Assembly (NCBI GenBank): GCA_017521295.1
Contig: JAFXDF010000036.1
Coordinates: 1,275-65,274, forward strand
Direction of reading: 5' to 3'
DNA length: 64,000 nucleotides
DNA from: Clostridia bacterium
GTDB taxonomy: Bacteria > Bacillota > Clostridia > Oscillospirales > Butyricicoccaceae
Part shown: positions 1 to 64,000 of the stretch, in pieces
Numbering within the stretch: position 1 is the first letter of the stretch
Layout: the number at the start of each line of letters is the position of its first letter
Program-made: the position numbers and the translations under genes
Notes under the pieces: generated by a model
What the model was told of the DNA's origin: nothing
What the model saw: the letters and a program-made list of their open reading frames with translations, nothing else
The model's database searches: none

Positions 1-138
1 ATTGCTCCCTTATTATATTATATAATAATGTAGAATCTATGCTGCATTGTACGCTATTCCATTAAAAAAAGCAAGCCGCTTGTGAAGCCGGTTTCTTTTT
101 GTTATAATATGAAAAAACTGGATGCCGGAGGATTTGCG

Positions 139-933
139 ATGTTTGGTTTTATCGGTGTTGGAAATATGGGTTCGGCCGTGGCTGCGGCCGTGTGTAAAAG
201 TGTGGGCGGCCACCGGGTACTGGTGTGCAACCGCAGCCCGGAAAAGGCACAGGCGGTGGCCAGCCAGCTGAATTGCGGCGTCACCGATGCCCGGACAGCG
301 GCCCAGACCTGCCGCTTTCTCTTTCTGGGCGTCAAGCCCCAGGGCATGGAAGCCCTGCTGCGCGAGCTGCGGCCGGTGCTGCAGGAAACCAAGCCGGTGC
401 TGGTCAGCATGGCCGCCGGCCTGACGACGGCACAGATCGAAGAGCTGGCCGGCGGCAACCTGCCCGTGATGCGCATTATGCCCAACACCCCTGTGGCCCT
501 GGGCTGCGGTATCATCATGTACTGCAAAAACGCCCTGCTGACACAGGAGGACGAGCAGACGCTGGTGGCGGCCCTCTCCCCTGCCGGCATGGTGGATCCG
601 CTGGAAGAGCACCTCATGGATGCCGGCTCGGCCCTGTGCGGCTGCAGTCCGGCCTTTACCGACCTGTACATGGAGGCCCTGGCCGACGGCGCGGTGGCCT
701 GCGGCATTCCCCGGGCCAAGGCGCTGAAGTACGCCGCGGCGGCGGTTGCCGGTGCGGCACAGCTGGCGCTGGAGACCGGAAATCATCCCGGCGCGCTGAA
801 GGACGCCGTCTGCTCTCCCGGCGGCAGCACCATCCAGGGCGTCCGCGCCCTGGAAAACCGTGCCTTCCGGGGTGCGGTGATGGAAGCCGTCATCACGGCG
901 GCAGGCGCCAGCGGCGATCTGGGAAAGCAATAA
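139..933 (+). CDS. proC: pyrroline-5-carboxylate reductase
   Basis: ORF 82..933. Rossmann motif FIGVGNMG at the N-terminus and a GGAGGA RBS about 6 nt before the ATG at 139. Full-length, family-typical sequence. Confidence 0.85.
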   Translation: MFGFIGVGNMGSAVAAAVCKSVGGHRVLVCNRSPEKAQAVASQLNCGVTDARTAAQTCRFLFLGVKPQGMEALLRELRPVLQETKPVLVSMAAGLTTAQIEELAGGNLPVMRIMPNTPVALGCGIIMYCKNALLTQEDEQTLVAALSPAGMVDPLEEHLMDAGSALCGCSPAFTDLYMEALADGAVACGIPRAKALKYAAAAVAGAAQLALETGNHPGALKDAVCSPGGSTIQGVRALENRAFRGAVMEAVITAAGASGDLGKQ

Positions 934-938
934 CGAAA

Positions 939-962
939 GCCCCGACGGAAATCCGTCGGGGC
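939..962. terminator. GC-rich hairpin between convergent proC and coaX (bidirectional terminator candidate)
   Basis: GCCCCGACGG-AAAT-CCGTCGGGGC perfect 10-bp stem. Confidence 0.5.
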
Positions 963-970
963 CTTGTTCG

Positions 971-1744
971 TTATCGTTTGTTATTCAGTTCATAGACCTT
1001 TTTCAGGCCCTGCAGCACCAGATCGGGCTCCTTGCGGGCCTCCATACGGCAATAGGGCAAAATGATGTCGCAGTAGGTGCCGCTGGCGATCACCGGAAGG
1101 GCTTCCTCCCCTTCGCTTTCCCGCAGGCGGTCCACCAGGCCCTCCACCATGGCAGCCGTGCCGTAGACCGCGCCGTTGTTCATAGAGTCCACGGTGTTTT
1201 TACCCAGCAGGGCCTTGGGCGGCTCCAGCGAGATCACCGGCAGCTCGGCGGCCAGCCGGGACAGGCCGTGGATACCGGCAAATGCACCGGGGCAGATCAT
1301 CACGCCGCAAAGGCGGGAGTTTCGGTCGATGAGGGTCAATGTGGTGGCGTCACCGAAGCCCACCACCACAAAGGGCGGCTTCATCAGCGCCAGGGCGCCC
1401 ACACAGGCGGCGGCGATATCGGCGCCCAGCTCGGCAGGGCGTTCGATCTTGATGTCCAGTCCGGTGCGCACGCCGGGGCCCATGAACAGGGGCTTGATGC
1501 CGAAGAGCTTTTCCACCGCGCCGCCGATCACCGGGCTCAGAGGCTTGACCACCGAAGCGATCACCGCGCCGGTGACCTGTTTGGCGTCCACACCGTTCAT
1601 GGCCAGGATGGCGTTCAAAGTGACGGCATACTCATCGCTGCTGCGGCTGCCCGCCGAGGACAGGCGCGCGGTGCACACCAGGGCATCCTTTTGAAACACG
1701 CCGATATTGATCATGGTATTGCCGATCTGGGCAACGAACAGCAT
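971..1744 (-). CDS. coaX: type III pantothenate kinase
   Basis: 257 aa with a family-typical N-terminus (INIGVF...) and ASKHA-like fold motifs. AAGGAGG RBS upstream. Confidence 0.85.
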   Translation of the reverse strand: MLFVAQIGNTMINIGVFQKDALVCTARLSSAGSRSSDEYAVTLNAILAMNGVDAKQVTGAVIASVVKPLSPVIGGAVEKLFGIKPLFMGPGVRTGLDIKIERPAELGADIAAACVGALALMKPPFVVVGFGDATTLTLIDRNSRLCGVMICPGAFAGIHGLSRLAAELPVISLEPPKALLGKNTVDSMNNGAVYGTAAMVEGLVDRLRESEGEEALPVIASGTYCDIILPYCRMEARKEPDLVLQGLKKVYELNNKR

Positions 1745-1801
1745 GAGACCGCCTCCTTCTTATTTAATATAAGTGTAGCAGATTTGCGGAAAAAAGCAAG
1801 G

Positions 1802-1834
1802 AAAAAGCGCCGGAGGTCTCCGGCGCTTTTGTTT
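1802..1834. terminator. hairpin plus T-run downstream of the phosphoketolase gene
   Basis: AGCGCCGGAG-GTCT-CCGGCGCT stem flanked by an A-run and a T-run. Confidence 0.5.
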
Positions 1835-1839
1835 GGCGG

Positions 1840-4191
1840 TTACTTCTGCCACTTCCAGTCCCGGATCTCGGGGAGATCCTGGCCGTACTCGGCGATATAC
1901 TGCTTGTGCTCCACCAGCTTGTCCCGCATCTGCTGCAGCAGATAGGAACCCCGGTTACCCAGCTGGGGCAGGTGCTTGACCACATCCATCACCAGATGGA
2001 ACCGGTCGATGTGGTTCTGGACACGCATATCAAAGGGGGTGGTGATGGTGCCCTCTTCCAGATAGCCCCGGACGTGGAGGTTCTTGTTGTAACGGTGAGA
2101 GGTCAGCTCGTGGATCAGCTTGGGATAGCCGTGGAAAGCAAAGATGATGGGCTTATCCTTGGTGAACAGGCTGTTGTAGTCCACATCGCTGAGGCCGTGG
2201 GGATGGTCGTGCTCCGACTGGAGCTTCATCAGATCCACCACGTTGACCACACGGATCTTGATCTCGGGCAGGTACTCCCGCAGGATGGTGACGGCGGCCA
2301 AGGTCTCCAGGGTGGGGGCGTCGCCGCAGCAGGCCATGACCACATCGGGCTCCTGGCCCTCGTCGTTGGAGGCCCACTGCCAGATGCCGATGCCCTGGGT
2401 GCAGTGCTTGACGGCCTGCTCCATGGTCAGCCACTGGGGACGGGGATGCTTGGAGGCCACCAGCACGTTAATATAGTTCTTGCTTCGGACACAGTGGTCA
2501 AAGCAGGACAGCAGGCAGTTGGCATCGGGGGGCAGGTACAGGCGCACCACGTCGGCCTTCTTGTTGGCCAGATGGTCCAGGAAGCCGGGGTCCTGGTGGG
2601 TGTAGCCGTTGTGGTCCTGCTGCCACACGTTGGAGGACAGCACATAGTTCAGAGAAGCGATCTCCTCACGCCAGTGCAGATCACGGGTGATCTTCAGCCA
2701 CTTGGCGTGCTGGGATGCCATGGAGTCCACGATGCGGATAAAGGCCTCGTAGCTGTTGAAGAATCCGTGACGGCCGGTGAGCAGATAGCCCTCCAGCCAG
2801 CCCTGGCACATATGCTCGGACAGCATACCGTCCATGATGCGGCCTTCCGCGTCCAGATCTTCGTCGTTATCCACCATTTCGGCGTTCCAGTTGCGCTTGG
2901 TGGCTTCAAAGGCCCGGTTCAGACGGTTGGACTTGGTCTCGTCGGGGCCGAACACACGGAAGTTTTTGGCGTCCATGTTCAGCTTGAGCACATCGCGCAC
3001 ATAGCCGCCCAGCTCGGTCATATCCTGGGCCTCCACGCTGCCGGGAACGGGCACGTCCACGGCATACTTGCGGAAGTCGGGCAGGCGCAGGTCACGCAGC
3101 AGCTTGCCGCCGTTGGCATGGGGATTGGCGCCCATGCGGCGGTCGCCCTTGGGAGCCATATCCTTCAGCATCTGGCAGGGAGCGCCGTGCTCGTCAAACA
3201 GCGGCTCGAAGTCATAGGAGCGCAGCCAGTCCTCCACCTTCTGCAGATGGTCGGGCTTGGACATATCCACGGGGACCTGGTGGGCGCGGAAGGTGCCCTC
3301 GATGATCTTGCCGTCGGCCTCCTTGATGCCCGTCCAGCCCTTGGGAGAGCGCAGGATGATCATGGGCCAGCGGGGACGCTTGGTCTCGCCCTGCTCACGG
3401 GCCTTCTTCTGGGCATTCCGGATGTCCCGGACGCACTTGTCCAGCGCGTCGGCCATGTCCTTGTGGGCCTTCATGTTGTCGGTGCCGTCGGTCTCCACGA
3501 AATAGGGCTTCCAGCCGCAGCCCTCGAAGAATTTCTGCAGCTCGTCCTTGGGGATACGGGCAAACAGGGTGGGATTGGCGATCTTATAGCCGTTCAGATG
3601 GAGGATGGGCAGCACGGCGCCGTCCATCCTGGCGCTGAGGAACTTGTTGGAGTGCCAGGCGGTGGCCAGGGGGCCGGTCTCGGCCTCGCCGTCACCCACC
3701 ACACAGGCGGCGATCAGATCGGGGTTGTCAAAGACGGCGCCGAAAGCATGGGCCAGGCTGTAGCCCAGCTCGCCGCCCTCGTTGATGGAGCCGGGCACCT
3801 CGGGTGCCACGTGGCTGGAGATACCGCCGGGGAAGGAGAACTGCTTGAACAGCTTCTGCATACCTTCCTCGTCCTGGCTGATGTTGGGATAGACCTCGCT
3901 GTAAGAGCCGTCCAGCCAGTCCTGGGCCACCATGGCGTTGCCGCCGTGGCCGGGGCCCGACAGGTAGATCATGTTCAGGTCATACTGGTTGATGATGCGG
4001 TTCAGGTGGGTATAAATAAAATTCTGTCCGGGAACGGTGCCCCAGTGACCCACGATCTTCTTTTTGATGTGCTCGGGCTTGAGGGGCTGCTTCAGCAGAG
4101 GGTTGTCCAGCAGGTACAGCTGACCGGCGGACAGGAAGTTGGAAGCACGCCACCAGGCGTCCAGCTTTTTCAGCATGGCATCGGATACCAT
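1840..4191 (-). CDS. xfp: xylulose-5-phosphate/fructose-6-phosphate phosphoketolase
   Basis: 783 aa. N-terminus ...[18 protein letters not shown]... and the GHWGT and GPGHGG motifs are typical of XFP phosphoketolases. Confidence 0.9.
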
Positions 4192-4282
4192 AAGTTTTCC
4201 TCCTTATATGAAAAAGTGTTAAAAACATCACGATTCAAGGTTATTATATCCAATTTCTGCACAAATGTAAAACAAATTTTCT

Positions 4283-4312
4283 GCAAACAAAAAGCGGCCT
4301 AAGGCCGCTTTT
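4283..4312 (-). terminator. intrinsic terminator after the MATE gene
   Basis: AAAAGCGGCC-TAA-GGCCGCTTTT hairpin with a T-run on the minus strand. Confidence 0.5.
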
Positions 4313-4313
4313 C

Positions 4314-5639
4314 TTAAATCATATTCATCTGCTTCAGATTGCGCTTGAGGAACACCGCGGCCATGGCCAGAACGACGATCTCCGAGAAGATGGGCGTGTA
4401 CCACAGGCCCGTTCCCTTTGTGACGGCAGCCAGGGTCACCAGCACGCAGGACTGGACGATCAGACCCCGGCCGGTGGAAATGGCAATGGCCGGCAAGGGC
4501 CGCTCCAGAGCGGTGAGGAAGCCGCCGATGACCACGTTGAAGCCTACCAGCAGCCAGGAGAAGCTGTACTGGCGGAAGGCCACCACGCTGTCGGCCACCA
4601 GGGCGGGTGATGCCTCGCTGAGATATGCCCCCACCACCTGCGGCGCAAACAGATACAGTCCGCCCAGGCACACCACGCCGAACAGCAGGGCGGTTTTGAG
4701 ACCGTAGCCCAACAGCTTTTTGCAGGAAGCGCCGTCGTTTTTGCCGTAACGGTAGCTCACCAGCGGTTGAGAGCCCTGGGTAATGCCCATCATCAGATTG
4801 ATGACGATGGTGTTCATATAGGCAATCACGGTATAGGTCACCAGGCCGTCGGCGCCCAGATATTTCTGCACCGTCCGGTTGAAGATCAAAATCATCAGAC
4901 CGTTGCACAGTTCGGTAACACCGTCCGACAGGCCGATGGGGATCAGCCGCTTGTAGATCCGGGGATCAAACTTGAACTTCCGCAGGCGGAAGGTGCACTT
5001 GGGTCCGAAAAAGTGTGCCAGATAGATAATGCAGGTGATCAGCTGAGAGGTGCCGGTGGCCACGGCGGCGCCGAACACGCCCATATCCAGCCAGAAGATG
5101 GCGATATAGTCCAGGATGCAGTTGGCCACCGCACCGGTGGTCACCGAGATCACCGCCAGTTTGGGGTAGCCGTCGGTCTTGACCAGCACTTCCAGGTTAT
5201 AGGAAATGATGAAGCAGGCGCTGAAGGGCGCCAGGCCCAGCAGGTACTGCTTGACATATTCCAGCGTCACCTCATCGGCGCCCAGCAGCTTGGCAATGGG
5301 TTCCCGGAAAACCAGCACCGCCGCGGAAATGGCCACGCCCATGCCCAGCAGCAGGAAAAAGTTCTGGGAAAACAGGCTGTCGGCCTCTTCCTTCCGGCCC
5401 TGGGCCAGATGGATGGCGATGATGGTGGAGGAGCCCACGGCGAACATTACCGCCAGGGAAAACAGGGCGTTGGTATACGGGATGGCCAGGTTGACGGCGC
5501 TCATGGCGTACTCGTTGACGCCCAGGGAGACCATAAGGCCGTCCACCATGGAGTACAGGGAGAACACCATCAGCGACGCTGCCGCAGCCGTAACAAAACG
5601 AATGAAATCAGAGCGGAGGCTCTTTCCTTCCAGTTGCAA
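4314..5639 (-). CDS. MATE family efflux transporter
   Basis: 441 aa polytopic membrane protein with MATE-typical repeats. Confidence 0.85.
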   Translation of the reverse strand: MQLEGKSLRSDFIRFVTAAAASLMVFSLYSMVDGLMVSLGVNEYAMSAVNLAIPYTNALFSLAVMFAVGSSTIIAIHLAQGRKEEADSLFSQNFFLLLGMGVAISAAVLVFREPIAKLLGADEVTLEYVKQYLLGLAPFSACFIISYNLEVLVKTDGYPKLAVISVTTGAVANCILDYIAIFWLDMGVFGAAVATGTSQLITCIIYLAHFFGPKCTFRLRKFKFDPRIYKRLIPIGLSDGVTELCNGLMILIFNRTVQKYLGADGLVTYTVIAYMNTIVINLMMGITQGSQPLVSYRYGKNDGASCKKLLGYGLKTALLFGVVCLGGLYLFAPQVVGAYLSEASPALVADSVVAFRQYSFSWLLVGFNVVIGGFLTALERPLPAIAISTGRGLIVQSCVLVTLAAVTKGTGLWYTPIFSEIVVLAMAAVFLKRNLKQMNMI

Positions 5640-5823
5640 AGTAACAAATCCTTTCTGAAATTGGCTATGCCCGTATTATAGCACAGCCATGCGGGCCTTC
5701 GTCAACCCTTGCCCTTTGGAGAAAAGCCCGGCTTTTCCGCGAAGTTTCAGCGTTTTTTCCGATGGCGGCCGCCGTCCTGCCGTTTCATCGTCCGTCCTCA
5801 ACGGTCATCGCCCGTCCTCGGTT

Positions 5824-5943
5824 TCATGCCTCCATGGCTTCCAGTTCGTCCCAGGCCTCGCTCTCGGTATCGGCCGAAAACAGAAACCGGCCCGAAGGGG
5901 CGTAAACGTTATAATGTCCGAACACATATTTTACCTGATACAT
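5824..5943 (-). CDS. small hypothetical protein (39 aa, MYQVKYVFGHYNVYAPSGRF...)
   Basis: ATG preceded by a GGAGGT RBS at about 7 nt. Below the ORF-track size cutoff and found by reading the strand. Confidence 0.3.
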   Translation of the reverse strand: MYQVKYVFGHYNVYAPSGRFLFSADTESEAWDELEAMEA

Positions 5944-5994
5944 GGACGATACCTCCTTTGTTGTTGGTATCAGTGTAACAGGTATATTATCCGA

Positions 5995-6549
5995 TTAAAC
6001 GGACAGCAAGATGTGCAGACCCAGTAAAATCAGCACCGCAGGTACCAGGACGGCTTTGTATTTCCCGATGACCGCCCCCACCCGGGGCAGGGACGCCAGC
6101 CGGGCCCCCAGCAGGCACCACAGCAGGGTCATAAGGGCGAACACACCGGCGCACAGCGCCAGCTGGCCACCGTCAAACCCGGCGAACAGGGGGATATAGA
6201 CCCCCAGATTGTCGCCGCCGTTGGCCACCGTCAGCAGGGCCGTGGACAGCAGGCCCACAGCGGAAGGCGCCCGTTCTTCTTCGCCGCTCCGCTTCAGCCA
6301 GGCGCGGATACCAAGAATGAGGGGCACCAGACCCAGCAGCCGCAGCCAGGCCTCGGGCACGCCGCCCAGGCCCAGAGCGCAGGCCACGCTCGCCGCCGTA
6401 AGAGCGGCGATTCCCAGCAGCTGGCCCAAGCAGATCTTCTGCCGGGCGAGCCGGCTTTCCGCCTGGCCGAACAGCAGCATCAGCACAAACAAATCATCCA
6501 CGTTGGTGGCGGCAAAGGCCGCGGCCGACGCCGCAAGGGCTTCCCACAT
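5995..6549 (-). CDS. cadD: CadD-family cadmium resistance-type transporter
   Basis: Start moved to MWEAL (GGGAGG RBS). The motif TNVDDLFVLMLLF is typical of the CadD family. Confidence 0.7.
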   Translation of the reverse strand: MWEALAASAAAFAATNVDDLFVLMLLFGQAESRLARQKICLGQLLGIAALTAASVACALGLGGVPEAWLRLLGLVPLILGIRAWLKRSGEEERAPSAVGLLSTALLTVANGGDNLGVYIPLFAGFDGGQLALCAGVFALMTLLWCLLGARLASLPRVGAVIGKYKAVLVPAVLILLGLHILLSV

Positions 6550-6744
6550 GGCGCGCACCTCCCTTTTTTTGTGAAATTTCACAACATTTTACCACGAACA
6601 GGGCCGTTCCGCAATGTTTCGCCTGTTTTTTCTGCCAAAATTTTATTTTTTCGTTGCCATGCTTTTTCGAGTTTGCTATAATATTTCCGTTAAAAACGTA
6701 CATCCGAATGTAGTCCATATACTACCTGAAAGGGGATCTTTAAC

Positions 6745-7431
6745 ATGAAAACACTTTATGAAGGTAAGACCAAAAACGTCATGCTGGACGAAGCTACCAA
6801 CGTGGTCCATCTGTTCTTCAAGGACAGTGCTACCGGCGAAAACGGCGTCTTCGATCCTGGCTCCAACTCCGTGGGCGGCAGTGTGGAAGGTAAGGGCAAG
6901 GTCGGCCTGGCCGTTTCCAAGTATTTCTTCGAGCTGATGGAAAAGAACGGCATCCCCACCCACTATCTGGGCTCCGATCTGGACCAGGGCCTGATGAAGG
7001 TCCGCAACCTGACCGTTCCCAAGCTGGAGTTCGTCCTGCGTTACTTCACCGCCGGCTCTATGTGCCGTCGTTTTGACCTGGAGCAGGGCATCCCCTTTGA
7101 TCCCCCCTACTGCGAAGTCACTCTGAAGAGCGACGCCCAGGGCGACCCCCTGATCACCGAGCGTCTGTGCATCATGAAGGGTATGCTGAAGGAAGGCCAG
7201 TTTGACCAGGCTCTGGAGATCCTGGTGAAGGTTGGCGAAGTTCTGAAGAAGGAACTGGCCGGCATGAACCTGCAGCTCATCGACTTCAAGATCGAGGTCG
7301 GTTATGACGAGAACGGCAAGATCTACGTGGCTGACGAGATCACTCCCGACATCTGGCGTGTCAAGGACGAGAATGGCAACATTCCCAACCAGATCGACTG
7401 CGCCAAGATGATCCTGGCCAAGATCCAGTAA
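6745..7431 (+). CDS. purC: phosphoribosylaminoimidazole-succinocarboxamide (SAICAR) synthase
   Basis: 228 aa with N-terminal LYEGKTK motif. Confidence 0.9.
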   Translation: MKTLYEGKTKNVMLDEATNVVHLFFKDSATGENGVFDPGSNSVGGSVEGKGKVGLAVSKYFFELMEKNGIPTHYLGSDLDQGLMKVRNLTVPKLEFVLRYFTAGSMCRRFDLEQGIPFDPPYCEVTLKSDAQGDPLITERLCIMKGMLKEGQFDQALEILVKVGEVLKKELAGMNLQLIDFKIEVGYDENGKIYVADEITPDIWRVKDENGNIPNQIDCAKMILAKIQ

Positions 7432-7443
7432 AACAGGCAAACG

Positions 7444-7475
7444 AAAAGCACCCCAGACGGGGTGCTTTTTTGTTT
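7444..7475 (+). terminator. intrinsic terminator after purC
   Basis: AAAAGCACCCC-AGAC-GGGGTGCTTTTTT. Confidence 0.6.
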
Positions 7476-8014
7476 TATTCAAAGATCTGAGCTTCCGCCT
7501 CTAAACGCTTGCGTTTTTTGCTGAGCTTCCAGGCGCCGAAGCAGCCCAAAAGGCCCAGTGCCAGATTGAGATAGCCCACATTGGCAAGACCGATGCCGGT
7601 TCTCACGGCATTGCCCACATTGCTGAAACCGATGCACAGATTGGCGCCGCTGATGGGCAGCACCAGAGCGATGATGCGCTTGAGATGCTTGATGCGGGAC
7701 TCCAGGTCAGAATACAGGTCAAAGGGGCCGTCGGCCGTCTTTTTGCGGAAATAGACCCAGCGGAAGTAATTGCCCACCTGCTCCACACCGGTTTCCTCCA
7801 GAAAGCGGATGTACTGCTGGCTTTCGGCGTGCTGCAGCTGGTTTTCCAGCAGCTCCAGCCGCACCTGATATTCGCCGGGAACGCATTCTTCAAACTCATA
7901 GCGGCAGAAACCCACACCCACCAGGGCCAGGCCCTTGGCGGCCATTTCATTGAGCCACTGCTCTTCCTTGTCAAACTCCCAGACCCAGAACCATTTTTTG
8001 ACTATCTTTCTCAT
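7475..8014 (-). CDS. DUF2812-type membrane protein (PadR partner)
   Basis: 179 aa. N-terminal EEQWLNEMAAKG motif and C-terminal TM helices. Overlaps the upstream padR stop codon. Confidence 0.6.
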   Translation of the reverse strand: MRKIVKKWFWVWEFDKEEQWLNEMAAKGLALVGVGFCRYEFEECVPGEYQVRLELLENQLQHAESQQYIRFLEETGVEQVGNYFRWVYFRKKTADGPFDLYSDLESRIKHLKRIIALVLPISGANLCIGFSNVGNAVRTGIGLANVGYLNLALGLLGCFGAWKLSKKRKRLEAEAQIFE

Positions 8015-8328
8015 CGTTCTTCCTCCCCCAGGATGCGCATTCCGTTTTCCAGCAGCTCCCGCAGGCGCCGCACCTCAGCCTTCAGCACGTCCAGGCCGGC
8101 CTCGGTGATCCGGTATTCCTTCTTGCGGCTGTCGGCTTCATTTTCCAGGGCACGGATCCAGCCCTTGTCCAGCAGAGTGTTGAGGGCACCGTACAGGGTG
8201 CCGGCCGCCAGACGGACTCTGCCGCCGGACAGCTTGTCCACATTCTGGATGATGCCGTAGCCGTGGAGCGGCTCCTGCAGCGACAGCAAAATATAATAGA
8301 CCGCCTCGGTCAGTGCGGGATTGGGCAT
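8011..8328 (-). CDS. PadR family transcriptional regulator
   Basis: 105 aa winged-helix protein with motif YYILLSL...HGYGI. Confidence 0.85.
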   Translation of the reverse strand: MPNPALTEAVYYILLSLQEPLHGYGIIQNVDKLSGGRVRLAAGTLYGALNTLLDKGWIRALENEADSRKKEYRITEAGLDVLKAEVRRLRELLENGMRILGEEER

Positions 8329-8480
8329 ACGATCGCTCCTTTCGCTCGGTTCCCGTTATATCTTTTGCCGTTATATCGGCTTCCGATATATTATATATAG
8401 CACAGTCTCCGCCCGCTGTCAATCCCTTTTCACAGAAAAAGACCCTGCCCGAAGGCAGGGTCTTTGATTGAAAGGGGAAA

Positions 8481-10328
8481 TTACTCGACGATATCGCCGA
8501 ACATGGAGCCCCAGCCGAAACCGGGCACATACTGCTTCATGGGCAGCTGCAGGCGGTCGGCAAACAGCTCGTAGTTGACGCCCTGCACCACGGGGATGGT
8601 GATCACGTCTTCCAGAGCGATGATCTCCAGCTTCTGGGTCTCCTGGAGGATGGTCTCATAGTCGCCGCTCTTCACAGCTTCGCAGGCAGCGAACTGAGCC
8701 TCAAAGCGATCGGTGTAAGTAAAGGTGGGACGGGCGGTGTAATCCTTGGTGTGGTAGTAGTACACCTGATAGGGCAGGGTACGGGACAGGCTGCGGCCCC
8801 AGTCCATCTCAACGATGTCCCAGCTCTCGGGCTGCATTTCCATCATATCCAGGGACATACCGGAAGCCACCATGAAGGTCTCCACCTGGACCTTACCCTT
8901 GAAGATCTTGGGGAACTCTTCCATGAACAGCTCGGCGCTCTTCTGCATGGTCTGGGAGGACTCGGAAACCATGACCTTCACGGTAGCCACATAATCCTCG
9001 GGCAGGTTGCAGTCGGCATAAGCCTTCATCAGATAGTCGTAAGCCAGCTCGGGGTTGTAGCCGCAGACTTCGCCTTCGGCGCTCCAGCTCTCGATCATAT
9101 CCCAGACTTCCTGGCCGTACTTGGAGTCACGGTAGCACAGGCCGCTCTCGGACAGAGCGCCGGCCATGCCGTTGATGTAGGTACCGGTGGGCTCCATGTA
9201 ACCGTAGATATCGCGGGCGATGACTTCACGGTTCATGGCGTGATACAGAGCCTTTTCAAAGTTGTTGTTGCCGGACAGGGGGTTTTCGGGGTTCTTCACG
9301 TTGATATCATAGTCATAGACCATGATGGAAGGATAGGACACCATACGGGGATCGTCGATGTAGGTCTCGATGGTGTTGGCGTCGGGAGAGAAGGAGTCCA
9401 GCTGACCGGACTCGAACAGGGTGACGCGGGCATTCATCTCGGGAACGATACGGACCTGGACCTCGTCATAGTTGAAGTAATCGGCCAGCCAGTGATCCTC
9501 GTTCTTGGTGTAGATGTGCATGTTGTCGTATTCCCAGCGGTCAAAGGTATAGGGGCCGCAGCCGATCCAGTGATCCAGATCGGAACCGTAGGTGGTGGTC
9601 AGACGGTCGGAGCTCAGGCACTCCTCGAACAGCTCGGGATGGACGGGATAGTTGGAACGGGTGGTGAAGTGGGTGCAGAAGGCAGCCTCATCCACGGGGG
9701 TCTCGGTGGTGATCTGGATGGTGCGGTCGTCGATCTGCTTGATGCCGACATCTTCCCAGGCAACCACAGCGGGATGGCCCTCGGTGCCCTGGAGCATATA
9801 ATCGTAGGCGTTCTTGATGGTGATGTTGTTGTCAGCCAGGAAGGTGGCCATGGCGTTGGTCATCTGAGGATCCAGAATGGTCTTGAAGGTGTACATATAG
9901 GTGTTGGCGTCGATGGGATCGCCGTTGGACCACTTGGCCTCTTCACGGATGGAGAACTCCCAGGTCAGATCGTCGATCTTCTTGGGCATATCGGCGGCCA
10001 GGTCGGGAACGTAGTGGTAGCCCATGCCGTCATCGTTGGGCACGGCACGCCACAGGGTGGAGTTACACCAGGACAGAGGCACATCGTTGCCTTCCTGGAC
10101 GGTGCCCATGCCGTTCATGGTATCCACTTCACCGGACAGATAGGTGTAGTAGATCTTCTTGGCAGTCTCGGCGGGCTGGGTGGGAGCGGGGGTCGTGGGC
10201 GTGGGAGTGGTAGGTGCGGGAGTAGTGGGCGTGGTGGGCGTCTCGGCGGGCTTGTCGTTGCCGCAGGCAGCGGCCACAGACAGCAGCATCAGGGCGGCCA
10301 TCATCAGGGCGATCAACTTTTTGCTCAT
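8481..10328 (-). CDS. ABC transporter substrate-binding lipoprotein (family 5, peptide/nickel type)
   Basis: 615 aa. Signal peptide with a lipobox (AAC), a T/P-rich linker and an SBP_bac_5-like body. Confidence 0.8.
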   Translation of the reverse strand: MSKKLIALMMAALMLLSVAAACGNDKPAETPTTPTTPAPTTPTPTTPAPTQPAETAKKIYYTYLSGEVDTMNGMGTVQEGNDVPLSWCNSTLWRAVPNDDGMGYHYVPDLAADMPKKIDDLTWEFSIREEAKWSNGDPIDANTYMYTFKTILDPQMTNAMATFLADNNITIKNAYDYMLQGTEGHPAVVAWEDVGIKQIDDRTIQITTETPVDEAAFCTHFTTRSNYPVHPELFEECLSSDRLTTTYGSDLDHWIGCGPYTFDRWEYDNMHIYTKNEDHWLADYFNYDEVQVRIVPEMNARVTLFESGQLDSFSPDANTIETYIDDPRMVSYPSIMVYDYDINVKNPENPLSGNNNFEKALYHAMNREVIARDIYGYMEPTGTYINGMAGALSESGLCYRDSKYGQEVWDMIESWSAEGEVCGYNPELAYDYLMKAYADCNLPEDYVATVKVMVSESSQTMQKSAELFMEEFPKIFKGKVQVETFMVASGMSLDMMEMQPESWDIVEMDWGRSLSRTLPYQVYYYHTKDYTARPTFTYTDRFEAQFAACEAVKSGDYETILQETQKLEIIALEDVITIPVVQGVNYELFADRLQLPMKQYVPGFGWGSMFGDIVE

Positions 10329-10493
10329 GGTTGCATCTCCTTTTCTGTTATTTGCTATTTTACGACATTTTGCACAATTACTTCACATTTGCAGTTGTCA
10401 TTTAAATCATAACACACAACACCCGTTTGTCAAGCGAAAACCACCTCTTTTTTCGGTTTCTTATCCGAAAAAGGCCTTTTCCCCGGCTTTCCC

Positions 10494-10522
10494 TTGACAC
10501 ACATTTCTGCAGACTTTATAAT
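10494..10522 (+). promoter_or_regulatory. consensus sigma-A-type promoter upstream of the flippase gene
   Basis: TTGACA (10494-10499), 17-nt spacer, TATAAT (10517-10522). Confidence 0.45.
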
Positions 10523-10566
10523 TATAATATCTGTGACCAATTTTATTTCCTTGGAAAGGAACCTGT

Positions 10567-12087
10567 ATGCGAGATCAAAAACGGGCCGGCACCCTGCTTT
10601 CCTATGTGCAGCTGCTGCTCAATGTGGGCATCGGTATCATTTATACCCCCATCATGCTGCACTACCTGGGCCAGAGCGAGTACGGCGTTTATTCGGTGGC
10701 CACGGCGGTCATCGCCTTTCTTACCATGCTGGATCTGGGCTTTGGCCAGACCCTGGTGCGGTTTTATGTAAAATATCGGGCCGAGGGCAAACAGGACACC
10801 GCAGACCGCTGCGCCGGCGCTTTCCTGATGATGTATCTGGCATTGGGATTGGTGGCCCTGGCCATCGGTCTGGCGCTAGCAGGAGGCTTTTTGCCCCGCC
10901 TGTTCGGGCAGAAGTTTACCTCCGCCGAGTTGGATACGCTGAAAAGTGTCCTGTCGGTGCTGGTGGTCAACCTGGCTCTTTCCCTGCCCCTCAGCGTGTT
11001 TTCTTCCCTCATCACCGCCCACGAGCGGTTCGCCTTTGCCAAGGGTGCCAACATTGTCAGTACGCTCCTGACCTACGGCGGCATTCTGGTGGTGCTGATG
11101 ATGGGCCATAAATCCCTGGCCATGGCGGTAGTAACCACCGCAGTGTCGGTGGCCGTCAAGGTCTTTCTGGCCTGGTACTGTGTGGGCAGAATGAAGGTGC
11201 GCCTCGCCTTCGGCAGGCCGGACAAGGCCATGCTGCAGAGCATCTTCGCCTTTTCCTTCTTCATTTTCCTCAACATCCTCATCGACCAGCTGTACGCCAG
11301 CACCGACAAGTTCCTTCTGGGCGCTCTGTGCGGCACCACGGCGGTCACCGTTTACACCGTGGGCGTTCAGTTCAACGGCTCTTTTCAGCAGCTGTCCACC
11401 GCCATTTCCGGCGTGTTCCTGCCCCAGGTCACCCGGATGTATGCCGAGGGTGCCAAGGGTGAGGACTTCTCTCCCCTGTTCCTGCGCATCGGCCGGCTGC
11501 AGTATGTGCTTTTGTCCTTCGTCCTCACCGGCTTTCTGGCCTTTGGCCGGCAGTTCATCGGCCTTTTGACGGCAGGAAGCCTTTCGGAAGCTGAGATCAC
11601 CCGGGCCTTTGTCATCGCCGCCATCATCATGGTGCCCGGCATCGTGCCCCTGTCCCAGAACGTGGGCATGACCATCACCCAGGCCATGAACAAGCACCGG
11701 TTCCGCTCGGTGAGCTATCTGGTGCTGGCCGTTCTCAACGTGGCCATCTCCATCCCCCTCTGCCGTCTGTGGGAGGGCGTTGGCGCCGCTGTCGGCACCA
11801 CCCTGGCCCTGTTTGCCGGTCAATATGCCATGATGAACTGGTACTATTACAAAAAAATCGGCCTGGACATCCCCTCCTATTGGAAGATGGCCGCCTCCAT
11901 CACCCTGAAAATGCTGCCTATGGCGCTGCCTGCAATCCTGCTCAACCTGCTGCCCGGTGGCGGCTGGCTGGTCCTGCTGGTGAAGATCGGCCTGTTTTCC
12001 CTGGTGTATCTCCCCTATTCCTGGCGTTTCATCCTGGGCGACTATGAAAAAGGCATCGCCCGTTCTCTTTTGAAAAAGTTCCATTGA
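10567..12087 (+). CDS. oligosaccharide/polysaccharide flippase (MOP/Wzx-like)
   Basis: 506 aa, about 12-14 TM helices, Wzx-like N-terminus. Confidence 0.75.
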   Translation: MRDQKRAGTLLSYVQLLLNVGIGIIYTPIMLHYLGQSEYGVYSVATAVIAFLTMLDLGFGQTLVRFYVKYRAEGKQDTADRCAGAFLMMYLALGLVALAIGLALAGGFLPRLFGQKFTSAELDTLKSVLSVLVVNLALSLPLSVFSSLITAHERFAFAKGANIVSTLLTYGGILVVLMMGHKSLAMAVVTTAVSVAVKVFLAWYCVGRMKVRLAFGRPDKAMLQSIFAFSFFIFLNILIDQLYASTDKFLLGALCGTTAVTVYTVGVQFNGSFQQLSTAISGVFLPQVTRMYAEGAKGEDFSPLFLRIGRLQYVLLSFVLTGFLAFGRQFIGLLTAGSLSEAEITRAFVIAAIIMVPGIVPLSQNVGMTITQAMNKHRFRSVSYLVLAVLNVAISIPLCRLWEGVGAAVGTTLALFAGQYAMMNWYYYKKIGLDIPSYWKMAASITLKMLPMALPAILLNLLPGGGWLVLLVKIGLFSLVYLPYSWRFILGDYEKGIARSLLKKFH

Positions 12088-12101
12088 AAGGAAGTCATTT
12101 T

Positions 12102-13277
12102 ATGAACATCCTGCTCTGTCAGCACGGCGGCAGCGGCAACCACGGCTGCGAGGCCCTGGCCCGTACGGCCGAGCTTTTGCTGCGCAAGGCCTTTCCCGAG
12201 GCCCATATCACCCTGTATTCCTACCGTCTGGGCGACGATGAGCTGTACCTCCGGGACAGCAAGATGACCCTCACCGGTCTCCGGGGTCTGCCCGGCAAGT
12301 TCTCCCTGCACAATCTGGCCTATCACGCCAAGAAGCGGCTGCTGGGCCCCGACAAGGCCTCCAAGCTGCCCGTCACCGGCCAGTTCCGCCAGCTGCTGAA
12401 GGCCGCCGACCTGGTGGTGGCCATCGGCGGCGACAACTACTGCTACCAGATGGGCGTGGGCTATTACGCCCTGGACAACCTGATCGCTGCCACCGGCAAG
12501 CCCTATCTGCTGCTGGGCGCCTCTCTGGAGCCCGCCGACCTGGAAAAGGGTCTGGCCGACCACCTGAAGTGCTTTACCCTTATCACCGCCCGTGAAGCCA
12601 TCACCTATGACGCCTGCCGCAGAGCCGGTATGAAGAATGTCATCTACGCCCCCGATTCGGCCTTCCTGCTGCCCTGCGGCACCGCACCCGCCGTACCCGG
12701 TCTGGTGCCCGAAAATGCCGTGGGCATCAACCTCAGCCCTCTCATCATGCAGAGTGAAAAGTCCGGCGGCATCGCCATGAAGAACTATCAGTTGCTGGTG
12801 GAGCGCATCCTGCGCACCACCGACCTGCAGGTGGCGCTGGTGCCCCATGTAGTATGGGAAGGCGGCGACGACCGCCAGCCCCTCACCGCCCTTTATGAGC
12901 AGTTCAAGGACACCAACCGTGTATTCCTGGTGCCCGACGCCAACTGCAAGGACCTGAAGGCCCTCATTTCCCGGCTGCGGTTCTTTGTGGGCGCCCGCAC
13001 CCATTCCACCATCGCCGCCTATTCTACCGGCGTGCCCACCCTGGTGTGCGGCTATTCGGTGAAAGCCAGAGGCATCGCCACCGACCTGTTCGGAGAGAGC
13101 GAAGGCTATGTGGTGCCCGTGCAGGGTCTGGATCGGGAAGACGCTCTGGCAGAGGCCTTCTCCGCCCTCTTTGCCCGTGAGGACGAGCTGCGCGCCCACC
13201 TGCACACCAAGCTGCCCACTTACATCCATCACGCCCAGTCGGTGGCCGACGCCATCGCCGGTCTGATGAACCACTAA
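12102..13277 (+). CDS. polysaccharide pyruvyl transferase family protein
   Basis: Start at MNILLC (AAGGAAG RBS). GGSGNHGCEA and GGDNY motifs are typical of the PS_pyruv_trans family. Confidence 0.75.
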   Translation: MNILLCQHGGSGNHGCEALARTAELLLRKAFPEAHITLYSYRLGDDELYLRDSKMTLTGLRGLPGKFSLHNLAYHAKKRLLGPDKASKLPVTGQFRQLLKAADLVVAIGGDNYCYQMGVGYYALDNLIAATGKPYLLLGASLEPADLEKGLADHLKCFTLITAREAITYDACRRAGMKNVIYAPDSAFLLPCGTAPAVPGLVPENAVGINLSPLIMQSEKSGGIAMKNYQLLVERILRTTDLQVALVPHVVWEGGDDRQPLTALYEQFKDTNRVFLVPDANCKDLKALISRLRFFVGARTHSTIAAYSTGVPTLVCGYSVKARGIATDLFGESEGYVVPVQGLDREDALAEAFSALFAREDELRAHLHTKLPTYIHHAQSVADAIAGLMNH

Positions 13278-13299
13278 TCAAGAAACGGAGGGCTGTTTC

Positions 13300-14463
13300 A
13301 TGGCCCGTCTTTGCGATACCAATCTATGCACCGGCTGCACCGCCTGTGCCGCCGTCTGCCCCCACGACTGCATCACCATGGTGCAGGACAGCGAAGGCTT
13401 CCGCCGCCCTAGGGTGGACGCCGGCCGCTGCGTGGAATGCGGCCTGTGCACCCGTGCCTGTCCGGTGCTGTCTGCCCCCGACACCCATCCCATGCCCACC
13501 GCCTTTGCGGCAAAAAACAAGGAGGACACCGTCCGGGAGCTGAGCACCTCCGGCGGTGTGTTCACCCTGCTGGCCCGGCACATTCTGGACCAGGGCGGCG
13601 CGGTCTTTGGCGCGGCCTATGACGCCGACTTCAAGGTGGAGCACCGCATGGTGGAGACCCCCGAGATGCTGACCACCCTGCGCGGCGCCAAATACGCCCA
13701 GAGCGACCTGGGCGACACCTACCGCCAGGTAAAAGAACAGTTGGCCCGGGGCCGCAAGGTTTTGTATTCCGGTACCCCTTGTCAGGTGGCCGGTCTGCGG
13801 GCCTTCCTGGGCAAGGAGGAGCCCAACCTGCTGCTGGTGGACCTGGTTTGCCACGGGGTGCCCTCCCCCGCCGTTTGGGAGCGCTATCTGGCGCAGAAGA
13901 GCGAGCAGATCTGTGACGGCCACCGCCCCGCCACCGTCAACCTGCGGTGCAAGGACAGCGGCTGGAGCACCTATTCGGTGGACATCCGCTGGCCCTATGG
14001 AAGAAACTATCTGGCCACCAACCGGGAGGATCCCTATATCCGGGCCTTTGTGGGCGATCTGTGCCTGCGGCCCTCCTGCCACCGCTGCTCCTTCAAGGGC
14101 CTCACCCGCTGCGCCGACTTCACCCTGGGTGACTACTGGGGCGTGTGGGACCAGGCCCCTGCCATGAACGACAACCGGGGCACCTCCATCGTGCTGGTGC
14201 ACTCCGAAAAGGCAAAGGCCCTGTGGCAGGAGCTGGCACCCCAGATGACCCTCCAGGCGGTGGACGCCCGCCGCTGCATGGACCAGAACCCGGCGGCCCT
14301 CCAGTCGGCAAAGTACGACGAGGAGAACCGTGCCTTCTTCATGCACCGGTACATGGACGAGGACTTCGCCGCTCTGGTGGACGAGCTGCTGCCCCGGCCC
14401 AGCGCCGCGGGCGACCTGGCCCACCGTGTGGCCGGCAAGCTCAAACGCCTGCTGAAAATTTAA
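13300..14463 (+). CDS. FrhB-like (coenzyme F420 hydrogenase/dehydrogenase beta subunit family) 4Fe-4S protein
   Basis: N-terminal 2x CxxCxxCxxxCP ferredoxin motifs. This family commonly accompanies pyruvyl transferases. Confidence 0.7.
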   Translation: MARLCDTNLCTGCTACAAVCPHDCITMVQDSEGFRRPRVDAGRCVECGLCTRACPVLSAPDTHPMPTAFAAKNKEDTVRELSTSGGVFTLLARHILDQGGAVFGAAYDADFKVEHRMVETPEMLTTLRGAKYAQSDLGDTYRQVKEQLARGRKVLYSGTPCQVAGLRAFLGKEEPNLLLVDLVCHGVPSPAVWERYLAQKSEQICDGHRPATVNLRCKDSGWSTYSVDIRWPYGRNYLATNREDPYIRAFVGDLCLRPSCHRCSFKGLTRCADFTLGDYWGVWDQAPAMNDNRGTSIVLVHSEKAKALWQELAPQMTLQAVDARRCMDQNPAALQSAKYDEENRAFFMHRYMDEDFAALVDELLPRPSAAGDLAHRVAGKLKRLLKI

Positions 14464-14549
14464 AGCATCACGGACGGGAAATTTCCCGTCCGTTTTTTGT
14501 AAGATTTCCCGTTTTCCGCCGTCTAAATGGGTGAAAAGGAGGTGATGGC

Positions 14550-15035
14550 GTGACCCAGGATGTATTTGAGGGCCTTTACAGGGCCTATTTCGGCCAGGTG
14601 TATCATTATCTGCTGTCCCGGTGTGGCGACCATCATCTGGCGGAAGAGCTCACCGCCGACACCTTTTTCCGGGCGCTGCGCAGCCTGGACCGCTTTCGTG
14701 GGGAAAGCGACCCGGGCACCTGGCTGTGCGCCATCGCCCGCAACCGCCTTGCCGACCACTACCGCACCCGGCAGGAGACCCAGCCCCTGGAGGAGCTGTC
14801 CCAGCTGTCCGACCGGGGCAGCGCCGACCCGGCCCTCGCCGCCCAGCGGCAGGAGGAGGCCATGACGGTCTACGCCCGGCTCCACCAACTGGAGGAGCCC
14901 TATAAAGAGGTCTTTCTGCTGCGGGCGCTGGGAGAGCTTTCCTTCCGCCAGATCGGAACGTTGTTCGGCAAGACCGAAAACTGGGCCTGTGTCACCTATC
15001 ACCGGGCCCGCAAGAAACTGCAAAAGGAGGAATGA
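14550..15035 (+). CDS. ECF (sigma-70 family) RNA polymerase sigma factor
   Basis: 161 aa with a GTG start 8 nt after AAGGAGG and recognisable regions 2 and 4. Confidence 0.85.
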   Translation: MTQDVFEGLYRAYFGQVYHYLLSRCGDHHLAEELTADTFFRALRSLDRFRGESDPGTWLCAIARNRLADHYRTRQETQPLEELSQLSDRGSADPALAAQRQEEAMTVYARLHQLEEPYKEVFLLRALGELSFRQIGTLFGKTENWACVTYHRARKKLQKEE

Positions 15036-15928
15036 CCATGTCGATTTCCTGTTCGGTGATCCGGGATCTTCTGCCCCTGTACGCCGAGGATCTTGCCGGA
15101 GAAGAGAGCAAGGCCCTGGTGGAAAAGCATCTGGAAGCATGTGCCGACTGCAAAGCCGCCCTGGAGGACTTAAAGGAGCCCAAGCCGGTGGCTGTGGCGG
15201 AAGAGGCCGTGCCTCTGCATCTGATGAAGCAGCTGATGCGGAAGCACACCGCCTTTTGGTGCCTGCTGGCAGCCTGTCTGGTGGCCGCCGTGGTGTTCGC
15301 CCTGATCGGGCGGATGACCACCACCCAAAGCGCCCCCTATGTCAAGGGCGTCTTTTCCTTCGGAAGAGACGAGGACGGCTGTCTGTTCGCTGCCGTTACC
15401 AACAAGGCCCCCGACGGCGTGGATTATCAGGTGGAATATTTTCATGACGAATACGGCCGGGAGTGCATGACCATCGCCGGCTACACCAGCCCTCTGCTAC
15501 GGGCCCTTTGCGTGAACCGCTCCGGCACCACTCTGAAAGCCCGCTCCGACGCCATCCGCTACGTTTATTACTGCGACCACTCCCGCAGCGGCAAGCTGAC
15601 CCTTTTGTCGGGGCCGGCGGACTACGCCGCCTCGGGCGGCGGCGCCATTCTGCCCCGGCTGGTACTCAATTATTATCTCTTTGCGTCTCTGGCGCTGGCC
15701 GTTCTCTTTTTCCTGCTGGCGCTGATCCTGCGCAAAAAGGCCTCTGGCCGCACCCTGCTGCATACCGCTCTGGCCTTCAACTGCTACGCCCTGGCCCACC
15801 TGGCGGTCAAAGGCACAAACGGCATCACCTATTTCCTGCAGCAGGATCTGCTATTCATCCTGCTCACCGCCCTGACGCTTTTCGGCGCGGTATTCTCGGC
15901 GCTTTCCCTGTACCGGCTGCAGAAATGA
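15032..15928 (+). CDS. anti-sigma factor, zf-HC2 type, membrane protein
   Basis: N-terminal H-x3-C-x2-C motif (HLEACADCK). Translationally coupled to the sigma gene. TM helices present. Confidence 0.7.
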   Translation: MTMSISCSVIRDLLPLYAEDLAGEESKALVEKHLEACADCKAALEDLKEPKPVAVAEEAVPLHLMKQLMRKHTAFWCLLAACLVAAVVFALIGRMTTTQSAPYVKGVFSFGRDEDGCLFAAVTNKAPDGVDYQVEYFHDEYGRECMTIAGYTSPLLRALCVNRSGTTLKARSDAIRYVYYCDHSRSGKLTLLSGPADYAASGGGAILPRLVLNYYLFASLALAVLFFLLALILRKKASGRTLLHTALAFNCYALAHLAVKGTNGITYFLQQDLLFILLTALTLFGAVFSALSLYRLQK

Positions 15929-15958
15929 AAAAAAGCACCCCAGTGGGGTGCTTTTTCT
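15929..15958. terminator. hairpin terminator between the anti-sigma gene and the convergent kinase-like gene
   Basis: AAAAGCACCCC-AGT-GGGGTGCTTTTT. Confidence 0.55.
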
Positions 15959-15962
15959 TATT

Positions 15963-17069
15963 TTATAATGACAAGTACAGCTCCTTGGTGCCGATGCAGG
16001 ACAGTTCCACCTGTACCGGGTCGATGCCAGCGCCGTAGGGAATCCGCCAGGTGTGCAGTTCTTCGGCAGGGGGAGCTTCCCGGGGCAGGAAGGTGATGCC
16101 GGCCACCATGCCGCCGTCACCGGCCATCAGCATCATGCGGCCGCCGTGTGCCTGCATATAGGCACGGGTCAGCAGCAGGCCAAGACCCAAACCGCCCTCC
16201 CGCAGGGGATCCCGGCGCTCCAGGCTGCCGTTGAGCTGCTGCAGAGCCTCGGCGTCCATGCCACCGCCCCGGTCGCTCACCGAAAGGGTCACGCTGCCGT
16301 CCTCACGGCCCCGGAGGGATACCTGCACCGTGCCGCCGCCCTTTTGGGCCTGGACGGCGTTGGACAGCAGGTGGAACAGCATACTGCGCACCTTGTCCTC
16401 GTCGGCCACGCAGTACAGGGGCTCCGCCGGAAGGTTTTCCAGCAGCCGGATGCCGTTGGCTTCGCAATAGGGCCGGGCCTTTTCCAGCAATGCTGCCGTC
16501 AGTTTGGTGAGATCCAGCTGCTTGAGGCACAGTTCCAGCTGTCCGTCCTCCAGCAGAGCCAGGTCCTCCAGATTGCGGGACATACGCAGCAGGCGGTACA
16601 GATGCAGCTTCATCATGGCCAGATAGCCCTCCTGGCCGGGCTGCGCGCCGCTTTCCAGCTGCTGCAGGGCAGGCAGGAGCACCCCCAGCTCCCGGTTGAT
16701 CTCCCGGGAAACAAACCGGTCGGCATGGCGGCTCTCACCGGCGCCGGCCTGGGCATTGACGGGGAACAGGGCGATCTGGATGCCGTCGCCGTCCTCCCAG
16801 GGCTGGGCGGTACAGCGGAAGGCCTGCTCCCGGATCTTGCAGCGGAACTCGTATTCCCGGCCCGCAAGGGTCTCGGCCACCAGCCGGGCGCACAGGGCGT
16901 CCTCCAGAAAATCATTCAGGTTCCGGCCGTTGAGGTCCTCCCCCAGCATCATTTTCAGCATGCCGCTGGCAAACCGCACCCGGCCGGCAGGGGTGCACAA
17001 AAGGTAGGCTTCGGCAGACAGAATATGCTCCCGAAACGCCGTCAGACTCTTTTCCGTTTGTTCCTTCAC
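15963..17069 (-). CDS. cytoplasmic histidine-kinase-like protein (PAS-like N-terminus, HATPase_c) with a degenerate H-box
   Basis: N-box LLSNAV, G1 DRGGGM and G2 GLGLGL are present. The H-box position reads FVSREINREL, with Arg where the phospho-accepting His is expected. Confidence 0.7.
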   Translation of the reverse strand: MKEQTEKSLTAFREHILSAEAYLLCTPAGRVRFASGMLKMMLGEDLNGRNLNDFLEDALCARLVAETLAGREYEFRCKIREQAFRCTAQPWEDGDGIQIALFPVNAQAGAGESRHADRFVSREINRELGVLLPALQQLESGAQPGQEGYLAMMKLHLYRLLRMSRNLEDLALLEDGQLELCLKQLDLTKLTAALLEKARPYCEANGIRLLENLPAEPLYCVADEDKVRSMLFHLLSNAVQAQKGGGTVQVSLRGREDGSVTLSVSDRGGGMDAEALQQLNGSLERRDPLREGGLGLGLLLTRAYMQAHGGRMMLMAGDGGMVAGITFLPREAPPAEELHTWRIPYGAGIDPVQVELSCIGTKELYLSL

Positions 17070-17221
17070 GGTCCCCCTCCTTTCCCCGAACCTTGTCGAA
17101 ATTCATACTTACTTGTATGATAATTCATCCGTCTGCAATTTGCAACGATAATTTTGGCAAAAGTGCGCAGACGCCTCCCTTGCTTTTGCCGTCTAAGTGG
17201 AGTATAATAATTGATACATAA

Positions 17222-18286
<1,065 letters not shown>

Positions 18287-18299
18287 GATCACCTTTTTT

Positions 18300-18331
18300 C
18301 AGGCGGGCCAAAGGGCCCGCCTGCTTTTTTG
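18300..18331 (+). terminator. intrinsic terminator after gap
   Basis: CAGGCGGGCC-AAAG-GGCCCGCCTG followed by TTTTTT. Confidence 0.6.
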
Positions 18332-18455
18332 TGCGCAGACTTTATTTTTTCTCTGAAATTTCAGAAAACCTATGGCGTCTTACGGAAAAATGTTGTAAAA
18401 TATAGGGTAACATAGGAATGTTATACTCGTTTTTCATATTATAGGAGTTTGATCA

Positions 18456-19580
18456 ATGTTTGAGATCGTAACCAACGCAACTCTGCCTCAGTTTGAGGCG
18501 TTTATCGAGGCCCATCCCAAGGGCCATTTCCTCCAGTCCAAGCTGTGGGCCCCCGTCAAGCCCGACTGGACCTGGGAGGGCATCCTCAGCCGGGATGACC
18601 GGGGCGAGATCCGGGGCGCCATGAGCGTGCTCATCCGCAAGATGCCCGGCGTGCCCTACAAGCTGATGTACGCCGCCCGCGGCCCGGTGTGTGATCTTGA
18701 GGACGCCGAGGCCCTGAAGGACCTCACCGACGGCGCCGCCCATCTGGCAAAGAAGAACAAGGCCTATGCCCTGCGCATCGACCCCGATGTACCTTCTACC
18801 GAGACCGCTTTCATCGACAGCATGAAGGCCCTGGGCTATACCCATCACCCCGGCGACAAGGACTTCAACGGCATCCAGCCCTGCTACGTGTTCCGTCTGA
18901 ACGTCAAGGACAAGACCGAAGAGGAACTGCTGGCCGCCTTCCATTCCAAGACCCGCTACAACCTGCGACTGAGCGCCCGCAAGGGCGTTACCGTCCGTCT
19001 GTGCGGCAAGGAAATGCTGGCCGACTTCACCCGCATCATGAAGGAGACCGGCGACCGGGACGGCTTTATCACCCGGCCCCAGAGCTATTTCGAGACCATG
19101 ATGGACGCCCTGGGCGACAAGGCCCGGCTGTACATGGCCTTCTGGGAGGACAAGCCCATCGCCGGCACCCTGGCCATCCAGTACGGCAACAAGGTCTGGT
19201 ACCTGTACGGCGCCTCTGCCAACCAGCACCGCAACGTGATGCCCAACTACCAGCTCCAGTGGGAGATGATCCGCTGGTCGCTGGAGACCAAGTGTGATAT
19301 TTACGACTTCCGCGGCGTGTCCGGCGATCTGAGCCCCGACAACCCCCTCTACGGCCTGTATCTGTTCAAGAAGGGCTTCGGCGGCGATCTGGTGGAATTC
19401 TGCGGCGAGTTCGAAATGATCTACAACAAGTTTGCCGACCTTTTCATCAACAAAGCCCTTGGCACCGCCCGCACCCTGCGCCGCAAGCTGAAACAGCTGA
19501 AGAACCGGGATCTGGAGCGCAAGCACAAGGAAGCCGTTTCCGCCCGGGGCGCCAACACCGTGGAGGAAACCAAAGAGTAA
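18456..19580 (+). CDS. FemAB-family peptidoglycan interpeptide-bridge aminoacyltransferase
   Basis: 374 aa, FemAB-like throughout (HFLQS..W, YLYGAS motifs). Confidence 0.8.
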   Translation: MFEIVTNATLPQFEAFIEAHPKGHFLQSKLWAPVKPDWTWEGILSRDDRGEIRGAMSVLIRKMPGVPYKLMYAARGPVCDLEDAEALKDLTDGAAHLAKKNKAYALRIDPDVPSTETAFIDSMKALGYTHHPGDKDFNGIQPCYVFRLNVKDKTEEELLAAFHSKTRYNLRLSARKGVTVRLCGKEMLADFTRIMKETGDRDGFITRPQSYFETMMDALGDKARLYMAFWEDKPIAGTLAIQYGNKVWYLYGASANQHRNVMPNYQLQWEMIRWSLETKCDIYDFRGVSGDLSPDNPLYGLYLFKKGFGGDLVEFCGEFEMIYNKFADLFINKALGTARTLRRKLKQLKNRDLERKHKEAVSARGANTVEETKE

Positions 19581-19603
19581 CCGATCCGAGGGGGGTAAAA
19601 AAT

Positions 19604-20701
19604 ATGAAGACCCTGGTGGTAGAAAAAAACAAGATCCGCGCCAATCTGGAGACCGTCAAGGAACAGGCCGGCCGGGCCCAGGTCATCGCCGTGCTCAAGG
19701 CCAACGCCTATGGCCTGGGTATGCGGGAAATGGCCGGGCTGTGCCGGGAAGCCGGCATCCGCCGCTTTGCCGTCACCGAGCCTGTGGACGCCATCCGTCT
19801 CCGGGAGTGGGGCTTTGGAGAAGAGGAGATCATCATCCTCCGCTCCACCGCCTGTGAGGAGGATATCCGCCAGATCCTGGATGCCGGCGCCACCGCCACG
19901 GTGGGCTCCTACGACGCCGCCCTGGCCCTCAACGGCCTGGCCGAAAGCCAGGGCATCGTCTGCGACGTGCACATGAAGGTGGACACCGGCATGGGCCGCT
20001 ACGGCTTTATGCCCACCGAGATCGACCGCATTCTCAGCGTGTTCCGCTATCTCACCAATCTCCATGTCACCGGCACCTATACCCATTATGCCAACGCCTT
20101 CAAAAGCGTGAAAAAGAGCCAGGAGCAGCTGGACGCCTTCAATGCCGTGGTGGAAAAGATCCGCGCGGCAGGCTTTGAGCCCGGTATGCTCCACGCCTCC
20201 AATTCCGAGGCCATGTTCGGCTGCAAGCTGCCCAACCTGGATGCCGTCCGCATCGGCTCGGCTCTGGGCGGCCGGGTCATCGCCAAGGGCGACCACGGCC
20301 TGCAGCGCACCGGCCGGCTCCAAAGCCAGATCTCCGAGGTCCGCTGGCTGCCCAAGGGCTGTCCCGTGGGCTACGGCAGCGCCTATGTGACCAAGCATCC
20401 CACCCGGGTGGCTATCGTGCCCATCGGCTCGGCCGACGGCTACATGATGGAAAAGGCCCGGTCCAGCTTTGGCTTTGTGGAGTGCTTCCGGGCGGCCTGC
20501 TCGGCCATGCTGTCCTTCTTCCGCCGCCGCAAGTATTATGTGCTGGTGAACGGCAAGCGGGCGCCGGTCATCGGCCACGTGGGCGTCAACCACACCGCCA
20601 TCGACGTTACCGACGTCGAGTGCGGCCCCGGCACGGTGGTGTCCATGGACGCCGCTCCCCTGTTCGTGCCCGATTCCATTCCCCGGCAATATGTGGACTG
20701 A
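19604..20701 (+). CDS. alr: alanine racemase
   Basis: 365 aa with the PLP-lysine motif VLKANAYGLG. Confidence 0.9.
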   Translation: MKTLVVEKNKIRANLETVKEQAGRAQVIAVLKANAYGLGMREMAGLCREAGIRRFAVTEPVDAIRLREWGFGEEEIIILRSTACEEDIRQILDAGATATVGSYDAALALNGLAESQGIVCDVHMKVDTGMGRYGFMPTEIDRILSVFRYLTNLHVTGTYTHYANAFKSVKKSQEQLDAFNAVVEKIRAAGFEPGMLHASNSEAMFGCKLPNLDAVRIGSALGGRVIAKGDHGLQRTGRLQSQISEVRWLPKGCPVGYGSAYVTKHPTRVAIVPIGSADGYMMEKARSSFGFVECFRAACSAMLSFFRRRKYYVLVNGKRAPVIGHVGVNHTAIDVTDVECGPGTVVSMDAAPLFVPDSIPRQYVD

Positions 20702-20768
20702 ATGTCCGCAAACTACATAAATTTGGATTATAAATTGTTGTTTCGATAAAGAAAGCGAGGAAAATACT

Positions 20769-21092
20769 ATGAAAATGATCCTGGGTATCCTGAACACCGA
20801 CGACGCTCCCGTGGTCATCCAGCATCTGAACAAGGCCGGTTATTTCGTCACCCGTCTGGCCACCTCCGGCGGCTTCCTGCGGGCCGGCAACGCCACCATC
20901 CTGGTGGGCGTGGACGACGAAAAGGTCAAGCCCGTCATCGATATCATCCATCAGTACTCCCGCAGCCGTAAGCAGCTGATGCCCACCACCTCCGAGGCCG
21001 GCATCGGTTTCTTCCCCACCATGCCTGTGGAAGTTCAGGTTGGCGGCGCCACCATCTTCGTCCTCAACGTGGAAAACTTCGAGAAGTTCTGA
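20769..21092 (+). CDS. darA: PII-like cyclic-di-AMP receptor (DUF970/YaaQ family)
   Basis: 107 aa. The motif TRLATSGGFLR and the position next to holB and ricT match the Bacillus yaaQ-holB-yaaT synteny. Confidence 0.75.
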   Translation: MKMILGILNTDDAPVVIQHLNKAGYFVTRLATSGGFLRAGNATILVGVDDEKVKPVIDIIHQYSRSRKQLMPTTSEAGIGFFPTMPVEVQVGGATIFVLNVENFEKF

Positions 21093-21994
21093 TGAAGCTT
21101 CCCCATCTTTTGGGCAATCCCCGGCTGAAGGAGGCCCTTGCCTCCCTGCCCCCCAGCGGTGTGGGCTCGGCCGTTCTGCTGGACGGCCCTGCCGGGATCG
21201 GAAAGCGCACGGCGGCCGCCGACCTGGCGGCCGGCCTGGTGTGCCCGTCGGCAAACGGCCCCTGCGGCACCTGCCCCTCCTGCAAGCGGGCGCTGGCAGG
21301 CTCCCACCCCGACCTCATCTGGCTGAAGGAGCCCGAGCCCGGCAAGGGCGTCAAGCTGGAACAGGTCCGCGAGCTGCGGGCCCAGAGCTTTCTCCGCCCT
21401 TCCGAAGCCCCCTTTAAAGTCTTTGTCATTCCTCAGGCCGACCGCCTGAACCTGCCTTCCCAGAACGCCCTGCTGAAAGTGCTGGAGGAGCCCGCCTCCT
21501 CTGTTTTTGTGCTGCTCTGCGAAAACCGGGAGGCCATGCTGCAGACCGTCCGTTCCCGGTGCAAGACCTTCCGTCTGGCACCCCTGGAGCAGAAGGAGCT
21601 GCTAGCTGCCCTCCGCTCCCGCAGCGATGCTTCTGCCGAACAGCTGCAGGCTGCTGCCGCCCAGTCGGGCGGACTGCTGGGCCGCGCTCTGGACATCCTC
21701 TCCGGCCAGGAAAAGGCCGGACACACCGCCGCCCGGGCTTTTTGCGCCGCCCTGGGCAGAGACGAACTGGGCATCTTCCTTGCCTGCCAGGAGCTGAGCA
21801 AGCTCCACCGGGAGGAGTATGCCGACTTTTGCGATGAAAGCTGCCGCCTGCTCACCGGGTACGTGACCCGGACGGGCAACAGGCGTTTTGTGGATATTTT
21901 TGAATATTTGGAAAAACAGCGTGCCATGCTGGTACAGAACCCCTCGGTGACCGCTCTCAGCGGCGCCCTGGCGGCCTTTTGCGGTGCGCTGTAA
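21092..21994 (+). CDS. holB: DNA polymerase III subunit delta-prime
   Basis: 300 aa. P-loop-like GPAGIGK, a CGTCPSC zinc module and an SRC motif. Confidence 0.8.
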   Translation: MKLPHLLGNPRLKEALASLPPSGVGSAVLLDGPAGIGKRTAAADLAAGLVCPSANGPCGTCPSCKRALAGSHPDLIWLKEPEPGKGVKLEQVRELRAQSFLRPSEAPFKVFVIPQADRLNLPSQNALLKVLEEPASSVFVLLCENREAMLQTVRSRCKTFRLAPLEQKELLAALRSRSDASAEQLQAAAAQSGGLLGRALDILSGQEKAGHTAARAFCAALGRDELGIFLACQELSKLHREEYADFCDESCRLLTGYVTRTGNRRFVDIFEYLEKQRAMLVQNPSVTALSGALAAFCGAL

Positions 21995-22005
21995 TTGGAG
22001 GATTT

Positions 22006-23196
22006 ATGACTGAAGTGATCGGCGTCCGATTTAAAAAAGTCGGAAAAGTCTATTATTTTGACCCCTGCGGCACCAAGGTGAAGGACGATCAGCCCGTCAT
22101 CGTGGAGACCGCCCGGGGCCAGGAATACGGCGAAGTGGCCATGGCCAACAGCATGGTGGAGGACAACAAGATCGTCCAGCCCCTGAAAAAGCTGGTGCGC
22201 CTTGCCACCGAAGCCGACAAAAAGACCATGGAGCAGAACCTGCAGTTTGAGAAGGACGCCTTCAAGGTCTGCGAAGAAAAAATTCAGAAGCACAAGCTGG
22301 ACATGAAGCTGGTATCGGTGGAGTACACCTTTGACCGCAGCAAGATCCTGTTCTATTTCAGCGCCGACGGCCGCGTGGACTTCCGGGAGCTGGTGAAGGA
22401 TCTGGCCGGTGTGTTCCGCACCCGTATCGAGCTGCGCCAGATCGGCGTCCGTGACGAGGCCAAAATGATCGGCGGCCTGGGCATCTGCGGCCGTCCCCTG
22501 TGCTGCAGCGCCTTTTTGGAGAACTTCCAGCCGGTGTCCATCAACATGGCCAAGGACCAGGGCCTGTCCCTCAACCCCACCAAGATCTCCGGCACCTGCG
22601 GCCGTCTGATGTGCTGCCTCAAATATGAAAACGACACCTACCAGGAGCTGCTGCGGGAGACCCCGCCCAACGAGAGCCTGGTGGATACTCCCTACGGCCG
22701 GGGCACCGTCATGGACACCTCGCTCCTGCGGGGCACCTGCCGGGTGCGGATGCTGAACAGCACCGACGCCCCCGTGACCGTTCCCTGTGACCAGTGCACC
22801 GTGCTGCGCCGGGGCCGTGACAAGGGCGAGCATCTGGATCTGCCCGAGTCTCCCGTGCCCCAGGCCCAGCAGTCCCTGGCCGCCGAAGAACCCAAGGCCC
22901 AACAGCCTGCCGACCGGGAGCACAAGGGCCAGCGCCGTGACCGCCGCCGTCCCGAAAACAAGGTTCAGGGCAAGCCCGGCGAGCACAAGGACAACCGTCA
23001 GCCCAAGGGCGAAAGATCCGACAAGCCCCGTCCCCAGCAGGACAAGCCCAAAAAGGACAAGCCTCAGCAGGAGGCCAAGCCCGAGGGCGCTCAGCAGACC
23101 GCCAAGCCCGAAGGCGAGCGCAAACGCCGCCACCGTGGCGGTCGCCGCAATCACCGGGGCGGCGGCAGCAAGCCGCAGGCCCCCAAAGCCGAATAA
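22006..23196 (+). CDS. ricT: PSP1-domain protein RicT/YaaT with a long basic C-terminal tail
   Basis: Start at MTEVIGVRF (GGAGGA RBS). PSP1 core with a cysteine cluster CGRPLCCS...CGRLMCCL. Confidence 0.8.
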   Translation: MTEVIGVRFKKVGKVYYFDPCGTKVKDDQPVIVETARGQEYGEVAMANSMVEDNKIVQPLKKLVRLATEADKKTMEQNLQFEKDAFKVCEEKIQKHKLDMKLVSVEYTFDRSKILFYFSADGRVDFRELVKDLAGVFRTRIELRQIGVRDEAKMIGGLGICGRPLCCSAFLENFQPVSINMAKDQGLSLNPTKISGTCGRLMCCLKYENDTYQELLRETPPNESLVDTPYGRGTVMDTSLLRGTCRVRMLNSTDAPVTVPCDQCTVLRRGRDKGEHLDLPESPVPQAQQSLAAEEPKAQQPADREHKGQRRDRRRPENKVQGKPGEHKDNRQPKGERSDKPRPQQDKPKKDKPQQEAKPEGAQQTAKPEGERKRRHRGGRRNHRGGGSKPQAPKAE

Positions 23197-23241
23197 CCCG
23201 TTTTACCCCGGCAAGCCTTTGGGCCTGCCGGGGTCTGCCGC

Positions 23242-24624
23242 ATGAGGAACCTTATGAAACGTATCAAAAATGCATTTGAACCTGCCTTTCTGAAAACCAT
23301 TTTCCAGACGGCCTTCCCCATCGCCATGCAGTTTTTCCTGGCCTCGGCCGTCAACCTCATCGACGTGGTGATGATCGGCTCTCTGGGCGACAGCGCCGTG
23401 GCGGCTGCCGGCGGTGCCAACCAGATCTTTTTTCTGCTCAATCTGATGCTCTTCGGCATCAACTCGGGCGCATCGGTGTTTCTCTCTCAGTTTTGGGGCA
23501 CCCAGGATCTGAAAAATGTCCGCCGCACCATGGGTATGATGTACCTGCTGGGCTCGGTGGCCGTCACCCTGTTCACCCTGGGCGCCGTACTGGTCCCCGA
23601 GGTTCTGGTGAGCTTTTACGTACATGAAGAGCCGGCCCTGTCCATGAGCGCCTCCTATCTGCGCATCGTGGGCATCAGCTATCCGGTTACCGCCGTCAGC
23701 ATGATTTTGTCCATGGTGTGCCGCTGTACCGGCGACGTGAAGATCCCCACCCGGGCCTCCATTTTGTCCATCACCATCAATGTAGCGGGCAACGCCATTC
23801 TGATCTTTGGCCTGTGCGGCTTCCCCGCTCTGGGTCTGAACGGCGCTGCCATCGCCACCGCCATCGCCCGCACCGCCGAGTGCCTGTTCCTGTTGTTGAT
23901 CGTCTATAAAAACCGGCTGCCCGGTGCCGCAAAGCTCAAGGAGCTCTTTGCCTTTGACCGGAGTTTTGTCTCCAAATACATCAAGACCGCCTGGCCCGTC
24001 CTGCTCAACGAGATCCTGTGGAGCACCGGCGTTTCCCTGTACTCGGTGGCCTACGGAATGCTGGGCACCTCGGCCCTGGCGGCGGTGCAGATCTCCAACA
24101 CGGTGATCCAGCTGCTCTTCGTTTTTACCCGTGGCCTCAGCAACGCCTGCGGCATCTTTATCGGCCGCACGGTAGGCGCCGGAGACCGGGACAAGGCCAT
24201 CGACTACGGCTACCGCTTCTCCCTGCTGCTGCCGGTCACCGGTTTTCTCACCGGCCTGGTGGTCATCGCCATCCATCCCCTGTTCCTGGCGTTGTATCAG
24301 GTGACCCCCGAGACCCTGGCTATGGCCCGCACCCTTTTGATCCTCCAGGCGCTGATGATGACCGTCAAAGCCGACAGCATGGCTCTGGTGGTAGGTATCT
24401 TCCGGGCCGGCGGCGACACCCTGTTCGCCTGTCTGCTGGACACCGGAACGGTATGGCTGGTGGGCGTGCCCCTGGGATTCCTGGCGGTACATCTGGGCGC
24501 TCCCCTGTGGGGCGTGGCCCTTTGCGTGTACTGCGACGACATCGCCAAGGTAGCGGTGGGCTTTGTCCACCTGTTCCGGGAAAACTGGGTAAAAAATGTC
24601 ACCGCACAAATTCAGGAAGGATAA
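23242..24624 (+). CDS. MATE family efflux transporter
   Basis: 460 aa polytopic, MATE-like. Start codon uncertain (alternative ATG at 23254). Confidence 0.8.
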   Translation: MRNLMKRIKNAFEPAFLKTIFQTAFPIAMQFFLASAVNLIDVVMIGSLGDSAVAAAGGANQIFFLLNLMLFGINSGASVFLSQFWGTQDLKNVRRTMGMMYLLGSVAVTLFTLGAVLVPEVLVSFYVHEEPALSMSASYLRIVGISYPVTAVSMILSMVCRCTGDVKIPTRASILSITINVAGNAILIFGLCGFPALGLNGAAIATAIARTAECLFLLLIVYKNRLPGAAKLKELFAFDRSFVSKYIKTAWPVLLNEILWSTGVSLYSVAYGMLGTSALAAVQISNTVIQLLFVFTRGLSNACGIFIGRTVGAGDRDKAIDYGYRFSLLLPVTGFLTGLVVIAIHPLFLALYQVTPETLAMARTLLILQALMMTVKADSMALVVGIFRAGGDTLFACLLDTGTVWLVGVPLGFLAVHLGAPLWGVALCVYCDDIAKVAVGFVHLFRENWVKNVTAQIQEG

Positions 24625-24628
24625 CATC

Positions 24629-26008
24629 ATGGAAAATCAATCCCGCTCCCAGCAGGCTCTGGCCGAAGCCCCTCTGTGGCCACTGATGCTCAAGCTGGCG
24701 CTGCCCGCCGTGGTGGCCCAGATCGTCAACCTGCTCTATAACATTGTCGACCGCATTTATATCGGCCACATGGCCGAAAACGGTGACCTGGCCCTCACCG
24801 GCCTGGGCCTCACCTTTCCCGTCATTTTGTCCATCAGCGCGTTTTCCGCCCTGGTGGGCAGCGGCGGCGCGCCCATCGCCGCCATCTTTCTGGGCAAAAA
24901 GGACCGGGAATCTGCCCAGCGTATTCTGGGCAACGGCGCCTTTTTGCTGCTGGTGTTTTCGGCAGCGCTGACCGCTCTGTTTTTTGCCGTTAAGGAGCCC
25001 CTGTTGTATCTGGTGGGCGCCAGCGAAAAGACCTTTGCCTTTGCCGACCAGTACCTGTCCATCTATTTGGTGGGCACCCTGTTCGTGCAGTTGTCCATGG
25101 GCCTCAACCCCTTTATTTCCTGCCAGGGCAAATCCAAGGTGGCCATGTGCTCGGTGCTCATCGGCGCCGTGTGCAATATCCTTCTGGACCCCATCTTCAT
25201 TTTTGCCCTGGATATGGGCATCCGGGGCGCCGCTCTGGCCACCGTGCTCTCCCAGGGCCTCAGCGCTCTGTGGGTGGTGTGCTTTCTGGCCTCTCCCCGG
25301 TCCGATCTGCGGCTGCAACCGCGGTATCTCCGTCCCCGGTGGGATATGATCCGCCGCATCGCCGCTCTGGGTATCTCCCCCTTTATCATGCAGATCACCG
25401 AAAGCGCCATCTCCCTGGTGCTCAACAACGGCCTGCAGACCTATGGCGGAGACCTGTACGTGGGCTCCATGACCATCCTCAACAGCGTCATGCAGATCAT
25501 CTTTGCCCTGAACAACGGCTTTGCCGGCGGCGTTCAGTCGGTGATCAGCTACAACTACGGCGCCCGCAACTTTGAGCGGGTGAAGCAGACCTTCCGAAAG
25601 CTTATCGGCGTCACCTTCTCCATGGGTGTGGTGTTCACCGCCCTGGTGACCCTCTTCCCCACCTTCTTCGCCGGTCTGTTCACCGACAACCCCGATTTGA
25701 TCGCCCTCACCGCAAAGGTGCTGCCTGTTTTCTGCGCCGGCATGTTCGTGTTCGGCATCCAGACCGGCTGCCAGAACACCTTTATCGGTCTGGGACAGGC
25801 CAAGATCTCTCTGTGCTTTGCCCTGCTGCGCAAGGTGGTGCTGCTGATTCCCCTGGCCCTTATCCTGCCCCGCGTGGGAGATCTGGGCGTCTGGGGCGTG
25901 TATCTGTCCGAGCCCATCGCCGACGTGCTGTCGGCCACCTGTATCGGCGTCACCTTCCTGTTCTCCTATAAAAAGATTTTGTCCGAAGAAGCCGTCCAAC
26001 GCGTATAA
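24629..26008 (+). CDS. MATE family efflux transporter
   Basis: Start at MENQSRS (AGGAAGG RBS). Polytopic, MATE-like. Confidence 0.8.
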   Translation: MENQSRSQQALAEAPLWPLMLKLALPAVVAQIVNLLYNIVDRIYIGHMAENGDLALTGLGLTFPVILSISAFSALVGSGGAPIAAIFLGKKDRESAQRILGNGAFLLLVFSAALTALFFAVKEPLLYLVGASEKTFAFADQYLSIYLVGTLFVQLSMGLNPFISCQGKSKVAMCSVLIGAVCNILLDPIFIFALDMGIRGAALATVLSQGLSALWVVCFLASPRSDLRLQPRYLRPRWDMIRRIAALGISPFIMQITESAISLVLNNGLQTYGGDLYVGSMTILNSVMQIIFALNNGFAGGVQSVISYNYGARNFERVKQTFRKLIGVTFSMGVVFTALVTLFPTFFAGLFTDNPDLIALTAKVLPVFCAGMFVFGIQTGCQNTFIGLGQAKISLCFALLRKVVLLIPLALILPRVGDLGVWGVYLSEPIADVLSATCIGVTFLFSYKKILSEEAVQRV

Positions 26009-26018
26009 GGAGGCCCTT

Positions 26019-27644
26019 ATGTTCCGCCGTATCACCGCTTTTGTTTTGACCATTCTTCTGTGCGCCAGCCCTGTTCTGGCAGCGCATTTGGATACCGCAC
26101 AGCCGGAGATCCCTGCCGAGATCACCGTCGATCCCCGACAGCAGGCCATCGCCGACTACTGGAACTCCCTGACCCCCGAGGCCACGACGGTCTTTACCAC
26201 CCTGCCCTCGGCCGGTGCGCCCTATGCCATCGGCGAGCTGGACAGCACGTATCTTAACGACGGCCTGCGCCTGCTGAACTTCTACCGCTTTCTGGCCGGG
26301 CTGGAGTCGGTGACCCTCAGCGACCACCTGAACGTCCAGGCCCAGTACGGCGCCGTGGTGCTGGCTGCCAACGACAGCCTCACCCACACCCCCAAAAAGC
26401 CCTCCGGCATGACCGAATCCTTCTACCGCATGGGCGCCAACGCCTGCGCCGGCAGCAACATTTCCATGCGCTTTGGCTATGACATCGACACCCTGCTGCA
26501 GAGCGCCCTCCAGGCCCATATGGACGAGCTCAGCCCCTCCAACCGCACCGATCTGGGCCACCGCCGCTGGCTGCTGAATCCCGGACTGGGCAAGGTGGGC
26601 TTCGGCCTGGCCACCTCGGCCACCAACCGGCAGTACATCACCGTCCCCATCTCTGATAACACCGGCACCGGCGCCATGCCGGAGGCCATCCTCTGGCCCG
26701 CCGCGGGCGCTTTCCCCAACAACATTTTCACCCCCGGCACCCCCTGGTCGGTGATCCTGGATACGGCGACCTACCGCATTCCCCGGGAGACCCAGCTGCA
26801 GATCACCGTCACCCGTCACCGGGACGGCAAGGCCTTTGTGCTTCCGGTGCTGGACGGACAGGCCCAGCTCACTGAGGAAGGCTCCTACCTTTTGGTGAAC
26901 AGCCAGAACTACGGCTCGGGCTGCTGCATCAGCTTTTCCATCGGCAAGAGCGCCCTGGGCGACAGCAGCTACTGGGGCGACTACACCGTGCATATCGCCG
27001 GTCTGTACACCCTGGAGGGCCAGCACGCCCCCATGGAGTACACCGTCCGGTTTTTTGACGCCGAAAACCTCTCTCAGCCCTCTTCCTGGGCCATGGAGGA
27101 GGTCACCGACGCCGCCCGGCTGGCCCTCATTCCCGAGGACCTCACCGACTTTTACCAGAAGCCCATCACCCGGATGGAGTTCTGTTGTCTGACCATGCAG
27201 ACCATTCGGGCAAAGACCGGCCTGACCAACGAAGAGCTGGTGGCGCAGTACATGCTGCCCGGCGTGCTCACCACCTTCAGCGACTGCACCGATCCCGACG
27301 TGCTGGCCGCCGCCGCCATCGGCGTGGTCTACGGCCCCGGTGACGGAACCTTCCTCCCCGGCAATCTGATCTCCCGGCAGGATGCCGCCGTGCTGCTGAT
27401 GCAGGCGGCCGCCGCGCTGGATCTCCCCATCACCCCAGAAGGCGGCCTGCTCTACAGCGACATGGAGCATATCTCCGCTTATGCCCGCCCGGCTGTCGCC
27501 TGGGTCTCCCAGGTGCGGGACAGCGTTTCTTCCAGATCGGTGATGGCCGGTGTGGGCGACGGACGGTTCGACCCCATGGGCACTTACACCCGGGAGCAGG
27601 CGGTTCTGACCCTCCTCCGGATGTTCCGCTGGCAAAGCAATTAA
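26019..27644 (+). CDS. secreted CAP/SCP-domain protein with C-terminal SLH-like repeats
   Basis: Signal peptide, a CAP-like central region, and the SLH-like motif FSDC..P....AAAIGVVYG.GDGTF. Confidence 0.65.
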   Translation: MFRRITAFVLTILLCASPVLAAHLDTAQPEIPAEITVDPRQQAIADYWNSLTPEATTVFTTLPSAGAPYAIGELDSTYLNDGLRLLNFYRFLAGLESVTLSDHLNVQAQYGAVVLAANDSLTHTPKKPSGMTESFYRMGANACAGSNISMRFGYDIDTLLQSALQAHMDELSPSNRTDLGHRRWLLNPGLGKVGFGLATSATNRQYITVPISDNTGTGAMPEAILWPAAGAFPNNIFTPGTPWSVILDTATYRIPRETQLQITVTRHRDGKAFVLPVLDGQAQLTEEGSYLLVNSQNYGSGCCISFSIGKSALGDSSYWGDYTVHIAGLYTLEGQHAPMEYTVRFFDAENLSQPSSWAMEEVTDAARLALIPEDLTDFYQKPITRMEFCCLTMQTIRAKTGLTNEELVAQYMLPGVLTTFSDCTDPDVLAAAAIGVVYGPGDGTFLPGNLISRQDAAVLLMQAAAALDLPITPEGGLLYSDMEHISAYARPAVAWVSQVRDSVSSRSVMAGVGDGRFDPMGTYTREQAVLTLLRMFRWQSN

Positions 27645-27673
27645 ATCTGTCAATACGTAAAGGAGCGTTTGTT

Positions 27674-28534
27674 ATGCTGCAGGATCTGGCCTTTGGCCAT
27701 CTGGACAATCAATACCGGGATCATTCCCCCGAAAAGGGCGATGTGGTGGTGTGTATCCGAGGCGGAAGCATCCTCATTGCCCGGGATAAAAGCGACGTGC
27801 TCACTCTCCCCACCTTTGAGCAGGTGGAACAGTGGAGCCAGCACTGGACCCACTGGCACGAGCAGCCCTACCGCTATGCCTTTACCATGCAGGATGTGCG
27901 CTACTTCCTCTGGATGGGCGACGCCGGCGAGCCGGAGGAGCTGACCTTCCGTTATGAGCCGGCCTCCACCCTGCGGCAGGTGATCTCCAAGCATATCTGC
28001 TTCGCTGCCATGACCGCCTGGCACATCTACTGTTGGTACCGGGACAACAAGTTCTGCGGCCGCTGCGGCACCGCCACCGTCCACGACGGGGTGGAGCGCA
28101 TGATGAAGTGTCCTAACTGCGGCAACATGATCTTCCCCCGTATCTCCCCGGCCTGTATCATCGCCCTCGTCGACGGCGACCGGCTGATGCTCAGCAAATA
28201 CGCCAACCGAAACGTGACCCGCTACGCCCTGCTGGCCGGCTTCATCGAGATTGGCGAGACCGCCGAGGAGTGCGTGGCCCGGGAAGTGATGGAAGAGGTG
28301 GGCCTCAAGGTGAAAAACGTCCGCTACTACGGCTCCCAGCCCTGGGGCATCGCCGGCAATCTCCAGATCGGCTACTTCTGCGATCTGGACGGCGATGACA
28401 AGGTCACCCTGGACGAAAACGAGCTGGCCTCTGCCGAGTGGTTCCACCGGGACGCCCTGCCCGCCAAGGACGACGGCATCAGCCTCACCCGGGAGATGAT
28501 CCGGATCTTCGGTGAAGGAAAAGAACCCAAATAA
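27674..28534 (+). CDS. nudC: NAD(+) diphosphatase (NADH pyrophosphatase)
   Basis: Zinc ribbon CGRCG...CPNCG followed by the Nudix box GFIEIGETAEECVAREVMEEVG. Confidence 0.8.
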   Translation: MLQDLAFGHLDNQYRDHSPEKGDVVVCIRGGSILIARDKSDVLTLPTFEQVEQWSQHWTHWHEQPYRYAFTMQDVRYFLWMGDAGEPEELTFRYEPASTLRQVISKHICFAAMTAWHIYCWYRDNKFCGRCGTATVHDGVERMMKCPNCGNMIFPRISPACIIALVDGDRLMLSKYANRNVTRYALLAGFIEIGETAEECVAREVMEEVGLKVKNVRYYGSQPWGIAGNLQIGYFCDLDGDDKVTLDENELASAEWFHRDALPAKDDGISLTREMIRIFGEGKEPK

Positions 28535-28574
28535 AACAAAAAGGATGTGCCAAACGACACATCCTTTTCTTATG

Positions 28575-29513
28575 TTATTCCACAATTCTGGGCGGCAGGA
28601 GCTCTTCACACTGCGGGATGGTGAAGTGCAGCTTCTGAGGCGCCACCCGCAGGGACACCCGGGGCGTTTTGACGATCTCGCCGTCCAGATTGAGGGTCAT
28701 CTCTTTGCCGTCCCGGTGCCAGATGGTGATCGCATCGGCCTGAACGTGTTTGATGTACTGGGGATAATTCCGGTGCTTTCCGGCCTTGTAGGCGCCGATG
28801 ATCCGGGCGATGGTGAGAACGTCCACGGCGTCGATCATCAGCACATCCAGCTTGCCGTCGGTGGGGTCGGCCTCGGGCACCGGATTGTATCCGCCGCCGT
28901 AAAACCGGCCGTTGGCCGCCAGGATCAGCGTATAGCGGCTGTCATAGGAAACACCGTCGATCTCCACCCCATAGGGTTCATGCAGACCGCGCATAAGGTG
29001 TTCCACGGTGGAGGCGTGATAGGCCATGGAGCCGTGGAGCAGGGGGATCCGCTTGTACTTGGGCATACCCGAGGCGATACGGGCGTCCAGACCCACGCTG
29101 AACACATTGATGCACACGCCGCAGTCCGACTCGATATAGTCCAGGGCCACATCCTTGCCGTCGATGAGGTTTTCCAGCTTTTTAAAGGACTGGCAGTCCG
29201 CGCCGAACAGCTTGATAAAATCGTTGCCGCTGCCGCAGGGATAGTGAGTGATGCTCACGTTGGCCAGACCGGCGGCACCGGCCGCCACCTCGTTGAGGGT
29301 GCCGTCACCGCCGCAGGCATAAAAGCGGATGGCCTCTCCGCAGTATTCCACCGCCTTTTTCTTCACCAGTTCCACGGCGTGCCGGGGATACTCGGTGGTG
29401 AGGATATCGTAGTCCAGGCCCCGCTCCACGCACACGGCCCGGATGGCGGCGGCCACCTCAACGGTGGAATCCTGCTTGCCCGCGGCAGGATTGATGATAA
29501 ATACGTGCTTCAT
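28575..29513 (-). CDS. diacylglycerol/lipid kinase family protein (YegS/BmrU type)
   Basis: 312 aa with GGDGTLNEV motif. Confidence 0.8.
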   Translation of the reverse strand: MKHVFIINPAAGKQDSTVEVAAAIRAVCVERGLDYDILTTEYPRHAVELVKKKAVEYCGEAIRFYACGGDGTLNEVAAGAAGLANVSITHYPCGSGNDFIKLFGADCQSFKKLENLIDGKDVALDYIESDCGVCINVFSVGLDARIASGMPKYKRIPLLHGSMAYHASTVEHLMRGLHEPYGVEIDGVSYDSRYTLILAANGRFYGGGYNPVPEADPTDGKLDVLMIDAVDVLTIARIIGAYKAGKHRNYPQYIKHVQADAITIWHRDGKEMTLNLDGEIVKTPRVSLRVAPQKLHFTIPQCEELLPPRIVE

Positions 29514-29517
29514 GGGA

Positions 29518-30627
29518 TCAGCCCTTGAAGTAGGAGTACAGGTTGCACTTGATCATGCCGTTGTACAGCTTGCGGCGTTTGTCGGCGGCCTGACCGAACT
29601 GCACCTCGAACTGCTCGTCAGAGGTGATGATGTACTTTTTCACCTGGCTGCCCTTCATGGCTTTTCCCAGGTCGGCATACAGCTTTCTGGCCTGCTGGAT
29701 GTCCATCATGCGGACGCCGTAGGGAGGATTGGCCATCATCACGCCCGAACGGCTCTTCCAGTCGATGTCCAGAGCATCCTGCACGGCGTATTCGATACAG
29801 TCGCCCACACCGGCCCGGGCGGCATTTTCCCGGGTGAGACGCACACAGTTGGGGTTCTTGTCAGAGGCGATGATGGGCAGTTTTTCGTGCTTTTCGGCAG
29901 CCAGAGCGGCGGCACGTTCTTCGGCAAAGGCCTGTTTGAACTGATCGTTCCACAGGGCTGCGTCAAACTGTCGGCGGGCGCCGGGGGCGATGTTCAGCGC
30001 GGTCATGGCCGCCTCAATGGCGATGGTGCCGCTGCCGCAGAAGGGATCGATGAAGTCCTCCCGGCCCTTCCACCGGGCCACCTTCACGATGGAAGCCGCC
30101 AGAGTCTCCCGCAGGGTGGCGTCGTTCTGCTCCAGCTTGTAGCCCCGCTTGAACAGCGGAGCGCCGGTGGTATCCAAAAAGATCTCGCACCGGTCATTCA
30201 TTAAAGAAAACTGGATTTGGTGCTTAACGCCGCTCTCCTCCAGCCAGTCGGTGTGGCGCACCAGCTTGAGACGCTCCACCACGGCCTTTTTGATGATACG
30301 CTGGCAGTCGGGCACCGAATGCAGCTGGGAGTGGATGGAGAAGCCCTTCACGGGGAAGGCCTCCTTCTCGCCGATATAATCCTCCCAGGGCAGGGATTTC
30401 ACATTTTCAAACAGGGCGTCAAAGCTCTTGGCGGTGAACTCGGCCACCCGCAGCAGGATGCGCTCGCCGCAGCGTAGCAGGATGTTGGCCCGGGCACAGG
30501 CCCGCTCGTCGCCGGAAAACAGCACCCGGCCGTTTTCGGCCTGGACCTGCTCAAAGCCCTTGAACTTCAGCTCGTCAGCCACCAGGCCCTCCACACCCAT
30601 CAGGCAGGGAACAGAAAAACGGTACAT
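29518..30627 (-). CDS. THUMP-domain class I SAM-dependent RNA methyltransferase
   Basis: 369 aa. DPFCGSGT SAM motif and the NPPYG catalytic motif. Confidence 0.8.
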   Translation of the reverse strand: MYRFSVPCLMGVEGLVADELKFKGFEQVQAENGRVLFSGDERACARANILLRCGERILLRVAEFTAKSFDALFENVKSLPWEDYIGEKEAFPVKGFSIHSQLHSVPDCQRIIKKAVVERLKLVRHTDWLEESGVKHQIQFSLMNDRCEIFLDTTGAPLFKRGYKLEQNDATLRETLAASIVKVARWKGREDFIDPFCGSGTIAIEAAMTALNIAPGARRQFDAALWNDQFKQAFAEERAAALAAEKHEKLPIIASDKNPNCVRLTRENAARAGVGDCIEYAVQDALDIDWKSRSGVMMANPPYGVRMMDIQQARKLYADLGKAMKGSQVKKYIITSDEQFEVQFGQAADKRRKLYNGMIKCNLYSYFKG

Positions 30628-30797
30628 ATCTCAAACCTCCGGTTTTACATTCTAAAAAAGCGAACACCGGGGTGTTCGCCTAAAGGTATTGTATGTGATT
30701 TTGGGAGTAAATGCAAGTTTTTTCTACACTCAACCGTCGGTTTGGTGCTTTTTATGCCGAAATATGCTATCATCAGTTCAGCAAAAGAGGTGTTTTG

Positions 30798-31697
30798 ATG
30801 AATAACAGCAAAACCGGCGCGCTCATCCGGGAACTGCGCCTTGCGCAAAACATGACGCAAAAGGACCTGGCCGACCAACTGCATATCACCGACCGCGCGG
30901 TCTCAAAATGGGAGCGGGGCCTGTGTGCGCCCGACATTGCCCTGCTGGAACCGCTGGCGCAGGCGCTGGGGTGCACGGTCCTGGAACTGCTGGAGGGGCA
31001 GCGGGCCCAGCATTCTCCCGAGCAGGCCGAAACCGCCCGGATGGTGATGGATTACTCCCGGCAGGAGGTAAGGAAGCAAGTACATAAAGCGCATTGGCGG
31101 TCCTTTATTTTCATTTTGCTTGCCGTCTCTCCCGCCCTGCTGGCAGGTGTATCCTGGCTGTTCAATTCCGGCATTCTGTATGTGGACGCGCGTTTTCCGT
31201 CCCCGGATGGGCAAACCGCGGTAACGTTATACGATCGTAATTTTTCCGGTGAGTTCTTCCGCTTTTCCCTTTTCAACAAAGACGGCTGCAGTTTTGATAT
31301 GCGTTATCCCAACGGATCACAGGGGCACTATTCCTACGACGCCGACGCTTGCGAAGGCCTTTGGTGGACGCCCGACAGCAGTAAATATGTCATCGTCCTC
31401 CGGAATGGCAAAGAGCACACACTTTTATACTACTGTCAGCATGGTGATATAAACCGGGATTTAAGTTACTGGATATCTGAGGGCTTTTCCCACAGCCAAC
31501 TGCCTCAAAGTTCCTCCACGCTTACGATAGACTGGGAAAACGATGTGGACTATCAATTCCTTCAATGGAGCCGTGACAGCCAGTCCATGCTGCTCTATTA
31601 CAGTTTCTTCGACCAGACCCAGCAGCTTCACGATGGCTATTTCTGGTACAACTGTGTGACCAGACAGGTCAGCGGCGTTCTGGAGTTGGATCGATAA
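30798..31697 (+). CDS. XRE-family HTH protein with a TM segment and C-terminal domain of unknown function
   Basis: Start at MNNSKTG (AAGAGG RBS). HTH_3 motif LRLAQNMTQKDLADQLHITDRAVSKWERG. Confidence 0.7.
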   Translation: MNNSKTGALIRELRLAQNMTQKDLADQLHITDRAVSKWERGLCAPDIALLEPLAQALGCTVLELLEGQRAQHSPEQAETARMVMDYSRQEVRKQVHKAHWRSFIFILLAVSPALLAGVSWLFNSGILYVDARFPSPDGQTAVTLYDRNFSGEFFRFSLFNKDGCSFDMRYPNGSQGHYSYDADACEGLWWTPDSSKYVIVLRNGKEHTLLYYCQHGDINRDLSYWISEGFSHSQLPQSSSTLTIDWENDVDYQFLQWSRDSQSMLLYYSFFDQTQQLHDGYFWYNCVTRQVSGVLELDR

Positions 31698-31788
31698 GCC
31701 TGCTTCTCCAAGAAAAAAGACACGCGTAATACGCGTGTCTTTTTGTGCAGGCAAAGTTTGAAATATCGGACTGCCGTCTGCGAACACA

Positions 31789-32448
31789 TCAGATCAGCTG
31801 CTGCTCGTTGATCATCAGCTTGAACTGCAGGCCCAGCTTTTCGGCGGCCTTGCGGCACATGAGCATACGGCCCATAAAGATCTCAAAATAATCCATCACC
31901 GAGCCGAACCGGTTGTCGACGGTCAGCTTTAGCTTGATGAGGGTGTGGGCCTCGTTGATCTTCAGCTCCGACTTGGTCACCGAATAATTCACCCGGTCGT
32001 GGATGTCAAAGCTCTGGATGTCCTGGTTGCGCACCCGGCTGCGGCGCACGTCCGACTTGTCGGCCAGGATCAAAGCGGCGGCCACCTCGTCCACGGGCAC
32101 GCCGGTGCCCTCGTCATGGTTGCCGATGGCGGTGACGATCACGGCGATATCCTGGGGCTCAAAGCCCAGATTGTCCAGAATGCGGAAGGCCATCACGGCG
32201 CCGCTCTGGCTGTGCTCCGAACGGTTCACCAGATTGCCGATATCGTGCAGGTAGCTGGCGATCTTGGCCAGTTCCACCGTATGTTCGTCATAACCCAGGG
32301 TCTCCAGAATGTAACCGGCCATCTCGGCCACACGGGTCACGTGGGCATAGCTGTGCTCGGTAAAGCCCAGTGCGGCCAGCGACTTGTCGGCCTGGGCGAT
32401 ATAGGTCTGAATGGTGGGATTTTCCCGGATCTGTTCATAAGTCATCAT
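31789..32448 (-). CDS. HD-domain phosphohydrolase
   Basis: Start moved to MMTYEQ. H...HD motif (SYLHDIGN). The longer ORF-track N-terminus lacks coding character. Confidence 0.7.
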   Translation of the reverse strand: MMTYEQIRENPTIQTYIAQADKSLAALGFTEHSYAHVTRVAEMAGYILETLGYDEHTVELAKIASYLHDIGNLVNRSEHSQSGAVMAFRILDNLGFEPQDIAVIVTAIGNHDEGTGVPVDEVAAALILADKSDVRRSRVRNQDIQSFDIHDRVNYSVTKSELKINEAHTLIKLKLTVDNRFGSVMDYFEIFMGRMLMCRKAAEKLGLQFKLMINEQQLI

Positions 32449-32611
32449 AGTGTCACACCTCCGTGCGTGATCGTTGTTCTTCTTTCTTTCATACGGTAAA
32501 ATTATAACACGTCCCGACGGAACAGACAAGTAAAATACTGTCAAAGAATTGTAAAGCGGCTGTAAAAAGAAAAACCACCTGAAAGTCTTGGGTTCAGGTG
32601 GCTTTTGCATG

Positions 32612-33235
32612 TTATCCGCCAAATTGAGCGATGCTGCGCTGCAGTTTTTCCACAAACAGGCCCACGTGATAGCCGTCACAGACGGCGTGATGGACCTGGA
32701 TGGCCAGGGGCAGCAGGCGCTTGCCCTCCCGCTCAAAATACTTGCCCAGGGTGAAGATGGGCAGCAGAAATCTGCCGTCGTCGAATACATTCAGGTTCAC
32801 CGAGGTGAACTCCAGCCAGGGCACCATGGAAATGTTGAACGAGTTTTCCGGCGTACCGGCCTTGGGCGCATAGCGTGTGGATTTGGAATATTCCGCCACG
32901 TCAGCCTGGTAGCTTTTCAAAAATTCGCCGTAATCCTCGGAATAATAGGACCAGATCCCCGAAAAGTTTTTGTTTTCCTTATTAAATACCGTGTACATGG
33001 GGTGCATACTGTCGTAAATGCCGGGACCGTCCTTGGTAAGCGTGGTGCGAAACTCGGGCATTTCGTTCACCGTTTTGGTCAGCAGCCAGATCATGGCCGG
33101 ATAAAGCTGCTGCCCCGCCAGCGGCGTGATATCCACGTTGACCGTAATGGAATAACCGCAGACCACCTCCTGGATGAAATGCTCGTAAAACTCCCGGCGC
33201 TCCCAGGTTTTCAGATCGATCAGCTGCAATGCCAT
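32612..33235 (-). CDS. cat: type A chloramphenicol O-acetyltransferase-like protein
   Basis: 207 aa with the signature HHAVCDGYH near the C-terminus and a W.RREFYEHF N-terminus. Confidence 0.8.
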   Translation of the reverse strand: MALQLIDLKTWERREFYEHFIQEVVCGYSITVNVDITPLAGQQLYPAMIWLLTKTVNEMPEFRTTLTKDGPGIYDSMHPMYTVFNKENKNFSGIWSYYSEDYGEFLKSYQADVAEYSKSTRYAPKAGTPENSFNISMVPWLEFTSVNLNVFDDGRFLLPIFTLGKYFEREGKRLLPLAIQVHHAVCDGYHVGLFVEKLQRSIAQFGG

Positions 33236-33246
33236 AGTTGCTCCTT

Positions 33247-34428
33247 TCAGGACTGTGCCTTCATGATGACCTTCAGCCGTTCTACCAGTTGACCGACCTT
33301 CAGCTCTTCCAGGTCGATGACGGCGATCCCCAGCTGGGCCGCCCGGTGCCGTGCGGCGGCGTTGCAGGGCTCGGTGGTGACAATGGCGGCTTTTGCGCCC
33401 TTTCCGCCGAAACGGTCCCGCAGAATGGACAGCTCATTGAGGGCCTCGGTCTTGATATCGGTGGCCTTGCAGCTGATAAACAGCGGAATGACGCCCCGGG
33501 CAGCCATCACGTCGATCTCATTGAGAACGCTGCCGTGGCCCAGGGTTTCATCCCAGCGGACAACGGCGCTGCTGATCACGTCGTTGAAAATGCCGGCGTC
33601 GATACAGGCCTTGTAAACGTACAGCTCCAGCACGCTGCCCACATCCCGCAGCCACCACCGGATATTGGTATCCCGGAAGCGGAAGGCCACCGACTGGCCG
33701 GCCACGATCTCCAGATCCTGCAGAAAACCGATCCGTGCCAGGGCTTCCAGGGCAGCTTCGTTGGCGGAGTTCCGGGAGCCGTGGTCGCCCTTCACCGTGT
33801 ATTTTCCCTGAACGGACAGCGAAGGCGTCTGGCCGTATTCCCCGGGAGACACCCGCTGAATGTAAGAAATAATGTCCGTCCAATCCCGGCGAAACCGCAG
33901 GAAACAGGAGAAGAACGGGTCAAAATCTTTCAGATATTTGGCCAGAATGTCATTGTCCACCCGGCCGGGGAGCAGCGTTCCGCCTGCCATCAGGAAAAAG
34001 TCCTCCACCGAATAGGAGAGGGTGCATTCCAGATTGTTGGCAAAATCGGCGCCGCTGATGTCATAAAAACTGTTCTTTTTCCGGGAGTAGGTAAAGGCGG
34101 GGGCGCCTGTTTTTGCCGAGAACATACCCGCCGCAAACAGCGCGGCATCGCTGCCGCCGGTAACGTCCACCGCGCAGTCCGGGTATTTTTCGCCGATGGT
34201 CAGCAGCTGGCGGAGAATACGGTCGGCTTTGAACAGGCTAGCCTCCTGGAACAGCACCTCCGGCTCCCAGCCCCGGCGCTTGAAAAAGGCCCTCATTTGC
34301 TCCTGCCGCTTCCGGTTTTGAGCAATTTCATTGGGGCAAAGATAAATGATGCGCTTGGGCCGGAACATTTCCGGGGCCAGAATATTTTCGATGGCGCGCT
34401 CATCATACAGCTCGATCAATGTATCCAT
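33247..34428 (-). CDS. Card1/Can2-like CARF-domain protein with DUF1887-type PD-(D/E)xK nuclease domain
   Basis: 393 aa. N-terminal Rossmann/CARF-like motif VDVTGGSD. C-terminal GSVLELYVYK and E-I-D-x12-S-C-K restriction-endonuclease-like motif. Confidence 0.65.
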   Translation of the reverse strand: MDTLIELYDERAIENILAPEMFRPKRIIYLCPNEIAQNRKRQEQMRAFFKRRGWEPEVLFQEASLFKADRILRQLLTIGEKYPDCAVDVTGGSDAALFAAGMFSAKTGAPAFTYSRKKNSFYDISGADFANNLECTLSYSVEDFFLMAGGTLLPGRVDNDILAKYLKDFDPFFSCFLRFRRDWTDIISYIQRVSPGEYGQTPSLSVQGKYTVKGDHGSRNSANEAALEALARIGFLQDLEIVAGQSVAFRFRDTNIRWWLRDVGSVLELYVYKACIDAGIFNDVISSAVVRWDETLGHGSVLNEIDVMAARGVIPLFISCKATDIKTEALNELSILRDRFGGKGAKAAIVTTEPCNAAARHRAAQLGIAVIDLEELKVGQLVERLKVIMKAQS

Positions 34429-34506
34429 GAACTTACCGCCTTTCCTTTATACTTGATTGTTTTCATTATACGGCTTTTTCGGGATAAATTCAACGCCATG
34501 AGGCAC

Positions 34507-34569
34507 GAAAGGCCGCCGGTTCGACGGCAAAAAAAGAAAGCACCCGCTTAGCATTAAGCGAGTGCGTTC
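34507..34569. repeat. 63-bp direct repeat, copy 1 (copy of the tRNA-Arg 3' flank and terminator)
   Basis: Identical to 34783-34845 except for one mismatch (C34517 vs T34793). Confidence 0.85.
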
Positions 34570-34708
34570 CTGTGCATCAGCCGTCCCTCACCCAAACCGA
34601 AGCCCAGCGCAGCGGGTTCGGTTTGGAAAGGAGGAGCGATGAAGTGAATGAGAGATGGCGTTTCAACATGAAACGCCGTCGCGAAGGATACGGAGTACGC
34701 GACGACGC

Positions 34709-34731
34709 GGTACGCCCGACTGGAGTCGAAC
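34709..34731 (-). pseudogene. 23-nt fragment of the tRNA-Arg 3' end (T-loop to CC)
   Basis: GGTACGCCCGACTGGAGTCGAAC is identical to 34847-34869 and 58104-58126. The flanks do not form a tRNA. Confidence 0.7.
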
Positions 34732-34782
34732 GGGCGGAGTCGTAGGCTGCGCCTGCGCTCCGCTTGCGGACTGGATCGGATA

Positions 34783-34845
34783 GAAAGGCCGCTGGTTCGA
34801 CGGCAAAAAAAGAAAGCACCCGCTTAGCATTAAGCGAGTGCGTTC
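34783..34845. repeat. 63-bp direct repeat, copy 2 (native 3' flank of the split tRNA-Arg, including its terminator hairpin)
   Basis: Abuts the tRNA 3' end. Contains a GCACCCGCTTAGCATTAAGCGAGTGC hairpin with a T-run on the minus strand. Bases 34784-34801 are a perfect inverted copy of T-arm bases 34863-34880. Confidence 0.8.
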
Positions 34846-34891
34846 TGGTACGCCCGACTGGAGTCGAACCAGCGGCCTTTAGAGTCGGAGT
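34846..34891 (-). pseudogene. tRNA-Arg(CCG) 3' half (anticodon loop to CCA), displaced by the element
   Basis: Minus-strand reading is ACTCCGAC-TCTAA-AGGCC-GCTGG-TTCGACT-CCAGT-CGGGCGT-A-CCA. It complements the 5' half at 58320-58358. Confidence 0.8.
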
Positions 34892-35018
34892 TATCAGGCG
34901 GGAAACGAAAAAGCCTGTATTTGCAAAGCTTTCGTCAGTTGTGCACAGATTTGAAGATGATAACGAGAAACCCGCAAACCGTTGCAGCGCAACAGTTTGC
35001 GGGTGTTTTGCTGTTTTT

Positions 35019-35043
35019 AAAAAATAGTAGTCAGATAGTAGTC
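35019..35043. repeat. arm-type-like repeat near attL (AAAAAATAGTAGTCAGATAGTAGTC)
   Basis: Contains ATAGTAGTC twice at 11-bp spacing. 23/25 identical to 58207-58231, in the same orientation. Confidence 0.6.
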
Positions 35044-35126
35044 TCAATACTGACAATCAGGTTTAAATTACCATAAAAATCACATCACAAGCTACTTGTC
35101 AACTTCTGAGCGATATATGCTTATTT

Positions 35127-35726
35127 CTATAGGGTCTTGGGTGGATCATCTAAAAGGGTAAATAACTTCTTGTTATATGTATTGGAGTCGACAACAGATA
35201 CAGTGCAATTTAACCATCTTAGCTTTTTCCTCAGACTCACCTGCAAAGACTCCATTTGCATCTTCTTAGTGCGTGTTCTTCCTCCAAAATCACCTTCAAG
35301 AAGTAGAATAATTAGCAGATTCTTCTCTTTTGTTGAAATTCCTTTGTCAACAAGCATATTGGCATAAGGAATAATTGAATTTGCAGCGCCGTTTTCGACA
35401 CCTGTTGTAACAGCACCAATCAAACAAGCTATCGTCATAGCTACCTTTTGAGCGATTTCAATATCAAGGCTGTCACGATCATGGCTATCTTCAGGAGCTA
35501 AATGAGCTTTCTTATTATCAGGATCAATACGCCAACGATTATCTGCTTCATGTCCTTTGCAGTTCTTTATCTCAAGTAACACCAATTGACCTTGATCCTT
35601 ATAGAGGATATCTACGCCTTTAGCTGCCGGAAATGAAACGAAGCACTTCCGATAATATGGTGTATCGTCAAATTTTATTGCGGATCCTTGTGAAAAACAA
35701 AAACCAAAGCCACTTTCCTTAATCAT
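35127..35726 (-). CDS. hypothetical protein with a PD-(D/E)xK-like motif
   Basis: 199 aa. GVDILYKD-x9-LLEIKNCK gives D-x11-E-x-K. Start overlaps the stop of the upstream ATPase ORF. AT-rich. Confidence 0.45.
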   Translation of the reverse strand: MIKESGFGFCFSQGSAIKFDDTPYYRKCFVSFPAAKGVDILYKDQGQLVLLEIKNCKGHEADNRWRIDPDNKKAHLAPEDSHDRDSLDIEIAQKVAMTIACLIGAVTTGVENGAANSIIPYANMLVDKGISTKEKNLLIILLLEGDFGGRTRTKKMQMESLQVSLRKKLRWLNCTVSVVDSNTYNKKLFTLLDDPPKTL

Positions 35727-36606
35727 TGTAAATCAAACGTTGTTCTCTGTCGTATAATGAATCAAACTCTTCCATAACAGCATTATGCTGCAAATCCTGG
35801 ATATCTTTTGCACACTCAAACCCTATTTTGCCATCTTCTTTATACAGTGACAAAAATCTAATGTCCAACTGATCGGGATTGCTTTTAGGATAGGCAGTTA
35901 ACATGTTGAAACTCTGCTGGACAAAATAGTCATGAGTCGTCACGAAAACCTGAACTCCCATTTTGGCAAGTTCCACAATGGCCTTAGTCACATGCTGAAT
36001 CATCTTAGGATTCATGTTTGTTTCAGGCTCGTCCCAGAATAATACAGAGTTCTTGCTAAGACTTCCAGATGAGATTAAATAGATGATGGTTGCCAATTTG
36101 CGATAACCCTCAGAAACCAAGCCCATCTCGAATTCGCCTTCTCCAGGCACTTTTAAATAGAATTTTTTTTCGCGCTGAACAATACTACCTTCAAGAATGT
36201 TTTCAAAACTCGAAAGAACCTGATTCTGCTCGGTCGTGTTTGAGCCACGTTTTAATGGTTTATCTAACAATTTTGTTAAATCATAATATGTCTCTTCAAA
36301 ATCTAAATGATATTCTTCATATAAACTTTGAAAATGTTCCGTAGCAGAAATCATTTCTTTTGGGGGCAAGTAGATAGGATCAAAAGATTGATTAGGAGCA
36401 ATCTTTTTTACTTCCAATTCCACATGGCGTCCACTGCGAGTGCCAAATGCCACGGAAATTTCATCACCTTTTTCTAATTTCATACAAAGATTGGCTCGGT
36501 TGCTTCCTTGTTTGCGGCTGACAAGACGACCTATTTTCATGTCATCTGGTCTGAAAACTCCTGTGATCTTTTCGACAAAAGCAACCTCAAGCTGATCCTT
36601 TGTCAT
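35719..36606 (-). CDS. ABC/AAA_21-type ATPase, C-terminal part (signature-like motif, Walker B, D-loop, H-loop)
   Basis: 295 aa. SEGYRKL signature-like motif, Walker B VLFWDEPETNMNP, and TTHD. No Walker A in this ORF. Confidence 0.7.
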   Translation of the reverse strand: MTKDQLEVAFVEKITGVFRPDDMKIGRLVSRKQGSNRANLCMKLEKGDEISVAFGTRSGRHVELEVKKIAPNQSFDPIYLPPKEMISATEHFQSLYEEYHLDFEETYYDLTKLLDKPLKRGSNTTEQNQVLSSFENILEGSIVQREKKFYLKVPGEGEFEMGLVSEGYRKLATIIYLISSGSLSKNSVLFWDEPETNMNPKMIQHVTKAIVELAKMGVQVFVTTHDYFVQQSFNMLTAYPKSNPDQLDIRFLSLYKEDGKIGFECAKDIQDLQHNAVMEEFDSLYDREQRLIYND

Positions 36607-36776
36607 TTCATTAATATTTTTTTGCTATAAGGCTTTAGCAAGGAATATAGGCATTTTAGAAGGGTTGTCTTTCCGGTGCTGTTTTCTCCAAAAATTACAT
36701 TAATATTTGGAGACCAATCCATGATCATATCATCAAACAGCATGAAATCCTTCAGATGAGTCTGCAGAATTTTCAT
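36603..36776 (-). CDS. ABC/AAA_21-type ATPase, N-terminal Walker A fragment (split gene)
   Basis: MKILQTHLKDF...NVIFGENSTGKTTLLK. The stop TGA overlaps the ATG of the next ORF (ATGA). An A7 run lies 11-17 nt upstream of the junction. An alternative TTG start exists at 36860. Confidence 0.6.
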   Translation of the reverse strand: MKILQTHLKDFMLFDDMIMDWSPNINVIFGENSTGKTTLLKCLYSLLKPYSKKILMK

Positions 36777-36914
36777 TGAATGAACCAGCCTTTCACTTTG
36801 AAATAGAAGATACCTATTTTTCATTTTAACATAGATTAATATAGGCAATAAACGTGACAATTACCTTACTTTTTCTTGTATTGTTTTGGAAGGTAATTAA
36901 ATCTATTATATTTA

Positions 36915-36943
36915 ATTATGTCATCATAGCAATAATGTGTCAA
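36915..36943 (-). promoter_or_regulatory. candidate promoter for the ATPase/nuclease operon
   Basis: Minus-strand TTGACA (36938-36943), 17 nt, CATAAT (36915-36920). Confidence 0.35.
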
Positions 36944-37188
36944 GCCGATTTTGCTTCAGCACACCATCTCATTTTTATAAATTGTGCATAATTTATTTAA
37001 GGGTAACTTTTAATCATAGTTGCAAAATCTGATATAAAGGAAAGCTATAATATGATTTTATAATTATTGTGTCCAATGTATTGACTTTTTACAGGTGCAG
37101 TGCGTTCAAGCAAATAGATTGAATACTTATTTGCAAAATCATTTTGCCGCAGTATAATAAAGAAAATGCAATAAAGTGGAGGCTGGGT

Positions 37189-38376
37189 ATGAGTAAAACA
37201 CGCATCATAAATCAGTATCTTCTTAGCGCAAAAAGTAAAGGCCTCAAACGCCTCTATAGTAATACCGAACAGGCTTATGTTGATCTATGCGCTGTACTCA
37301 AGAAAAAGTATTCAAAATGCGAAGAAGTAGCTGAAGGTTCTGCTTTGAAAATTGAACATACTTTTCACAACGAAACAAAAAACTGTTATTTTGTTTATAA
37401 GAAGTCTAGCTCAATAGCAAGACACTATGTATCTGTTTTCACCTTAGAGACCGGAACTGCAGGCTTAGAGCTTTTGGAAGAGGTTTGCAATACTGTTTTT
37501 AAGACAGATAGTGTGCTGTCAAATTATTATGATATCATTGTTTTGAGAGACGGTATTTCCGAAAAATATAGCAATAAAATATTTCCAAAGTTTAACGAAT
37601 ATGAGCGAAAACTGAAAGCGCTTATGTTCGCTGTCTATACTCAGGAGTATGGTTCTGCGTACATTCAAGTGGTCCAGTCGCATGTCGAGAACTCCATAAA
37701 AGGTGCGCCTAAAAACAAAAAAGAACTTAGCCGTGTTCAAGAAATGTTTTTTGCGCTTACCCTGGGAGATATCCAAAATGTCTTATTTACGCCATATTGG
37801 TCCCCAGCTGATGAAAACTATTATTATGCATTGCTAAACGATAGCTGTGACTATTCCAAGTGTAGCAATGAGGAAATACGACAATTATTTTCAACACTTA
37901 AGCCGAAGTGCGATTGGGATAAATTCTTTGCAAAACTGTTTCGTGAGGAAAACATGCCCGATATAATTGATGAGCTCCGAAATTATCGAAACATAGTTGC
38001 CCATTGCAAGTCTTTTTCAACGGAACAATATATTGCTAGCAGAGAACTTCTGAAAAAAGCTATAAAGCAACTTGATAGAGCATTGAACAGCATTGCACCT
38101 AGGTACCATAAATTGCTGGACAATATAGAAGAAGATGCGCCTTGTGGCAGTGTTTCAATGCTTGGGCAAATATCTCAAGACAAAAGCTCTCATAATTCTG
38201 CGAGATTTGAAGCAATTGCCAGAAGTATTGCAGAGGCAGTCGCAATGTCCAGTAACCATTCCTCTATTGATACAGATATCATTGAACCCTTACGATACAT
38301 ACCACCCAAGCATATAGGAAAAGCGATAAAGCAGCGCGTAAAACCTCATTACCACAGGAAAAGCCTTAAAAAGTAA
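37189..38376 (+). CDS. HEPN-domain protein (Swt1/Apea-like R-x4-H motif)
   Basis: Start at MSKTRI (GTGGAGG RBS, TATAAT at 37153-37158). Motif ELRNYRNIVAHCK with the upstream helix FNEYERKLKALMF. AT-rich. Confidence 0.55.
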   Translation: MSKTRIINQYLLSAKSKGLKRLYSNTEQAYVDLCAVLKKKYSKCEEVAEGSALKIEHTFHNETKNCYFVYKKSSSIARHYVSVFTLETGTAGLELLEEVCNTVFKTDSVLSNYYDIIVLRDGISEKYSNKIFPKFNEYERKLKALMFAVYTQEYGSAYIQVVQSHVENSIKGAPKNKKELSRVQEMFFALTLGDIQNVLFTPYWSPADENYYYALLNDSCDYSKCSNEEIRQLFSTLKPKCDWDKFFAKLFREENMPDIIDELRNYRNIVAHCKSFSTEQYIASRELLKKAIKQLDRALNSIAPRYHKLLDNIEEDAPCGSVSMLGQISQDKSSHNSARFEAIARSIAEAVAMSSNHSSIDTDIIEPLRYIPPKHIGKAIKQRVKPHYHRKSLKK

Positions 38377-38404
38377 TGCAGACAGATTGTCAGGAGCAAG
38401 TACC

Positions 38405-39103
38405 ATGACTTACCGTATTGCCATTGTTGACGACAACCAAGCAGACCGGGAGTTCCTCCACGCTCAGGCGCAGAGCTGGGCGACGCAGAACGACAGCACC
38501 CTGCAGGTCGAACTGTTCGCCTCTGCTGAGGAGTTTCTGTTTCACTATGCCGAGCACAAGGACTATGATATCCTGTTGTTGGACATTGAGATGCCCGGCA
38601 TGGACGGGGTTACCATGGCCCGACGCATCCGGAAAGAAAATGAAACCTTGCAGATCGTGTTCATCACCGGTTACTCCGAATACATCTCCGAGGGCTACGA
38701 GGTAGCGGCGCTCCATTACCTGATGAAACCGGTGAACACCGATAAACTGCATCAGGTGCTGGATCGTGCAGCGGACAAGCTCCAGCGAAACGAACGCTGT
38801 CTGACACTGGAGTTATCCGGCGAAGTGGTGCGCCTGCCCCTGTACCAGATCCGCTGGGCCGAGGTGCGGCAGAACTATCTGACCATCCACGCCAAGGCCG
38901 ATTATACCGTGAAAATGACCCTTTCTGAGTTGGAAAACCGTCTGGATGACCGCTTCTTCCGTGCGGGTCGGTCGTTTATCATCAATCTGACCGAGGTGCG
39001 CTCGGTGACCCGACAGGAGGTTCGCCTGTCCGACGGCACAGTCATCCCGCTGCCCCGAGGCCAGTATGAGCCGTTGAACAGAGCTATTATTTCTCGTGGT
39101 TAG
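38405..39103 (+). CDS. LytTR-family two-component response regulator
   Basis: REC domain (IVDDN, LLLDIEMPGMDG) plus a C-terminal LytTR domain (FFRAGRSFIINL). Confidence 0.85.
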   Translation: MTYRIAIVDDNQADREFLHAQAQSWATQNDSTLQVELFASAEEFLFHYAEHKDYDILLLDIEMPGMDGVTMARRIRKENETLQIVFITGYSEYISEGYEVAALHYLMKPVNTDKLHQVLDRAADKLQRNERCLTLELSGEVVRLPLYQIRWAEVRQNYLTIHAKADYTVKMTLSELENRLDDRFFRAGRSFIINLTEVRSVTRQEVRLSDGTVIPLPRGQYEPLNRAIISRG

Positions 39104-39112
39104 GAGGCTTTT

Positions 39113-39775
39113 ATGAGTATCTTTTCCAAACTCATCGACAAGCGCATCGCGGCCTATCAGCGGGAACTCATCGAGACCCATTACGCCGAGGTGGAGAATA
39201 TGTACCGCCAGATCCGCGGCTGGCGGCATGACTATCGCAACCACATCCAGACCATGAAGGTCCACGCTGCCAACGGCGACATGGAGTCCATCCGCCGCTA
39301 TCTGGACGCACTGGACACCGACCTGAACACGGTGGACACCGTCATCAAAACGGGCAATGCCATGGCTGATGCTATCCTCAACTCCAAGATCTCCCTTGCC
39401 AAAGCCCGCGGCATCGCCGTTCATGCCGACGCCCATATCCCGTTGGCGCTGACCACCTCTGAATTGGATCTGTGCGTCATTCTGGGCAACCTGTTCGACA
39501 ACGCCATCGAGGCCAGCTTGGCTTTGCCGGAGGAGCAGCGGCTGATCCGGGTTTATATGGATATGAAAGGCACACAGCTGTACATCTCCTTTACCAACTT
39601 CACCGCCTCCCAAAAGCAGGCCAAGATCTCCGGGCGGTTCCGCACCACCAAGGGCGAGGGCCACGGCTTCGGTCTGGTGCGCATCGACTCCATTGTGGAG
39701 CGTCTGAACGGTTATCTGAGCCGCAACAGTGAGGACGGCGCTTTCACCACAGAGATTCTTTTGCCACAATCATAG
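39113..39775 (+). CDS. GHKL histidine kinase lacking a transmembrane sensor domain (HPK10/AgrC-type catalytic core only)
   Basis: 220 aa. H-box RHDYRNHIQ, N-box LGNLFDNAIEA, and G-box GEGHGFGL. No hydrophobic N-terminal region. Confidence 0.75.
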   Translation: MSIFSKLIDKRIAAYQRELIETHYAEVENMYRQIRGWRHDYRNHIQTMKVHAANGDMESIRRYLDALDTDLNTVDTVIKTGNAMADAILNSKISLAKARGIAVHADAHIPLALTTSELDLCVILGNLFDNAIEASLALPEEQRLIRVYMDMKGTQLYISFTNFTASQKQAKISGRFRTTKGEGHGFGLVRIDSIVERLNGYLSRNSEDGAFTTEILLPQS

Positions 39776-39830
39776 TGAGTGAGGTACATAGTTTGCAGGT
39801 ATGCCACCATTGTGAAAGGAGCCAGAACAT

Positions 39831-40673
39831 ATGAGTTATCCCGATTATTTATATCATTATACCAGTATCGAGACTTTGGCTTTAATTCTGAACAATCGGA
39901 CAATCTGTTTTAATAACCTGCTTTATGTTGACGATATGGAGGAAGCGGAAACCAACGATCTCGGTTTGTTTGGTAAATACGTGAATATAAGTTGTTGGAC
40001 GGAGACCGATGAGGAATCGATAGCATTATGGAATATGTATACTCCAGATATGCATGGTGTGAGGATCAAGATGCCCGTTTTTCCGTTTAAGAAATATCAT
40101 TACAAAACGGGTCAGTTCCATTTTAAAGAGGATGTTGATACTTATATTAACCAGGAAAAACTGTATACGGAGAACAAAGGCGCTATAATACCAAATCTAC
40201 CTATATTATTTTCTGTTGAGTATACCGATGACACGAGTTTATTGTTTCCTACGATCAGGACGAGCAATTCGCCTGATTCGGTACAACAATTTCTTGAGGC
40301 AAAGAGTTTAGCCGACATACCTAAGCCTATAAATATCTCATATTCTCTACGTGAGTTAGGGAGGTATAAGCGATCGGTCTGGTCTTTCCAAAAAGAGTGG
40401 AGATATCTGGTTTTTTCATCTCCGATGGGGTTGCGCGACTGCGAACCTTTCTCTTTAGAGAAACAACAAGAGATTATAAGAAGATTGGAAAACCGTGAAC
40501 AGAAGGCCCCCTATGAGAGATTTTTCCTCGAAATAGATAATGAGGCATTTATGAAAATGGAAATCCTGTTAGGGCCTAAAATGACAGAAGCTGAAAAGAT
40601 TTTGGTTGTTGCATTGCTTGAAAAACATGGACTTGGGGATCGCTGGAAAGAAAGTGCATTGCGTATTAGATAG
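39831..40673 (+). CDS. DUF2971-family protein
   Basis: 280 aa with N-terminal YLYHYTSIETLALILNN...VDDMEE motif. AAAGGAG RBS. Confidence 0.6.
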   Translation: MSYPDYLYHYTSIETLALILNNRTICFNNLLYVDDMEEAETNDLGLFGKYVNISCWTETDEESIALWNMYTPDMHGVRIKMPVFPFKKYHYKTGQFHFKEDVDTYINQEKLYTENKGAIIPNLPILFSVEYTDDTSLLFPTIRTSNSPDSVQQFLEAKSLADIPKPINISYSLRELGRYKRSVWSFQKEWRYLVFSSPMGLRDCEPFSLEKQQEIIRRLENREQKAPYERFFLEIDNEAFMKMEILLGPKMTEAEKILVVALLEKHGLGDRWKESALRIR

Positions 40674-40707
40674 TAAAAATACTATCTAAACACAGAACAT
40701 TTCCTTG

Positions 40708-40774
40708 AAATATGCAATTCGTCCCCCACAGACGACGATTCGTCCCCGAAATGAATTTTCGGGGACTTTTTATG
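40708..40774 (+). repeat. 67-bp perfect direct repeat, copy A (tandem ATTCGTCCCC motifs plus terminator hairpin)
   Basis: Identical to 42829-42895. ATTCGTCCCC occurs at 40717 and 40738 (21-bp phasing). Hairpin GTCCCCGAAA-TGAAT-TTTCGGGGAC plus T5 at 40742-40771. Confidence 0.9.
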
Positions 40775-40986
40775 CTAAGATATAACAATTAAAATCCAAA
40801 TGAAAACAGCGTTTGTGATATCAGTGGCTACGTAGCAAATGAAACATTTTCAGCAATTAAAAATGACTTAAGGTTGCATCATCGTGTGTTTGGTGGGCTG
40901 CGGTAGAAGAGTAAAGTGAATCACTGGACAAATGTTTTACGAGCAGGTATGATCAAACTACCCACATAGCAGAAAGATGGATTTCC

Positions 40987-41649
40987 TTGATAAAAGCTGT
41001 GATTTTTGATGCGTATGGTACCTTGATCTCCACCGGCACTGGATCGCTGGATGCGACACAAAAGATATTGAATCTGTACAAATCGTCCATTCCTGCAAAA
41101 ACATTCTATGGGGACTGGAAAAAATACCATCGGAAACATATCGATGGGTTGTCGCGTTTTGTACCGGAAGAAATGATTTTCCTGTGGGATTTGGAGGAAC
41201 TATACGAACAATATGGGCTACCGGGAAACGCGGCCGAGGATGTGCAGATCATGCTGGACACCCTGGGCAATCGCACTGCATTTCAAGAAAGCAAAGCGGT
41301 GGTGGAACAGCTGAAGCGTTTGGTCACCGTATGCATTGGCTCTACCACCGACACAGAACCGTTTATGCGGGATCTGACCCGGAGCGGCATCGTGGTGGAT
41401 CATATCTTTACTTCAGAGGAGCTACAGGCATACAAGCCACAAAAAGCCTTTTACGAAAAGATCCTTGCAGCTCTGTCCCTGCCACCGGAGGAAGTCCTTT
41501 TTGTGGGAGATTCCCTGACTGACGATGTCTATGGTCCCCGGCAGGTGGGAATGAAAACCTGCTGGGTAAACCGCAAAAAGGAAATTGCCCCGATACCGCC
41601 GCCGGATTATGAGGTGTCCAATCTGACCGAGTTGCTGACTGTTTTATAG
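40987..41649 (+). CDS. HAD-superfamily hydrolase (haloacid dehalogenase type II-like)
   Basis: 220 aa with a TTG start. Motif I is FDAYGTL and motif IV is VGDSLTDD. Confidence 0.75.
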   Translation: MIKAVIFDAYGTLISTGTGSLDATQKILNLYKSSIPAKTFYGDWKKYHRKHIDGLSRFVPEEMIFLWDLEELYEQYGLPGNAAEDVQIMLDTLGNRTAFQESKAVVEQLKRLVTVCIGSTTDTEPFMRDLTRSGIVVDHIFTSEELQAYKPQKAFYEKILAALSLPPEEVLFVGDSLTDDVYGPRQVGMKTCWVNRKKEIAPIPPPDYEVSNLTELLTVL

Positions 41650-41676
41650 GATCATCGAAAGTTGGAGGATTGAAAT

Positions 41677-42168
41677 ATGAGCACCCGCATCGAAAAGACC
41701 AACTATTATCTGGATATTGCAGAAGTTGTAGCTGCCCGTTGCACCTGCTTACGGAGGCATTACGGTGCAGTTATCGTAAAGAATGACGAAATTATTTCCA
41801 CTGGCTATGTGGGTGCGCCCCGAGGCCGAGCCAACTGCATCGACCTGGGTTTCTGCCGTCGGGAGAAGCTGGGCATTGCCCGAGGTGAGCGGTACGAGCT
41901 GTGTCGCAGCGTTCATGCAGAGGCCAACGCCATCATCAGCGCTTCCCGCCGAGATATGATGGATAGTACGCTGTATCTGGTTGGTAAGGAAGCCGGTACT
42001 GGCGAGTATGTGAAGGATGCCAACAGTTGTGCTATGTGCAAGCGAATGATCATCAATGCAGGCATCAGCCGGGTGGTTATCCGTGATGATAAGGAAAACT
42101 GGCGTGAAATTACCGTTTCTGATTGGGTCGAGAATGATGACTCCATGACTGATGTGATGGGTTATTGA
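41677..42168 (+). CDS. dCMP deaminase (ComEB/cytidine-deoxycytidylate deaminase family)
   Basis: 163 aa with zinc motifs HAEANAI and CAMCKRMI. Confidence 0.85.
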   Translation: MSTRIEKTNYYLDIAEVVAARCTCLRRHYGAVIVKNDEIISTGYVGAPRGRANCIDLGFCRREKLGIARGERYELCRSVHAEANAIISASRRDMMDSTLYLVGKEAGTGEYVKDANSCAMCKRMIINAGISRVVIRDDKENWREITVSDWVENDDSMTDVMGY

Positions 42169-42191
42169 ACTTGATATAAAGAGGAAAGCGT

Positions 42192-42794
42192 ATGAAGAAA
42201 TCGTACATAAAGATAATAGTCAGCATCATCGTTTTCACATTGATTGTAGTTTTATTAGTGCCTGATTTCTGGGCAAAGCATCGTGCTTCCCGGTATCTGG
42301 AAGAAAAATATGGTGATGCCATAGTAGTGGAGAATGTAGAGTTTGATAAGGTGCAAGCCAATCTTTTTCACCAGGAGTATTCGGTCAGGGCATACTATGA
42401 AGGCGTGAATTTTAGAGTCAGCAACGGTTCTGACACCTATACAGAAAAGTATCATGAGTGGTGGTATGGTGAACTGCTTTTTGTCAATGGTATGGAAAGC
42501 TTGATCAAAGGTGCATCTGTCACTATAATGGATCATCTTACTGGCACCGCCGTATTGGATAAAACAGATCTATTATTCTATATGGATGTGGAATTCCGAG
42601 ATACCTTCCCTTCGGAAGAGGCATTTGCAGATGGCGTTCAGAAGGTTTTAGAACACTTGGATTTCGTAAATCTTTCGAAATGTGATACGCTGATCGCTTA
42701 TGGATTTATTGATGGACAGCATGTATGCTGCAATGTTTCACCCATGCAATCTCCAGATAGGTCGGAAATCCTCATGAACATTAAGCCTTTTTGA
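42192..42794 (+). CDS. hypothetical membrane-anchored protein
   Basis: 200 aa with a single N-terminal TM helix. No recognisable motif. Confidence 0.5.
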   Translation: MKKSYIKIIVSIIVFTLIVVLLVPDFWAKHRASRYLEEKYGDAIVVENVEFDKVQANLFHQEYSVRAYYEGVNFRVSNGSDTYTEKYHEWWYGELLFVNGMESLIKGASVTIMDHLTGTAVLDKTDLLFYMDVEFRDTFPSEEAFADGVQKVLEHLDFVNLSKCDTLIAYGFIDGQHVCCNVSPMQSPDRSEILMNIKPF

Positions 42795-42828
42795 TGTTTC
42801 AAAGAGTTTGTCTGCGAAAGTGTACAGC

Positions 42829-42895
42829 AAATATGCAATTCGTCCCCCACAGACGACGATTCGTCCCCGAAATGAATTTTCGGGGACTTTTTATG
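42829..42895 (+). repeat. 67-bp perfect direct repeat, copy B
   Basis: Identical to 40708-40774. Ends 29 nt before the NUDIX start codon. Confidence 0.9.
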
Positions 42896-42923
42896 TTAGG
42901 ATAGGCATGAGGTGAGAGAACAT

Positions 42924-43373
42924 ATGAGAGCACCATTTCAAATCCTTGCAATACCATATCGAATCATAGATGGAATGTCACAGTACTGTGTGTTTCGGCG
43001 CTCTGATTCCGGACAGTGGCAATTTATCGCCGGAGGCGGTGAAGACAACGAAACGCTTCTGAATGCCGCCAAACGAGAGACTTTTGAAGAAGCCGGCGTG
43101 CAGTCCGGCAAATGGATACCACTGACCAGCCTGTGCTATCTGCCTGTCACGGTTGTTGCTGAAAAGCATCGTCAGCACTGGAACAAGGACACGCTTGTGA
43201 TCCCCGAATATGCCTATGCATTCGAGTGCACAGACGAGGTGATACTGTCCAATGAGCATACTGAATATGCTTGGCTGCCCTATGAGGAGGCCATGCAAAA
43301 GCTGCAGTGGGATTCCAACCGCACGGCACTGTACGAACTGAATTGTCGCTTGGAGGTTAACCATGTCCGATAA
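42924..43373 (+). CDS. NUDIX hydrolase
   Basis: Start at MRAPFQ (GAGGTGAG RBS). Nudix box GGGEDNETLLNAAKRETFEEAGV. Confidence 0.75.
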   Translation: MRAPFQILAIPYRIIDGMSQYCVFRRSDSGQWQFIAGGGEDNETLLNAAKRETFEEAGVQSGKWIPLTSLCYLPVTVVAEKHRQHWNKDTLVIPEYAYAFECTDEVILSNEHTEYAWLPYEEAMQKLQWDSNRTALYELNCRLEVNHVR

Positions 43374-45189
43374 GAAAACCAAACCGAAATACAATATGTG
43401 GCAAAACACCGGCTACATGGTAAACCTGGCATGGAAAAATCAAAAGCAGGTCATCTTTATCAATGTGGTGATTGCCCTGCTGGCGGTGGCACTGAGCCTT
43501 GCAGAGTTATATTTGCCGCCGGTGATTTTGCAACAGGTGGAGCGCGCCGCCTCCCTAAAAACACTGGCGACCACCATTTTACTGTTCACAGCAGGACTGG
43601 CAGCTATCTCTGGTCTGCAGTACTATTTCTGCATGGTTGTTGATAACGCGAATTATGGTATGCGTAAGCAGGTTTTGCAGTTGGTGCAGAAAAAGATGCT
43701 TTCCATGTCTTTTCCGCTGACCGAGAATCCCCGTATCCTTGCACTGCAGGCCAAAGCCTATGAATATTGCGACTCCAGACACCGGATGCCGCAGGCGCTT
43801 TGGGGGGCGCTGGGCAGATTGATTCATCATACACTTGCTTTTTTGATCTATCTGTTTCTGCTGACCAATCTGCATCCTGTTCTTGTGGTGGTGGTCATTG
43901 TCACCACCGTCATTTCCTACGCTGTGACCAATCATCTGAACAAGTGGGAGTACCAGCACGTACAGGAAGAAAATGCGCTGGAAAAGCAGGTGGCCTATCT
44001 CAAATGGAATGCCGCCGACCGGAAAATCGGCAAAGATGTGCGTGTGTTTGGCATGGGTCCCTGGCTGAAAGCGGTATACGCCTCCTCTCTGCGGCTGTAT
44101 GATGCCTTCATCGCCCGTCGTGAGCGCACCTATCTTATTGGCAATGTGGTGGATCTGCTGTTGACGCTGGCACGCAACGGCATTGCCTATTGGTATCTGA
44201 TCTCCATGACCCTGCGGGAAGGTTTGCCCGCATCCCAGTTCCTGCTGTACTTTACAGCCATCAGCGGATTTGCCACGTGGGTGGCCGGCATTCTGGAAGA
44301 TTTGTCCACCGTGCAGAAGTTCAGTCTGGAGGTCGACAATATCAGAGCGCTGCTGGAGTGGCCGGAGCCTTTCCTGTTTGAAGAAGGCAAGCCCTTGCCG
44401 GTGCAGAAAGACGGCAAGTACACGCTGGAACTGAAAAACGTGACCTTCCGCTATCCCGGTGCGGAAAAAGATACGCTGACCCGCGTGAATCTGACCATTC
44501 CTGCCGGAGAAAAGCTGGCAATTGTCGGCCTTAATGGTGCCGGTAAAACCACATTGGTCAAGCTGCTGTGCGGCTTTTATGACCCCACTGAAGGTGCTGT
44601 TCTTCTCAACGGGCAGGACATCCGCCAGTTCAACCGGCGGGACTACTACGAACACTTTTCTGCCGTGTTTCAGCAATACTCTTTGCTGGATGTGACGGTA
44701 GCCGAAAATGTGGCGCAGTCCACAGGCAACATCGACATGCCTCTTGTGAAAGCTTGCGTAGAAAAGGCCGGTCTGACCGACAAAATCCAGTCGCTGCCCA
44801 ATGGCTTTGATACCATTCTGGGGCGCAACATTTATGATGAAGGTGTAGAATTGTCCGGTGGTGAGACCCAACGGCTCATGCTGGCCCGAGCCCTCTATAA
44901 AAACGCGCCTATCATCGTTTTGGACGAGCCTACCGCGGCGCTCGACCCCATTGCCGAACACGATATGTATCTGAAGTACGATCAGATGACGGTTGGTCGC
45001 TCGGCGGTGTACATCTCCCACCGCCTTGCTTCCACCCGGTTCTGCGACCGTATTATTTTCTTAAAGGATGGCGTAATTGCCGAAGAAGGCACCCATGACG
45101 GCCTGCTGGCTGCAAATGGCGGCTATGCCCAGCTGTTTGCCATCCAGAGCAAGTATTATCAGGAGGGAGGCGAGCCTGATGGAGAATAA
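43363..45189 (+). CDS. ABC exporter, fused permease/ATP-binding subunit
   Basis: 608 aa. TMD followed by Walker A GLNGAGKTT, signature LSGGE and Walker B IIVLDEP. Confidence 0.85.
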   Translation: MSDKKTKPKYNMWQNTGYMVNLAWKNQKQVIFINVVIALLAVALSLAELYLPPVILQQVERAASLKTLATTILLFTAGLAAISGLQYYFCMVVDNANYGMRKQVLQLVQKKMLSMSFPLTENPRILALQAKAYEYCDSRHRMPQALWGALGRLIHHTLAFLIYLFLLTNLHPVLVVVVIVTTVISYAVTNHLNKWEYQHVQEENALEKQVAYLKWNAADRKIGKDVRVFGMGPWLKAVYASSLRLYDAFIARRERTYLIGNVVDLLLTLARNGIAYWYLISMTLREGLPASQFLLYFTAISGFATWVAGILEDLSTVQKFSLEVDNIRALLEWPEPFLFEEGKPLPVQKDGKYTLELKNVTFRYPGAEKDTLTRVNLTIPAGEKLAIVGLNGAGKTTLVKLLCGFYDPTEGAVLLNGQDIRQFNRRDYYEHFSAVFQQYSLLDVTVAENVAQSTGNIDMPLVKACVEKAGLTDKIQSLPNGFDTILGRNIYDEGVELSGGETQRLMLARALYKNAPIIVLDEPTAALDPIAEHDMYLKYDQMTVGRSAVYISHRLASTRFCDRIIFLKDGVIAEEGTHDGLLAANGGYAQLFAIQSKYYQEGGEPDGE

Positions 45190-47050
45190 GAAGGCATCCT
45201 GGGGCGACGCTTTTCGCCTGAACTGGCGGGCTGCGCGGATCTGGTTTTCTCAGTACCCCAATATGTTTTATTCCGCCGCCGCCGATTACGGGCTGAAGAC
45301 CATTCTGCCCTATGTGACCATCTGGTTTTCGGCACAGATCATCGACGAATTTACCGGAAACCGTGATCCTCAAAGGCTCTTGAAGCTGGTAGTGCTGACA
45401 CTGATCGTCACCACCGTTATGGCGCTCCTGCAGGCAGCAGCGCACCGGTGGTTTGTGTCCCAGCGCTATACCCGAAACGGCCGTGCCAACAAAATGTACG
45501 CCGACAAGCTACTGGATATGGATTATTCGGTGATGGATCGGCAGGAGACCTATGACTTGCTGACCCGCGTTCGCAACAGTGGCAGCTGGGGTGCGTGGGG
45601 CTTGGTCAACATCAACGGCAGCTTTGAAATGCTGATGGAGGCCGTCCCCGGTATTCTGGGCGCGGTGGTGCTGTCGGTGAGTATGTTTACCGCTAAGGTG
45701 CCAACCCACGGTAACTGGCTGGATCATCTGGGAAATCCGCTGGTGGTGCTGGGTGTAGCTGTTCTACTGGTTGCACTGACCGCACTTTCTGCCCATTTGA
45801 CCAACCACGCAAACCACATCATGTCCATTCAGGACAGGAACTTTGCGCTGGGCAACCGTACCTTTAACTTCTTTGGCTGGACGATCATCAGTGACCGCAG
45901 CCGTGCGCTGGACTTCCGCGCCTATCGGCAGGACAAAATTTGTGCTGACTATCTGGCAGGTAATGACGGATACAGCTGGAACTCGATTTCCGGCAAAAAG
46001 GCCCGAGGTGTTTGCGGCATCATGTGGGGAACTGCCCGCGTGGTGGACAAACTGTTCATTGGTGTGATTTATGGCTATGTATGTTTGAAAGCTTGGGCAG
46101 GTGCTTTTGGCATCGGTTCGGTCACCCAGTATATTGCTGCCATTACCGCCTTGTCCCGCAGCGTCAGCCTGCTTCTGGAGCTGCTGGGCCGTTTGCGGAA
46201 CAACGTTTCCTATCTGGAGACTACCTTTGAGTTTTTCGACTTGCCCCATGAGATGTATCAGGGCAGCCTTACCACCGAAAAGCGCTCTGACCGGCAGTAT
46301 CAGGTGGAGTTCCGGGATGTTTCCTTCAAGTATCCCGGCTCTGACCAGTGGGCGCTGCGCCATGTGAACATGAAGTTCGAGGTAGGCCGCCGTCTGGCGG
46401 TAGTGGGCCAGAACGGTTCGGGCAAGACCACCTTCATCAAGCTGCTGTGCCGTCTGTATGACCCCACCGAGGGCCAGATCCTGCTCAACGGTATCGACAT
46501 CCGCAAGTATAATTATCAGGATTATCTGGCTATCTTCTCGGTGGTGTTTCAGGACTTTCAGCTGCTTGCTTTCCCGTTGGGACAGAACGTGGCAGCGGCA
46601 AAGGACTACGATCCCGTCCGTGCCGAGGACTGCCTGCGCAAAGCAGGCTTCGGTGACCGGCTGGACAGCCTGCCCGATGGACTGGAGACCTGCCTGTACC
46701 GGGAGTTCGACCAGAAAGGCGTGGAGATCTCCGGCGGTGAAGCGCAGAAGATCGCCATCGCCCGGGCGCTCTATCCCGATGCACCTTTCATCATTCTGGA
46801 TGAACCCACGGCGGCATTGGACCCCATTGCCGAAGCCGAGATCTACAGCAAGTTTGATGAGATTGCCGGGGACAAGACCGCCATTTATATCTCCCACCGC
46901 CTGTCCTCCTGCCGCTTCTGCGATGATATTCTGGTCTTTGATCAGGGGCGTGTCATCCAGCAGGGCAGCCATGAAGAACTGGTAGCCGACGAATCCGGCA
47001 AATACCACGCCCTCTGGCACGCCCAAGCGCAGTATTATACCAAGGGGTGA
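45179..47050 (+). CDS. ABC exporter, fused permease/ATP-binding subunit (partner of the preceding gene)
   Basis: Start at MENKKASW, overlapping the upstream stop. Walker A GQNGSGKTT, ISGGEAQK, and IILDEP. Confidence 0.85.
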   Translation: MENKKASWGDAFRLNWRAARIWFSQYPNMFYSAAADYGLKTILPYVTIWFSAQIIDEFTGNRDPQRLLKLVVLTLIVTTVMALLQAAAHRWFVSQRYTRNGRANKMYADKLLDMDYSVMDRQETYDLLTRVRNSGSWGAWGLVNINGSFEMLMEAVPGILGAVVLSVSMFTAKVPTHGNWLDHLGNPLVVLGVAVLLVALTALSAHLTNHANHIMSIQDRNFALGNRTFNFFGWTIISDRSRALDFRAYRQDKICADYLAGNDGYSWNSISGKKARGVCGIMWGTARVVDKLFIGVIYGYVCLKAWAGAFGIGSVTQYIAAITALSRSVSLLLELLGRLRNNVSYLETTFEFFDLPHEMYQGSLTTEKRSDRQYQVEFRDVSFKYPGSDQWALRHVNMKFEVGRRLAVVGQNGSGKTTFIKLLCRLYDPTEGQILLNGIDIRKYNYQDYLAIFSVVFQDFQLLAFPLGQNVAAAKDYDPVRAEDCLRKAGFGDRLDSLPDGLETCLYREFDQKGVEISGGEAQKIAIARALYPDAPFIILDEPTAALDPIAEAEIYSKFDEIAGDKTAIYISHRLSSCRFCDDILVFDQGRVIQQGSHEELVADESGKYHALWHAQAQYYTKG

Positions 47051-47055
47051 GATCA

Positions 47056-47145
47056 GTGAACAGAAAGGCAATTCTGCTATTCACGGGACTGATAGTTGCG
47101 TTGGTAGGGTTATGTATATTGATCGCAAGGGTGTTACCATTTTGA
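47056..47145 (+). CDS. candidate 29-aa hydrophobic micropeptide (MNRKAILLFTGLIVALVGLCILIARVLPF)
   Basis: GTG start 6-8 nt after AAGGGGTGA, immediately after the ABC gene stop. Forms a single TM-like helix. Confidence 0.25.
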   Translation: MNRKAILLFTGLIVALVGLCILIARVLPF

Positions 47146-47251
47146 TTTGCCTAGATACCTTGCAGTTGCTGTCTTGTGCCTATATAATAAGCATTAGAGT
47201 TATTGCCTGGAAGGACAGCAGTTAGCAACTTGTCGGATAGGAGAAACGATT

Positions 47252-47941
47252 ATGACATATACAGAAGTGCAAGCGATTGCTAAGAAAACTATGGAGTACA
47301 CTCGTAAGATCATCCGACCCGGAATGCACTTGACTGAGATACGCAAGTTGTGCGAGGATAAGCTGCGGGAGCTGGGTGCAGATTCGTTTTGGTACTGGGA
47401 TGTGGGCGCATTCGTCTTTGCTGGCTCTGAGACTACCATTTCAATCTCCGGTACGGAATATCAGACACCTGACCGCATCATTGGTATGAATGACATCATC
47501 ACCATCGATCTCAGTCCTCAGGTGAATAAGATCTGGGGTGATTATGCCAGGACTATCATTCTGGAAGATGGCTGCGTAGTAGATTCCACAGCAGACATTA
47601 TGAATCCGGAGTGGAAACGTGGGTTGGAAATGGAAGAGAGACTCCATGGAGAACTGTTCCGTTGCGCCCGACCAGATATGACCTTTGAAGAGTTGTATTT
47701 TCACATGAATGCGTTCATTGTTGAAAATGGATTTATCAATCTGGATTTTCTGGGTAATCTGGGCCACTCAATTGTCTACGAAAAGAAGGATCGAATTTAC
47801 ATCGAAAAGGGCAATCAACACAAGCTGGGGGACGTAGCCTACTTCACCTTTGAGCCGCATATCAGCGTGGCCGGGTCGAAATATGGCTACAAGAAAGAAG
47901 ACATTTACTTCTTCGAAAACGAGAAGTTGATTGTGCTATAA
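47252..47941 (+). CDS. M24-family metallopeptidase, catalytic (pita-bread) domain only
   Basis: 229 aa, Xaa-Pro aminopeptidase/creatinase-like. Candidate metal-ligand positions lie in IDLS, GHSI and FEPH. Confidence 0.65.
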   Translation: MTYTEVQAIAKKTMEYTRKIIRPGMHLTEIRKLCEDKLRELGADSFWYWDVGAFVFAGSETTISISGTEYQTPDRIIGMNDIITIDLSPQVNKIWGDYARTIILEDGCVVDSTADIMNPEWKRGLEMEERLHGELFRCARPDMTFEELYFHMNAFIVENGFINLDFLGNLGHSIVYEKKDRIYIEKGNQHKLGDVAYFTFEPHISVAGSKYGYKKEDIYFFENEKLIVL

Positions 47942-48203
47942 AACAAAGCCGCTGTCACAACTGACGGCGGCCTTTTCTGATATGTGGCAAAATTATTTGT
48001 AAATACACTGTAAATAACGTATTTGTCAAGCTAAATGGTGTATGAAAATGCAAAATTATTCTTGTGCGTTTTGTGGATTGATTGCTCCTGAAATACAAGA
48101 TATAGTGGTAATTAGAAGGAAACATATACCATCTGCGATGCGTTTTAAACCATGCAGCATGATGTTTCTTCCGAATTCACTACATTGATATCTGGAGGAA
48201 TAC

Positions 48204-48857
48204 ATGAAAGGTTTTGTCAGAAAGTACAAGCGCGAAGTAATCGTGGGAGTTGTTGTATCTCTTATCACGGCTGCAATTATCAAACTGGGGGATTGGATCA
48301 TTACGGTGACTCCTGCGTTTGGACAGACGCTTGTCAGCACAATACAAAATATTATTTATATGACGGCAGCTGCACAGACGGCAACGACTGTCGATAGACT
48401 TCTTTTTGGAAGCTTATCAGGATTATTTATGGGTAGTTTTCTGGCATTGATCGGCATGGGATTCAAAGAATGGTTTCGTGCATTAAAACTTGAGCGTATG
48501 ATAAATAAACGTTCTACAGCAACAGGGCATCGTGAACGAAAGCCAGAGAAGCCAGCAAGCAAAGAAAGTGAATCAGCGGTAAAAAACTTGATAGCAGAAG
48601 CAAAGCGCCTTGGTTATAAGGCTATTGGGCTAACTGCTTTGCTGGTAGTTATTTACCTGTTTTCCCAAATAACAATTGTGAAACCTGCACAGTTGTGGTC
48701 TATCTTCCAAAATGATATGACTATGATTGCGCCCTATGTAGATAGCCATGAGCTTCTACACTTGAAATCAGAATGGGTGTGCATGCAAAGCAAGGAAGAT
48801 TATGTGACGCTTTATCAGTATATCGATGGCGTCAAGCAAACGAATAACTTGCCATAA
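48204..48857 (+). CDS. hypothetical membrane protein
   Basis: 217 aa, 3-4 predicted TM helices, no recognisable motif. Confidence 0.5.
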   Translation: MKGFVRKYKREVIVGVVVSLITAAIIKLGDWIITVTPAFGQTLVSTIQNIIYMTAAAQTATTVDRLLFGSLSGLFMGSFLALIGMGFKEWFRALKLERMINKRSTATGHRERKPEKPASKESESAVKNLIAEAKRLGYKAIGLTALLVVIYLFSQITIVKPAQLWSIFQNDMTMIAPYVDSHELLHLKSEWVCMQSKEDYVTLYQYIDGVKQTNNLP

Positions 48858-48877
48858 AAAACAAAGGAGGTGCCTAT

Positions 48878-49672
48878 ATGAACGACTTGGAAAATAAAAT
48901 GATTGAAGCGCTGGTTGATGTGGGGAAAGATGTAACAAGTGATCTGGTAAGGCCTACGTCCAAAAGCGTGGGCGATAACATTGGACGCCTTGTAGATGGA
49001 GTAATGGGTTGGCTTGGATACTGGGGCGAAAAGCAAAAGGTCAAACAAGCTGTGTATCTAGAGGATTATAAGAGGAAAATAACGGAAAAGATTCTTGGAA
49101 TCCCAGAGCAAAAACTAATTGAACCCCCTATACGCCTTGTTGGACCAGCGATTGAAGCAAGCAAGTTTTTTATTGAGGAAGAGTATTGCAGGGATATGTT
49201 TGCAAAATTGATTGCCTCGGCATGCGACTCTTCCAAGGTGAACTCGGTGCATCCTGCATTCCCAGAAATAATTAAACAGTTAACCCCTTTGGATGCGAGG
49301 TTTTTACAACTGTTTAAGGAGCGGAGCACCTATCCGGCAGTAGAATTGACAGCTGTGCATCCGGATGAAATAGTATCACCGTTTCCTCATATGCTGTTCG
49401 ACTTCAAGGATAGCAATGCATCCTTCAACGCTGGTGAGCAGTTAGAATTGACAAAAACAATAGAAAACCTAATTCGATTCGGGCTCTTGATCAAGAATAC
49501 AGCGGTGCTTGAACTCAACTATAATTATGATAGTTTTAAGAACCACTGGTTCTATAAAGGCATTACCCCGACGCTTGATGAAGGCAGTAAATTACGGATC
49601 ACCAAATATCGAGTTGAACTCACATTGCTGGGACAGGACTTTCTGAAAACTTGCTTGCCCGAACAGGAGTGA
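48878..49672 (+). CDS. Abi-alpha (DUF4393) family protein
   Basis: 264 aa with family-typical stretches FAKLIASACD....VHPAFPEIIKQLTPLDARFLQL. GGAGGT RBS. Confidence 0.6.
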   Translation: MNDLENKMIEALVDVGKDVTSDLVRPTSKSVGDNIGRLVDGVMGWLGYWGEKQKVKQAVYLEDYKRKITEKILGIPEQKLIEPPIRLVGPAIEASKFFIEEEYCRDMFAKLIASACDSSKVNSVHPAFPEIIKQLTPLDARFLQLFKERSTYPAVELTAVHPDEIVSPFPHMLFDFKDSNASFNAGEQLELTKTIENLIRFGLLIKNTAVLELNYNYDSFKNHWFYKGITPTLDEGSKLRITKYRVELTLLGQDFLKTCLPEQE

Positions 49673-49709
49673 GGACATTTTTGTTTCCAGCTTGTTTACA
49701 AATGCAATA

Positions 49710-49738
49710 TTGACACCAGAACAAATGTTTGGTATCAT
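49710..49738 (+). promoter_or_regulatory. near-consensus sigma-A promoter with extended -10
   Basis: TTGACA (49710-49715), 17-nt spacer, TGgTATCAT (49730-49738). Confidence 0.55.
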
Positions 49739-49744
49739 GTAATT

Positions 49745-50075
49745 GTCCAAGCGGACAGACAACTTCATACATAGCTTAGGTCAAGTACGTGCCCTGGAGC
49801 CGCTTATTTCAACGTGATAGATAAGCGCTGACTTCCTACGTGCCGCTTGATACAGCTGTCGAGTACGAGCCCACCGGAGCGGGCGTTGCCAACAACGTCA
49901 ATGACTCCACCGAGCCGCTTGATGTTAGATCCTTTATCTGAAAGCAGTCAGATAAGGTTTTCTCATTGCGGCCAACGCCAGGGACCAGCTCAATACTCTT
50001 CCCAGTGACCGTAACCGGACATTGAGAGCCACAGGATCTGACATCCTGATGGCCCTGATGTCCGGTTTTTATTTT
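49745..50075 (+). ncRNA. candidate ~330-nt structured RNA (unclassified), or the first segment of a long leader
   Basis: Begins at the promoter above and ends at a hairpin plus T-run. No RBS-preceded ORF. Several stems (49801-49827, 49931-49957) and GCCGCTTGAT twice (49842, 49914). Confidence 0.3.
50015..50075 (+). terminator. compound hairpin plus T-run
   Basis: CCGGACAT (50015-50022) pairs with ATGTCCGG (50058-50065). Inner CAGGAT-CTGAC-ATCCTG stem. Followed by TTTTTATTTT. Confidence 0.5.
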
Positions 50076-50429
50076 CGCAAAAAGGGCTTTGCGACCATGA
50101 AGCGAACCGCTCCGTGCATTGGATAACTTCATAAAACTCCACCGAATAACGACCTCTCTGTATGATCGGGAAACCGATGAGCCAGGTCGGAGGGGGCGCC
50201 AAGACTCCGTTACGCAGGCGACGGACGAGCGACAACCACCAACTCCGAGCAATCCGGACAGTTCCCGGAGGCGGCGACGACAGCAGAGAGCAGAGACTCC
50301 CCACTAGCCACAGTCCGAGCGTGATAACAACCGTCGCAGGCAATGGGGTGAGAGGCTTCGTAAGTCAATCGGAGATTGCAAAATGAGCGCCGACCAACTA
50401 TCGGCGGTTCGATGGAGAAAACCTTACGA

Positions 50430-50458
50430 AGACTTCCAAGGGAGAAGTCTATCTTTTT
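50430..50458 (+). promoter_or_regulatory. attenuator-like hairpin plus T-run just upstream of the rep-like gene RBS
   Basis: AGACTTC-CAAGGGA-GAAGTCT followed by ATCTTTTTA. AGGAGG at 50484-50489. Confidence 0.35.
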
Positions 50459-50498
50459 ATCAAAAATTCTATGGAAGAAAACCAGGAGGACAAATCTA

Positions 50499-52244
50499 TT
50501 GACCAAATTACAAGAAAACATTTACGCACCCAACTACAAAGTGGAAGATGGCTGTCTGGTGGAAGTGCGCAGCAATCGCCAAGGGCCGTATGACCAAAAG
50601 TTGTGCAATTTTTTGCCCTGGCTGGTCAGCGAAATCGCGGTGGACAACGGTATGGAAAAGACTACTCGAATCGTGCTCTCCGGTGTTCATGCTGACGGTC
50701 ACACCCTGCCTGAAGTGGAGATCCCCGCCTCGGAGTTCGCCGGTTTCGGCTGGCTGTTCAAATACTGGGGCATGGACTGCAATCTGGAAACAGCTCACGG
50801 CGTAAAAGACAGTCTGCGGTACGCCATCCAGAGTACCGCACCCAACGCTGAGCATCGATCGGTGTATGAAGTCACCGGCTGGCATGATGATAACGGAAGC
50901 TGGCAGTTCCTGATGCCGGGGGATGACGCGCAGTCCGTTGTGCTTCCCAGCAATATGAAAGGCTATCACATGGAGCACCGGTGTGATGAAGCAGATATCG
51001 CCTCGGCACTGGCGCTAATGGAAGCAGATCTGGCGCCTGCTGAAATCATCTGGCCCATGCTGGCCTTCACCTTTCTCTCTCCGCTGAATCATTTTCTTCG
51101 GCTGGCTGGATGTGAGCCAAAGTTTGTACTGTTTCTGGTAGGAAAAACCGGAAGTCGCAAAAGTACATTAGCAGCATTGTTCCTTTCCTTCTTCGGAATG
51201 TTTAATGGAGCAAATCTGCCGCTGTCCTTCCGCGATACTGCCAACAGTGTCCTGCATCATACGTTTACCTTGAAAGACGTACTTACTTGCATCGACGACT
51301 TTCATCCTACCGGCCGAAAGGAAACCACAAGTATGAATGCCATGGCGCAGGCTATCATGCGTGCCTACGGTGATCGCACCGGCAGAGGCCGTCTGCGCGC
51401 CGATGCATCACCTATGGAATCGCTGCCGCCCCAAGGCAATGCCATCATCACTGCCGAGTTCCCGCCGGACATTGGTGAAAGCGGAACCGCCCGCTATTTT
51501 GCGCTGGAGCTGATGGAAGGCGATGTGGATCTGGAAGTGCTGACAGCCTTTCAAAAGCAGGCCGAGAGCGGCGTGCTCCAGCGATGTATGTACGGCTATC
51601 TGGAATGGCTGAAAGAAACCTATCTCTGGAATGTGGATGGTTTCCTTGCTGATTTGAAAACACAGTTCGAATATTGGCGGGACATCTTCCGCCAACAGTG
51701 TCCCAACTGCCATGGGCGTGTGCCGGAAGCGGTGGCATGGCTGGTGATCGGAATGCGCTATCTGTTGTCTTATCTGCAAGACCAGTTGGAATTGGCAGAA
51801 GCGGAGTGTGAAAGTTACCGTCAGCGATTCTACTCCATTCTGAAAATGCTGGCAGAGCGACAGGCATCCAACATCGTGCAGGACAAGCCTACCCATAAGT
51901 TTTTGCAGAAGCTGTACGCACTGTTGGAGAGCGGGCAGAACTGTCTGCTGCCGCGGCACGCAGTACATGAGTATCTGCCGCCCAACTGTCTTGGCTATGA
52001 AGATGATACTTACCTCTATCTGTTCAGCGAGATTGCGCTGGAGGCCGTACAGGAGTTGTGTGACAGGCAGGGTGAGGCATTCAACATCAAAAACAAGGAG
52101 TTGCTGAAACAGTTAGCACAGGAAGGTGTGCTGGAGCCTGCAGGTAAGCAGAACACCAAGTCCATCCGCTTTGATGGTAAGAGCAAGCGGGTGGCCTGTT
52201 TATATAAAAGGAGGACCGAGCAGATCCGTGATCTGGCTTCGTAA
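50499..52244 (+). CDS. P-loop NTPase of the DUF927 / SF3-helicase (primase-helicase) type, putative element replication protein
   Basis: Walker A GKTGSRKST and Walker B LTCIDDF. Preferred start is TTG at 50499, 9 nt after AGGAGG. Alternative in-frame starts exist at 50412 and 50376. Confidence 0.55.
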   Translation: MTKLQENIYAPNYKVEDGCLVEVRSNRQGPYDQKLCNFLPWLVSEIAVDNGMEKTTRIVLSGVHADGHTLPEVEIPASEFAGFGWLFKYWGMDCNLETAHGVKDSLRYAIQSTAPNAEHRSVYEVTGWHDDNGSWQFLMPGDDAQSVVLPSNMKGYHMEHRCDEADIASALALMEADLAPAEIIWPMLAFTFLSPLNHFLRLAGCEPKFVLFLVGKTGSRKSTLAALFLSFFGMFNGANLPLSFRDTANSVLHHTFTLKDVLTCIDDFHPTGRKETTSMNAMAQAIMRAYGDRTGRGRLRADASPMESLPPQGNAIITAEFPPDIGESGTARYFALELMEGDVDLEVLTAFQKQAESGVLQRCMYGYLEWLKETYLWNVDGFLADLKTQFEYWRDIFRQQCPNCHGRVPEAVAWLVIGMRYLLSYLQDQLELAEAECESYRQRFYSILKMLAERQASNIVQDKPTHKFLQKLYALLESGQNCLLPRHAVHEYLPPNCLGYEDDTYLYLFSEIALEAVQELCDRQGEAFNIKNKELLKQLAQEGVLEPAGKQNTKSIRFDGKSKRVACLYKRRTEQIRDLAS

Positions 52245-52383
52245 AACCATGTGTGGCGGGTGTGGTAACGGCGCAAAATAGGCGATTTGTGGCGGCAAAG
52301 TGTCCTGCGGGAATGTGCTCGAAACCCTTGCAAACAGCGGAACACGGGCGGTTTTTGCGCCAACGACAGCGGCCTGTGTGCCT

Positions 52384-52476
52384 GCATCTGCTGTGCGTCT
52401 GCAATGCCGCTTTTGTGCATCTGATCGGGCATCTGCAAACCCCTTGCAACGACTGCACTTTTGCCCTCTGCATCTG
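52384..52476. repeat. iteron-like cluster of GCATCTG motifs
   Basis: GCATCTG at 52384, 52417, 52429 and 52470, plus the variant GCGTCTG at 52395. TGCATCTGAT occurs twice. Confidence 0.4.
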
Positions 52477-52655
52477 ATGCCACACGTAAAGCACAGTGGA
52501 TTACCCCTTTGGGGGTGACAAGTTTCGCCTTTGTGGTACGGAATCGGGGCGATTGCCCCGTTCCGCCCACTTTGGCAGTTGCGGGCTAAGCCCACACCCC
52601 TACAAGCTGCGTGCACTTCTGCTGAAGTGCAAAAACCGCCTGCGGCTTCGCAGCT

Positions 52656-52679
52656 TCAAAGGGGGACCAGTCCCCCTTT
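52656..52679. repeat. perfect 10-bp inverted repeat (oriT hairpin candidate) upstream of mobC
   Basis: CAAAGGGGGA-CCAG-TCCCCCTTTG. Confidence 0.4.
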
Positions 52680-52737
52680 GAGGAACCCCCAGCTCTCCGA
52701 GGGGATAAAAATATTTTAATGAAATGGAGGAAACAAA

Positions 52738-53049
52738 ATGGCAAAAGATAATTTCATCCGTCTGCGTGTTGCAGGCTGGGAGAAAGACTACATCCAGCAC
52801 AAAGCAGCAAGTGCAGATATGACACTCTCTGAGTTCGTCCGCAGGGCGGCGATGCATCAGAAAGTAAACGTACTCAGTGGCACTGACGAAGAAGTGTTGC
52901 AGGAGCTTCGACGCCAGGGCAACAATTTAAATCAGCTGACCGTCATGGCGCGGCAGGGTCGTATTCAGTTCGTCAACTTCGAACCCTTCATGGAGGTGTA
53001 TGAAAAAACATGGCAAGCGTTAAATTCGTCGGTGTCTCGTGTAGTCTGA
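52738..53049 (+). CDS. mobC: MobC-family relaxosome accessory protein
   Basis: 103 aa with motif IRLRV...E...I...A....MTLSEFVRRAA and NLNQL. Confidence 0.8.
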   Translation: MAKDNFIRLRVAGWEKDYIQHKAASADMTLSEFVRRAAMHQKVNVLSGTDEEVLQELRRQGNNLNQLTVMARQGRIQFVNFEPFMEVYEKTWQALNSSVSRVV

Positions 53050-53987
53050 AAGACATCATGGACTACATCACCAACCGTGAGAAAACAACTGACAGCCTTG
53101 TCACCGGTGTCAATTGTGTAGCCCAGTCTGCGCTTTATGAATTTGAAACGGTGAAAAAGAAGTTCCACAAAACCGACGGACGCAGCTACTACCATATCGT
53201 GCAGGCGTTCTCACCTGATGATAAATTGGATTTCGACACCGCCCATGAGATCGGGCTGAAGTTCGCTCAGCAGTTCGGTGGTTACCAGTGTCTGGTAGCC
53301 ACCCACATGAATACCAAGCACATCCACAACCACATTGTGATGAACTCGGTGAACTACGAAACCGGCAAAAAGTTTCACCAGACTGCGCGGGAACTCAAGC
53401 AGGTGAAAGACTATTCCAACGAACTCTGTATGCAGTACGGATTGTCCGTTACGGAATCCAAAGCCGACCCGTTCCGCATTCCCACATGGAAGAAAAAACT
53501 GCAAAAGGATATTCGCCAAGCCATGGAAAACTCTCGAACGAAAAAGGAGTTCATCGAATACATGGAATGGTTCGGCTATGGCGTGGACTGGCAGAGCGAT
53601 ACCAAGTACATCACCTATACTACGCCCAACAATCTCAAATGCCGTGATAAAAAGCTGTTTGACCAGACGCTTCGTCGGGAGAACATGGAACTCTACTTCG
53701 CCATGGGTGGCTGCGCATATCTGGAAAGCCGTGAAGAGGCGACACCTTATGGTGAACAGCTCCCCACGGTGGATGACGCTGTCAGCGGTCTGGTTGCCAT
53801 CTTCGATGCACTGGCTGTCGGTGACAACAACCGTTTCCATATGGAGACCGTCCATCACAGCGAAGAAGAGATCGAGCGCATCCTACGCCACGGCGGTAAG
53901 ATCGACCGCACAGTCGAATACGCCGTCGATGATGAGGATGAAGAATATCAACAGTACCATGGCTTCGGCATGACCATGATGATGTGA
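53010..53987 (+). CDS. relaxase/mobilization nuclease (MobA/VirD2 family)
   Basis: 325 aa. YYHIVQAFSP and the histidine triad HMNTKHIHNHIVMNSV. Overlaps the end of mobC. Confidence 0.8.
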   Translation: MASVKFVGVSCSLKDIMDYITNREKTTDSLVTGVNCVAQSALYEFETVKKKFHKTDGRSYYHIVQAFSPDDKLDFDTAHEIGLKFAQQFGGYQCLVATHMNTKHIHNHIVMNSVNYETGKKFHQTARELKQVKDYSNELCMQYGLSVTESKADPFRIPTWKKKLQKDIRQAMENSRTKKEFIEYMEWFGYGVDWQSDTKYITYTTPNNLKCRDKKLFDQTLRRENMELYFAMGGCAYLESREEATPYGEQLPTVDDAVSGLVAIFDALAVGDNNRFHMETVHHSEEEIERILRHGGKIDRTVEYAVDDEDEEYQQYHGFGMTMMM

Positions 53988-53999
53988 GAAAGGAGAACA

Positions 54000-55166
54000 A
54001 TGGCAAGTATCAAAACCATCCATGAACGCAAATACAAAATCACCGTCAGCAACGGATACCATGCTGACGGCAGAAAGATCAGTCGGGCAAAAACCATCAC
54101 GGTCCCCGACCATGTACGCGAAAAAAGCATTCCCCAGTATGTGGCTCATGCTGCGGAAGAGTTTGAACGGGAAGTGAAACTGGGATACTCGGAGGACGGC
54201 GAGTTATCATTTGAAGAATATGCTGAGCGCTGGCTGGCGCGGCAGACCAAATATGCGCCCAGTACACTGGCCAGTTATCGGCGGATGCTGGCGCAGACCT
54301 ATCCTCATATCGGACAGATCAAGCTCAACCGCCTGCGACCCATCGCTCTGGAGAATATGCTGATGGAGTTGCGCAAGCGCACCCATCATGGCAAAACGGT
54401 GCAGGAAGCCACCGTGCAGAAATATCTGACGGTGGTCTCCGCCGTCCTTAGTGATGCCAAACGCAACGAGATCATTCAGAAGAACCCTGCCCGCATGATC
54501 GACCTGCCCGCAACCGAAAAGGCCAATCAGCAGATCCCGACGCCCGAAGAAGCCAAGCGGCTGCTTGAGATCCTGACCAATGAACCCGAGGAATATAAAC
54601 TATTCTATGCACTGGCCATTTACACCGGCTGCCGCCGTGGAGAACTGTGCGCCCTCCGCTGGTCGGACTTCACCTGCATTGGCTATGACGGCATTCTGAC
54701 CGTACAGCATTCTCGCAGCTCTGTTTTGGGACAGGGAATTGCGGAGGGTACTACAAAAAATGGGAAGGCACGCACAATCTATTTGTATGACGATATGATG
54801 AGTCTGCTCCGCGGCTACGGTCATTACAAACTGGAAGAAGCAAAACAGAACAAGCACCGGTTCAGTGAGTACCTGTTTGTCAACACCGACGGTACGCATA
54901 TGCATCCCGACACCTTCACCAAGCGCCTGCGTAAAATCTATGACCACAACGGATTCTCCAAACGTTTTCACCTGCACACCCTGCGGCATTATTTTGTCTC
55001 CACCATGCTGCATAGCGGCGTAGACAAACAGACGGTAGCGGATCTGGCCGGTCACGGCGACACTTCTTTTCTGGAACGCACCTACTGTCATCCGCAGATG
55101 GCACTCAAAGAGCAGGCCGCGAAAAAGATGTTTTCGTCCATGTTGGAAGAAGCTATCACAGGATAA
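54000..55166 (+). CDS. tyrosine-type site-specific integrase 1
   Basis: 388 aa. RRGELCALRW, HTLRHYF, and the LAGH...Y catalytic motifs. Confidence 0.85.
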   Translation: MASIKTIHERKYKITVSNGYHADGRKISRAKTITVPDHVREKSIPQYVAHAAEEFEREVKLGYSEDGELSFEEYAERWLARQTKYAPSTLASYRRMLAQTYPHIGQIKLNRLRPIALENMLMELRKRTHHGKTVQEATVQKYLTVVSAVLSDAKRNEIIQKNPARMIDLPATEKANQQIPTPEEAKRLLEILTNEPEEYKLFYALAIYTGCRRGELCALRWSDFTCIGYDGILTVQHSRSSVLGQGIAEGTTKNGKARTIYLYDDMMSLLRGYGHYKLEEAKQNKHRFSEYLFVNTDGTHMHPDTFTKRLRKIYDHNGFSKRFHLHTLRHYFVSTMLHSGVDKQTVADLAGHGDTSFLERTYCHPQMALKEQAAKKMFSSMLEEAITG

Positions 55167-55289
55167 TTGTTGCTTTGGTAGAACTTGAGCCCACGCCCAT
55201 TCTTTCAGTAGCTTTCTCGCCGTCTTTCGAGTATATTGTGTTTACAAAACCGGCCTCAGTAGTACTGAGGTTAGAAGGAGAGAACACAT

Positions 55290-56465
55290 ATGGCAAGTAT
55301 CCGAAAGCGTGGCGACAGCTATCTGATCATCGTATCCATGGGATATGACTACAATGGCAACCGCCGCAAAGCACAGCAGAAGACCGTCCATCCCCCAGCA
55401 TCGCTGACACCCAAGCAGAAAGAAAAATGGCTGAACGAACAGGCAGTCCTGTTCGAAATGGCCTGCAAGAAAGCAGGTCAGCAGGTCAACACAGGCATTA
55501 CACTGGCACAGTATATCGAACTTTGGCTGCAAGAGGTCGCACCCAACAAACTGGCCAAATCCACCATCACCCGTGAAAAGCAGGACATCGCACGCATCCT
55601 GCCTCATCTGGGAAACAGCAAACTCACCAAACTCCGCCCCGAGCACTTCCGAAAGCTGTATGCCGATTTGCGGAAAGAAAAGAATACGGTAACGGGAAAG
55701 CCGCTCTCCGAAAACACCGTTGCGGGAGTCCACGCATGTCTGTGCGGGATCCTCAGCGATGCTATGGAGGGCGGCTTTCTGGATCACAACCCCGCATGGC
55801 GTACCTATCGCTACACAGGAAAGAAAAAGGATAAAATCATTACCGATGAAGATACGGTGCAGAAACTGGTCACGGCGCTGGAACAGGAAAGCATCAAGTA
55901 TGAAACCTACTTCAAACTGGTGATTGCTACGGGCATGCGGCGGGGCGAGTGCTGTGGCCTAAAATGGTCGGATGTCGACTGGCAGGAACGGAGTATCCAC
56001 ATCCAGCGTAATGTGGTAAAAGTCACCGGCGAGGACATCATCGTAAAAGACACCAAGACCTCATCGGGCGACCGATACGTATACTTCTCTGCTGAGATGG
56101 AGAGCCTTCTACGGGAGTATCGACGGGAGTGCGAATGGGAAACCGAAGCCCACGACGAGCGAAGCCTGGCCGAAGATGATTATGTATTCCGTCGTCATGG
56201 ACAGCCATTACCCATGACACCCACCACCTTCACATGGCGCTTCAAACTGATTCTGAAGAAGCATGGCCTGCCTGAAAAGCTGAATGTGCATTCACTGCGA
56301 CATACCAACGCCAGCCTGCTGATTGCCAACGGCACCGATGTGGCAACAGTGGCTGGCCTGTTGGGACACTCGCAGCCGTCCACCACACTGGATATCTACA
56401 CCCACGCCTTCGATAAGAACAAAAAGGCTGCAAGCGCAGCGCTGCATGATGGACTGGAGATTTGA
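55290..56465 (+). CDS. tyrosine-type site-specific integrase 2
   Basis: 391 aa. RRGECCGLKW, HSLRHT, and LLGHS....IYTH. Confidence 0.85.
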   Translation: MASIRKRGDSYLIIVSMGYDYNGNRRKAQQKTVHPPASLTPKQKEKWLNEQAVLFEMACKKAGQQVNTGITLAQYIELWLQEVAPNKLAKSTITREKQDIARILPHLGNSKLTKLRPEHFRKLYADLRKEKNTVTGKPLSENTVAGVHACLCGILSDAMEGGFLDHNPAWRTYRYTGKKKDKIITDEDTVQKLVTALEQESIKYETYFKLVIATGMRRGECCGLKWSDVDWQERSIHIQRNVVKVTGEDIIVKDTKTSSGDRYVYFSAEMESLLREYRRECEWETEAHDERSLAEDDYVFRRHGQPLPMTPTTFTWRFKLILKKHGLPEKLNVHSLRHTNASLLIANGTDVATVAGLLGHSQPSTTLDIYTHAFDKNKKAASAALHDGLEI

Positions 56466-56534
56466 GTGTTGACAAATCCAGGCATGGAACATAGAATTAT
56501 ACTTACCAACATAATATAGAAAGAGGGTGATGCA

Positions 56535-56690
56535 ATGACCGACTACACCACGCTTGCACACGCATTCGAACTTGCAGGACATGTCGTGGGTATTTTCGCA
56601 CTGATGCAAAGATGCAAAGGAGAAGCCGGCATTGCTTCCGAAGCGCCGCAACGCATTGCATTGACTGGAATGGCCAACCAGCCTTTCTGA
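56535..56690 (+). CDS. small hypothetical ORF (51 aa)
   Basis: ATG after an AGAGGGTGA RBS-like sequence, followed by the terminator at 56725-56753. No recognisable motif. Confidence 0.25.
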   Translation: MTDYTTLAHAFELAGHVVGIFALMQRCKGEAGIASEAPQRIALTGMANQPF

Positions 56691-56724
56691 ATATTGTTGG
56701 CAGAGACACAGTCTCTTTAGCCGG

Positions 56725-56753
56725 GACGCGCTCTATTTGAGCGCGTCTTTGTT
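56725..56753 (+). terminator. intrinsic terminator
   Basis: GACGCGCTC-TATTT-GAGCGCGTC followed by TTTGTT. Confidence 0.5.
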
Positions 56754-56880
56754 CGTAGTTGACTCATTCAAGCGGTTGCGTAAGGCATCACATTTTTTGC
56801 AAAATAACGAGCAATTGGCTCTAACAATATACCGCAGCTAAAACAAATAGAACGCTGGCACAGTCATCTGTACCAGCGCT

Positions 56881-57246
56881 CTATTTGTTTTCATCCTTCG
56901 ATGCTTCTGTCGTTTCAGTCTCATTATTTTTCTGTTTCGTAGTTGCTATGTTATCTTTAGAAGATTCATTTAACAAGTTTTTCAAGGAATCACACACTTT
57001 AGTAAAATACTTAGCAATTGGCTCAAGCAGAATACCGCTTAGATATTGAGCTTGGGGAACAAATTCTGCAGCGAAGTTAATTGTTAGAGCAATTACGCCA
57101 TAACCCAGAAGTAAATATAATACTTTCGTAACACCTTTCCAAAAAACCTGCTTATTGAATCCCTCTTTCCAGGTGCCATATCCAGTTCCAATTATTTGAT
57201 TAACCACCATTAAGGCTATTAAGACACCGATCAACTTAAAACTCAT
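56881..57246 (-). CDS. holin-like small membrane protein
   Basis: 121 aa with 3 TM helices and a charged, polar C-terminal tail. AT-rich. Confidence 0.4.
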   Translation of the reverse strand: MSFKLIGVLIALMVVNQIIGTGYGTWKEGFNKQVFWKGVTKVLYLLLGYGVIALTINFAAEFVPQAQYLSGILLEPIAKYFTKVCDSLKNLLNESSKDNIATTKQKNNETETTEASKDENK

Positions 57247-57435
57247 AGACTATGAAACACCTCCTCTCTTTGGGATGGCTATTTTATATGGCATTATTAT
57301 AAAACTTTTCTATGTATAATGCAAATGGATTGTCAAGTTACCTAAATCAATAAAAACCACCAAAAACATTTCGTTTCTGGTGGTTTTAGGTGCATCTATC
57401 TAGTTAAACCAGCAATTTTTAGCGCCGGAGAATTA

Positions 57436-58041
57436 TTACAGTTCTTCAGCCTTGAAAGTGGTATAACCCTCATAATAGTAGCTGTGGTCGATGCCTTTCA
57501 TATACATTTCACGGCTGTTGATTTCATCGGTAAGCGCATTTTTCAGGATATGCTTGATCTCTGTATCACGGATCGGGCTGCGTTCCATGGCCAGAAGATA
57601 GTCCTCTTTATCCACACGGCTCCAGTCGATCACTTGATGCAGCTCGGCTTTCAACATCAGATCCAACCAGATGCGGGTGCTGCGTCCGTTGCCTTCGCGG
57701 AAAGGGTGAGCCACGTTCATCTCGACGTACTTTTCGATGATTTCATCGAACGTGGACTGTGGCATTTTTTCAATGTTTGCAAGTGCCGCTTCCAAATACA
57801 TCACCGAAGCAAAGCGGAAGTTTCCTTTGGCCATGTTAACGGTACGAAGTTCACCGGCAAAGTCGTAAATATCCTCAAAGAGGTATTTATGGATGAATTG
57901 CAGAGACGAGAAGGTTCCGGCCTCCAACTCATTCAGGATACCCTTCTCAAAAAGCTCGACAGCCTTCTTTTTGCTGATTTTCTCTTCTTCACGGGCGAGA
58001 GCGGTGGAGGATGTGATTCCCAATTTATTCTCAATTGTCAT
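57436..58041 (-). CDS. fic: class III Fic-family protein (adenylyltransferase type)
   Basis: Start at MTIENK (AGGAGG RBS). Fic motif HPFREGNGRSTR. C-terminal inhibitory-helix motif S-Y-Y-Y-E-G. Confidence 0.85.
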   Translation of the reverse strand: MTIENKLGITSSTALAREEEKISKKKAVELFEKGILNELEAGTFSSLQFIHKYLFEDIYDFAGELRTVNMAKGNFRFASVMYLEAALANIEKMPQSTFDEIIEKYVEMNVAHPFREGNGRSTRIWLDLMLKAELHQVIDWSRVDKEDYLLAMERSPIRDTEIKHILKNALTDEINSREMYMKGIDHSYYYEGYTTFKAEEL

Positions 58042-58061
58042 GGAAAAACCTCCTTTATCTG

Positions 58062-58100
58062 AATGAAAACAAAAGGCACTTGCTTTCGCAAGTGCCTTTT
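58062..58100 (-). terminator. intrinsic terminator after the element-borne tRNA-Arg
   Basis: AAAAGGCACTTGC-GAAA-GCAAGTGCCTTTT followed by GTTTTC on the minus strand. Confidence 0.6.
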
Positions 58101-58102
58101 GT

Positions 58103-58179
58103 TGGTACGCCCGACTGGAGTCGAACCAGCGGCCTACAGAGTCGGAGTCTGTCACTCTATCCAACTGAGCTACGGGCGC
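58103..58179 (-). tRNA. tRNA-Arg (anticodon CCG), intact, element-borne
   Basis: Hand-folded 77-nt cloverleaf: GCGCCCG-TA-GCTC..GAGT-G-ACAGA-CTCCGAC-TCTGT-AGGCC-GCTGG-TTCGACT-CCAGT-CGGGCGT-A-CCA. Confidence 0.85.
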
Positions 58180-58206
58180 GTATTCACTTGCGGGAAAACT
58201 GCTTCG

Positions 58207-58231
58207 AAAAAATAGTGGTCAAATAGTAGTC
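58207..58231. repeat. arm-type-like repeat near attR (AAAAAATAGTGGTCAAATAGTAGTC)
   Basis: 23/25 identical to 35019-35043. Confidence 0.6.
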
Positions 58232-58319
58232 AACTACTACGCTGTTCTGGAGTGTCACCGGCGGCAACACCAGTGATTGCAAGGCTTTGCGGAATAGCTC
58301 TACCGGATAGGCCTGAAAC

Positions 58320-58358
58320 GTCGGAGTCTAACGCTCTATCCAACTGAGCTACGGGCGC
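58320..58358 (-). pseudogene. tRNA-Arg(CCG) 5' half (acceptor to anticodon loop), truncated by the element
   Basis: Minus-strand reading is GCGCCCGTAGCTCAGTTGGATAGAGCG-TTAGA-CTCCGAC. The sequence then diverges into non-tRNA sequence. Confidence 0.8.
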
Positions 58359-58587
58359 GTGCTTATTCAGAACGAATGAATTATAGCATAGATTTACAAT
58401 TTTGTAAATCCCTATTAAGGAAAAACCTTCGACAAACTGCGACGATCTCTCATTTGCATTTTCCGGAAAAATGATAAATCCAGCTTTTTAATGAAAAATA
58501 GCAAATTGTGGAAGAAATTCTTGATGTTGTCAAAAAATCATGGTAACTTTAACATATTCTTGAACAATTTGTGGAGGGATTTTCATC

Positions 58588-59970
58588 ATGTATGAACTGA
58601 TTGATTCCATCAACACAGCGTTGAACAACTTCATCTGGGGTGTGCCGGCCATGGTCTGCATCATCGGCGTTGGCCTGTACCTGAGCTGCCGGACCGGCTT
58701 TATCCAGCTGCGCAAGCTGGGCTATGCCCTGAAGAACACACTGGGTAAGGTATTCAGCAAGAATGCTGCGGCCCAGGGTACCATCACCCCCTTCCAGGCC
58801 GTTTGTACCGCGCTGGCGGCAACCGTCGGTACCGGCAACATCGCCGGCGTGGCCGGCGCCATTGCCATCGGCGGCCCCGGCGCAGTCTTTTGGATGTGGA
58901 TCTCTGCCCTGCTGGGTATGTGCACCAAGTTCGCCGAAGTCACCCTGGCCGTGCACTTCCGTGAGCGCAACAAGGACGGCGACCTGGTGGGCGGCCCCAT
59001 GTATTACATCAAAAACGGTCTGGGCAGCAAGTGGATGTGGCTGGCTTACATGTATGCCGCATTCGGCGCCATCGCCGTATTCGGCACCGGCAACGCCACC
59101 CAGGTCAACACCATTACGGCAGCTGTTGACTCCGCGCTGATCAACTACGGTCTGCTGTCCGAGGGCGCTGTTGCTACCTGCAATCTGATCATCGGCGTTA
59201 TCATCGCAGTGCTCGTTGCGCTGATCCTGCTGGGCGGCGTCAAGCGAATCGGCCAGGTCACCGAGCGCCTGGTACCCTTTATGGCAGCGCTGTACATTCT
59301 GTTGGCACTGGGTCTGATCGCCATCAATATCCAGAAAGTCCCCGCTGTTTTCGCCAGCATTTTCTACGGTGCATTTAATCCCGCGGCGGTCACCGGCGGT
59401 ATCGTGGGCAGCTTTTTTGTCAGTATGAAGCGCGGCGTTTCCCGCGGTATCTTCTCCAACGAGGCCGGCCTCGGCACTGGTTCCATCGCCCACGCCTGTG
59501 CCGACACCGACAAGCCCGTGGAACAGGGTATGTTCGGTATCTTTGAGGTCTTTATGGACACCATCGTGATCTGCACCATGACCGCTCTGGTGGTCCTGCT
59601 CAGCGGTGTCGCCGTGCCTTACGGCCAGGCTGCCGGTGCAGAACTGACCATCGCCGGTTTCACCATGGTCTACGGCAACTGGGTCTCCATTTTCACTGCC
59701 GTGGCCATGTGCTGCTTCGCGTTCTCCACCATTCTGGGCTGGGGTCTGTACGGCGGCCGCTGTGTGGAGTTCCTGTTCGGCCATAAGAGCATCAAGATCT
59801 ACACCGCCCTGTACGCACTGGTGTCCATCGTGGGCGCCACCGTGGATCTGGGCCTGATCTGGGGCGTTTCCGACACGGTCAACGGCTTCATGGTGGTTCC
59901 CAACCTGATCGCCGTGTTCCTGCTGGCGCCGGTCCTGCTGAAGCTGGTAAAGGAGTATTTCAGCAAATAA
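58588..59970 (+). CDS. alanine/glycine:cation symporter (AGCS family)
   Basis: 460 aa polytopic with family-typical motifs GGPGAVFWMW and FSNEAGLG. Confidence 0.85.
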   Translation: MYELIDSINTALNNFIWGVPAMVCIIGVGLYLSCRTGFIQLRKLGYALKNTLGKVFSKNAAAQGTITPFQAVCTALAATVGTGNIAGVAGAIAIGGPGAVFWMWISALLGMCTKFAEVTLAVHFRERNKDGDLVGGPMYYIKNGLGSKWMWLAYMYAAFGAIAVFGTGNATQVNTITAAVDSALINYGLLSEGAVATCNLIIGVIIAVLVALILLGGVKRIGQVTERLVPFMAALYILLALGLIAINIQKVPAVFASIFYGAFNPAAVTGGIVGSFFVSMKRGVSRGIFSNEAGLGTGSIAHACADTDKPVEQGMFGIFEVFMDTIVICTMTALVVLLSGVAVPYGQAAGAELTIAGFTMVYGNWVSIFTAVAMCCFAFSTILGWGLYGGRCVEFLFGHKSIKIYTALYALVSIVGATVDLGLIWGVSDTVNGFMVVPNLIAVFLLAPVLLKLVKEYFSK

Positions 59971-60033
59971 CCTTCACAAAAATCGCATAAAAAACAGGAG
60001 CGGCGTACCGCTCCTGTTTTTTGTATCGTTTGG

Positions 60034-60876
60034 CTATTTTCCCACATATACCAGGCCGCAGGCCTTGGGACCGATATGGCTGCCGATGGCAGCGCCCACC
60101 TGGATGATATGCTTTTCGTGAATGGCGTGTCCGTGCTCGGCCAGCCGCACAGCCAGGGTTTCGGCCACCGAACGGTCATCGGTATACATCACGTACAGGG
60201 GAAAATCCGGATCGGGCTTCTTGGCGTCGGCCTGCTTGCACAGATGATCCATGCCTTTGCGCATACCCATGGCCTTGGCCGGGATGTCCACCCGTCCGTG
60301 GTGATCCACGTGGATGATGGGCTTGATCTGGGCCAGCGTTCCCAGGGTATAGGACAGATGGGATATCCGTCCGCCTTTGTACAAATACTCCAGGGTGTTG
60401 ATGCAGGCGTACAGCACGATGCGCCCGCGCAGTTCTTCCACCGCCGCCACGATCTCAGCGGCCGACTTGCCCTCGTCCCGCAGCTTGACGGCGTGCTCCA
60501 CCAGCATACGCTGGCCGCCGGTAGCGTTCCGGGTGTCCACCACATAGGCGCCCTCGTATCCCACATCTTCCCGGATGAACATGGCGCTCTGCCAGGTTCC
60601 GCTGAGAGCCGAGGACAGGGTGAAATAGATGGCCTCATCCCCTGCTGCCTTTGCCTCGGCAAACAGGTCGGCCAGCACCTGGGGGGCCGCCTGAGAGGTT
60701 TTGGGCATGGCGCCCGTTTCCATCATTTTATCATAAAACTGGGGTTTGGACAGGTCGATGTTCTCCTCATATTCCTCCGTGCCAAACAGCACCTTCAACG
60801 GAATGCAGGAGATCTGCATTTGTTCCAGTTCGTTGGGTTCAAAATCTGCTGCGGAATCAGTAATGATCCGTACCAT
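60034..60876 (-). CDS. DegV-family fatty-acid-binding protein
   Basis: 280 aa with N-terminal IITDSAADF and a TSQ motif. Confidence 0.85.
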   Translation of the reverse strand: MVRIITDSAADFEPNELEQMQISCIPLKVLFGTEEYEENIDLSKPQFYDKMMETGAMPKTSQAAPQVLADLFAEAKAAGDEAIYFTLSSALSGTWQSAMFIREDVGYEGAYVVDTRNATGGQRMLVEHAVKLRDEGKSAAEIVAAVEELRGRIVLYACINTLEYLYKGGRISHLSYTLGTLAQIKPIIHVDHHGRVDIPAKAMGMRKGMDHLCKQADAKKPDPDFPLYVMYTDDRSVAETLAVRLAEHGHAIHEKHIIQVGAAIGSHIGPKACGLVYVGK

Positions 60877-61057
60877 TTTATCCCTCGCCTTTACAGTTAG
60901 ATTGTATTATGATGATTGTACAGGCGGTTTCTCAACAATAGGGCAACTTTTTGTGAATAAATTGTAAACAACAACATTTTTTCCTGTTTATTCATGGTTG
61001 ACCTTGCGGCGAAAACCATGTATCCTGTTACTGTAGCTATCACAAAAGGAGTCGCGT

Positions 61058-61720
61058 ATGCAGTATATCATTTCCTTTTTGGAGGGAATCATTACCTTCA
61101 TTTCTCCCTGTCTGCTCCCCATGCTGCCCATTTACCTTTCCTTTTTCGCAGGCGGCAAGGAGCGCACCCTCAAGCGGACGCTGATCTGTGCCTTGGGCTT
61201 TGTTCTGGGCTTTACGGTCGTTTTCACCGCCATGGGAGCCCTGGCCGGCACCGTGGGCAGTTTTCTGCGGCAGTATCAGACCGCGGTCAACCTTGTTTCC
61301 GGTCTGATCGTTATTCTGTTCGGCCTGAACTTTCTGGGCGTGTTCCATTGGAACCTGTTCCGGGGGAATCAGAAGCAGGTGGACACCTCCGACCTGCGGT
61401 TCTGGTCCTCTGCCCTGTTCGGCATGGTGTTTTCCATCGGCTGGACGCCCTGCGTAGGCGCCTTTCTGGGCTCGGCGCTGATGCTGGCCTCCCAGCAGGG
61501 CAGCGTCCTGACCGGTACGCTGATGCTTCTGTGTTATTCCGCCGGCCTGGGAATTCCCTTCCTGCTGAGCGCGATCCTCATCGACCGGCTGAAAAACGCT
61601 TTCGACTGGATCAAGCGCCACTACGGGCTGATCAACAAGCTGTGCGGCGGTCTTTTGATCCTGGTGGGACTTTTGATGATGACCGGCCTGTTGGGCCGGA
61701 TGCTGACCTTTTTGAGTTGA
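61058..61720 (+). CDS. ccdA: cytochrome c biogenesis / thiol-disulfide transporter CcdA
   Basis: 220 aa, 6 TM helices, SPCLLPMLP and WTPCVG motifs. Confidence 0.85.
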   Translation: MQYIISFLEGIITFISPCLLPMLPIYLSFFAGGKERTLKRTLICALGFVLGFTVVFTAMGALAGTVGSFLRQYQTAVNLVSGLIVILFGLNFLGVFHWNLFRGNQKQVDTSDLRFWSSALFGMVFSIGWTPCVGAFLGSALMLASQQGSVLTGTLMLLCYSAGLGIPFLLSAILIDRLKNAFDWIKRHYGLINKLCGGLLILVGLLMMTGLLGRMLTFLS

Positions 61721-61729
61721 GGTGACTGT

Positions 61730-62308
61730 ATGAAAAACAAAATCATTCTGTTGATCGTTGGCCTGGTATTTGTGCTGATCCTGGCCGGCGCCACCCTCTT
61801 TTACGACGAGCTGAGCGGCCAGTACAGCGCCGACGCCCTCACGGAACAGCAGGACACCCAGACCGAGGACACTTCCAGGGAAGTGATCGCGGCCCCCGAC
61901 TTCACCGTTTTGGACAGAAACGGTGTAGAAGTCAAGCTGTCCAATTTCCGCGGCACGCCGGTGATCGTCAACTTCTGGGCCAGCTGGTGCGGCCCCTGCC
62001 AGAGCGAGATGGCCGACTTCGACGCGACCGCCGCCAAATATGCCGGCCAGGTGCAGTTTATGATGATCAATCTCACCGACGGCGGGCGGGAAACGGTGGA
62101 TACCGCAACGGCCTTTGTAGACGGAAGAGGATATACCTTCCCGGTGTTTTTTGATACCCGCTACAGCGCCGCCTCCGCTTACGGCGTTTCCGGCATCCCG
62201 GCTACCTACTTCATCAACGCCCAGGGGCATATCGTGGCCCGGGGCTCCGGACCGCTGAACAGTGCCGCCCTGGAGCAGGGCATCGCCATGATCACAACGT
62301 CACAGTAA
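61730..62308 (+). CDS. TlpA/ResA-family membrane-anchored thiol-disulfide oxidoreductase
   Basis: 192 aa with a WASWCGPC active site and an N-terminal TM anchor. Confidence 0.8.
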   Translation: MKNKIILLIVGLVFVLILAGATLFYDELSGQYSADALTEQQDTQTEDTSREVIAAPDFTVLDRNGVEVKLSNFRGTPVIVNFWASWCGPCQSEMADFDATAAKYAGQVQFMMINLTDGGRETVDTATAFVDGRGYTFPVFFDTRYSAASAYGVSGIPATYFINAQGHIVARGSGPLNSAALEQGIAMITTSQ

Positions 62309-62328
62309 CATAGGATGTATCTTGTTTT

Positions 62329-63249
62329 ATGAAAAAGTATGCCATCAATTGGGAGTTTTTCCCATGGAAGCTCTTCGCACCGCCCATCAGCGAGAAGTTT
62401 CTGGCCATGGCGGTCCCTCATATGAAGCCGCCAAAATCGCTCTGGCGGGATAACGAACTGACGGTGTCCACCCACGAAGTAAGCAGCTATGACGGTGAAA
62501 CGATCACCTGTTTTGTGCTGTCGCCCAGGAATCTTCCCGCTGACGCCCCCTGCCTGCTCTACCTTCACGGCGGTGGTTTTGTGCTGGAAGCTGCCGGCTA
62601 CCACTATTCCAATGCCATGCGTTACGCCAAAGAGGTGGGCTGCAGAGTCGTGTTTCCCTTATACCGCCTTGCGCCGCAGTATCCCTTTCCGGTTTTCTTC
62701 GAGGACTGCTATGCTGCCTTCACCTGGGCTTACGATCATGCCGCTGAACTGGGCATTGACACACAGCATATTGGTATCGGCGGTGACAGCGCGGGCGCTA
62801 CCCTGGCTGTAGGGGTATGTCTGATGGCACGGCAGCGAAAGCATCCGGTAAAATTTCGGTTTCAGATGCTCCCCTACCCCTTCCTTGACGCACGGAACTG
62901 CAGCGATTCCTGCAAGCGCTTTACCGATACCCCGATGTGGAACTCGACATTGTCCGACCGAATCGGCCCCATGACCAAAGTGGACAGTACCCATCCCAAC
63001 TACAGTTGGTACTCTCCTGTGGAGGCACAAAGCTTCGAAGGGCTCCCCCCTGCCTACATCGAAACGGCGGAATTCGACTGTCTCCACGATGATGGTATTC
63101 TCTATGCCGCACTTCTGCGAAAGGCAGGCATTGAAGTAACACTGAACGAAACCAAAGGTACTATGCATGGCTTTGACATCGCCGCAAGAGCTCCCACGAC
63201 TCTGGCTGCCATACAACAGCGGGTCACGTTTATGAGGAAACATATCTGA
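62329..63249 (+). CDS. alpha/beta hydrolase (esterase/lipase, Abhydrolase_3 type)
   Basis: HGGGF oxyanion motif and a GDSAG nucleophile elbow. Confidence 0.75.
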   Translation: MKKYAINWEFFPWKLFAPPISEKFLAMAVPHMKPPKSLWRDNELTVSTHEVSSYDGETITCFVLSPRNLPADAPCLLYLHGGGFVLEAAGYHYSNAMRYAKEVGCRVVFPLYRLAPQYPFPVFFEDCYAAFTWAYDHAAELGIDTQHIGIGGDSAGATLAVGVCLMARQRKHPVKFRFQMLPYPFLDARNCSDSCKRFTDTPMWNSTLSDRIGPMTKVDSTHPNYSWYSPVEAQSFEGLPPAYIETAEFDCLHDDGILYAALLRKAGIEVTLNETKGTMHGFDIAARAPTTLAAIQQRVTFMRKHI

Positions 63250-63259
63250 GCAAAAGGAG

Positions 63260-63718
63260 TTGAGAATAATGATAAAAATTCTTTTTGTTTGCCACGGCAA
63301 TATCTGTCGCAGCCCCATGGCAGAGTTTGTCATGAAAGATCTGGTGGAAAAAGCCGGTTTGGAAGCCAGGTTCTATATTGAATCCGCGGCGGTGTCTGCC
63401 GAAGAGCTGGGCAACCCCGTCTATCCGCCTGCCCGGCGTGAGTTGGCGGCTCATGGTATCTCTTGTGACGGGAAAACAGCCCGGCAGATGAGCCGAGCCG
63501 ACTATGATCGGTTTGATTTGCTTGTGTGCATGGACACTTCCAACCTGCGGCGTATGGAGCGCATCTGCGGCGGCGATCCAAAGGGAAAACTGTCCCGTCT
63601 GCTGGATCACACCGATCATCCCGGTGATGTGGCAGATCCTTGGTACACCGGAGATTTTACCGCAACCTGGCAAGATGTATGGTCCGGATGCACCGCTCTT
63701 CTGGAAAAGTTTGGATAA
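63260..63718 (+). CDS. low-molecular-weight protein-tyrosine phosphatase
   Basis: 152 aa with the CHGNICRS P-loop (C-x5-R-S) and a DP motif. Confidence 0.85.
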   Translation: MRIMIKILFVCHGNICRSPMAEFVMKDLVEKAGLEARFYIESAAVSAEELGNPVYPPARRELAAHGISCDGKTARQMSRADYDRFDLLVCMDTSNLRRMERICGGDPKGKLSRLLDHTDHPGDVADPWYTGDFTATWQDVWSGCTALLEKFG

Positions 63719-63812
63719 ATGAACTTTTTTGAGATTTTTTCAAAAAAACGCTTGACATTCTCTCTCCCCCGTGATATTATAAGCAAGCAGTCGAGAGACG
63801 GCACCACAACTT

Positions 63813-63888
<76 letters not shown>

Positions 63889-63925
63889 AAAAGACCTGAA
63901 ATCGTAAGATTTCAGGTCTTTTTTC
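63889..63925 (+). terminator. intrinsic terminator after tRNA-Ala
   Basis: AAGACCTGAAATC-GTAA-GATTTCAGGTCTT followed by TTTT. Confidence 0.6.
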
Positions 63926-64000
63926 GTCTGAAATCTGCCGTTTTTGTCCATTCTGTGTGATCTTTTCCAGATGCCACGGAACACTTACACCTCGCGGAAC

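Follow-up and report, generated by a model that had tools for sequence, protein, structure and literature searches.

In the window, by which we mean the whole 64-kb stretch of DNA analysed here, a host tRNA-Arg(CCG) gene is split in its anticodon loop by a 23,428-bp element that carries a complete tRNA gene with the same anticodon. The features at the two ends of the element are:

34846-34891, minus strand: orphan 3' half of the host tRNA-Arg(CCG), with anticodon loop, stem TCTAA, variable loop, T arm, acceptor strand and CCA
34884-34891, no strand: left 8-bp crossover core GTCGGAGT, anticodon-loop sequence
34892-58319, no strand: integrative mobilizable element (IME), delimited by empty-site breakpoints, gene content and GC
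34892-34899, plus strand: left core-type arm TATCAGGC, imperfect inverted repeat with 58311-58319
35024-35044, plus strand: tandem arm-type repeats ATAGTAGTCA / ATAGTAGTCT with an 11-bp period (P' arm)
58068-58103, minus strand: perfect 16-bp, terminator-like hairpin
58103-58179, minus strand: complete tRNA-Arg(CCG), anticodon stem ACAGA/TCTGT (ARAGORN; Rfam, 65 bits)
58180-58319, minus strand: 140-bp spacer (P arm of attP) with arm-type repeats and the right core-type arm
58212-58232: tandem arm-type repeats of the P arm, within the spacer
58311-58319, minus strand: right core-type arm GCCTGAAAC, core-side end of the spacer
58320-58327: right 8-bp core GTCGGAGT, inside the orphan 5' half
58320-58358, minus strand: orphan 5' half of the host tRNA-Arg(CCG), with acceptor strand, D arm, stem TTAGA and loop
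58380-58408, minus strand: host tRNA promoter TTTACA-17 nt (TG)-TATAAT, 11 of 12 matches

Scanning the 64 kb with ARAGORN returned the intact copy on the minus strand and a tRNA-Ala (63813-63888) and nothing else, so the orphan halves are true fragments, and neither ARAGORN nor Rfam found a tRNA at either element junction. When the halves, which hold 39 and 46 nt of perfect tRNA sequence and go unscored alone in the window scan, were joined in silico (58358->58320 plus 34891->34846), ARAGORN called a 77-nt tRNA-Arg(ccg) with a full cloverleaf, just as an earlier reading of this DNA from its sequence only had proposed; the coordinates and strings quoted in that reading were also exact on rereading. 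At least 120 metagenome contigs contain the junction-spanning central 37-mer of the joined tRNA exactly. In addition, GTCGGAGT occurs three times in the 64 kb (at 34884, 58320 and 58141, the last within the intact element tRNA), and beyond the core both ends continue as element sequence (CCTGAAAC-core and core-TATCAGG), with the orphan 3' half forming the host side of the left junction.

The sequence-only reading had suggested a search for the empty site in relatives, and two related metagenome contigs (L215 and L152) provide it. Both have an intact tRNA-Arg(CCG) at the same locus, identical to the joined halves, with flanks syntenic on both sides, and synteny with them breaks at 34891 and 58320, exactly at the core. 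The attB site thus lies within the host tRNA gene, and the proposed site-specific insertion into the anticodon loop through a shared 8-bp core is borne out by both breakpoints. Considering that tRNA sequences common to different species do break metagenome assemblies, an assembly chimera or a mis-join at the repeated tRNA sequence could produce such a layout; however, identical junctions are present in several assemblies made independently from different samples, Logan contigs of further runs contain them too, with single contigs spanning 58156-58349 and 34862-35000, and relatives show the layout in isolate and closed genomes, which leaves a chimera with next to no probability.

The core is flanked by the imperfect inverted repeats that had been pointed out before, and relatives keep them as GCCTGAAAY ... 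TMTCAGGC, the latter being the conserved left-end form of the 34892-34899 arm (L223, L115 and L169). Joining the element ends reconstructs an attP of the form GCCTGAAAC-GTCGGAGT-TATCAGGC with paired arm-type sites on either side; ATAGTNGTCA is matched exactly at three positions in the 64-kb window, all of them at the two ends of the element and in the same orientation, and the arm-type repeat is retained in 24 unique spacer variants. Because attP and attB have only the 8-bp core in common, neither junction rebuilds the tRNA, and the earlier claim that the target remains broken while the element supplies a complete cognate gene holds. A conventional island with a regenerated tRNA, in which recombination would have formed the intact copy as the hybrid gene of a junction and a local duplication would later have added the extra 5' half, would likewise place an intact tRNA near the right end and a 3' fragment at the left end, and GGCCTGAAAC beside the core is faintly like the tRNA's GGCCTTTAGA. 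However, the orphan TTAGA pairs with the orphan TCTAA and not with the ACAGA/TCTGT of the intact copy, the empty sites align to the orphan halves and break at 34891/58320 instead of at the intact tRNA, and the 140-bp spacer and its arm-type sites belong to the element and are conserved across the 24 variants, so that we judge this origin highly improbable. An island-borne 3' segment of the Islander type that restores the target was also rejected, as both junctions hold half genes and the stems of the intact copy match neither half.

The element has a GC content of 47%, compared with 55-60% in its flanks, and 24 of its ORFs were scanned. Its genes are:

35127-36860, minus strand: candidate defence pair HEC-02 (Pfam and PADLOC)
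35127-35726, minus strand: DUF6661, part of HEC-02
35719-36606 and 36603-36860, minus strand: AAA_15/21 ATPase as two ORFs, part of HEC-02
37144-49672, plus strand: cargo block with a HEPN protein, a LytTR response regulator with GHKL kinase, DUF2971, HAD, a cytidine/dCMP deaminase, NUDIX, two ABC ATPase/permease fusions, an M24 peptidase and Abi_alpha (PDC-S47, PADLOC)
50376-52244, plus strand: 622-aa protein with a weak DUF927 (primase/helicase-like) match, below the curated cutoff
52738-53049, plus strand: NikA-like/MobC mobilization accessory protein
53010-53987, plus strand: MobA/VirD2-type relaxase (PF03432)
54000-55166, plus strand: tyrosine integrase Int1, 388 aa, with conserved RRGE, HxLRH and C-terminal H/Y motifs in the alignment
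55290-56465, plus strand: tyrosine integrase Int2, 391 aa, 30% identical to Int1
57436-58044, minus strand: Fic-type protein adenylyltransferase, cargo

The characters of an IME are present, namely Int1 and Int2, attL and attR defined against the empty site, and a relaxase without T4SS or mating-pore genes; no type IV secretion domain (VirB4, T4CP or other T4SS) was found among the element ORFs scanned, nor was an oriT located. Phage structural, lysis or repressor domains (capsid, tail, terminase) were likewise absent from the 24 ORFs, and the identity of a temperate phage was rejected for an element that lacks virion and lysis genes and encodes a relaxase and a NikA-like protein. The two intact integrases (Pfam PF00589) adjoin att sites that combine core-type inverted and arm-type repeats, with breakpoints at the 8-bp core; the nearest solved structures are XerA and Tn1549 Int, and no excisionase was recognised. 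The 622-aa DUF927-like protein may belong to a replication or maintenance module, and the cargo consists of candidate defence genes. The HEC-02 ATPase is split in the same way in L011-L014.

The element-borne tRNA ends 140 bp from the core, inside the right end, and is co-oriented with the broken host gene. It is followed directly by the terminator-like 16-bp hairpin, in line with the terminator and the 140-bp distance described by the sequence-only reading, and an equivalent hairpin is present in L186. The anticodon stem that differs from that of the orphan halves, also described there, applies to the element copy here and does not extend to the family as a rule, since several relatives have one and the same stem in the orphan half and the element tRNA. 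None of the 21 stem pairs is lost in any of the seven family tRNA variants, which show four compensatory changes, and the element tRNA is structurally constrained.

Regarding its expression, the -10 hexamer of the host tRNA promoter ends 21 nt before the orphan 5' half begins, and the promoter faces the spacer and, beyond it, the element tRNA. The empty-site contig L215 has both hexamers as well (TGTAAA and ATTATA on the plus strand), and equivalent promoters are present in L220 and L186; in these three different hosts (window, L220 and L186) a strong promoter thus lies upstream of the orphan half, and no promoter-like site was found in the spacer. Assembled contigs from two metatranscriptomes, which are unstranded and come from metagenomes with related variants present, extend over the orphan half and the spacer; these contigs begin near the promoter and cover 58207-58360, and neither 58386-58700 nor 57900-58088. 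The host tRNA promoter probably drives the element tRNA. In the mechanism we propose, transcription from the intact host promoter would pass over the orphan 5' half and the spacer and reach the element tRNA, the normal tRNA-processing enzymes would release the mature tRNA from that precursor, and integration itself would thereby switch on expression of the replacement, keeping CGG decoding in place.

At least 50 of the contig loci retrieved, Dysosmobacter welbionis among them, have the same layout, with 12 types of orphan half; in these loci an orphan 5' half and RTTTCAGG are followed by a full tRNA, the distance being fixed at 169, 179 or 191 nt. Orthologues of Int1 and Int2 are adjacent in relatives (62-65% and 73-76% identity, respectively), and Int2 has 2706 homologues at E<=1e-20, with more than 100 clusters at >=77% identity, again including D. 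welbionis. Tn554 TnpA/TnpB-like and XerC/D-like systems need two different tyrosine recombinases, each of which binds one half-site; what is seen here is the co-conservation of the tandem Int1/Int2 pair. In five loci (L223, L228, L231, L232 and L235) one element is inserted into the tRNA of another, and such nested arrays always end in one intact tRNA copy. Carrying a whole tRNA, as opposed to a matching 3' segment, would make entry possible into any host with the same tRNA-Arg(CCG) anticodon loop, and it would also turn the element tRNA into a landing site for further members of the family.

Whether the element still moves was considered separately. It might by now be a fixed, immobile resident whose att sites and integrases are relics of one ancient event: the site is filled in all contigs that have the exact flank proteins and extend that far, in four metagenomes the junctions have a depth similar to that of the flanks, a gene of the cargo is split, and the attP pattern was absent from IMG/VR. 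Neither an attP circle nor an empty site from the same species was recovered, and no attB linked to this species' flanks was found in Logan contigs, which are too short to link them. However, none of Int1, Int2, the relaxase and NikA is truncated, the two orphan halves and the two core copies have remained perfect, L202 contains an attP-like junction, and in relatives an identical Int2 protein stands beside different host flanks and orphan types, indicating recent movement there. Immobility is on balance unlikely.

The host is a ruminant-gut, Oscillospiraceae-like bacterium. In its flank genes CGG is the commonest Arg codon (45% of Arg codons). If the host possessed another CGG decoder, either a second tRNA-Arg(CCG) or a tRNA-Arg(UCG), splitting the gene would cost little and the element copy would be a dispensable passenger. 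The 64 kb visible here hold just two of the genome's tRNA genes, and the phage Daredevil integrates in a non-reconstituting manner without a cognate tRNA, though with clear plaques (PMC10865867). Against this stand the retention, in every family member seen, of a complete tRNA whose distance from the end is fixed, the stem pairs preserved through compensatory changes, the single intact copy that terminates every nested array and the CGG usage of the flank genes, a pattern such as selection on a needed gene would leave. We regard a passenger as possible but doubtful. An addiction of the host to the element tRNA is doubtful too: with both halves still perfect, the host gene would be regenerated on precise excision, and a penalty would follow only from imprecise loss or from losing the element tRNA by itself.

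Overall, the layout fits site-specific recombination of attP with the anticodon loop of the host tRNA-Arg(CCG), and we consider it likely that a 23.4-kb IME entered the host gene in this way, carrying a replacement tRNA and capturing the host promoter. With conventional tRNA/tmRNA islands (Williams 2002 sublocation classes; Islander, PMC4383910) the element shares a tyrosine integrase, a crossover in the anticodon loop, with the anticodon stem serving as inverted repeat, and a displaced piece of tRNA that marks one end, whereas such islands bring along a 3' tRNA segment within attP, by which one junction restores the gene. With Firmicutes IMEs, including tandem or 'matryoshka' composites (Guedon et al. 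2017, PMC5704250; Faecalibacterium mobilome, PMC12084326), it has in common the integrase, relaxase and NikA/MobC without a mating pore, the defence or adaptive cargo and the nesting of elements in one another. In the parts of the Faecalibacterium study matched by term search, integration is described only at tRNA 3' ends, and anticodon-loop splitting, an element-borne replacement tRNA and paired integrases do not appear (PMC12084326).

The arrangement had been treated as unprecedented, yet its principle was published for phages in 2024 as 'tRNA-dependent lysogeny', the mechanism of which was shown experimentally in actinobacteriophages (Fionnbharth/K4, Cluster L, Gaia and others; PMC10865867, Guerrero-Bustamante & Hatfull, mBio 2024). 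Common to both are a tyrosine integrase, arm-type sites flanking attP, an attB inside a host tRNA gene, a carried tRNA with the anticodon of the broken gene, and a common core of only 8-17 bp (8 bp here and in Gaia), because of which no functional tRNA is rebuilt. The Lj965 prophage of Lactobacillus johnsonii, as cited in that paper, also combines non-reconstituting integration into a tRNA gene with a carried cognate tRNA, and in Firmicutes as here, although it is a prophage and the present element an IME. The actinobacteriophages differ in host (Actinobacteria, compared with Oscillospiraceae and a tRNA-Arg(CCG) target here) and in having one integrase, compared with two in tandem; a requirement for the carried tRNA is a feature of the phage system and a possibility here. 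The Fionnbharth tRNA lies elsewhere in the phage genome and has its own demonstrated promoter, whereas the element tRNA lies in the attP arm, 140 bp from the core and co-oriented, apparently without a promoter of its own, and serves as attB for further members, giving rise to nested arrays. Together, tRNA splitting with a carried replacement has so far been shown only for some bacteriophages, and the mobilizable element described here, with a relaxase and without virion or lysis genes, represents a non-phage variant.

The host tRNA-Arg(CCG) had been described in the sequence-only reading as split by the element into pieces joinable at the core, and a separate, intact tRNA-Arg(CCG) had been placed inside the element; ARAGORN bore out the first claim and, together with Rfam, the second. 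The two orphan halves of the host gene, one at each element end, are:

58358 to 58320, minus strand: orphan 5' half, GCGCCCGTAGCTCAGTTGGATAGAGCGTTAGACTCCGAC, with acceptor strand, D arm, 5' anticodon stem TTAGA and loop
34891 to 34846, minus strand: orphan 3' half, ACTCCGACTCTAAAGGCCGCTGGTTCGACTCCAGTCGGGCGTACCA

Merged via their common ACTCCGAC, the halves yielded a 77-nt tRNA-Arg(ccg) with a full cloverleaf in ARAGORN, whose calls in the window itself were limited to the intact tRNA-Arg(ccg) at 58103-58179 (minus strand) and one tRNA-Ala. Rfam gave the intact copy a score of 65 bits and detected no tRNA at either element junction. Since the orphan stems TTAGA and TCTAA are complementary to each other and neither pairs with the ACAGA/TCTGT of the intact copy, both halves belong to one gene. 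Copies of the core GTCGGAGT are confined to 34884, 58141 (within the intact gene) and 58320.

Insertion at the 8-bp core, also claimed beforehand, held up against empty sites in related metagenome contigs, where synteny breaks at 34891/58320. The fetched loci L215 and L152 carry an intact tRNA, identical to the joined orphan halves, and are syntenic with the window on both flanks (BLAST against the window). In L215, the block matching window 32640-34891 (CAT, Card1-like gene, tRNA terminator and 3' half) passes directly into the block matching 58320-58412 (5' half and promoter region), with 8 bp common to both alignments, and base by base the match extends through 34891 at the left junction and onward from 58320 at the right one. 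These breakpoints therefore delimit the element to 34892-58319, corresponding to 23,428 bp, and mis-assembly is ruled out because independent assemblies and single Logan contigs cross each junction. A metagenome scan using a 37-mer across the in-silico joined-halves junction identified at least 120 contigs in which the tRNA spanning this junction is intact. The metagenomes whose Logan contigs cross the junctions also contain an intact TTAGA-type tRNA, on contigs too short for linkage to the flanks of this species. Exact-protein look-ups of the DegV, symporter and Card1-like genes gave no same-species empty site, all site-reaching contigs being occupied, and neither did a scan of genome collections with the Na/Ala symporter, whose best matches were 79% identical and lacked the tRNA synteny. 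No excision product of the element was recovered from viral or Logan contigs, and a degenerate attP junction pattern had 0 matches among the viral contigs.

In the host flank (32612-34428), the chloramphenicol acetyltransferase (CAT) gene adjoins the gene with the Card1-like endonuclease domain. Both are kept in L215, and the Na/Ala symporter gene (58588-59970, between tRNA and DegV) is missing there (4437-4469), DegV coming straight after the tRNA promoter region. Directly outside the left junction lies a 276-bp direct duplication (34507-34845), in which a 63-nt tRNA-terminator block is present twice (34507-34569 and 34783-34845), and between the two blocks a 22-nt fragment (34709-34732) is identical to the tRNA from the T-loop to the 3' end. 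This fragment was considered as part of the element and rejected, because the empty-site locus L215 has it as well and it consequently predates the element; it may be what an older island that targeted the T-loop left behind. At the right window edge, a tRNA-Ala(GGC) is located at 63813-63888, beyond which the longer contig L016 (15264-20623) carries another tyrosine integrase together with RepA_N, NikA-like and HTH genes, a second mobilizable element sited at a tRNA nearby.

The element has a GC content of 47%, compared to 55-60% in the flanks. Annotation with Pfam, NCBIfam and PADLOC identified a NikA/MobC-like protein, a MobA/VirD2 relaxase and a tandem pair of tyrosine integrases (Int1, 388 aa, and Int2, 391 aa), which share 30% identity and both show the RRGE, HxLRH and C-terminal H/Y motifs in an alignment, as well as a Fic adenylyltransferase and a 622-aa protein with weak likeness to DUF927. 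The cargo consists mostly of candidate defence genes (HEC-02, PDC-S47/Abi_alpha, HEPN), complemented by a LytTR two-component pair, ABC exporters and nucleotide-modifying enzymes. Virion, lysis and mating-pore genes were absent from the element genes annotated with these three resources, and no excisionase was recognised among the small ORFs beside Int2. By its gene content, the element is an integrative mobilizable element rather than a prophage. Its ends, GCCTGAAAC|core and core|TATCAGGC, form an imperfect inverted repeat, and tandem ATAGTNGTCA repeats in the same orientation lie within the element, 88-108 bp from its right end and 133-153 bp from its left end, accounting for all three exact ATAGTNGTCA matches in the 64 kb. 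This arrangement is the classical lambda-type attP layout of core-sites plus arm-sites. Within the cargo, a 75-nt direct repeat (40708-40782 and 42829-42903, 97% identical), which includes the perfect hairpin GTCCCCGAAATGAATTTTCGGGGAC, is possibly a shared regulatory leader, with one copy preceding the HAD-deaminase genes and one preceding the NUDIX-ABC genes. In the HEC-02 pair (35127-36860, PADLOC), the ATPase gene is divided into two ORFs (36603-36860 and 35719-36606); because all four independent contigs checked share this split, it is either a real frameshift or pseudogene, or a programmed feature.

Regarding expression of the element tRNA, a near-consensus promoter, TTTACA-17(TG)-TATAAT (11 of 12 matches), is located on the minus strand at 58408-58380, with 21 nt separating the end of its -10 hexamer from the orphan 5' half downstream. 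From this host promoter to the element tRNA no promoter-like or terminator-like site was found, and a perfect 16-bp hairpin follows directly behind the tRNA. The loci L220 and L186, from other hosts, likewise have a promoter ahead of the orphan half and none within the spacer, and in L186 the hairpin behind the tRNA is present too. In two metatranscriptomes, assembled RNA contigs, which carry no strand information, span 58207-58360, and the depth is 0 at 58386-58700 and 57900-58088. On the sequence and these RNA data, transcription from the host promoter of a precursor comprising orphan half, spacer and element tRNA is supported but not proven.

The split-tRNA layout recurs in a family of relatives. 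In 50 fetched loci, an orphan 5' half ending in ACTCCGAC is followed by RTTTCAGG and a complete tRNA-Arg(CCG), which begins exactly 169, 179 or 191 nt past the orphan start. The orphan halves form 12 types, distinguished by their acceptor, D-loop and anticodon stems and indicative of different hosts, and the spacers, unlike the orphan halves, are conserved across relatives including the arm-type repeats. Integrase orthologues (62-65% and 73-76% identity) are encoded beside these tRNAs, as are the relaxase and NikA where the contig extends that far. Int2 had 2706 homologues (E <= 1e-20); more than 100 clusters reach >=77% identity, some of them represented on 113-277 contigs and bearing names from Dysosmobacter welbionis. 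Loci anchored on proteins of these clusters, and hence chosen independently of the tRNA pattern, showed the gene order Int1-Int2-small ORF-tRNA-spacer-core-orphan half, with the same element adjoining different host flanks. Seven distinct element tRNAs retained 21 of 21 stem pairs, with compensatory changes at 2:72, 6:68, 28:44 and 29:43. Folding of these genes is under selection, and the tRNA belongs to the design of the family. Other tandem tyrosine integrase pairs, approximately 27% identical to Int1/Int2, are present on three contigs that also hold this tRNA (L120 12530-14676, L150 1959-4102 and L160 9513-11656); tandem integrases may be a frequent feature of these genomes.

Members of the family also insert into each other. 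In L223 (11534), the left end (core|TATCAGGC) of a second member interrupts the element tRNA, four loci (L228, L231, L232 and L235, 11725-11925) contain two stacked orphan halves, each followed by a spacer, and in L115 (10383) and L169 the displaced 3' half adjoins Int2. The family therefore uses the element-borne tRNA as an actual target, which gives nested arrays. The idea that the altered anticodon stem of the element tRNA guards against self-targeting was discarded, as several relatives have identical orphan and element stems and other family members do target element tRNAs. Locus L202 (5260-5520) contains an attP-like junction, ...GGCCTGATA|ACTCCGAC|ATTTCAGGC..., followed by spacer and full tRNA with no integrase within 5 kb, representing either a tandem-array joint or an excised or rearranged form. 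In L229 (11498 onward), the element tRNA is truncated 2 nt before its 3' terminus, and the diverging sequence beyond holds three serine-recombinase genes. The orphan half has decayed through multiple substitutions in L213, and in L230 (11725) the core beside it is mutated to GTCGGAGC; such decay could eventually lock an element in.

CGG is the commonest Arg codon in the host flank genes (45% of Arg codons, 21.5 per 1000 codons), and a decoder for it therefore matters to the host. Because both halves and both cores are intact, precise excision would restore the host gene. The arrangement is not post-segregational killing; it penalises only tRNA-less integrants and imprecise deletions. As a speculative joint reading, which we hold to be possible but rather doubtful, integration would switch the tRNA replacement, nesting would hand on the role, and Int1/Int2 would act as a heteromer. 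The element tRNA, without a promoter of its own, would be expressed only once integration puts the host tRNA promoter upstream, and excision would restore the host gene and silence the element copy. A new member landing in the tRNA of a resident element would take over its role, leaving at any nesting depth one functional tRNA-Arg(CCG) expressed from one host promoter. The co-conserved integrases might share the task, with half-sites of the attP type (GCCTGAWA) recognised by one and those in the anticodon stem of attB by the other, a division that would allow attP and attB with only the 8-bp overlap in common.

A possible reason for this design is suggested by the self-contained tRNA, which spares attP from matching the host 3' half; because no such match is needed, the element can enter hosts with varied acceptor and D stems, as in the 12 orphan types. 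Island finders that expect a regenerated tRNA together with a displaced fragment will overlook such elements or set their limits wrongly, and tRNA annotation will assign a mobile-element gene to the host. Furthermore, hard-to-engineer gut anaerobes could gain an integration tool in the compact att-tRNA-integrase module, an equivalent use having been proposed by Hatfull for mycobacteria.

The closest known system is 'tRNA-dependent lysogeny', defined by Guerrero-Bustamante and Hatfull (mBio 2024, PMC10865867), in which a tyrosine integrase uses an attB in a tRNA gene with a core of 8-17 bp, the tRNA is not reconstructed and viable lysogens need the cognate phage tRNA; prophage Lj965 was cited as a likely case beyond Actinobacteria (PMC10865867). 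The literature searched contained no ICE or IME precedent. At the sequence level, the present element matches that definition throughout. It carries tRNA-dependent integration beyond actinobacteriophages, into conjugatively mobilizable elements of gut Clostridia that are abundant, with relatives in Dysosmobacter welbionis and on contigs from human and ruminant guts that number in the hundreds. It departs from the phage systems on five points, however: it is no phage, its integrases form a conserved pair, its tRNA lies within the attP arm behind the host promoter, it belongs to a family that makes nested arrays, and it resides in another host clade and another target tRNA.

Follow-up and report, generated by a model that had tools for sequence, protein, structure and literature searches.

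HEC-02, Hma-embedded candidate 02, is described by Payne et al. (bioRxiv 10.1101/2024.01.29.577857) as an ABC ATPase paired with a NERD-like protein; for the representative that was tested, the preprint reports anti-phage activity that needed both genes. The window studied here, a stretch of 64,000 nucleotides of DNA from a Clostridia bacterium, encodes an ATPase and a 199-aa partner, with a gene for a HEPN protein transcribed divergently from them. The original prediction regarded the three genes as a possible undescribed variant of defence system, with a resemblance to Septu, PARIS or the split-OLD class. We arrive at a different arrangement: very probably, an HEC-02 cassette and the HEPN gene were carried independently of each other as cargo, side by side next to attL of a mobilizable element in tRNA-Arg, the HEC-02 copy being frameshifted and most likely inactive as encoded, and the HEPN gene being an unrelated single-gene module (Table 1).

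Table 1. Coordinates, strand and supporting evidence for features at the attL end of the element (positions counted from the first letter of the window)
Feature	Coordinates	Strand	Basis
attL, 46-bp copy of the tRNA-Arg(CCG) 3' end	34846-34891	-	direct repeat of 58103-58148, 95.7% identity
Terminator-like hairpin, 16-bp stem	34970-35004	-	downstream of the HEC-02 operon, in backbone common to the sister element
HEC-02 cassette, 2,055 bp, GC 0.36	35044-37098		exact segment exchanged in the sister element
HEC-02B, 199-aa DUF6661 / NERD-like PD-(D/E)xK protein, intact	35127-35726	-	DUF6661 and HEC-02B profiles; D39, E52 and K54 invariant
HEC-02A, C-terminal 295-aa piece (signature, Walker B, D-loop, H-loop)	35719-36606	-	HEC-02A, AAA_21 and AAA_15 profiles
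HEC-02A, N-terminal 57-aa piece (Walker A GENSTGKTT)	36603-36776	-	HEC-02A profile; 57-aa gene called in L001/L002
A7 run with the one-base deletion that splits HEC-02A	36617-36623	-	an eighth A restores a 352-aa ORF
Promoter-like site of the HEC-02 operon, TTGACA-17-CATAAT with TG extension, 11/12	36915-36943	-	consensus match only
HEPN module, about 1.3 kb, GC 0.38, gene with its own promoter	37099-38393	+	37106-38393 common to an unrelated mobilizable element at 95%
HEPN promoter-like site, TTTGCA-17-TATAAT, 10/12	37130-37158	+	consensus match; conserved in L162 and L007
395-aa stand-alone Swt1-like HEPN protein	37189-38376	+	HEPN_Swt1 profile, R267/H272, AF2 model, dN/dS

Assignment of the ATPase and its partner

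All of the predicted open reading frames proved to be real: 35127-35726, 35719-36606 and 36603-36860 on the minus strand, and 37144/37189-38376 on the plus strand, the last encoding 410 or 395 aa depending on the choice of start. The start of the ATPase that is backed by homology is an ATG at 36776, whereas the longer ORF at 36603-36860 encodes 85 aa. Hence, the N-terminal ATPase piece is 57 aa long and the divergent spacer measures 412 bp; the divergent arrangement had been called correctly, but its spacer had been put at 330 bp. Promoter-like hexamers face both ways in this spacer, as anticipated, and since Rfam identified only two tRNAs in the window, the spacer contains no known RNA.

Searches with PADLOC profiles place both proteins in a named system. 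The C-terminal ATPase piece matches HEC-02A (PDLC04213) over profile positions 52-332 with an E value of 1.8e-93, and the N-terminal piece matches positions 1-53 of the same profile (4.5e-17). The 199-aa protein matches HEC-02B (PDLC04228; 1e-73) and Pfam DUF6661 (5.9e-49), and the 295-aa ATPase piece additionally matches Pfam AAA_21 and AAA_15. The ATPase gene comes first and HEC-02B second on one strand, and the ATPase stop overlaps the HEC-02B start by 8 nt. We found each of the ATPase motifs that had been listed, namely Walker A (GENSTGKTT), a signature-like SEGYRK, Walker B (LFWDEPE) and the H-loop (TH), with most residues at least 90% conserved among 71 homologues. In most of 80 genome loci, the gene immediately before that of the DUF6661 protein encodes a homologous ATPase, which aligns as one colinear piece in 71, and in about 70 of the 80 the pair includes an intact ATPase of about 350 aa.

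Residues D39, E52 and K54 of HEC-02B are invariant in 32 homologues. The spacing of the predicted nuclease motif is D-x12-E-x-K and not D-x11-E-x-K. An AF2 model of HEC-02B (pLDDT 89) positions D39 just before the strand formed by residues 40-43, and E52 and K54 within the adjacent strand, formed by residues 47-57. Foldseek searches of the PDB and BFVD with this model returned nothing with E below 0.03, the only matches being weak, non-significant local ones (E of at least 0.03) to Hjc, T7 endonuclease I-like proteins and restriction endonucleases. A profile search of PDB sequences with the HEC-02B alignment gave 0 matches, HEC-02B does not match Pfam NERD, and PHROGs has no DUF6661 entry.

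Judged by these profile matches, the ATPase and the 199-aa protein are a member of HEC-02, an already named and experimentally tested anti-phage system, contrary to the claim that the combination lies outside any named system. What had appeared to be a new defence system is thereby removed: the ATPase-nuclease pair is named, searchable with PADLOC and supported by experiment. By profile, the proposed resemblance to Septu, PARIS or split-OLD is weak. The 295-aa piece matches the AriA, PtuA and Old profiles at 1.5e-15, 9e-5 and 1.4e-7, respectively, as against 1.8e-93 for HEC-02A, and weak ATPase profile similarity was also seen to PD-T4-4_A (1.3e-17) and PtuA (6e-10, N-terminal piece). We rejected membership of these three systems because their profiles match far more weakly than HEC-02A, by tens of orders of magnitude, and the partner, whose sole matches are to HEC-02B and DUF6661, belongs to the wrong family.

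By analogy with other ABC-ATPase defence pairs, HEC-02A may serve as an infection sensor or regulator, and would license HEC-02B, the NERD-like PD-(D/E)xK protein, to cut nucleic acid. The window proteins match Clostridia-type profiles; we infer that the subfamily to which they belong is active against phage. The dS between the HEC-02 genes of the window and those of the nearest relative is saturated, so selection on HEC-02 is not measurable.

The frameshift in the ATPase gene

The ATPase had been predicted to be split by a frameshift, and we traced the split to a one-base deletion in a run of seven A residues (A7); with one A missing from the poly-A run, the reading frame is lost past residue 53. 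Adding one A yields a 352-aa ATPase colinear with its homologues. Its nearest intact homologue, the 352-aa ATPase of locus L158, shows 83.8% identity to it along the full 352 aa, and the alignment has 0 gaps. As encoded, the 57-aa piece is cut short by a premature TGA, which shares bases with the ATG of the 295-aa piece (ATGA). This overlap, together with ATPase motifs that are otherwise undecayed, leaves room for residual expression.

Indel errors typically arise in homopolymer runs, and the frameshift might therefore reflect a sequencing or assembly error, with the ATPase intact in the organism. We regard this as very unlikely. A seven-base run is short for a systematic error, and the identical A7 was seen in four further assemblies spanning this position (L001-L004), which come from different samples and accession series (ENA and Logan). 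Because these assemblies carry the same allele, we rejected assembly error as the cause of the split.

We also considered whether this copy of HEC-02 still functions, either because full-length ATPase is produced by -1 ribosomal or transcriptional slippage on A7, giving low or phase-variable expression, or because the 57-aa and 295-aa pieces are translated via the ATGA and reassembled. Several features are consistent with such activity: the break falls within a homopolymer, where a -1 shift on AAA AAA A recovers the frame; the stop of the first piece overlaps the start of the second; the conserved ATPase motifs, like the downstream HEC-02B gene, show no decay; and the A7 allele recurs across several samples. 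However, the A7-bearing copies are 99.8-100% identical, so that decay has had no time to set in, and they give no sign of selection. Neither the A-run nor the split is conserved: at this position the nearest relative has AGCCGCAAAACC, and most of the 80 loci encode the ATPase in one piece; hence, nothing suggests a programmed event. Moreover, the ABC fold is interrupted immediately behind its P-loop helix, and other family members (L035 and L069) are also visibly degraded. We consider a functional copy unlikely. With the A-run absent from relatives, we rejected programmed frameshifting as a conserved feature of the family.

We conclude that HEC-02 as encoded here is most likely inactive; at best, activity would arise via rare slippage or reassembly of the two ATPase fragments. 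The locus is a natural frameshift allele in which the predicted nuclease gene is intact and its ATPase partner is broken. The intact state of HEC-02B beside a broken ATPase suggests that HEC-02B alone may be non-toxic, in which case the ATPase would be its activator and not a brake on it.

The mobile element and its HEPN gene

The region at 35-38 kb has the lowest GC content of the window, 0.35-0.38 as compared with about 0.60 in the chromosomal flank, and a 46-bp tRNA-Arg repeat adjoins it, in agreement with its description as the most AT-rich block, just inside attL. The other copy of the repeat, at 58103-58148, is inside an intact tRNA-Arg gene (58103-58179). Together, the two copies delimit an integrative mobilizable element of ~23.2 kb (34892-58102), and the tRNA end of the element encodes a NikA-like protein, a relaxase and two tyrosine integrases. 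To this extent the original prediction was right: it recognised a defence-type ABC ATPase, a PD-(D/E)xK-like partner and a HEPN protein in horizontally acquired, AT-rich cargo.

A sister element (L162/L163) aligns with the window at 34709-35043 (90% identity) and at 37099-38916 (91.6%), with unrelated sequence between. It retains the HEPN gene and carries a different gene, of 244 aa and without a PADLOC match, in place of HEC-02 at 35044-37098. There is thus a clean cargo slot beside attL, occupied at exactly the same site by HEC-02 in one element and by an unrelated gene in the other. Contigs L003-L006 end at 34974-34981, within the terminator-like hairpin.

This exchange bears directly on the proposal that the ATPase, the DUF6661 protein and the HEPN protein constitute one undescribed three-component defence system. 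The genes are adjacent, the AT-rich divergent spacer has promoter-like sites on both strands, and the HEC-02 cassette and HEPN module are alike in GC content (0.36-0.38). Yet a tblastn search found HEPN relatives in 0 of 80 HEC-02 loci, and matches to HEC-02A or HEC-02B were found in 0 of 64 HEPN-family loci; the three genes occur together only in near-identical copies of the window's own element. The sister element replaces HEC-02 and keeps the HEPN gene, while a 95%-identical copy of 37106-38393 stands alone in a different relaxase-bearing element (L007-L010). The published test of HEC-02, as the preprint presents it, is of a two-gene system (bioRxiv 10.1101/2024.01.29.577857). A three-component system is therefore extremely unlikely. 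The original prediction had itself named placement in a known family and absence of co-localisation as findings that would overturn it; both were found, and the claim of an unnamed three-gene variant fails on these grounds.

The HEPN gene has no recurrent partner of any other kind among the loci surveyed. The largest cluster of neighbours covers 6 of 64 loci, the Pfam families of the neighbours are heterogeneous, and no neighbour family, MNT or other antitoxins included, recurs among 150 neighbour proteins from HEPN-family loci. We conclude from its distribution that the HEPN gene stands apart from HEC-02 and moves on its own, and is not a third component of that system.

An association closer to hand is with the LytTR response regulator and histidine kinase encoded downstream in the element, with which the HEPN protein might work, perhaps as an RNase or toxin regulated within that operon rather than as stand-alone defence. 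The response-regulator gene starts 29 nt after the HEPN stop, both being on one strand, and nothing terminator-like separates them; three diverged variants of the element (L162/L163 and L164) preserve this order and spacing, with HEPN proteins at 70-92% identity. Against this, no LytTR neighbour accompanies the 95%-identical copy of L007-L010, where similarity ends 17 nt past the stop codon; no LytTR or kinase cluster recurs among the 64 HEPN-family loci; and GC content rises abruptly across the junction, from 0.38 to 0.56. A role in the LytTR operon is thus improbable, and we retain the view of the HEPN gene as an independent module.

The HEPN protein is predicted to consist of an alpha/beta domain (residues 1-121), a helical HEPN domain (122-302) that includes R267-x4-H272, and a disordered C-terminal tail. 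In the AF2 model, residues 1-300 mostly have pLDDT >90 and the region 122-302 is helical. The predicted R-x4-H motif is conserved, R267 and H272 being invariant and N268 at least 90% conserved across 38 family sequences. The Swt1-like assignment stands, but marginally: the protein scores 28.6-28.7 bits against a threshold of 27.5 for Pfam HEPN_Swt1 (PF18731), and 34 of 38 relatives match the same profile, also marginally (best E value 1.6e-7). With a dN/dS of 0.13-0.23, the HEPN gene appears from sequence comparison to be a working gene under purifying selection.

Structural searches added a candidate relationship for the N-terminal domain, whose best Foldseek matches in the PDB, to KA1 / AMPK-alpha C-terminal domains, were weak, with an E value of about 0.01 and a TM of about 0.6 to the target; the same search retrieved no HEPN structure, and comparison of the family profile with PDB sequences yielded coiled-coil noise from the tail only. 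The HEPN protein has no match in PADLOC, NCBIfam or PHROGs families, and genes linked to distant HEPN relatives have no PADLOC matches. A scan of viral contigs found no HEPN relatives, and the scan of metagenomes for such relatives used a narrow alignment. The family comprises 476 clusters at 50% identity, with proteins of about 400 aa.

The protein is predicted to act on its own, as a toxin or defence effector of RNase type. Tentatively, it may represent an uncatalogued family that joins a KA1-like alpha/beta sensor to a Swt1-like HEPN domain, and that acts as a single-gene anti-phage or abortive-infection RNase, passing from one mobilizable element to another in gut Clostridia as a 1.3-kb cassette of promoter plus gene; we consider this full reading possible rather than probable. 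The uncharacterised HEPN family is the sole partly new item in the region, and as a stand-alone family it is a reasonable candidate for defence screens.

Relationship to described systems

The locus shares with PARIS (AriA/AriB), Septu (PtuA/PtuB), Gabija and class-2 OLD the encoding of an ABC/SMC-like ATPase beside a nuclease effector. It differs from them in the effector, which is a DUF6661/NERD-like PD-(D/E)xK protein and not a TOPRIM/DUF4435 or HNH protein.

The HEPN protein resembles Swt1-like HEPN proteins (PF18731) in its predicted helical domain and in the R-x4-H motif with its RN...H signature, but has an additional N-terminal alpha/beta domain and a disordered tail, and its profile match is marginal. 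Like HEPN-MNT, other HEPN toxin-antitoxin pairs and HEC-08 (HEPN), it is a predicted HEPN RNase on mobile DNA. Unlike the HEPN-MNT and other toxin-antitoxin pairs, it has no MNT or other recurrent partner, and it has no match at E <= 1 to the PADLOC HEC-08 or Abi-type HEPN profiles.

The ATPase and its partner agree with HEC-02 in both protein families by profile, in gene order and strand, in the overlap of the genes, in the ATPase motifs and in the (D/E)xK signature. They differ in that the ATPase of the window is split by a one-base deletion, whereas the published test needed both genes, and in that the operon occupies the cargo slot of a tRNA-integrated mobilizable element and is not inside an Hma system. 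The window pair belongs to a Clostridia subfamily of HEC-02, with about 25-35% identity to the proteobacterial-type members of the same scan.

The ATPase gene pair and its assignment to HEC-02

The ORFs of the original prediction were all found at 35127-38376, with small corrections, and the block that it had called the most AT-rich is the GC minimum of the window (0.35-0.38 at 35-38 kb; chromosomal flank ~0.60). A GGAGG sequence 7-11 nt 5' of the ATG at 37189 points to the 395-aa HEPN product.

Features of the element, its flank and the compared loci
Feature	Position	Strand	Remark
CARF + PD-(D/E)xK gene, 393 aa	33247-34428	minus	just outside attL, chromosomal side
63-bp direct repeat	34507-34569; 34783-34845	 	98%; adjoins tRNA-derived copies
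tRNA-Arg 3'-end copy, 23 bp	34709-34731	 	second copy
tRNA-Arg(CCG) 3'-end repeat, 46 bp	34846-34891; 58103-58148	 	latter within intact tRNA gene
199-aa ORF	35127-35726	minus	
295-aa ORF	35719-36606	minus	8-nt overlap with 199-aa ORF
A8 run	36163-36170	minus	within ATPase C-terminal piece
85-aa ORF	36603-36860	minus	stop overlaps ATG of 295-aa ORF (ATGA)
A7 run	36617-36623	minus	ATPase break
410-aa ORF	TTG start at 37144	plus	395 aa from ATG at 37189
DUF2971 gene, 280 aa	39831-40673	plus	low GC; directly 3' of histidine kinase gene
75-nt direct repeat	40708-40782; 42829-42903	 	97%; terminator-like hairpin
Abi_alpha gene with 217-aa ORF	48204-49672	plus	another low-GC patch
244-aa gene	L162 464-1198; L163 356-1090	minus	HEC-02 slot of sister element
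P0005 locus	L159 1827-3670	 	also L160, L161

In a profile search of PADLOC-DB, the 295-aa piece matched HEC-02A (PDLC04213) at 1.8e-93 over profile positions 52-332, the 85-aa piece matched the same profile at 4.5e-17 over positions 1-53, and the 199-aa protein matched HEC-02B (PDLC04228) at 1e-73. Pfam places the 199-aa protein in DUF6661 (5.9e-49) and the ATPase in AAA_21/AAA_15. We conclude from these matches that the pair is HEC-02, a system already named and tested. They bear out the proposal of a defence-type ATPase with a nuclease-like partner, but not the view that the pair belongs to no named system; nor does the suggested resemblance to Septu, PARIS or split OLD hold, since those profiles lie far below HEC-02A on the 295-aa piece (AriA 1.5e-15, Old 1.4e-7, PtuA 9e-5). 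The A and B labels of two PADLOC-DB profiles are swapped relative to the other HEC-02 profiles: PDLC04145, labelled HEC-02A, matches the DUF6661 protein (1.7e-11), and PDLC04146, labelled HEC-02B, matches the ATPase (6.3e-70).

HEC-02 has been described as an ABC ATPase with a NERD-like PD-(D/E)xK partner; the tested system, which needs both genes for defence, cut plaquing of at least two phages by orders of magnitude (bioRxiv 10.1101/2024.01.29.577857). Scanning one genome per species, we identified 80 loci encoding relatives of DUF6661, mainly in Clostridia (Lachnospiraceae, Faecalibacterium, Acutalibacteraceae), with distant members in Methylobacter, Leptospiraceae, Chitinophagaceae and large sulfur bacteria. 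A homologous ATPase is encoded directly upstream on the same strand in most or nearly all of them. An alignment of 71 ATPases shows at least 90% conservation of Walker A, Walker B (LFWDEPE), the H-loop TH and the region of the D-loop. The acidic/lysine motif recognized earlier in the partner is invariant across 32 sequences (D39, E52, K54), although its spacing is D-x12-E-x-K rather than D-x11-E-x-K. In an AlphaFold model (pLDDT 89), D39 immediately precedes strand 40-43 and E52/K54 lie inside the next strand, 47-57, a placement expected for a PD-(D/E)xK core. Foldseek matches to this model were all non-significant, although Hjc resolvases, endonuclease I and restriction endonucleases are over-represented among them; hence, the predicted nuclease fold leans mainly on the published description and the invariant motif.

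Independence and properties of the HEPN gene

The original prediction joined the HEPN gene to the pair as a three-gene system. Neighbourhood comparison showed no such co-localization: tblastn with the HEPN protein found no relatives in the 80 HEC-02 loci, and neither HEC-02A nor HEC-02B was found in 64 metagenome loci encoding HEPN-family members. Across these 64 loci there was no recurrent neighbour family, the biggest cluster being a serine recombinase (6/64); Pfam matches of 150 neighbour proteins were mixed, scattered among recombinases, integrases, methylases, ResIII, Schlafen/AlbA_2 and HNH. Two natural swaps point the same way. A sister element (L162/L163) aligns with window 34709-35043 (90%) and 37099-38916 (91.6%). 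Where HEC-02 would lie between these segments, it carries an unrelated gene (GC 0.36) whose 244-aa product has no Pfam or PADLOC match. Because the sister element holds a different gene in the same slot, we conclude that HEC-02 is a swappable 2,055-bp cassette (35044-37098) in what the alignments delimit as a variable cargo slot. An unrelated element (L007-L010), which encodes a NikA-like protein, relaxase, DUF3846, amidoligase and HTH_17, contains only window 37106-38393 (95% identity): the HEPN gene plus 83 bp of upstream and 17 bp of downstream sequence; the shared upstream piece includes a promoter-like site, TTTGCA-17-TATAAT. Given these two swaps and the absence of co-occurrence (0/80 and 0/64), we reject the three-gene unit and, on locus comparison, regard it as settled that HEC-02 does not include the HEPN gene.

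By word-index search the HEPN protein had only five relatives; an HMMER search of 1.84 billion representatives (E <= 1e-3) found 476, typically about 400 aa. The proposed Swt1-like motif was upheld: R267 and H272 (R-x4-H) are invariant and N268 almost so, while Pfam HEPN_Swt1 passes narrowly (28.6 bits; threshold 27.5) and matches 34 of 38 family members. The first long helix holds another conserved block (S124, Y127, P133, E139-R140). The AlphaFold model, mostly above pLDDT 90 over residues 1-300, consists of an N-terminal alpha/beta domain (1-121) followed by a helical one (122-302), and ends in a disordered tail; the first domain bears a weak likeness to KA1/AMPK-alpha C-terminal domains, its best fold matches (E about 0.01, target-normalized TM about 0.6). 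A dN/dS of 0.13-0.23 places the gene under purifying selection; it changes more quickly than the response regulator gene next to it (0.05-0.07). We found no match to the protein in PADLOC, NCBIfam or PHROGs. It is predicted to act on its own as a HEPN toxin or defence effector of the RNase type, and its N-terminal domain may serve to detect a trigger; what could still be new is the family as an uncatalogued single-gene defence module, which we put forward tentatively. Co-transcription with the LytTR/histidine kinase two-component system is conceivable, since the LytTR regulator lies 29 nt 3' of the HEPN gene in three diverged variants of the element. Neither the L007 copy nor the wider family has a LytTR neighbour. 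A distant member with 36% identity (P0005) has two genes after it, of 362 and 248 aa and spaced 3 nt and 8 nt, neither of which matches any family, suggesting that some subfamilies, unlike the window copy, have partner genes.

The mobile element and its other cargo

As the original prediction had it, the HEC-02/HEPN region lies just inside attL. The 46-bp repeats enclose ~23.2 kb, with a NikA-like protein, relaxase, two tyrosine integrases and a Fic protein encoded at the tRNA end, and Abi_alpha, ABC transporters, a NUDIX protein, dCMP deaminase, HAD hydrolase, a DUF2971 protein, a LytTR response regulator and a histidine kinase in the interior. Because of the tRNA-Arg repeats and the relaxase and integrase genes, we class it as an integrative mobilizable element. 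Tandem att remnants at 34507-34891 suggest that this tRNA site took up more than one integration in succession, or that an earlier element there has decayed.

The 75-nt repeats bracket a 2.1-kb block (HAD hydrolase, dCMP deaminase, 200-aa ORF). An otherwise 99.8% identical contig (L001) departs from the window at 39769 and has a single repeat copy, beyond which lies an ABC-transporter gene (67% identical); this comparison marks 39770-42903 (1-1173 in L001) as a second variable cargo region. The DUF2971 protein (Pfam 1.5e-6; PADLOC PDC-S31, weak) may be further defence-type cargo. The Abi_alpha protein (Pfam 8e-44) also matches PADLOC candidate PDC-S47 (1.2e-42), and a 217-aa ORF 5' of its gene has no family match. 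The chromosomal 393-aa protein is of the Card1/Can2 type (PADLOC CARF4--CARF_PDDEXK 1e-45; Pfam Card1_endonuc 4e-6); such proteins are type III CRISPR effectors activated by cyclic oligoadenylate.

The frameshift in HEC-02A

The split in the ATPase, already apparent in the original prediction, was traced to the A7 run. One added A yields a 352-aa ORF whose alignment to 71 unsplit homologues runs ungapped through the break (KPYSKKNINEMTKDQLE in the repaired window ATPase, KPIGRKNISLMTQEQIE in compared locus L032). Its nearest relative, the intact 352-aa ATPase of L158, is 83.8% identical over 352 residues with zero gaps, and has no A-run at the corresponding site. We conclude from these alignments that the split is a one-base deletion at A7. 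Six further metagenome contigs carry the same locus at 99.8-100% identity, and A7 is present in all four that span the site, making a one-off assembly error unlikely. The lesion looks recent, since no other decay is visible. As encoded, this HEC-02 has no full-length ATPase, and the copy is most likely inactive. Residual expression, whether through -1 slippage on AAA AAA A or because the two pieces are translated in a coupled fashion, is doubtful: the split is absent from relatives, so nothing indicates a programmed event. A few other family members are broken as well (L035 and L069). The A8 run is in frame at present, and the AT-rich cassette thus has more than one slippage-prone site.

The original reading was therefore right about a defence-type ATPase-nuclease pair and a HEPN protein, but not about an unnamed system or a three-gene unit. 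The window pair shares with HEC-02 the same two protein families, the upstream position of the ATPase gene on the same strand and the gene overlap, and differs in its frameshifted ATPase gene; by these features, it is a frameshifted member of a known and tested system.

Follow-up and report, generated by a model that had tools for sequence, protein, structure and literature searches.

A candidate regulatory RNA and a variant canT/pemK-type leader ahead of the replication gene of a mobilizable element

What might some 0.8 kb of ORF-free DNA be doing directly ahead of the replication gene of a mobile element? The question is raised by a locus in the 64-kb stretch of Clostridia DNA analysed here (the window), in which all features lie on the plus strand unless stated otherwise. 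A preliminary description listed a promoter, hairpins, repeats and a start site at this locus, and all of the listed sequence features were present at, or no more than 1 nt from, the positions given for them. Our best explanation, to which as a whole we would give roughly even chances, is that these 0.8 kb are transcribed and control the core operon of an integrative mobilizable element, and that two fused modules make them up: module 1 (49683-50075), with a near-consensus sigma-A promoter, an RNA of ~330 nt and a very strong terminator (T1), and module 2 (50120-50410), a canT/pemK-type leader in variant form, recognized by profile homology to a Tn916-like leader.

Layout, coding status and the surrounding element

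The left edge of the conserved core module lies at 49683-49709, where the homology shared with relatives starts; homology with L096/L097, L162 and L164 begins at 49681-49683, beyond which three different kinds of left flank occur. Sequence comparison marks the DNA at 47983-49682, which encodes a 217-aa protein and Abi_alpha, as a swappable cargo slot. We found no att-type direct repeats joining 47940-48040 or 49640-49720 to 56400-58400, and an empty insertion site sought by way of the Abi_alpha gene yielded identical contigs only. To the right, the core operon encodes, in order, the Rep helicase, NikA, a relaxase and two integrases; a search of the operon revealed no strong terminator on the same strand. 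Iteron-like repeats and a perfect inverted repeat lie 3′ of rep, in the rep-nikA spacer, and they place ori and oriT outside the control region.

The region had been described as free of genuine ORFs, and this held up when a protein-coding pattern was looked for in homologous elements. The long ORFs of both strands are all broken in relatives, by 1-nt indels (after 49908 and at ~50211) and by insertions of 15 to 108 nt, which rules out coding, and codon periodicity is absent. Long spurious ORFs (138 and 117 aa) are present on the minus strand and are sometimes predicted by gene callers; the comparison with relatives nevertheless identifies the region as non-coding, with no real ORF.

The gene that follows, rep (50499-52244), encodes a replication initiator-helicase. 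Searches with the protein sequence (Pfam, NCBIfam, PHROGs and PDB sequences) were negative or subthreshold, with a weak match to DUF927, so rep was identified by fold comparison only. Its AlphaFold model (pLDDT 74) matched 8tch (E 2.4e-13) and 5dgk (E 1.6e-11) in Foldseek, and the product is predicted to share its fold with two helicases, SaPI Rep and SCCmec Cch. The Shine-Dalgarno sequence AGGAGG (50484-89) and TTG start (50499-50501) favored in the preliminary description are supported by homologues of 580 to 584 aa, aligned at 98 to 100% coverage. Its further proposal, that a structured leader precedes a replication gene, also holds, and the replication gene is a genuine one.

Module 1: promoter, predicted RNA and terminator T1

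The module 1 promoter (49710-49738) comprises TTGACA (49710-15), a 17-nt spacer and TG-n-TATCAT, matches 11 of 12 consensus positions in addition to the TG extension, and was the top match in a 3-kb scan (48500-51500), in agreement with the near-consensus quality first ascribed to it. Its hexamers are conserved; in seven variants, the -35 element is invariant and the -10 element is TATCAT or TATTAT, while the spacer and flanking bases differ. A non-coding RNA of ~330 nt, of no known class, is predicted at 49745-50075. T1 (50013-50075), a compound hairpin followed by UUUUUAUUUU, has a folding energy of -32.8 kcal/mol (z -8.0) that was equaled by 0 of 200 shuffles, and it bears out the ~330-nt terminated unit originally proposed. 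Its stem is conserved; the sole A.C mismatch in it comes from the C that the window has at 50055, which is U in the other variants. We found no alternative (antiterminator) fold that competes with the T1 stem.

Upstream of T1, the predicted RNA could form the stem CGCTTAT/ATAAGCG (49801-07/49821-27), a stem with a 1-nt bulge (49931-41/49948-57; -10.9 kcal/mol, z -3.6), a long-range pairing of GGCGTTG at 49882 with CAACGCC at 49973, and a helix (49779-83/50007-11) that adjoins T1. Four of seven substitutions in the predicted stems are wobble-neutral. Compared with shuffled sequences, the RNA is stable when T1 is included (z -4.75) and only modestly so when it is left out (z -2.3), and the two strands fold about equally well (z -4.75 for the plus strand and -3.9 for the minus strand). 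Two GCCGCTTGAT decamers (49842-51 and 49914-23), invariant in seven of seven variants, are the sole copies in the 64 kb and belong to an 18-nt repeat of 83% identity, with GCCGCTT at 49799 as a third but incomplete copy. The suggestion that the decamers could pair alternatively with CAAGCGG at the predicted 5′ end of the RNA (49748) stands as far as the motifs themselves are concerned, but 7-nt complementarity of the CAAGCGG/CCGCTTG type is what chance would yield within 331 nt.

Substitutions in module 1, relative to its relatives, amount to 1.2 to 3.9%, against 12.4 to 14.4% at the third codon positions of rep and 17 to 31% in the adjacent 55-nt spacer, and are fewer even than those at the second codon positions of rep. 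A divergence so far below that of rep third positions and the spacer shows that module 1 is functional and under strong purifying selection.

Rfam 15 scans gave no match for the region at the gathering threshold (across the 64 kb) or at an E value of ≤10 (across 1.2 kb), and in plasmids and phages BLAST found nothing but the 40-nt block of module 2 (see below), with no homologue of module 1. None was present in 80 genome loci of rep relatives. A decamer-pair pattern gave 34 chance matches only in IMG/VR, a three-part pattern gave a single chance match in JGI metagenomes, and the window-type junction 15-mer found no true relatives in IMG/VR. The relatives on which the comparisons rest were found through a protein-database search with a spurious minus-strand ORF as the query. 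Among the sequences searched, module 1 is confined to close relatives of this element, and since DNA identity among all of these is 90% or higher, a covariation analysis is powerless. A stand-alone structured RNA of unknown class, one of the readings offered at the outset, remains a fair description of the first 330 nt, which are under strong purifying selection and match nothing in Rfam.

Module 2: a canT/pemK-type leader in variant form

An nhmmer profile built from 11 other elements, including Tn916 and excluding the window, matched the second half of the region with an E value of 4.2e-24 (79.6 bits), with model positions 3 to 237 of 287 aligned to 50120-50364; the match identifies module 2 as homologous to the leader common to Tn916-like elements. 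By eye, an alignment shows module 2 to be ~92% identical to its counterparts in L165-168, the rep DNA of which is only 69% identical, and these comparisons mark it as a conserved variant under purifying selection.

Comparison across lineages delimits a 5′ domain (50154-50290) closed by a helix, P0, in which CUCUCUGU (50154-61) pairs with GCAGAGAG (50283-90). P0 recurs at the same place, with differing sequences, in six lineages, among them L001, L003, L005, L033 and L134. Within the domain lie the GNRA hairpin ATCGG-GAAA-CCGAT (50165-78), already noted in the preliminary description and now assignable to a conserved leader, the box GCGCCAAGAC (50196-205), a hairpin (50206-10/50221-25), the box GAGCGA (50227-32) and a further hairpin (50253-57/50265-69). 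Hairpins of this domain covary; for example, a C-G pair in the window is U-A in L165. Comparison with pemK RNAs then reveals the P1 stem, CCCCA/UGGGG (50299-50348; strands at 50299-303 and 50344-48), around a 40-nt block, CACAGUCCGAGCGUGAUAACAACCGUCGCAGGCAAUG, that shares 95 to 100% identity with the insertion found in P1 of pemK RNAs from Tn916 and from further elements (L001-L010). Three small hairpins come next: those at 50354-66 and 50367-77 replace pemK P2 and P3, and that at 50388-406 (-10.7 kcal/mol) is the hairpin that follows. The A-U pair 50367/77 is G-C in L165, and the pair 50393/50401 is A-U, G-U or G-C among variants. Overall, 50076-50498 is no more stable than its shuffles (z +0.06).

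canT is the conjugation-associated antiterminator RNA of Tn916, which acts in cis, is processive, lets polymerase read through downstream terminators (heterologous ones included) in an orientation-specific manner and antiterminates without any other factor from the element; it extends from 126 to 577 nt past the orf8 stop codon, and the S3 mutation that inactivates it begins at +283 (Wirachman & Grossman 2024, PMC11658703). The pemK RNA motif is Rfam family RF02913, which Rfam classes as a cis-regulatory element (Weinberg et al. 2017). In L134, which is 100% Tn916, canT position +283 corresponds to position 9659, the first base of the Rfam pemK match (9659-9759, 55 bits), and a 162-nt canT deletion (+229 to +390) takes out the whole motif. 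On these coordinates, the pemK motif coincides with the essential core of canT. No paper linking the two was found in the literature searched; placing a widespread motif within the essential part of canT would give a testable function to hundreds of orphan RNA annotations.

The window itself does not match RF02913, either at the gathering threshold (34.8 bits) or, in 49500-50700, at an E value of ≤10, whereas other elements score 36 to 60 bits (L001-L010, L033 and L134) and in L033, a rep homologue, the equivalent position is taken by a canonical pemK RNA (60.5 bits). The conserved 5′ single strand of pemK, AUAAUGAUACUUC, is absent from the window copy; in its stead the profile alignment places GCAGAGACUCCCC, with a gap of 4 nt. 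Of the three-stem junction P1-P2-P3 with the P3 loop GGUGAAAUUCC, the window has P1, and two unrelated small hairpins (50354-66 and 50367-77) take the places of P2 and P3. Also missing is AUAAUGAUA, the segment in which an AUA>UGC change inactivates a 452-nt canT fragment (PMC11658703). Given the loss of AUAAUGAUA, P2 and P3 and the failure to score against RF02913, antitermination activity may have been lost or altered. A separate candidate for a minimal pemK, the block TTGCAATATGAATACTGCTCCCAC that is conserved upstream of most rep homologues, was not recognized by RF02913 at an E value of ≤5.

As with canT, module 2 is a non-coding leader of several hundred nucleotides in a Firmicute mobile element, has the orientation and placement relative to its operon that canT has in Tn916, is associated with terminators that insulate replication genes, and has P0, the GCGCCAAGAC and GAGCGA boxes within a 5′ domain, P1 with its 40-nt block and a hairpin thereafter. 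It shares with pemK RNAs a setting in mobile-element leaders of Clostridia and Bacilli, and its 40-nt block is the P1-loop insertion of many pemK matches. However, it differs from canT in lacking the AUAAUGAUACU strand and the P2 and P3 hairpins, in standing ahead of an operon for a SaPI-Rep-like helicase and a relaxase rather than ahead of xis-int, and in the absence of the orf7/orf8 sigma genes from the window. The strong terminator also lies upstream of the leader here and downstream of it in Tn916, and antitermination in the window is a prediction. To our knowledge, RNA-only processive antitermination of the canT type has so far been demonstrated in Tn916 alone. If the prediction holds, it would extend to small mobilizable islands of gut Clostridia with a SaPI-Rep/Cch-like helicase, and comparing a variant without the AUA>UGC-sensitive segment with the Tn916 form could help to define the minimal functional core.

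Between the modules lies a poorly conserved spacer (50076-50130), 17 to 31% divergent and of two haplotypes. Relatives without module 1 have TTGACA, a spacing of 17 to 18 nt and a GAATAA-like -10 element ahead of the leader, and by comparison with these, TTGGAT at 50119-24 is the decayed -35 element of the leader's ancestral promoter. All seven module 1 carriers have TTGGAT or TTGGAC, a spacing of 19 nt and GAATAA (50144-49 in the window). In all lineages that carry module 1, the promoter that belonged to the leader itself has decayed.

How the control region might work

Given this decay, rep expression in module 1 carriers most likely comes from polymerases that escape T1, which makes T1 a checkpoint. 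The reading that we favor, and which we judge to have an even chance of being right, is a terminator checkpoint at T1 followed by antitermination of the canT type. The constitutive module 1 promoter would give rise to a non-coding RNA of ~330 nt, with most transcripts ending at T1; termination there would yield an abundant small RNA and shield rep both from this promoter and from co-directional upstream genes. Once transcribed, the canT-like RNA would act in cis to make its polymerase resistant to terminators, and the polymerase would then pass T2 (50430-50458) and run on through the operon. That RNA cannot overcome T1 itself, since T1 lies upstream of it. T2, a 7-bp hairpin followed by AUCUUUUUAU, was originally taken for an attenuator; the hairpin and T-run are indeed present, but the terminator that they form is weak (-8.3 kcal/mol, z -1.3) and is equaled in stability by 23 of 200 shuffles, and folding of 50380-50500 gave no upstream competitor for the T2 stem. 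With T2 weak and no strong same-strand terminator found in the operon, the need for an antiterminator is not obvious. This function is one that we infer, as are the synthesis of the RNAs, continued antitermination by the variant, the means by which polymerase gets past T1 and any role of the small RNA in trans.

The dependence of rep on read-through can also be accommodated by a single long regulated leader, in which module 1 would be a sensor, either riboswitch-like or a platform to which a protein or a tRNA binds, and would determine whether T1 forms, and the 330-nt RNA would be the "off" product. With the internal promoter decayed in all carriers, read-through of T1 must feed rep; very strong purifying selection acts on the 267-nt body, and the helix at 49779-83/50007-11 adjoins the terminator. 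We nevertheless regard this as rather unlikely, because no structure competing with the extremely stable T1 stem was found, no known riboswitch or T-box was matched, and the body is only marginally structured (z -2.3). Termination-controlled leaders are known from conjugation operons, such as prgQ of pCF10 (Qs/QL, IRS1 terminator) and conAn of pLS20, and the two products envisaged here may be likened to Qs and QL. Like prgQ, the locus combines a promoter that is strong and constitutive with a leader RNA terminated after ~300 to 400 nt and with read-through that would feed a transfer/replication operon; unlike it, the locus has no identified antisense partner, peptide ORF or protein antiterminator, and there is no sequence similarity. 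Alternatively, module 1 might encode an immunity or copy-control RNA, loosely like the P4 CI or P1 c4 RNAs, that lowers rep expression in trans by pairing with the 3′ end of the leader. UAAGGUUUUCUC (49953-49964) is the perfect complement of GAGAAAACCUUA (site A, 50415-50426), which lies just ahead of T2, and its core, GGUUUUCU, is also complementary to AGAAAACC (site B, 50476-83), which adjoins the ribosome-binding site. A 12-nt complementarity was rare among 2000 dinucleotide shuffles (P = 0.009, or ~0.03 when corrected for the three target regions tried) and was reached by 0 of 183 natural segments, and a strong promoter with a strong terminator is typical of an abundant small RNA. Yet half of UAAGGUUUUCUC is buried in the 49931-57 hairpin (-10.9 kcal/mol), and in L096 an A to C change at 50480 disrupts site B. 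Site A, moreover, retains only nine contiguous pairs in L163, L165 and L169 and so is partly ancestral, L165 having no module 1 at all. Unrestricted RNAduplex runs of module 1 against the leader were uninformative, and pairing in trans is in our view an outside chance of the same order as the long leader.

The remaining explanations are harder to sustain. In antisense attenuation as in pT181 and pIP501, a comparison drawn in the preliminary description, a minus-strand countertranscript would force termination at T2 ahead of rep. There is, as in those plasmids, a hairpin and T-run shortly before the rep ribosome-binding site, and a minus-strand promoter-like site (TTGTCC, 16 nt, TAGAAT; 50493-50466) could, with a hairpin and short T-run at 50406-50388, yield an antisense RNA of ~70 nt over T2. 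This site, the only antisense candidate, matches 9 of 12 positions, as would about three per 3 kb by chance; its overlap with the ribosome-binding site makes its conservation uninformative, the region is not conserved in L165, and T2 is weak. Nor does the leader have an alternative (preemptor) pairing; the Rep here is a helicase-type initiator rather than the rolling-circle or theta Rep of those plasmids, and its leader belongs to another family, the homologous canT working without other element factors (PMC11658703). In place of the two-step attenuation logic first suggested, we propose cis-acting processive antitermination, and we consider countertranscript control improbable. About as improbable is that module 1 acts as DNA, i.e., as a single-strand origin, arm-type recombinase sites or a replication origin. 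Its repeated 7- to 10-nt motifs (GCCGCTT three times, with inverted copies), the nearly equal folding of its minus strand, its place at a module boundary and the transfer of the element as single-stranded DNA would all suit such a role; however, the module opens with a conserved canonical promoter and closes with a hairpin and U-run, iteron-like repeats and an inverted repeat suited to oriT sit in the rep-nikA spacer, the G+C content is ~50% with no AT-rich unwinding region, and a search of the element's far end yielded no repeat to match. The long minus-strand ORFs might recall a degraded protein-coding gene, such as the orf7/orf8-type sigma genes that precede the leader in other elements. 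This we hold to be very improbable; frame-breaking indels and the lack of similarity between module 1 and orf7/orf8 proteins refute it, and a divergence below that of rep second codon positions, free of periodicity, is the opposite of decay.

One speculative possibility, which we put forward tentatively, is that module 1 represents a new class of regulatory RNA encoded by mobile elements, as its first known member, and that it displaced the native promoter of the leader and now gates replication, either as a sensor at T1 or by pairing with 50415-26 and 50476-83. If so, an RNA-only immunity or copy-control switch would be stacked on an RNA-only antiterminator. More conserved than the neighboring protein-coding gene and outside known classes, the 330-nt unit makes a clean candidate for a new RNA regulator of mobile-element replication.

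A conserved noncoding unit upstream of rep

The ORF-free region between the Abi_alpha gene (48878-49672) and the 581-aa gene (rep, 50499-52244; TTG start at 50499) comprises two halves. We found that the second (50120-50410) is a new conserved variant of the canT/pemK leaders in a new setting, and that the first (49683-50075) is of no known RNA class and has no known relative beyond six relatives of the element itself. The sequence features listed in the preliminary description were all found where it had placed them. Its promoter (TTGACA-17 nt-TG-n-TATCAT, 49710-49738) matches at 11 of 12 positions, has the TG extension, and ranked first in a 3-kb scan; a very strong first terminator spans 50013-50075 (-32.8 kcal/mol, z = -8.0), and the TTG start is backed by homologues of 580 to 584 aa (coverage, 98 to 100%). 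The second terminator (50430-50458) is present but weak (-8.3 kcal/mol, z = -1.3, equalled by 23 of 200 shuffles). The 331 nt that begin at the predicted start and close with the first terminator are more stable than shuffles (z = -4.75), but most of this signal comes from the terminator, with the body alone giving a z of -2.3; the minus strand gave -3.9. For 50076-50498, stability was no higher than usual (z = +0.06), and an Rfam scan of the region returned nothing, even at E ≤ 10.

No homologue of 49683-50075 was found in plasmid, phage, IMG/VR, or JGI collections or beside 80 rep relatives. Six distinct relatives (comparison loci L096/97, L162, L163, L164, L169, and L170, from other elements or contigs) were reached when a spurious ORF of the region was used to query the protein database. 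Relative to these, the 331-nt unit (49745-50075) carries 1.2 to 3.9% substitutions, set beside 1.4 to 2.7% at rep codon positions 1 and 2, 12.4 to 14.4% at rep third positions, and 17 to 31% in the spacer after the unit (50076-50130). The promoter hexamers are retained (the -10 element being TATCAT or TATTAT) and adjacent bases vary, and 1-nt indels in the relatives disrupt every ORF. Taken together, the low divergence, the retained hexamers, and the ORF-breaking indels show that the unit is functional and noncoding. Among the 104 predicted pairs of its fold, there are no double changes; the one-sided changes comprise four that are wobble neutral and three that break pairs at helix ends. The spacer occurs as two haplotypes, one in the window and L164 and one in all others, different at 17 to 31% of positions, and it looks like a recombination patch.

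A canT/pemK-type leader

A BLAST search with the region gave a sole match, a 40-nt block (50309-50347) with 95% identity to Clostridial elements. The block is present in many IMG/VR contigs, where it is inserted in the loop of stem P1 in the Rfam pemK motif (RF02913; 36 to 60 bits). Aligned leaders remain similar for some 190 nt farther upstream, and a profile built from 11 leaders of other elements, with the window left out, matched 50120-50364 with an E value of 4.2e-24. From 5' to 3', the shared leader consists of a promoter-like TTGACA, 17 to 18 nt, and a box of the GAATA type; a long-range helix (P0), whose sequence differs per lineage at a constant position; two boxes, GCGCCAAGAC and GAGCGA; a pair of covarying hairpins; the pemK junction; and one more hairpin. 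The pemK/canT leaders (L001, L003, L005, L033, and Tn916 locus L134; window, 50154-50290) have in common a 5' domain that is absent from the Rfam model, is closed by P0, which covaries between lineages, and holds GCGCCAAGAC, GAGCGA, and two variable hairpins. Leaders of the other elements stand between sigma and helix-turn-helix genes of the orf7/orf8 type on the upstream side and genes for PemK toxins, TnpW, large serine recombinases, or Xis-Int on the downstream side. At L033, which carries a rep homologue, a canonical pemK RNA (60.5 bits) occupies the same place as the window leader. These comparisons place the second half among leaders of the canT/pemK type.

The orf8-xis spacer of Tn916 is canT, whose 452-nt RNA is a cis-acting, orientation-specific processive antiterminator (Wirachman and Grossman 2024, PMC11658703). 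We transferred the published coordinates, counted after the orf8 stop, onto L134, which is 100% identical to Tn916; the 83-codon orf5, its A30 codon, and the orf5/xis overlap all agree with the paper. The canT fragment (+126 to +577) is L134:9502-9953, and the pemK match (L134:9659-9759) falls inside it. The inactivating S3 change (ATA to TGC, +283) corresponds to L134:9659-9661, bases 1 to 3 of the pemK model, and the 162-nt deletion (+229 to +390) takes out the entire pemK motif plus the 3' strand of P0. The canT paper mentions neither pemK nor Rfam, and no other paper making the link was found in the literature searched. Identifying pemK with canT was a by-product, possibly of wider use.

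The window leader retains P0, the 5' domain, P1, and the 40-nt block; it has GCAGAGACUCC at the site of the family's AUAAUGAUACU, and P2 and P3 give way to two unrelated small hairpins. The Rfam pemK model does not recognise this leader. This variant is not a product of decay, because it is also found in L165 to L168, because it is better kept there than rep (about 92% identity, in an alignment judged by eye, versus only 69% for rep DNA), and because its hairpins show compensatory changes (A-U to G-C at 50367/77 and C-G to U-A in 50206-25).

Several further observations concern the leader. L162 and L164 have 108 nt, including two strong hairpins, inserted inside the otherwise near-invariant 40-nt block, after the base matching 50327, and L163 has a 15-nt insertion at the same site; the P1 loop therefore tolerates large insertions. 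In most rep homologues (L015, L021, L041, L062, L065, L073, L077, and others; also L165 and L169), the conserved block TTGCAATATGAATACTGCTCCCAC lies 60 to 170 nt upstream of the rep start, with TTTT and a hairpin after it. This block resembles the pemK 5' strand, goes unrecognised by the Rfam pemK model even at E ≤ 5, and is lost in the window. Several short-read assemblies of the element (L158 to L160) break at 50166-50177.

How the two halves may act together

All seven carriers of the unit have TTGGAT or TTGGAC as the -35 of the leader's own promoter, with a spacer of 19 nt; relatives without the unit have TTGACA and a spacer of 17 to 18 nt. This decay points to a takeover by the upstream promoter, with rep fed by transcripts that read through the first terminator. 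Our best reading, to which we would give about an even chance, has polymerases meet a terminator checkpoint first and then an antiterminator of the canT type. The strong promoter would yield mainly the 330-nt RNA, and its terminator would also shield the helicase gene from co-directional upstream genes, much as terminator T1 of Tn916 insulates the replication genes of that element. Polymerases passing this point would transcribe the canT-like RNA, become terminator resistant, and express the rep, mob, and int genes. This reading has weak points: the variant lacks the segment whose AUA-to-UGC change inactivates the 452-nt canT fragment, the second terminator is weak, and no other strong same-strand terminator was found in the operon.

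Alternatively, the first-half RNA might pair with the leader. Positions 49953-64 are perfectly complementary over 12 nt to 50415-26, just before the second terminator (P = 0.009 in 2,000 shuffles; 12 nt was reached by 0 of 183 natural segments), and their 8-nt core is also complementary to 50476-83, next to the ribosome-binding site. Against this, a hairpin takes up half of the seed and the 50415-26 target is partly ancestral, and we treat this pairing as a lead only. For antisense control of the pT181/pIP501 type, raised in the preliminary description, the sole support is a promoter-like site at chance level. A role of the first half at the DNA level is unlikely, as origin-like repeats sit instead in the rep-nikA spacer (52245-52737), the expected place for a SaPI-type origin and oriT. 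There, three copies of TGCATCTG[A/C]T and two of GCRTCTGCAA form iteron-like repeats at 52383-52478, and an inverted repeat of 12 nt, without mismatches, lies at 52656-52681; these are likely to be the origin of replication and oriT. It is also unlikely that the first half is a decayed gene.

The surrounding mobile element

Sequence-family searches with the 581-aa protein gave nothing significant. Structural matches to its AlphaFold model (pLDDT 74) are the replication initiator-helicase of SaPIbov1 (8tch, E = 2.4e-13) and the self-loading helicase Cch of SCCmec (5dgk, E = 1.6e-11), and the earlier label "rep-like" is therefore right. Downstream of rep are genes for NikA/MobC (52738-53049), for a relaxase of the MobA type (53010-53987), and for two tyrosine integrases (54000-55166 and 55290-56465), and the whole assembly is an integrative mobilizable element. 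The conserved core has a sharp left edge at 49683, and between it and conserved host genes is a swappable cargo slot (47983-49682), holding in the window a 217-aa membrane protein and Abi_alpha, with a G+C content below that of the surrounding sequence. The slot differs in L096/L162 and in L164, with an unrelated 264-aa gene on the opposite strand in L162 and a third kind of flank in L164; the host genes farther left are common to the window and L162.

Directly after the second integrase, another near-consensus promoter (TTGACA-17 nt-TAGAAT, 56469-56497) precedes a 51-aa ORF, which is followed by a 20-bp hairpin (56844-56887). Farther along, 51 nt of the tRNA-Arg(CCG) gene are repeated (58131-58181 and 58310-58360, 86% identity, 179 nt apart); no second tRNA was called at the second copy, and the repeat may be an integration-site remnant.
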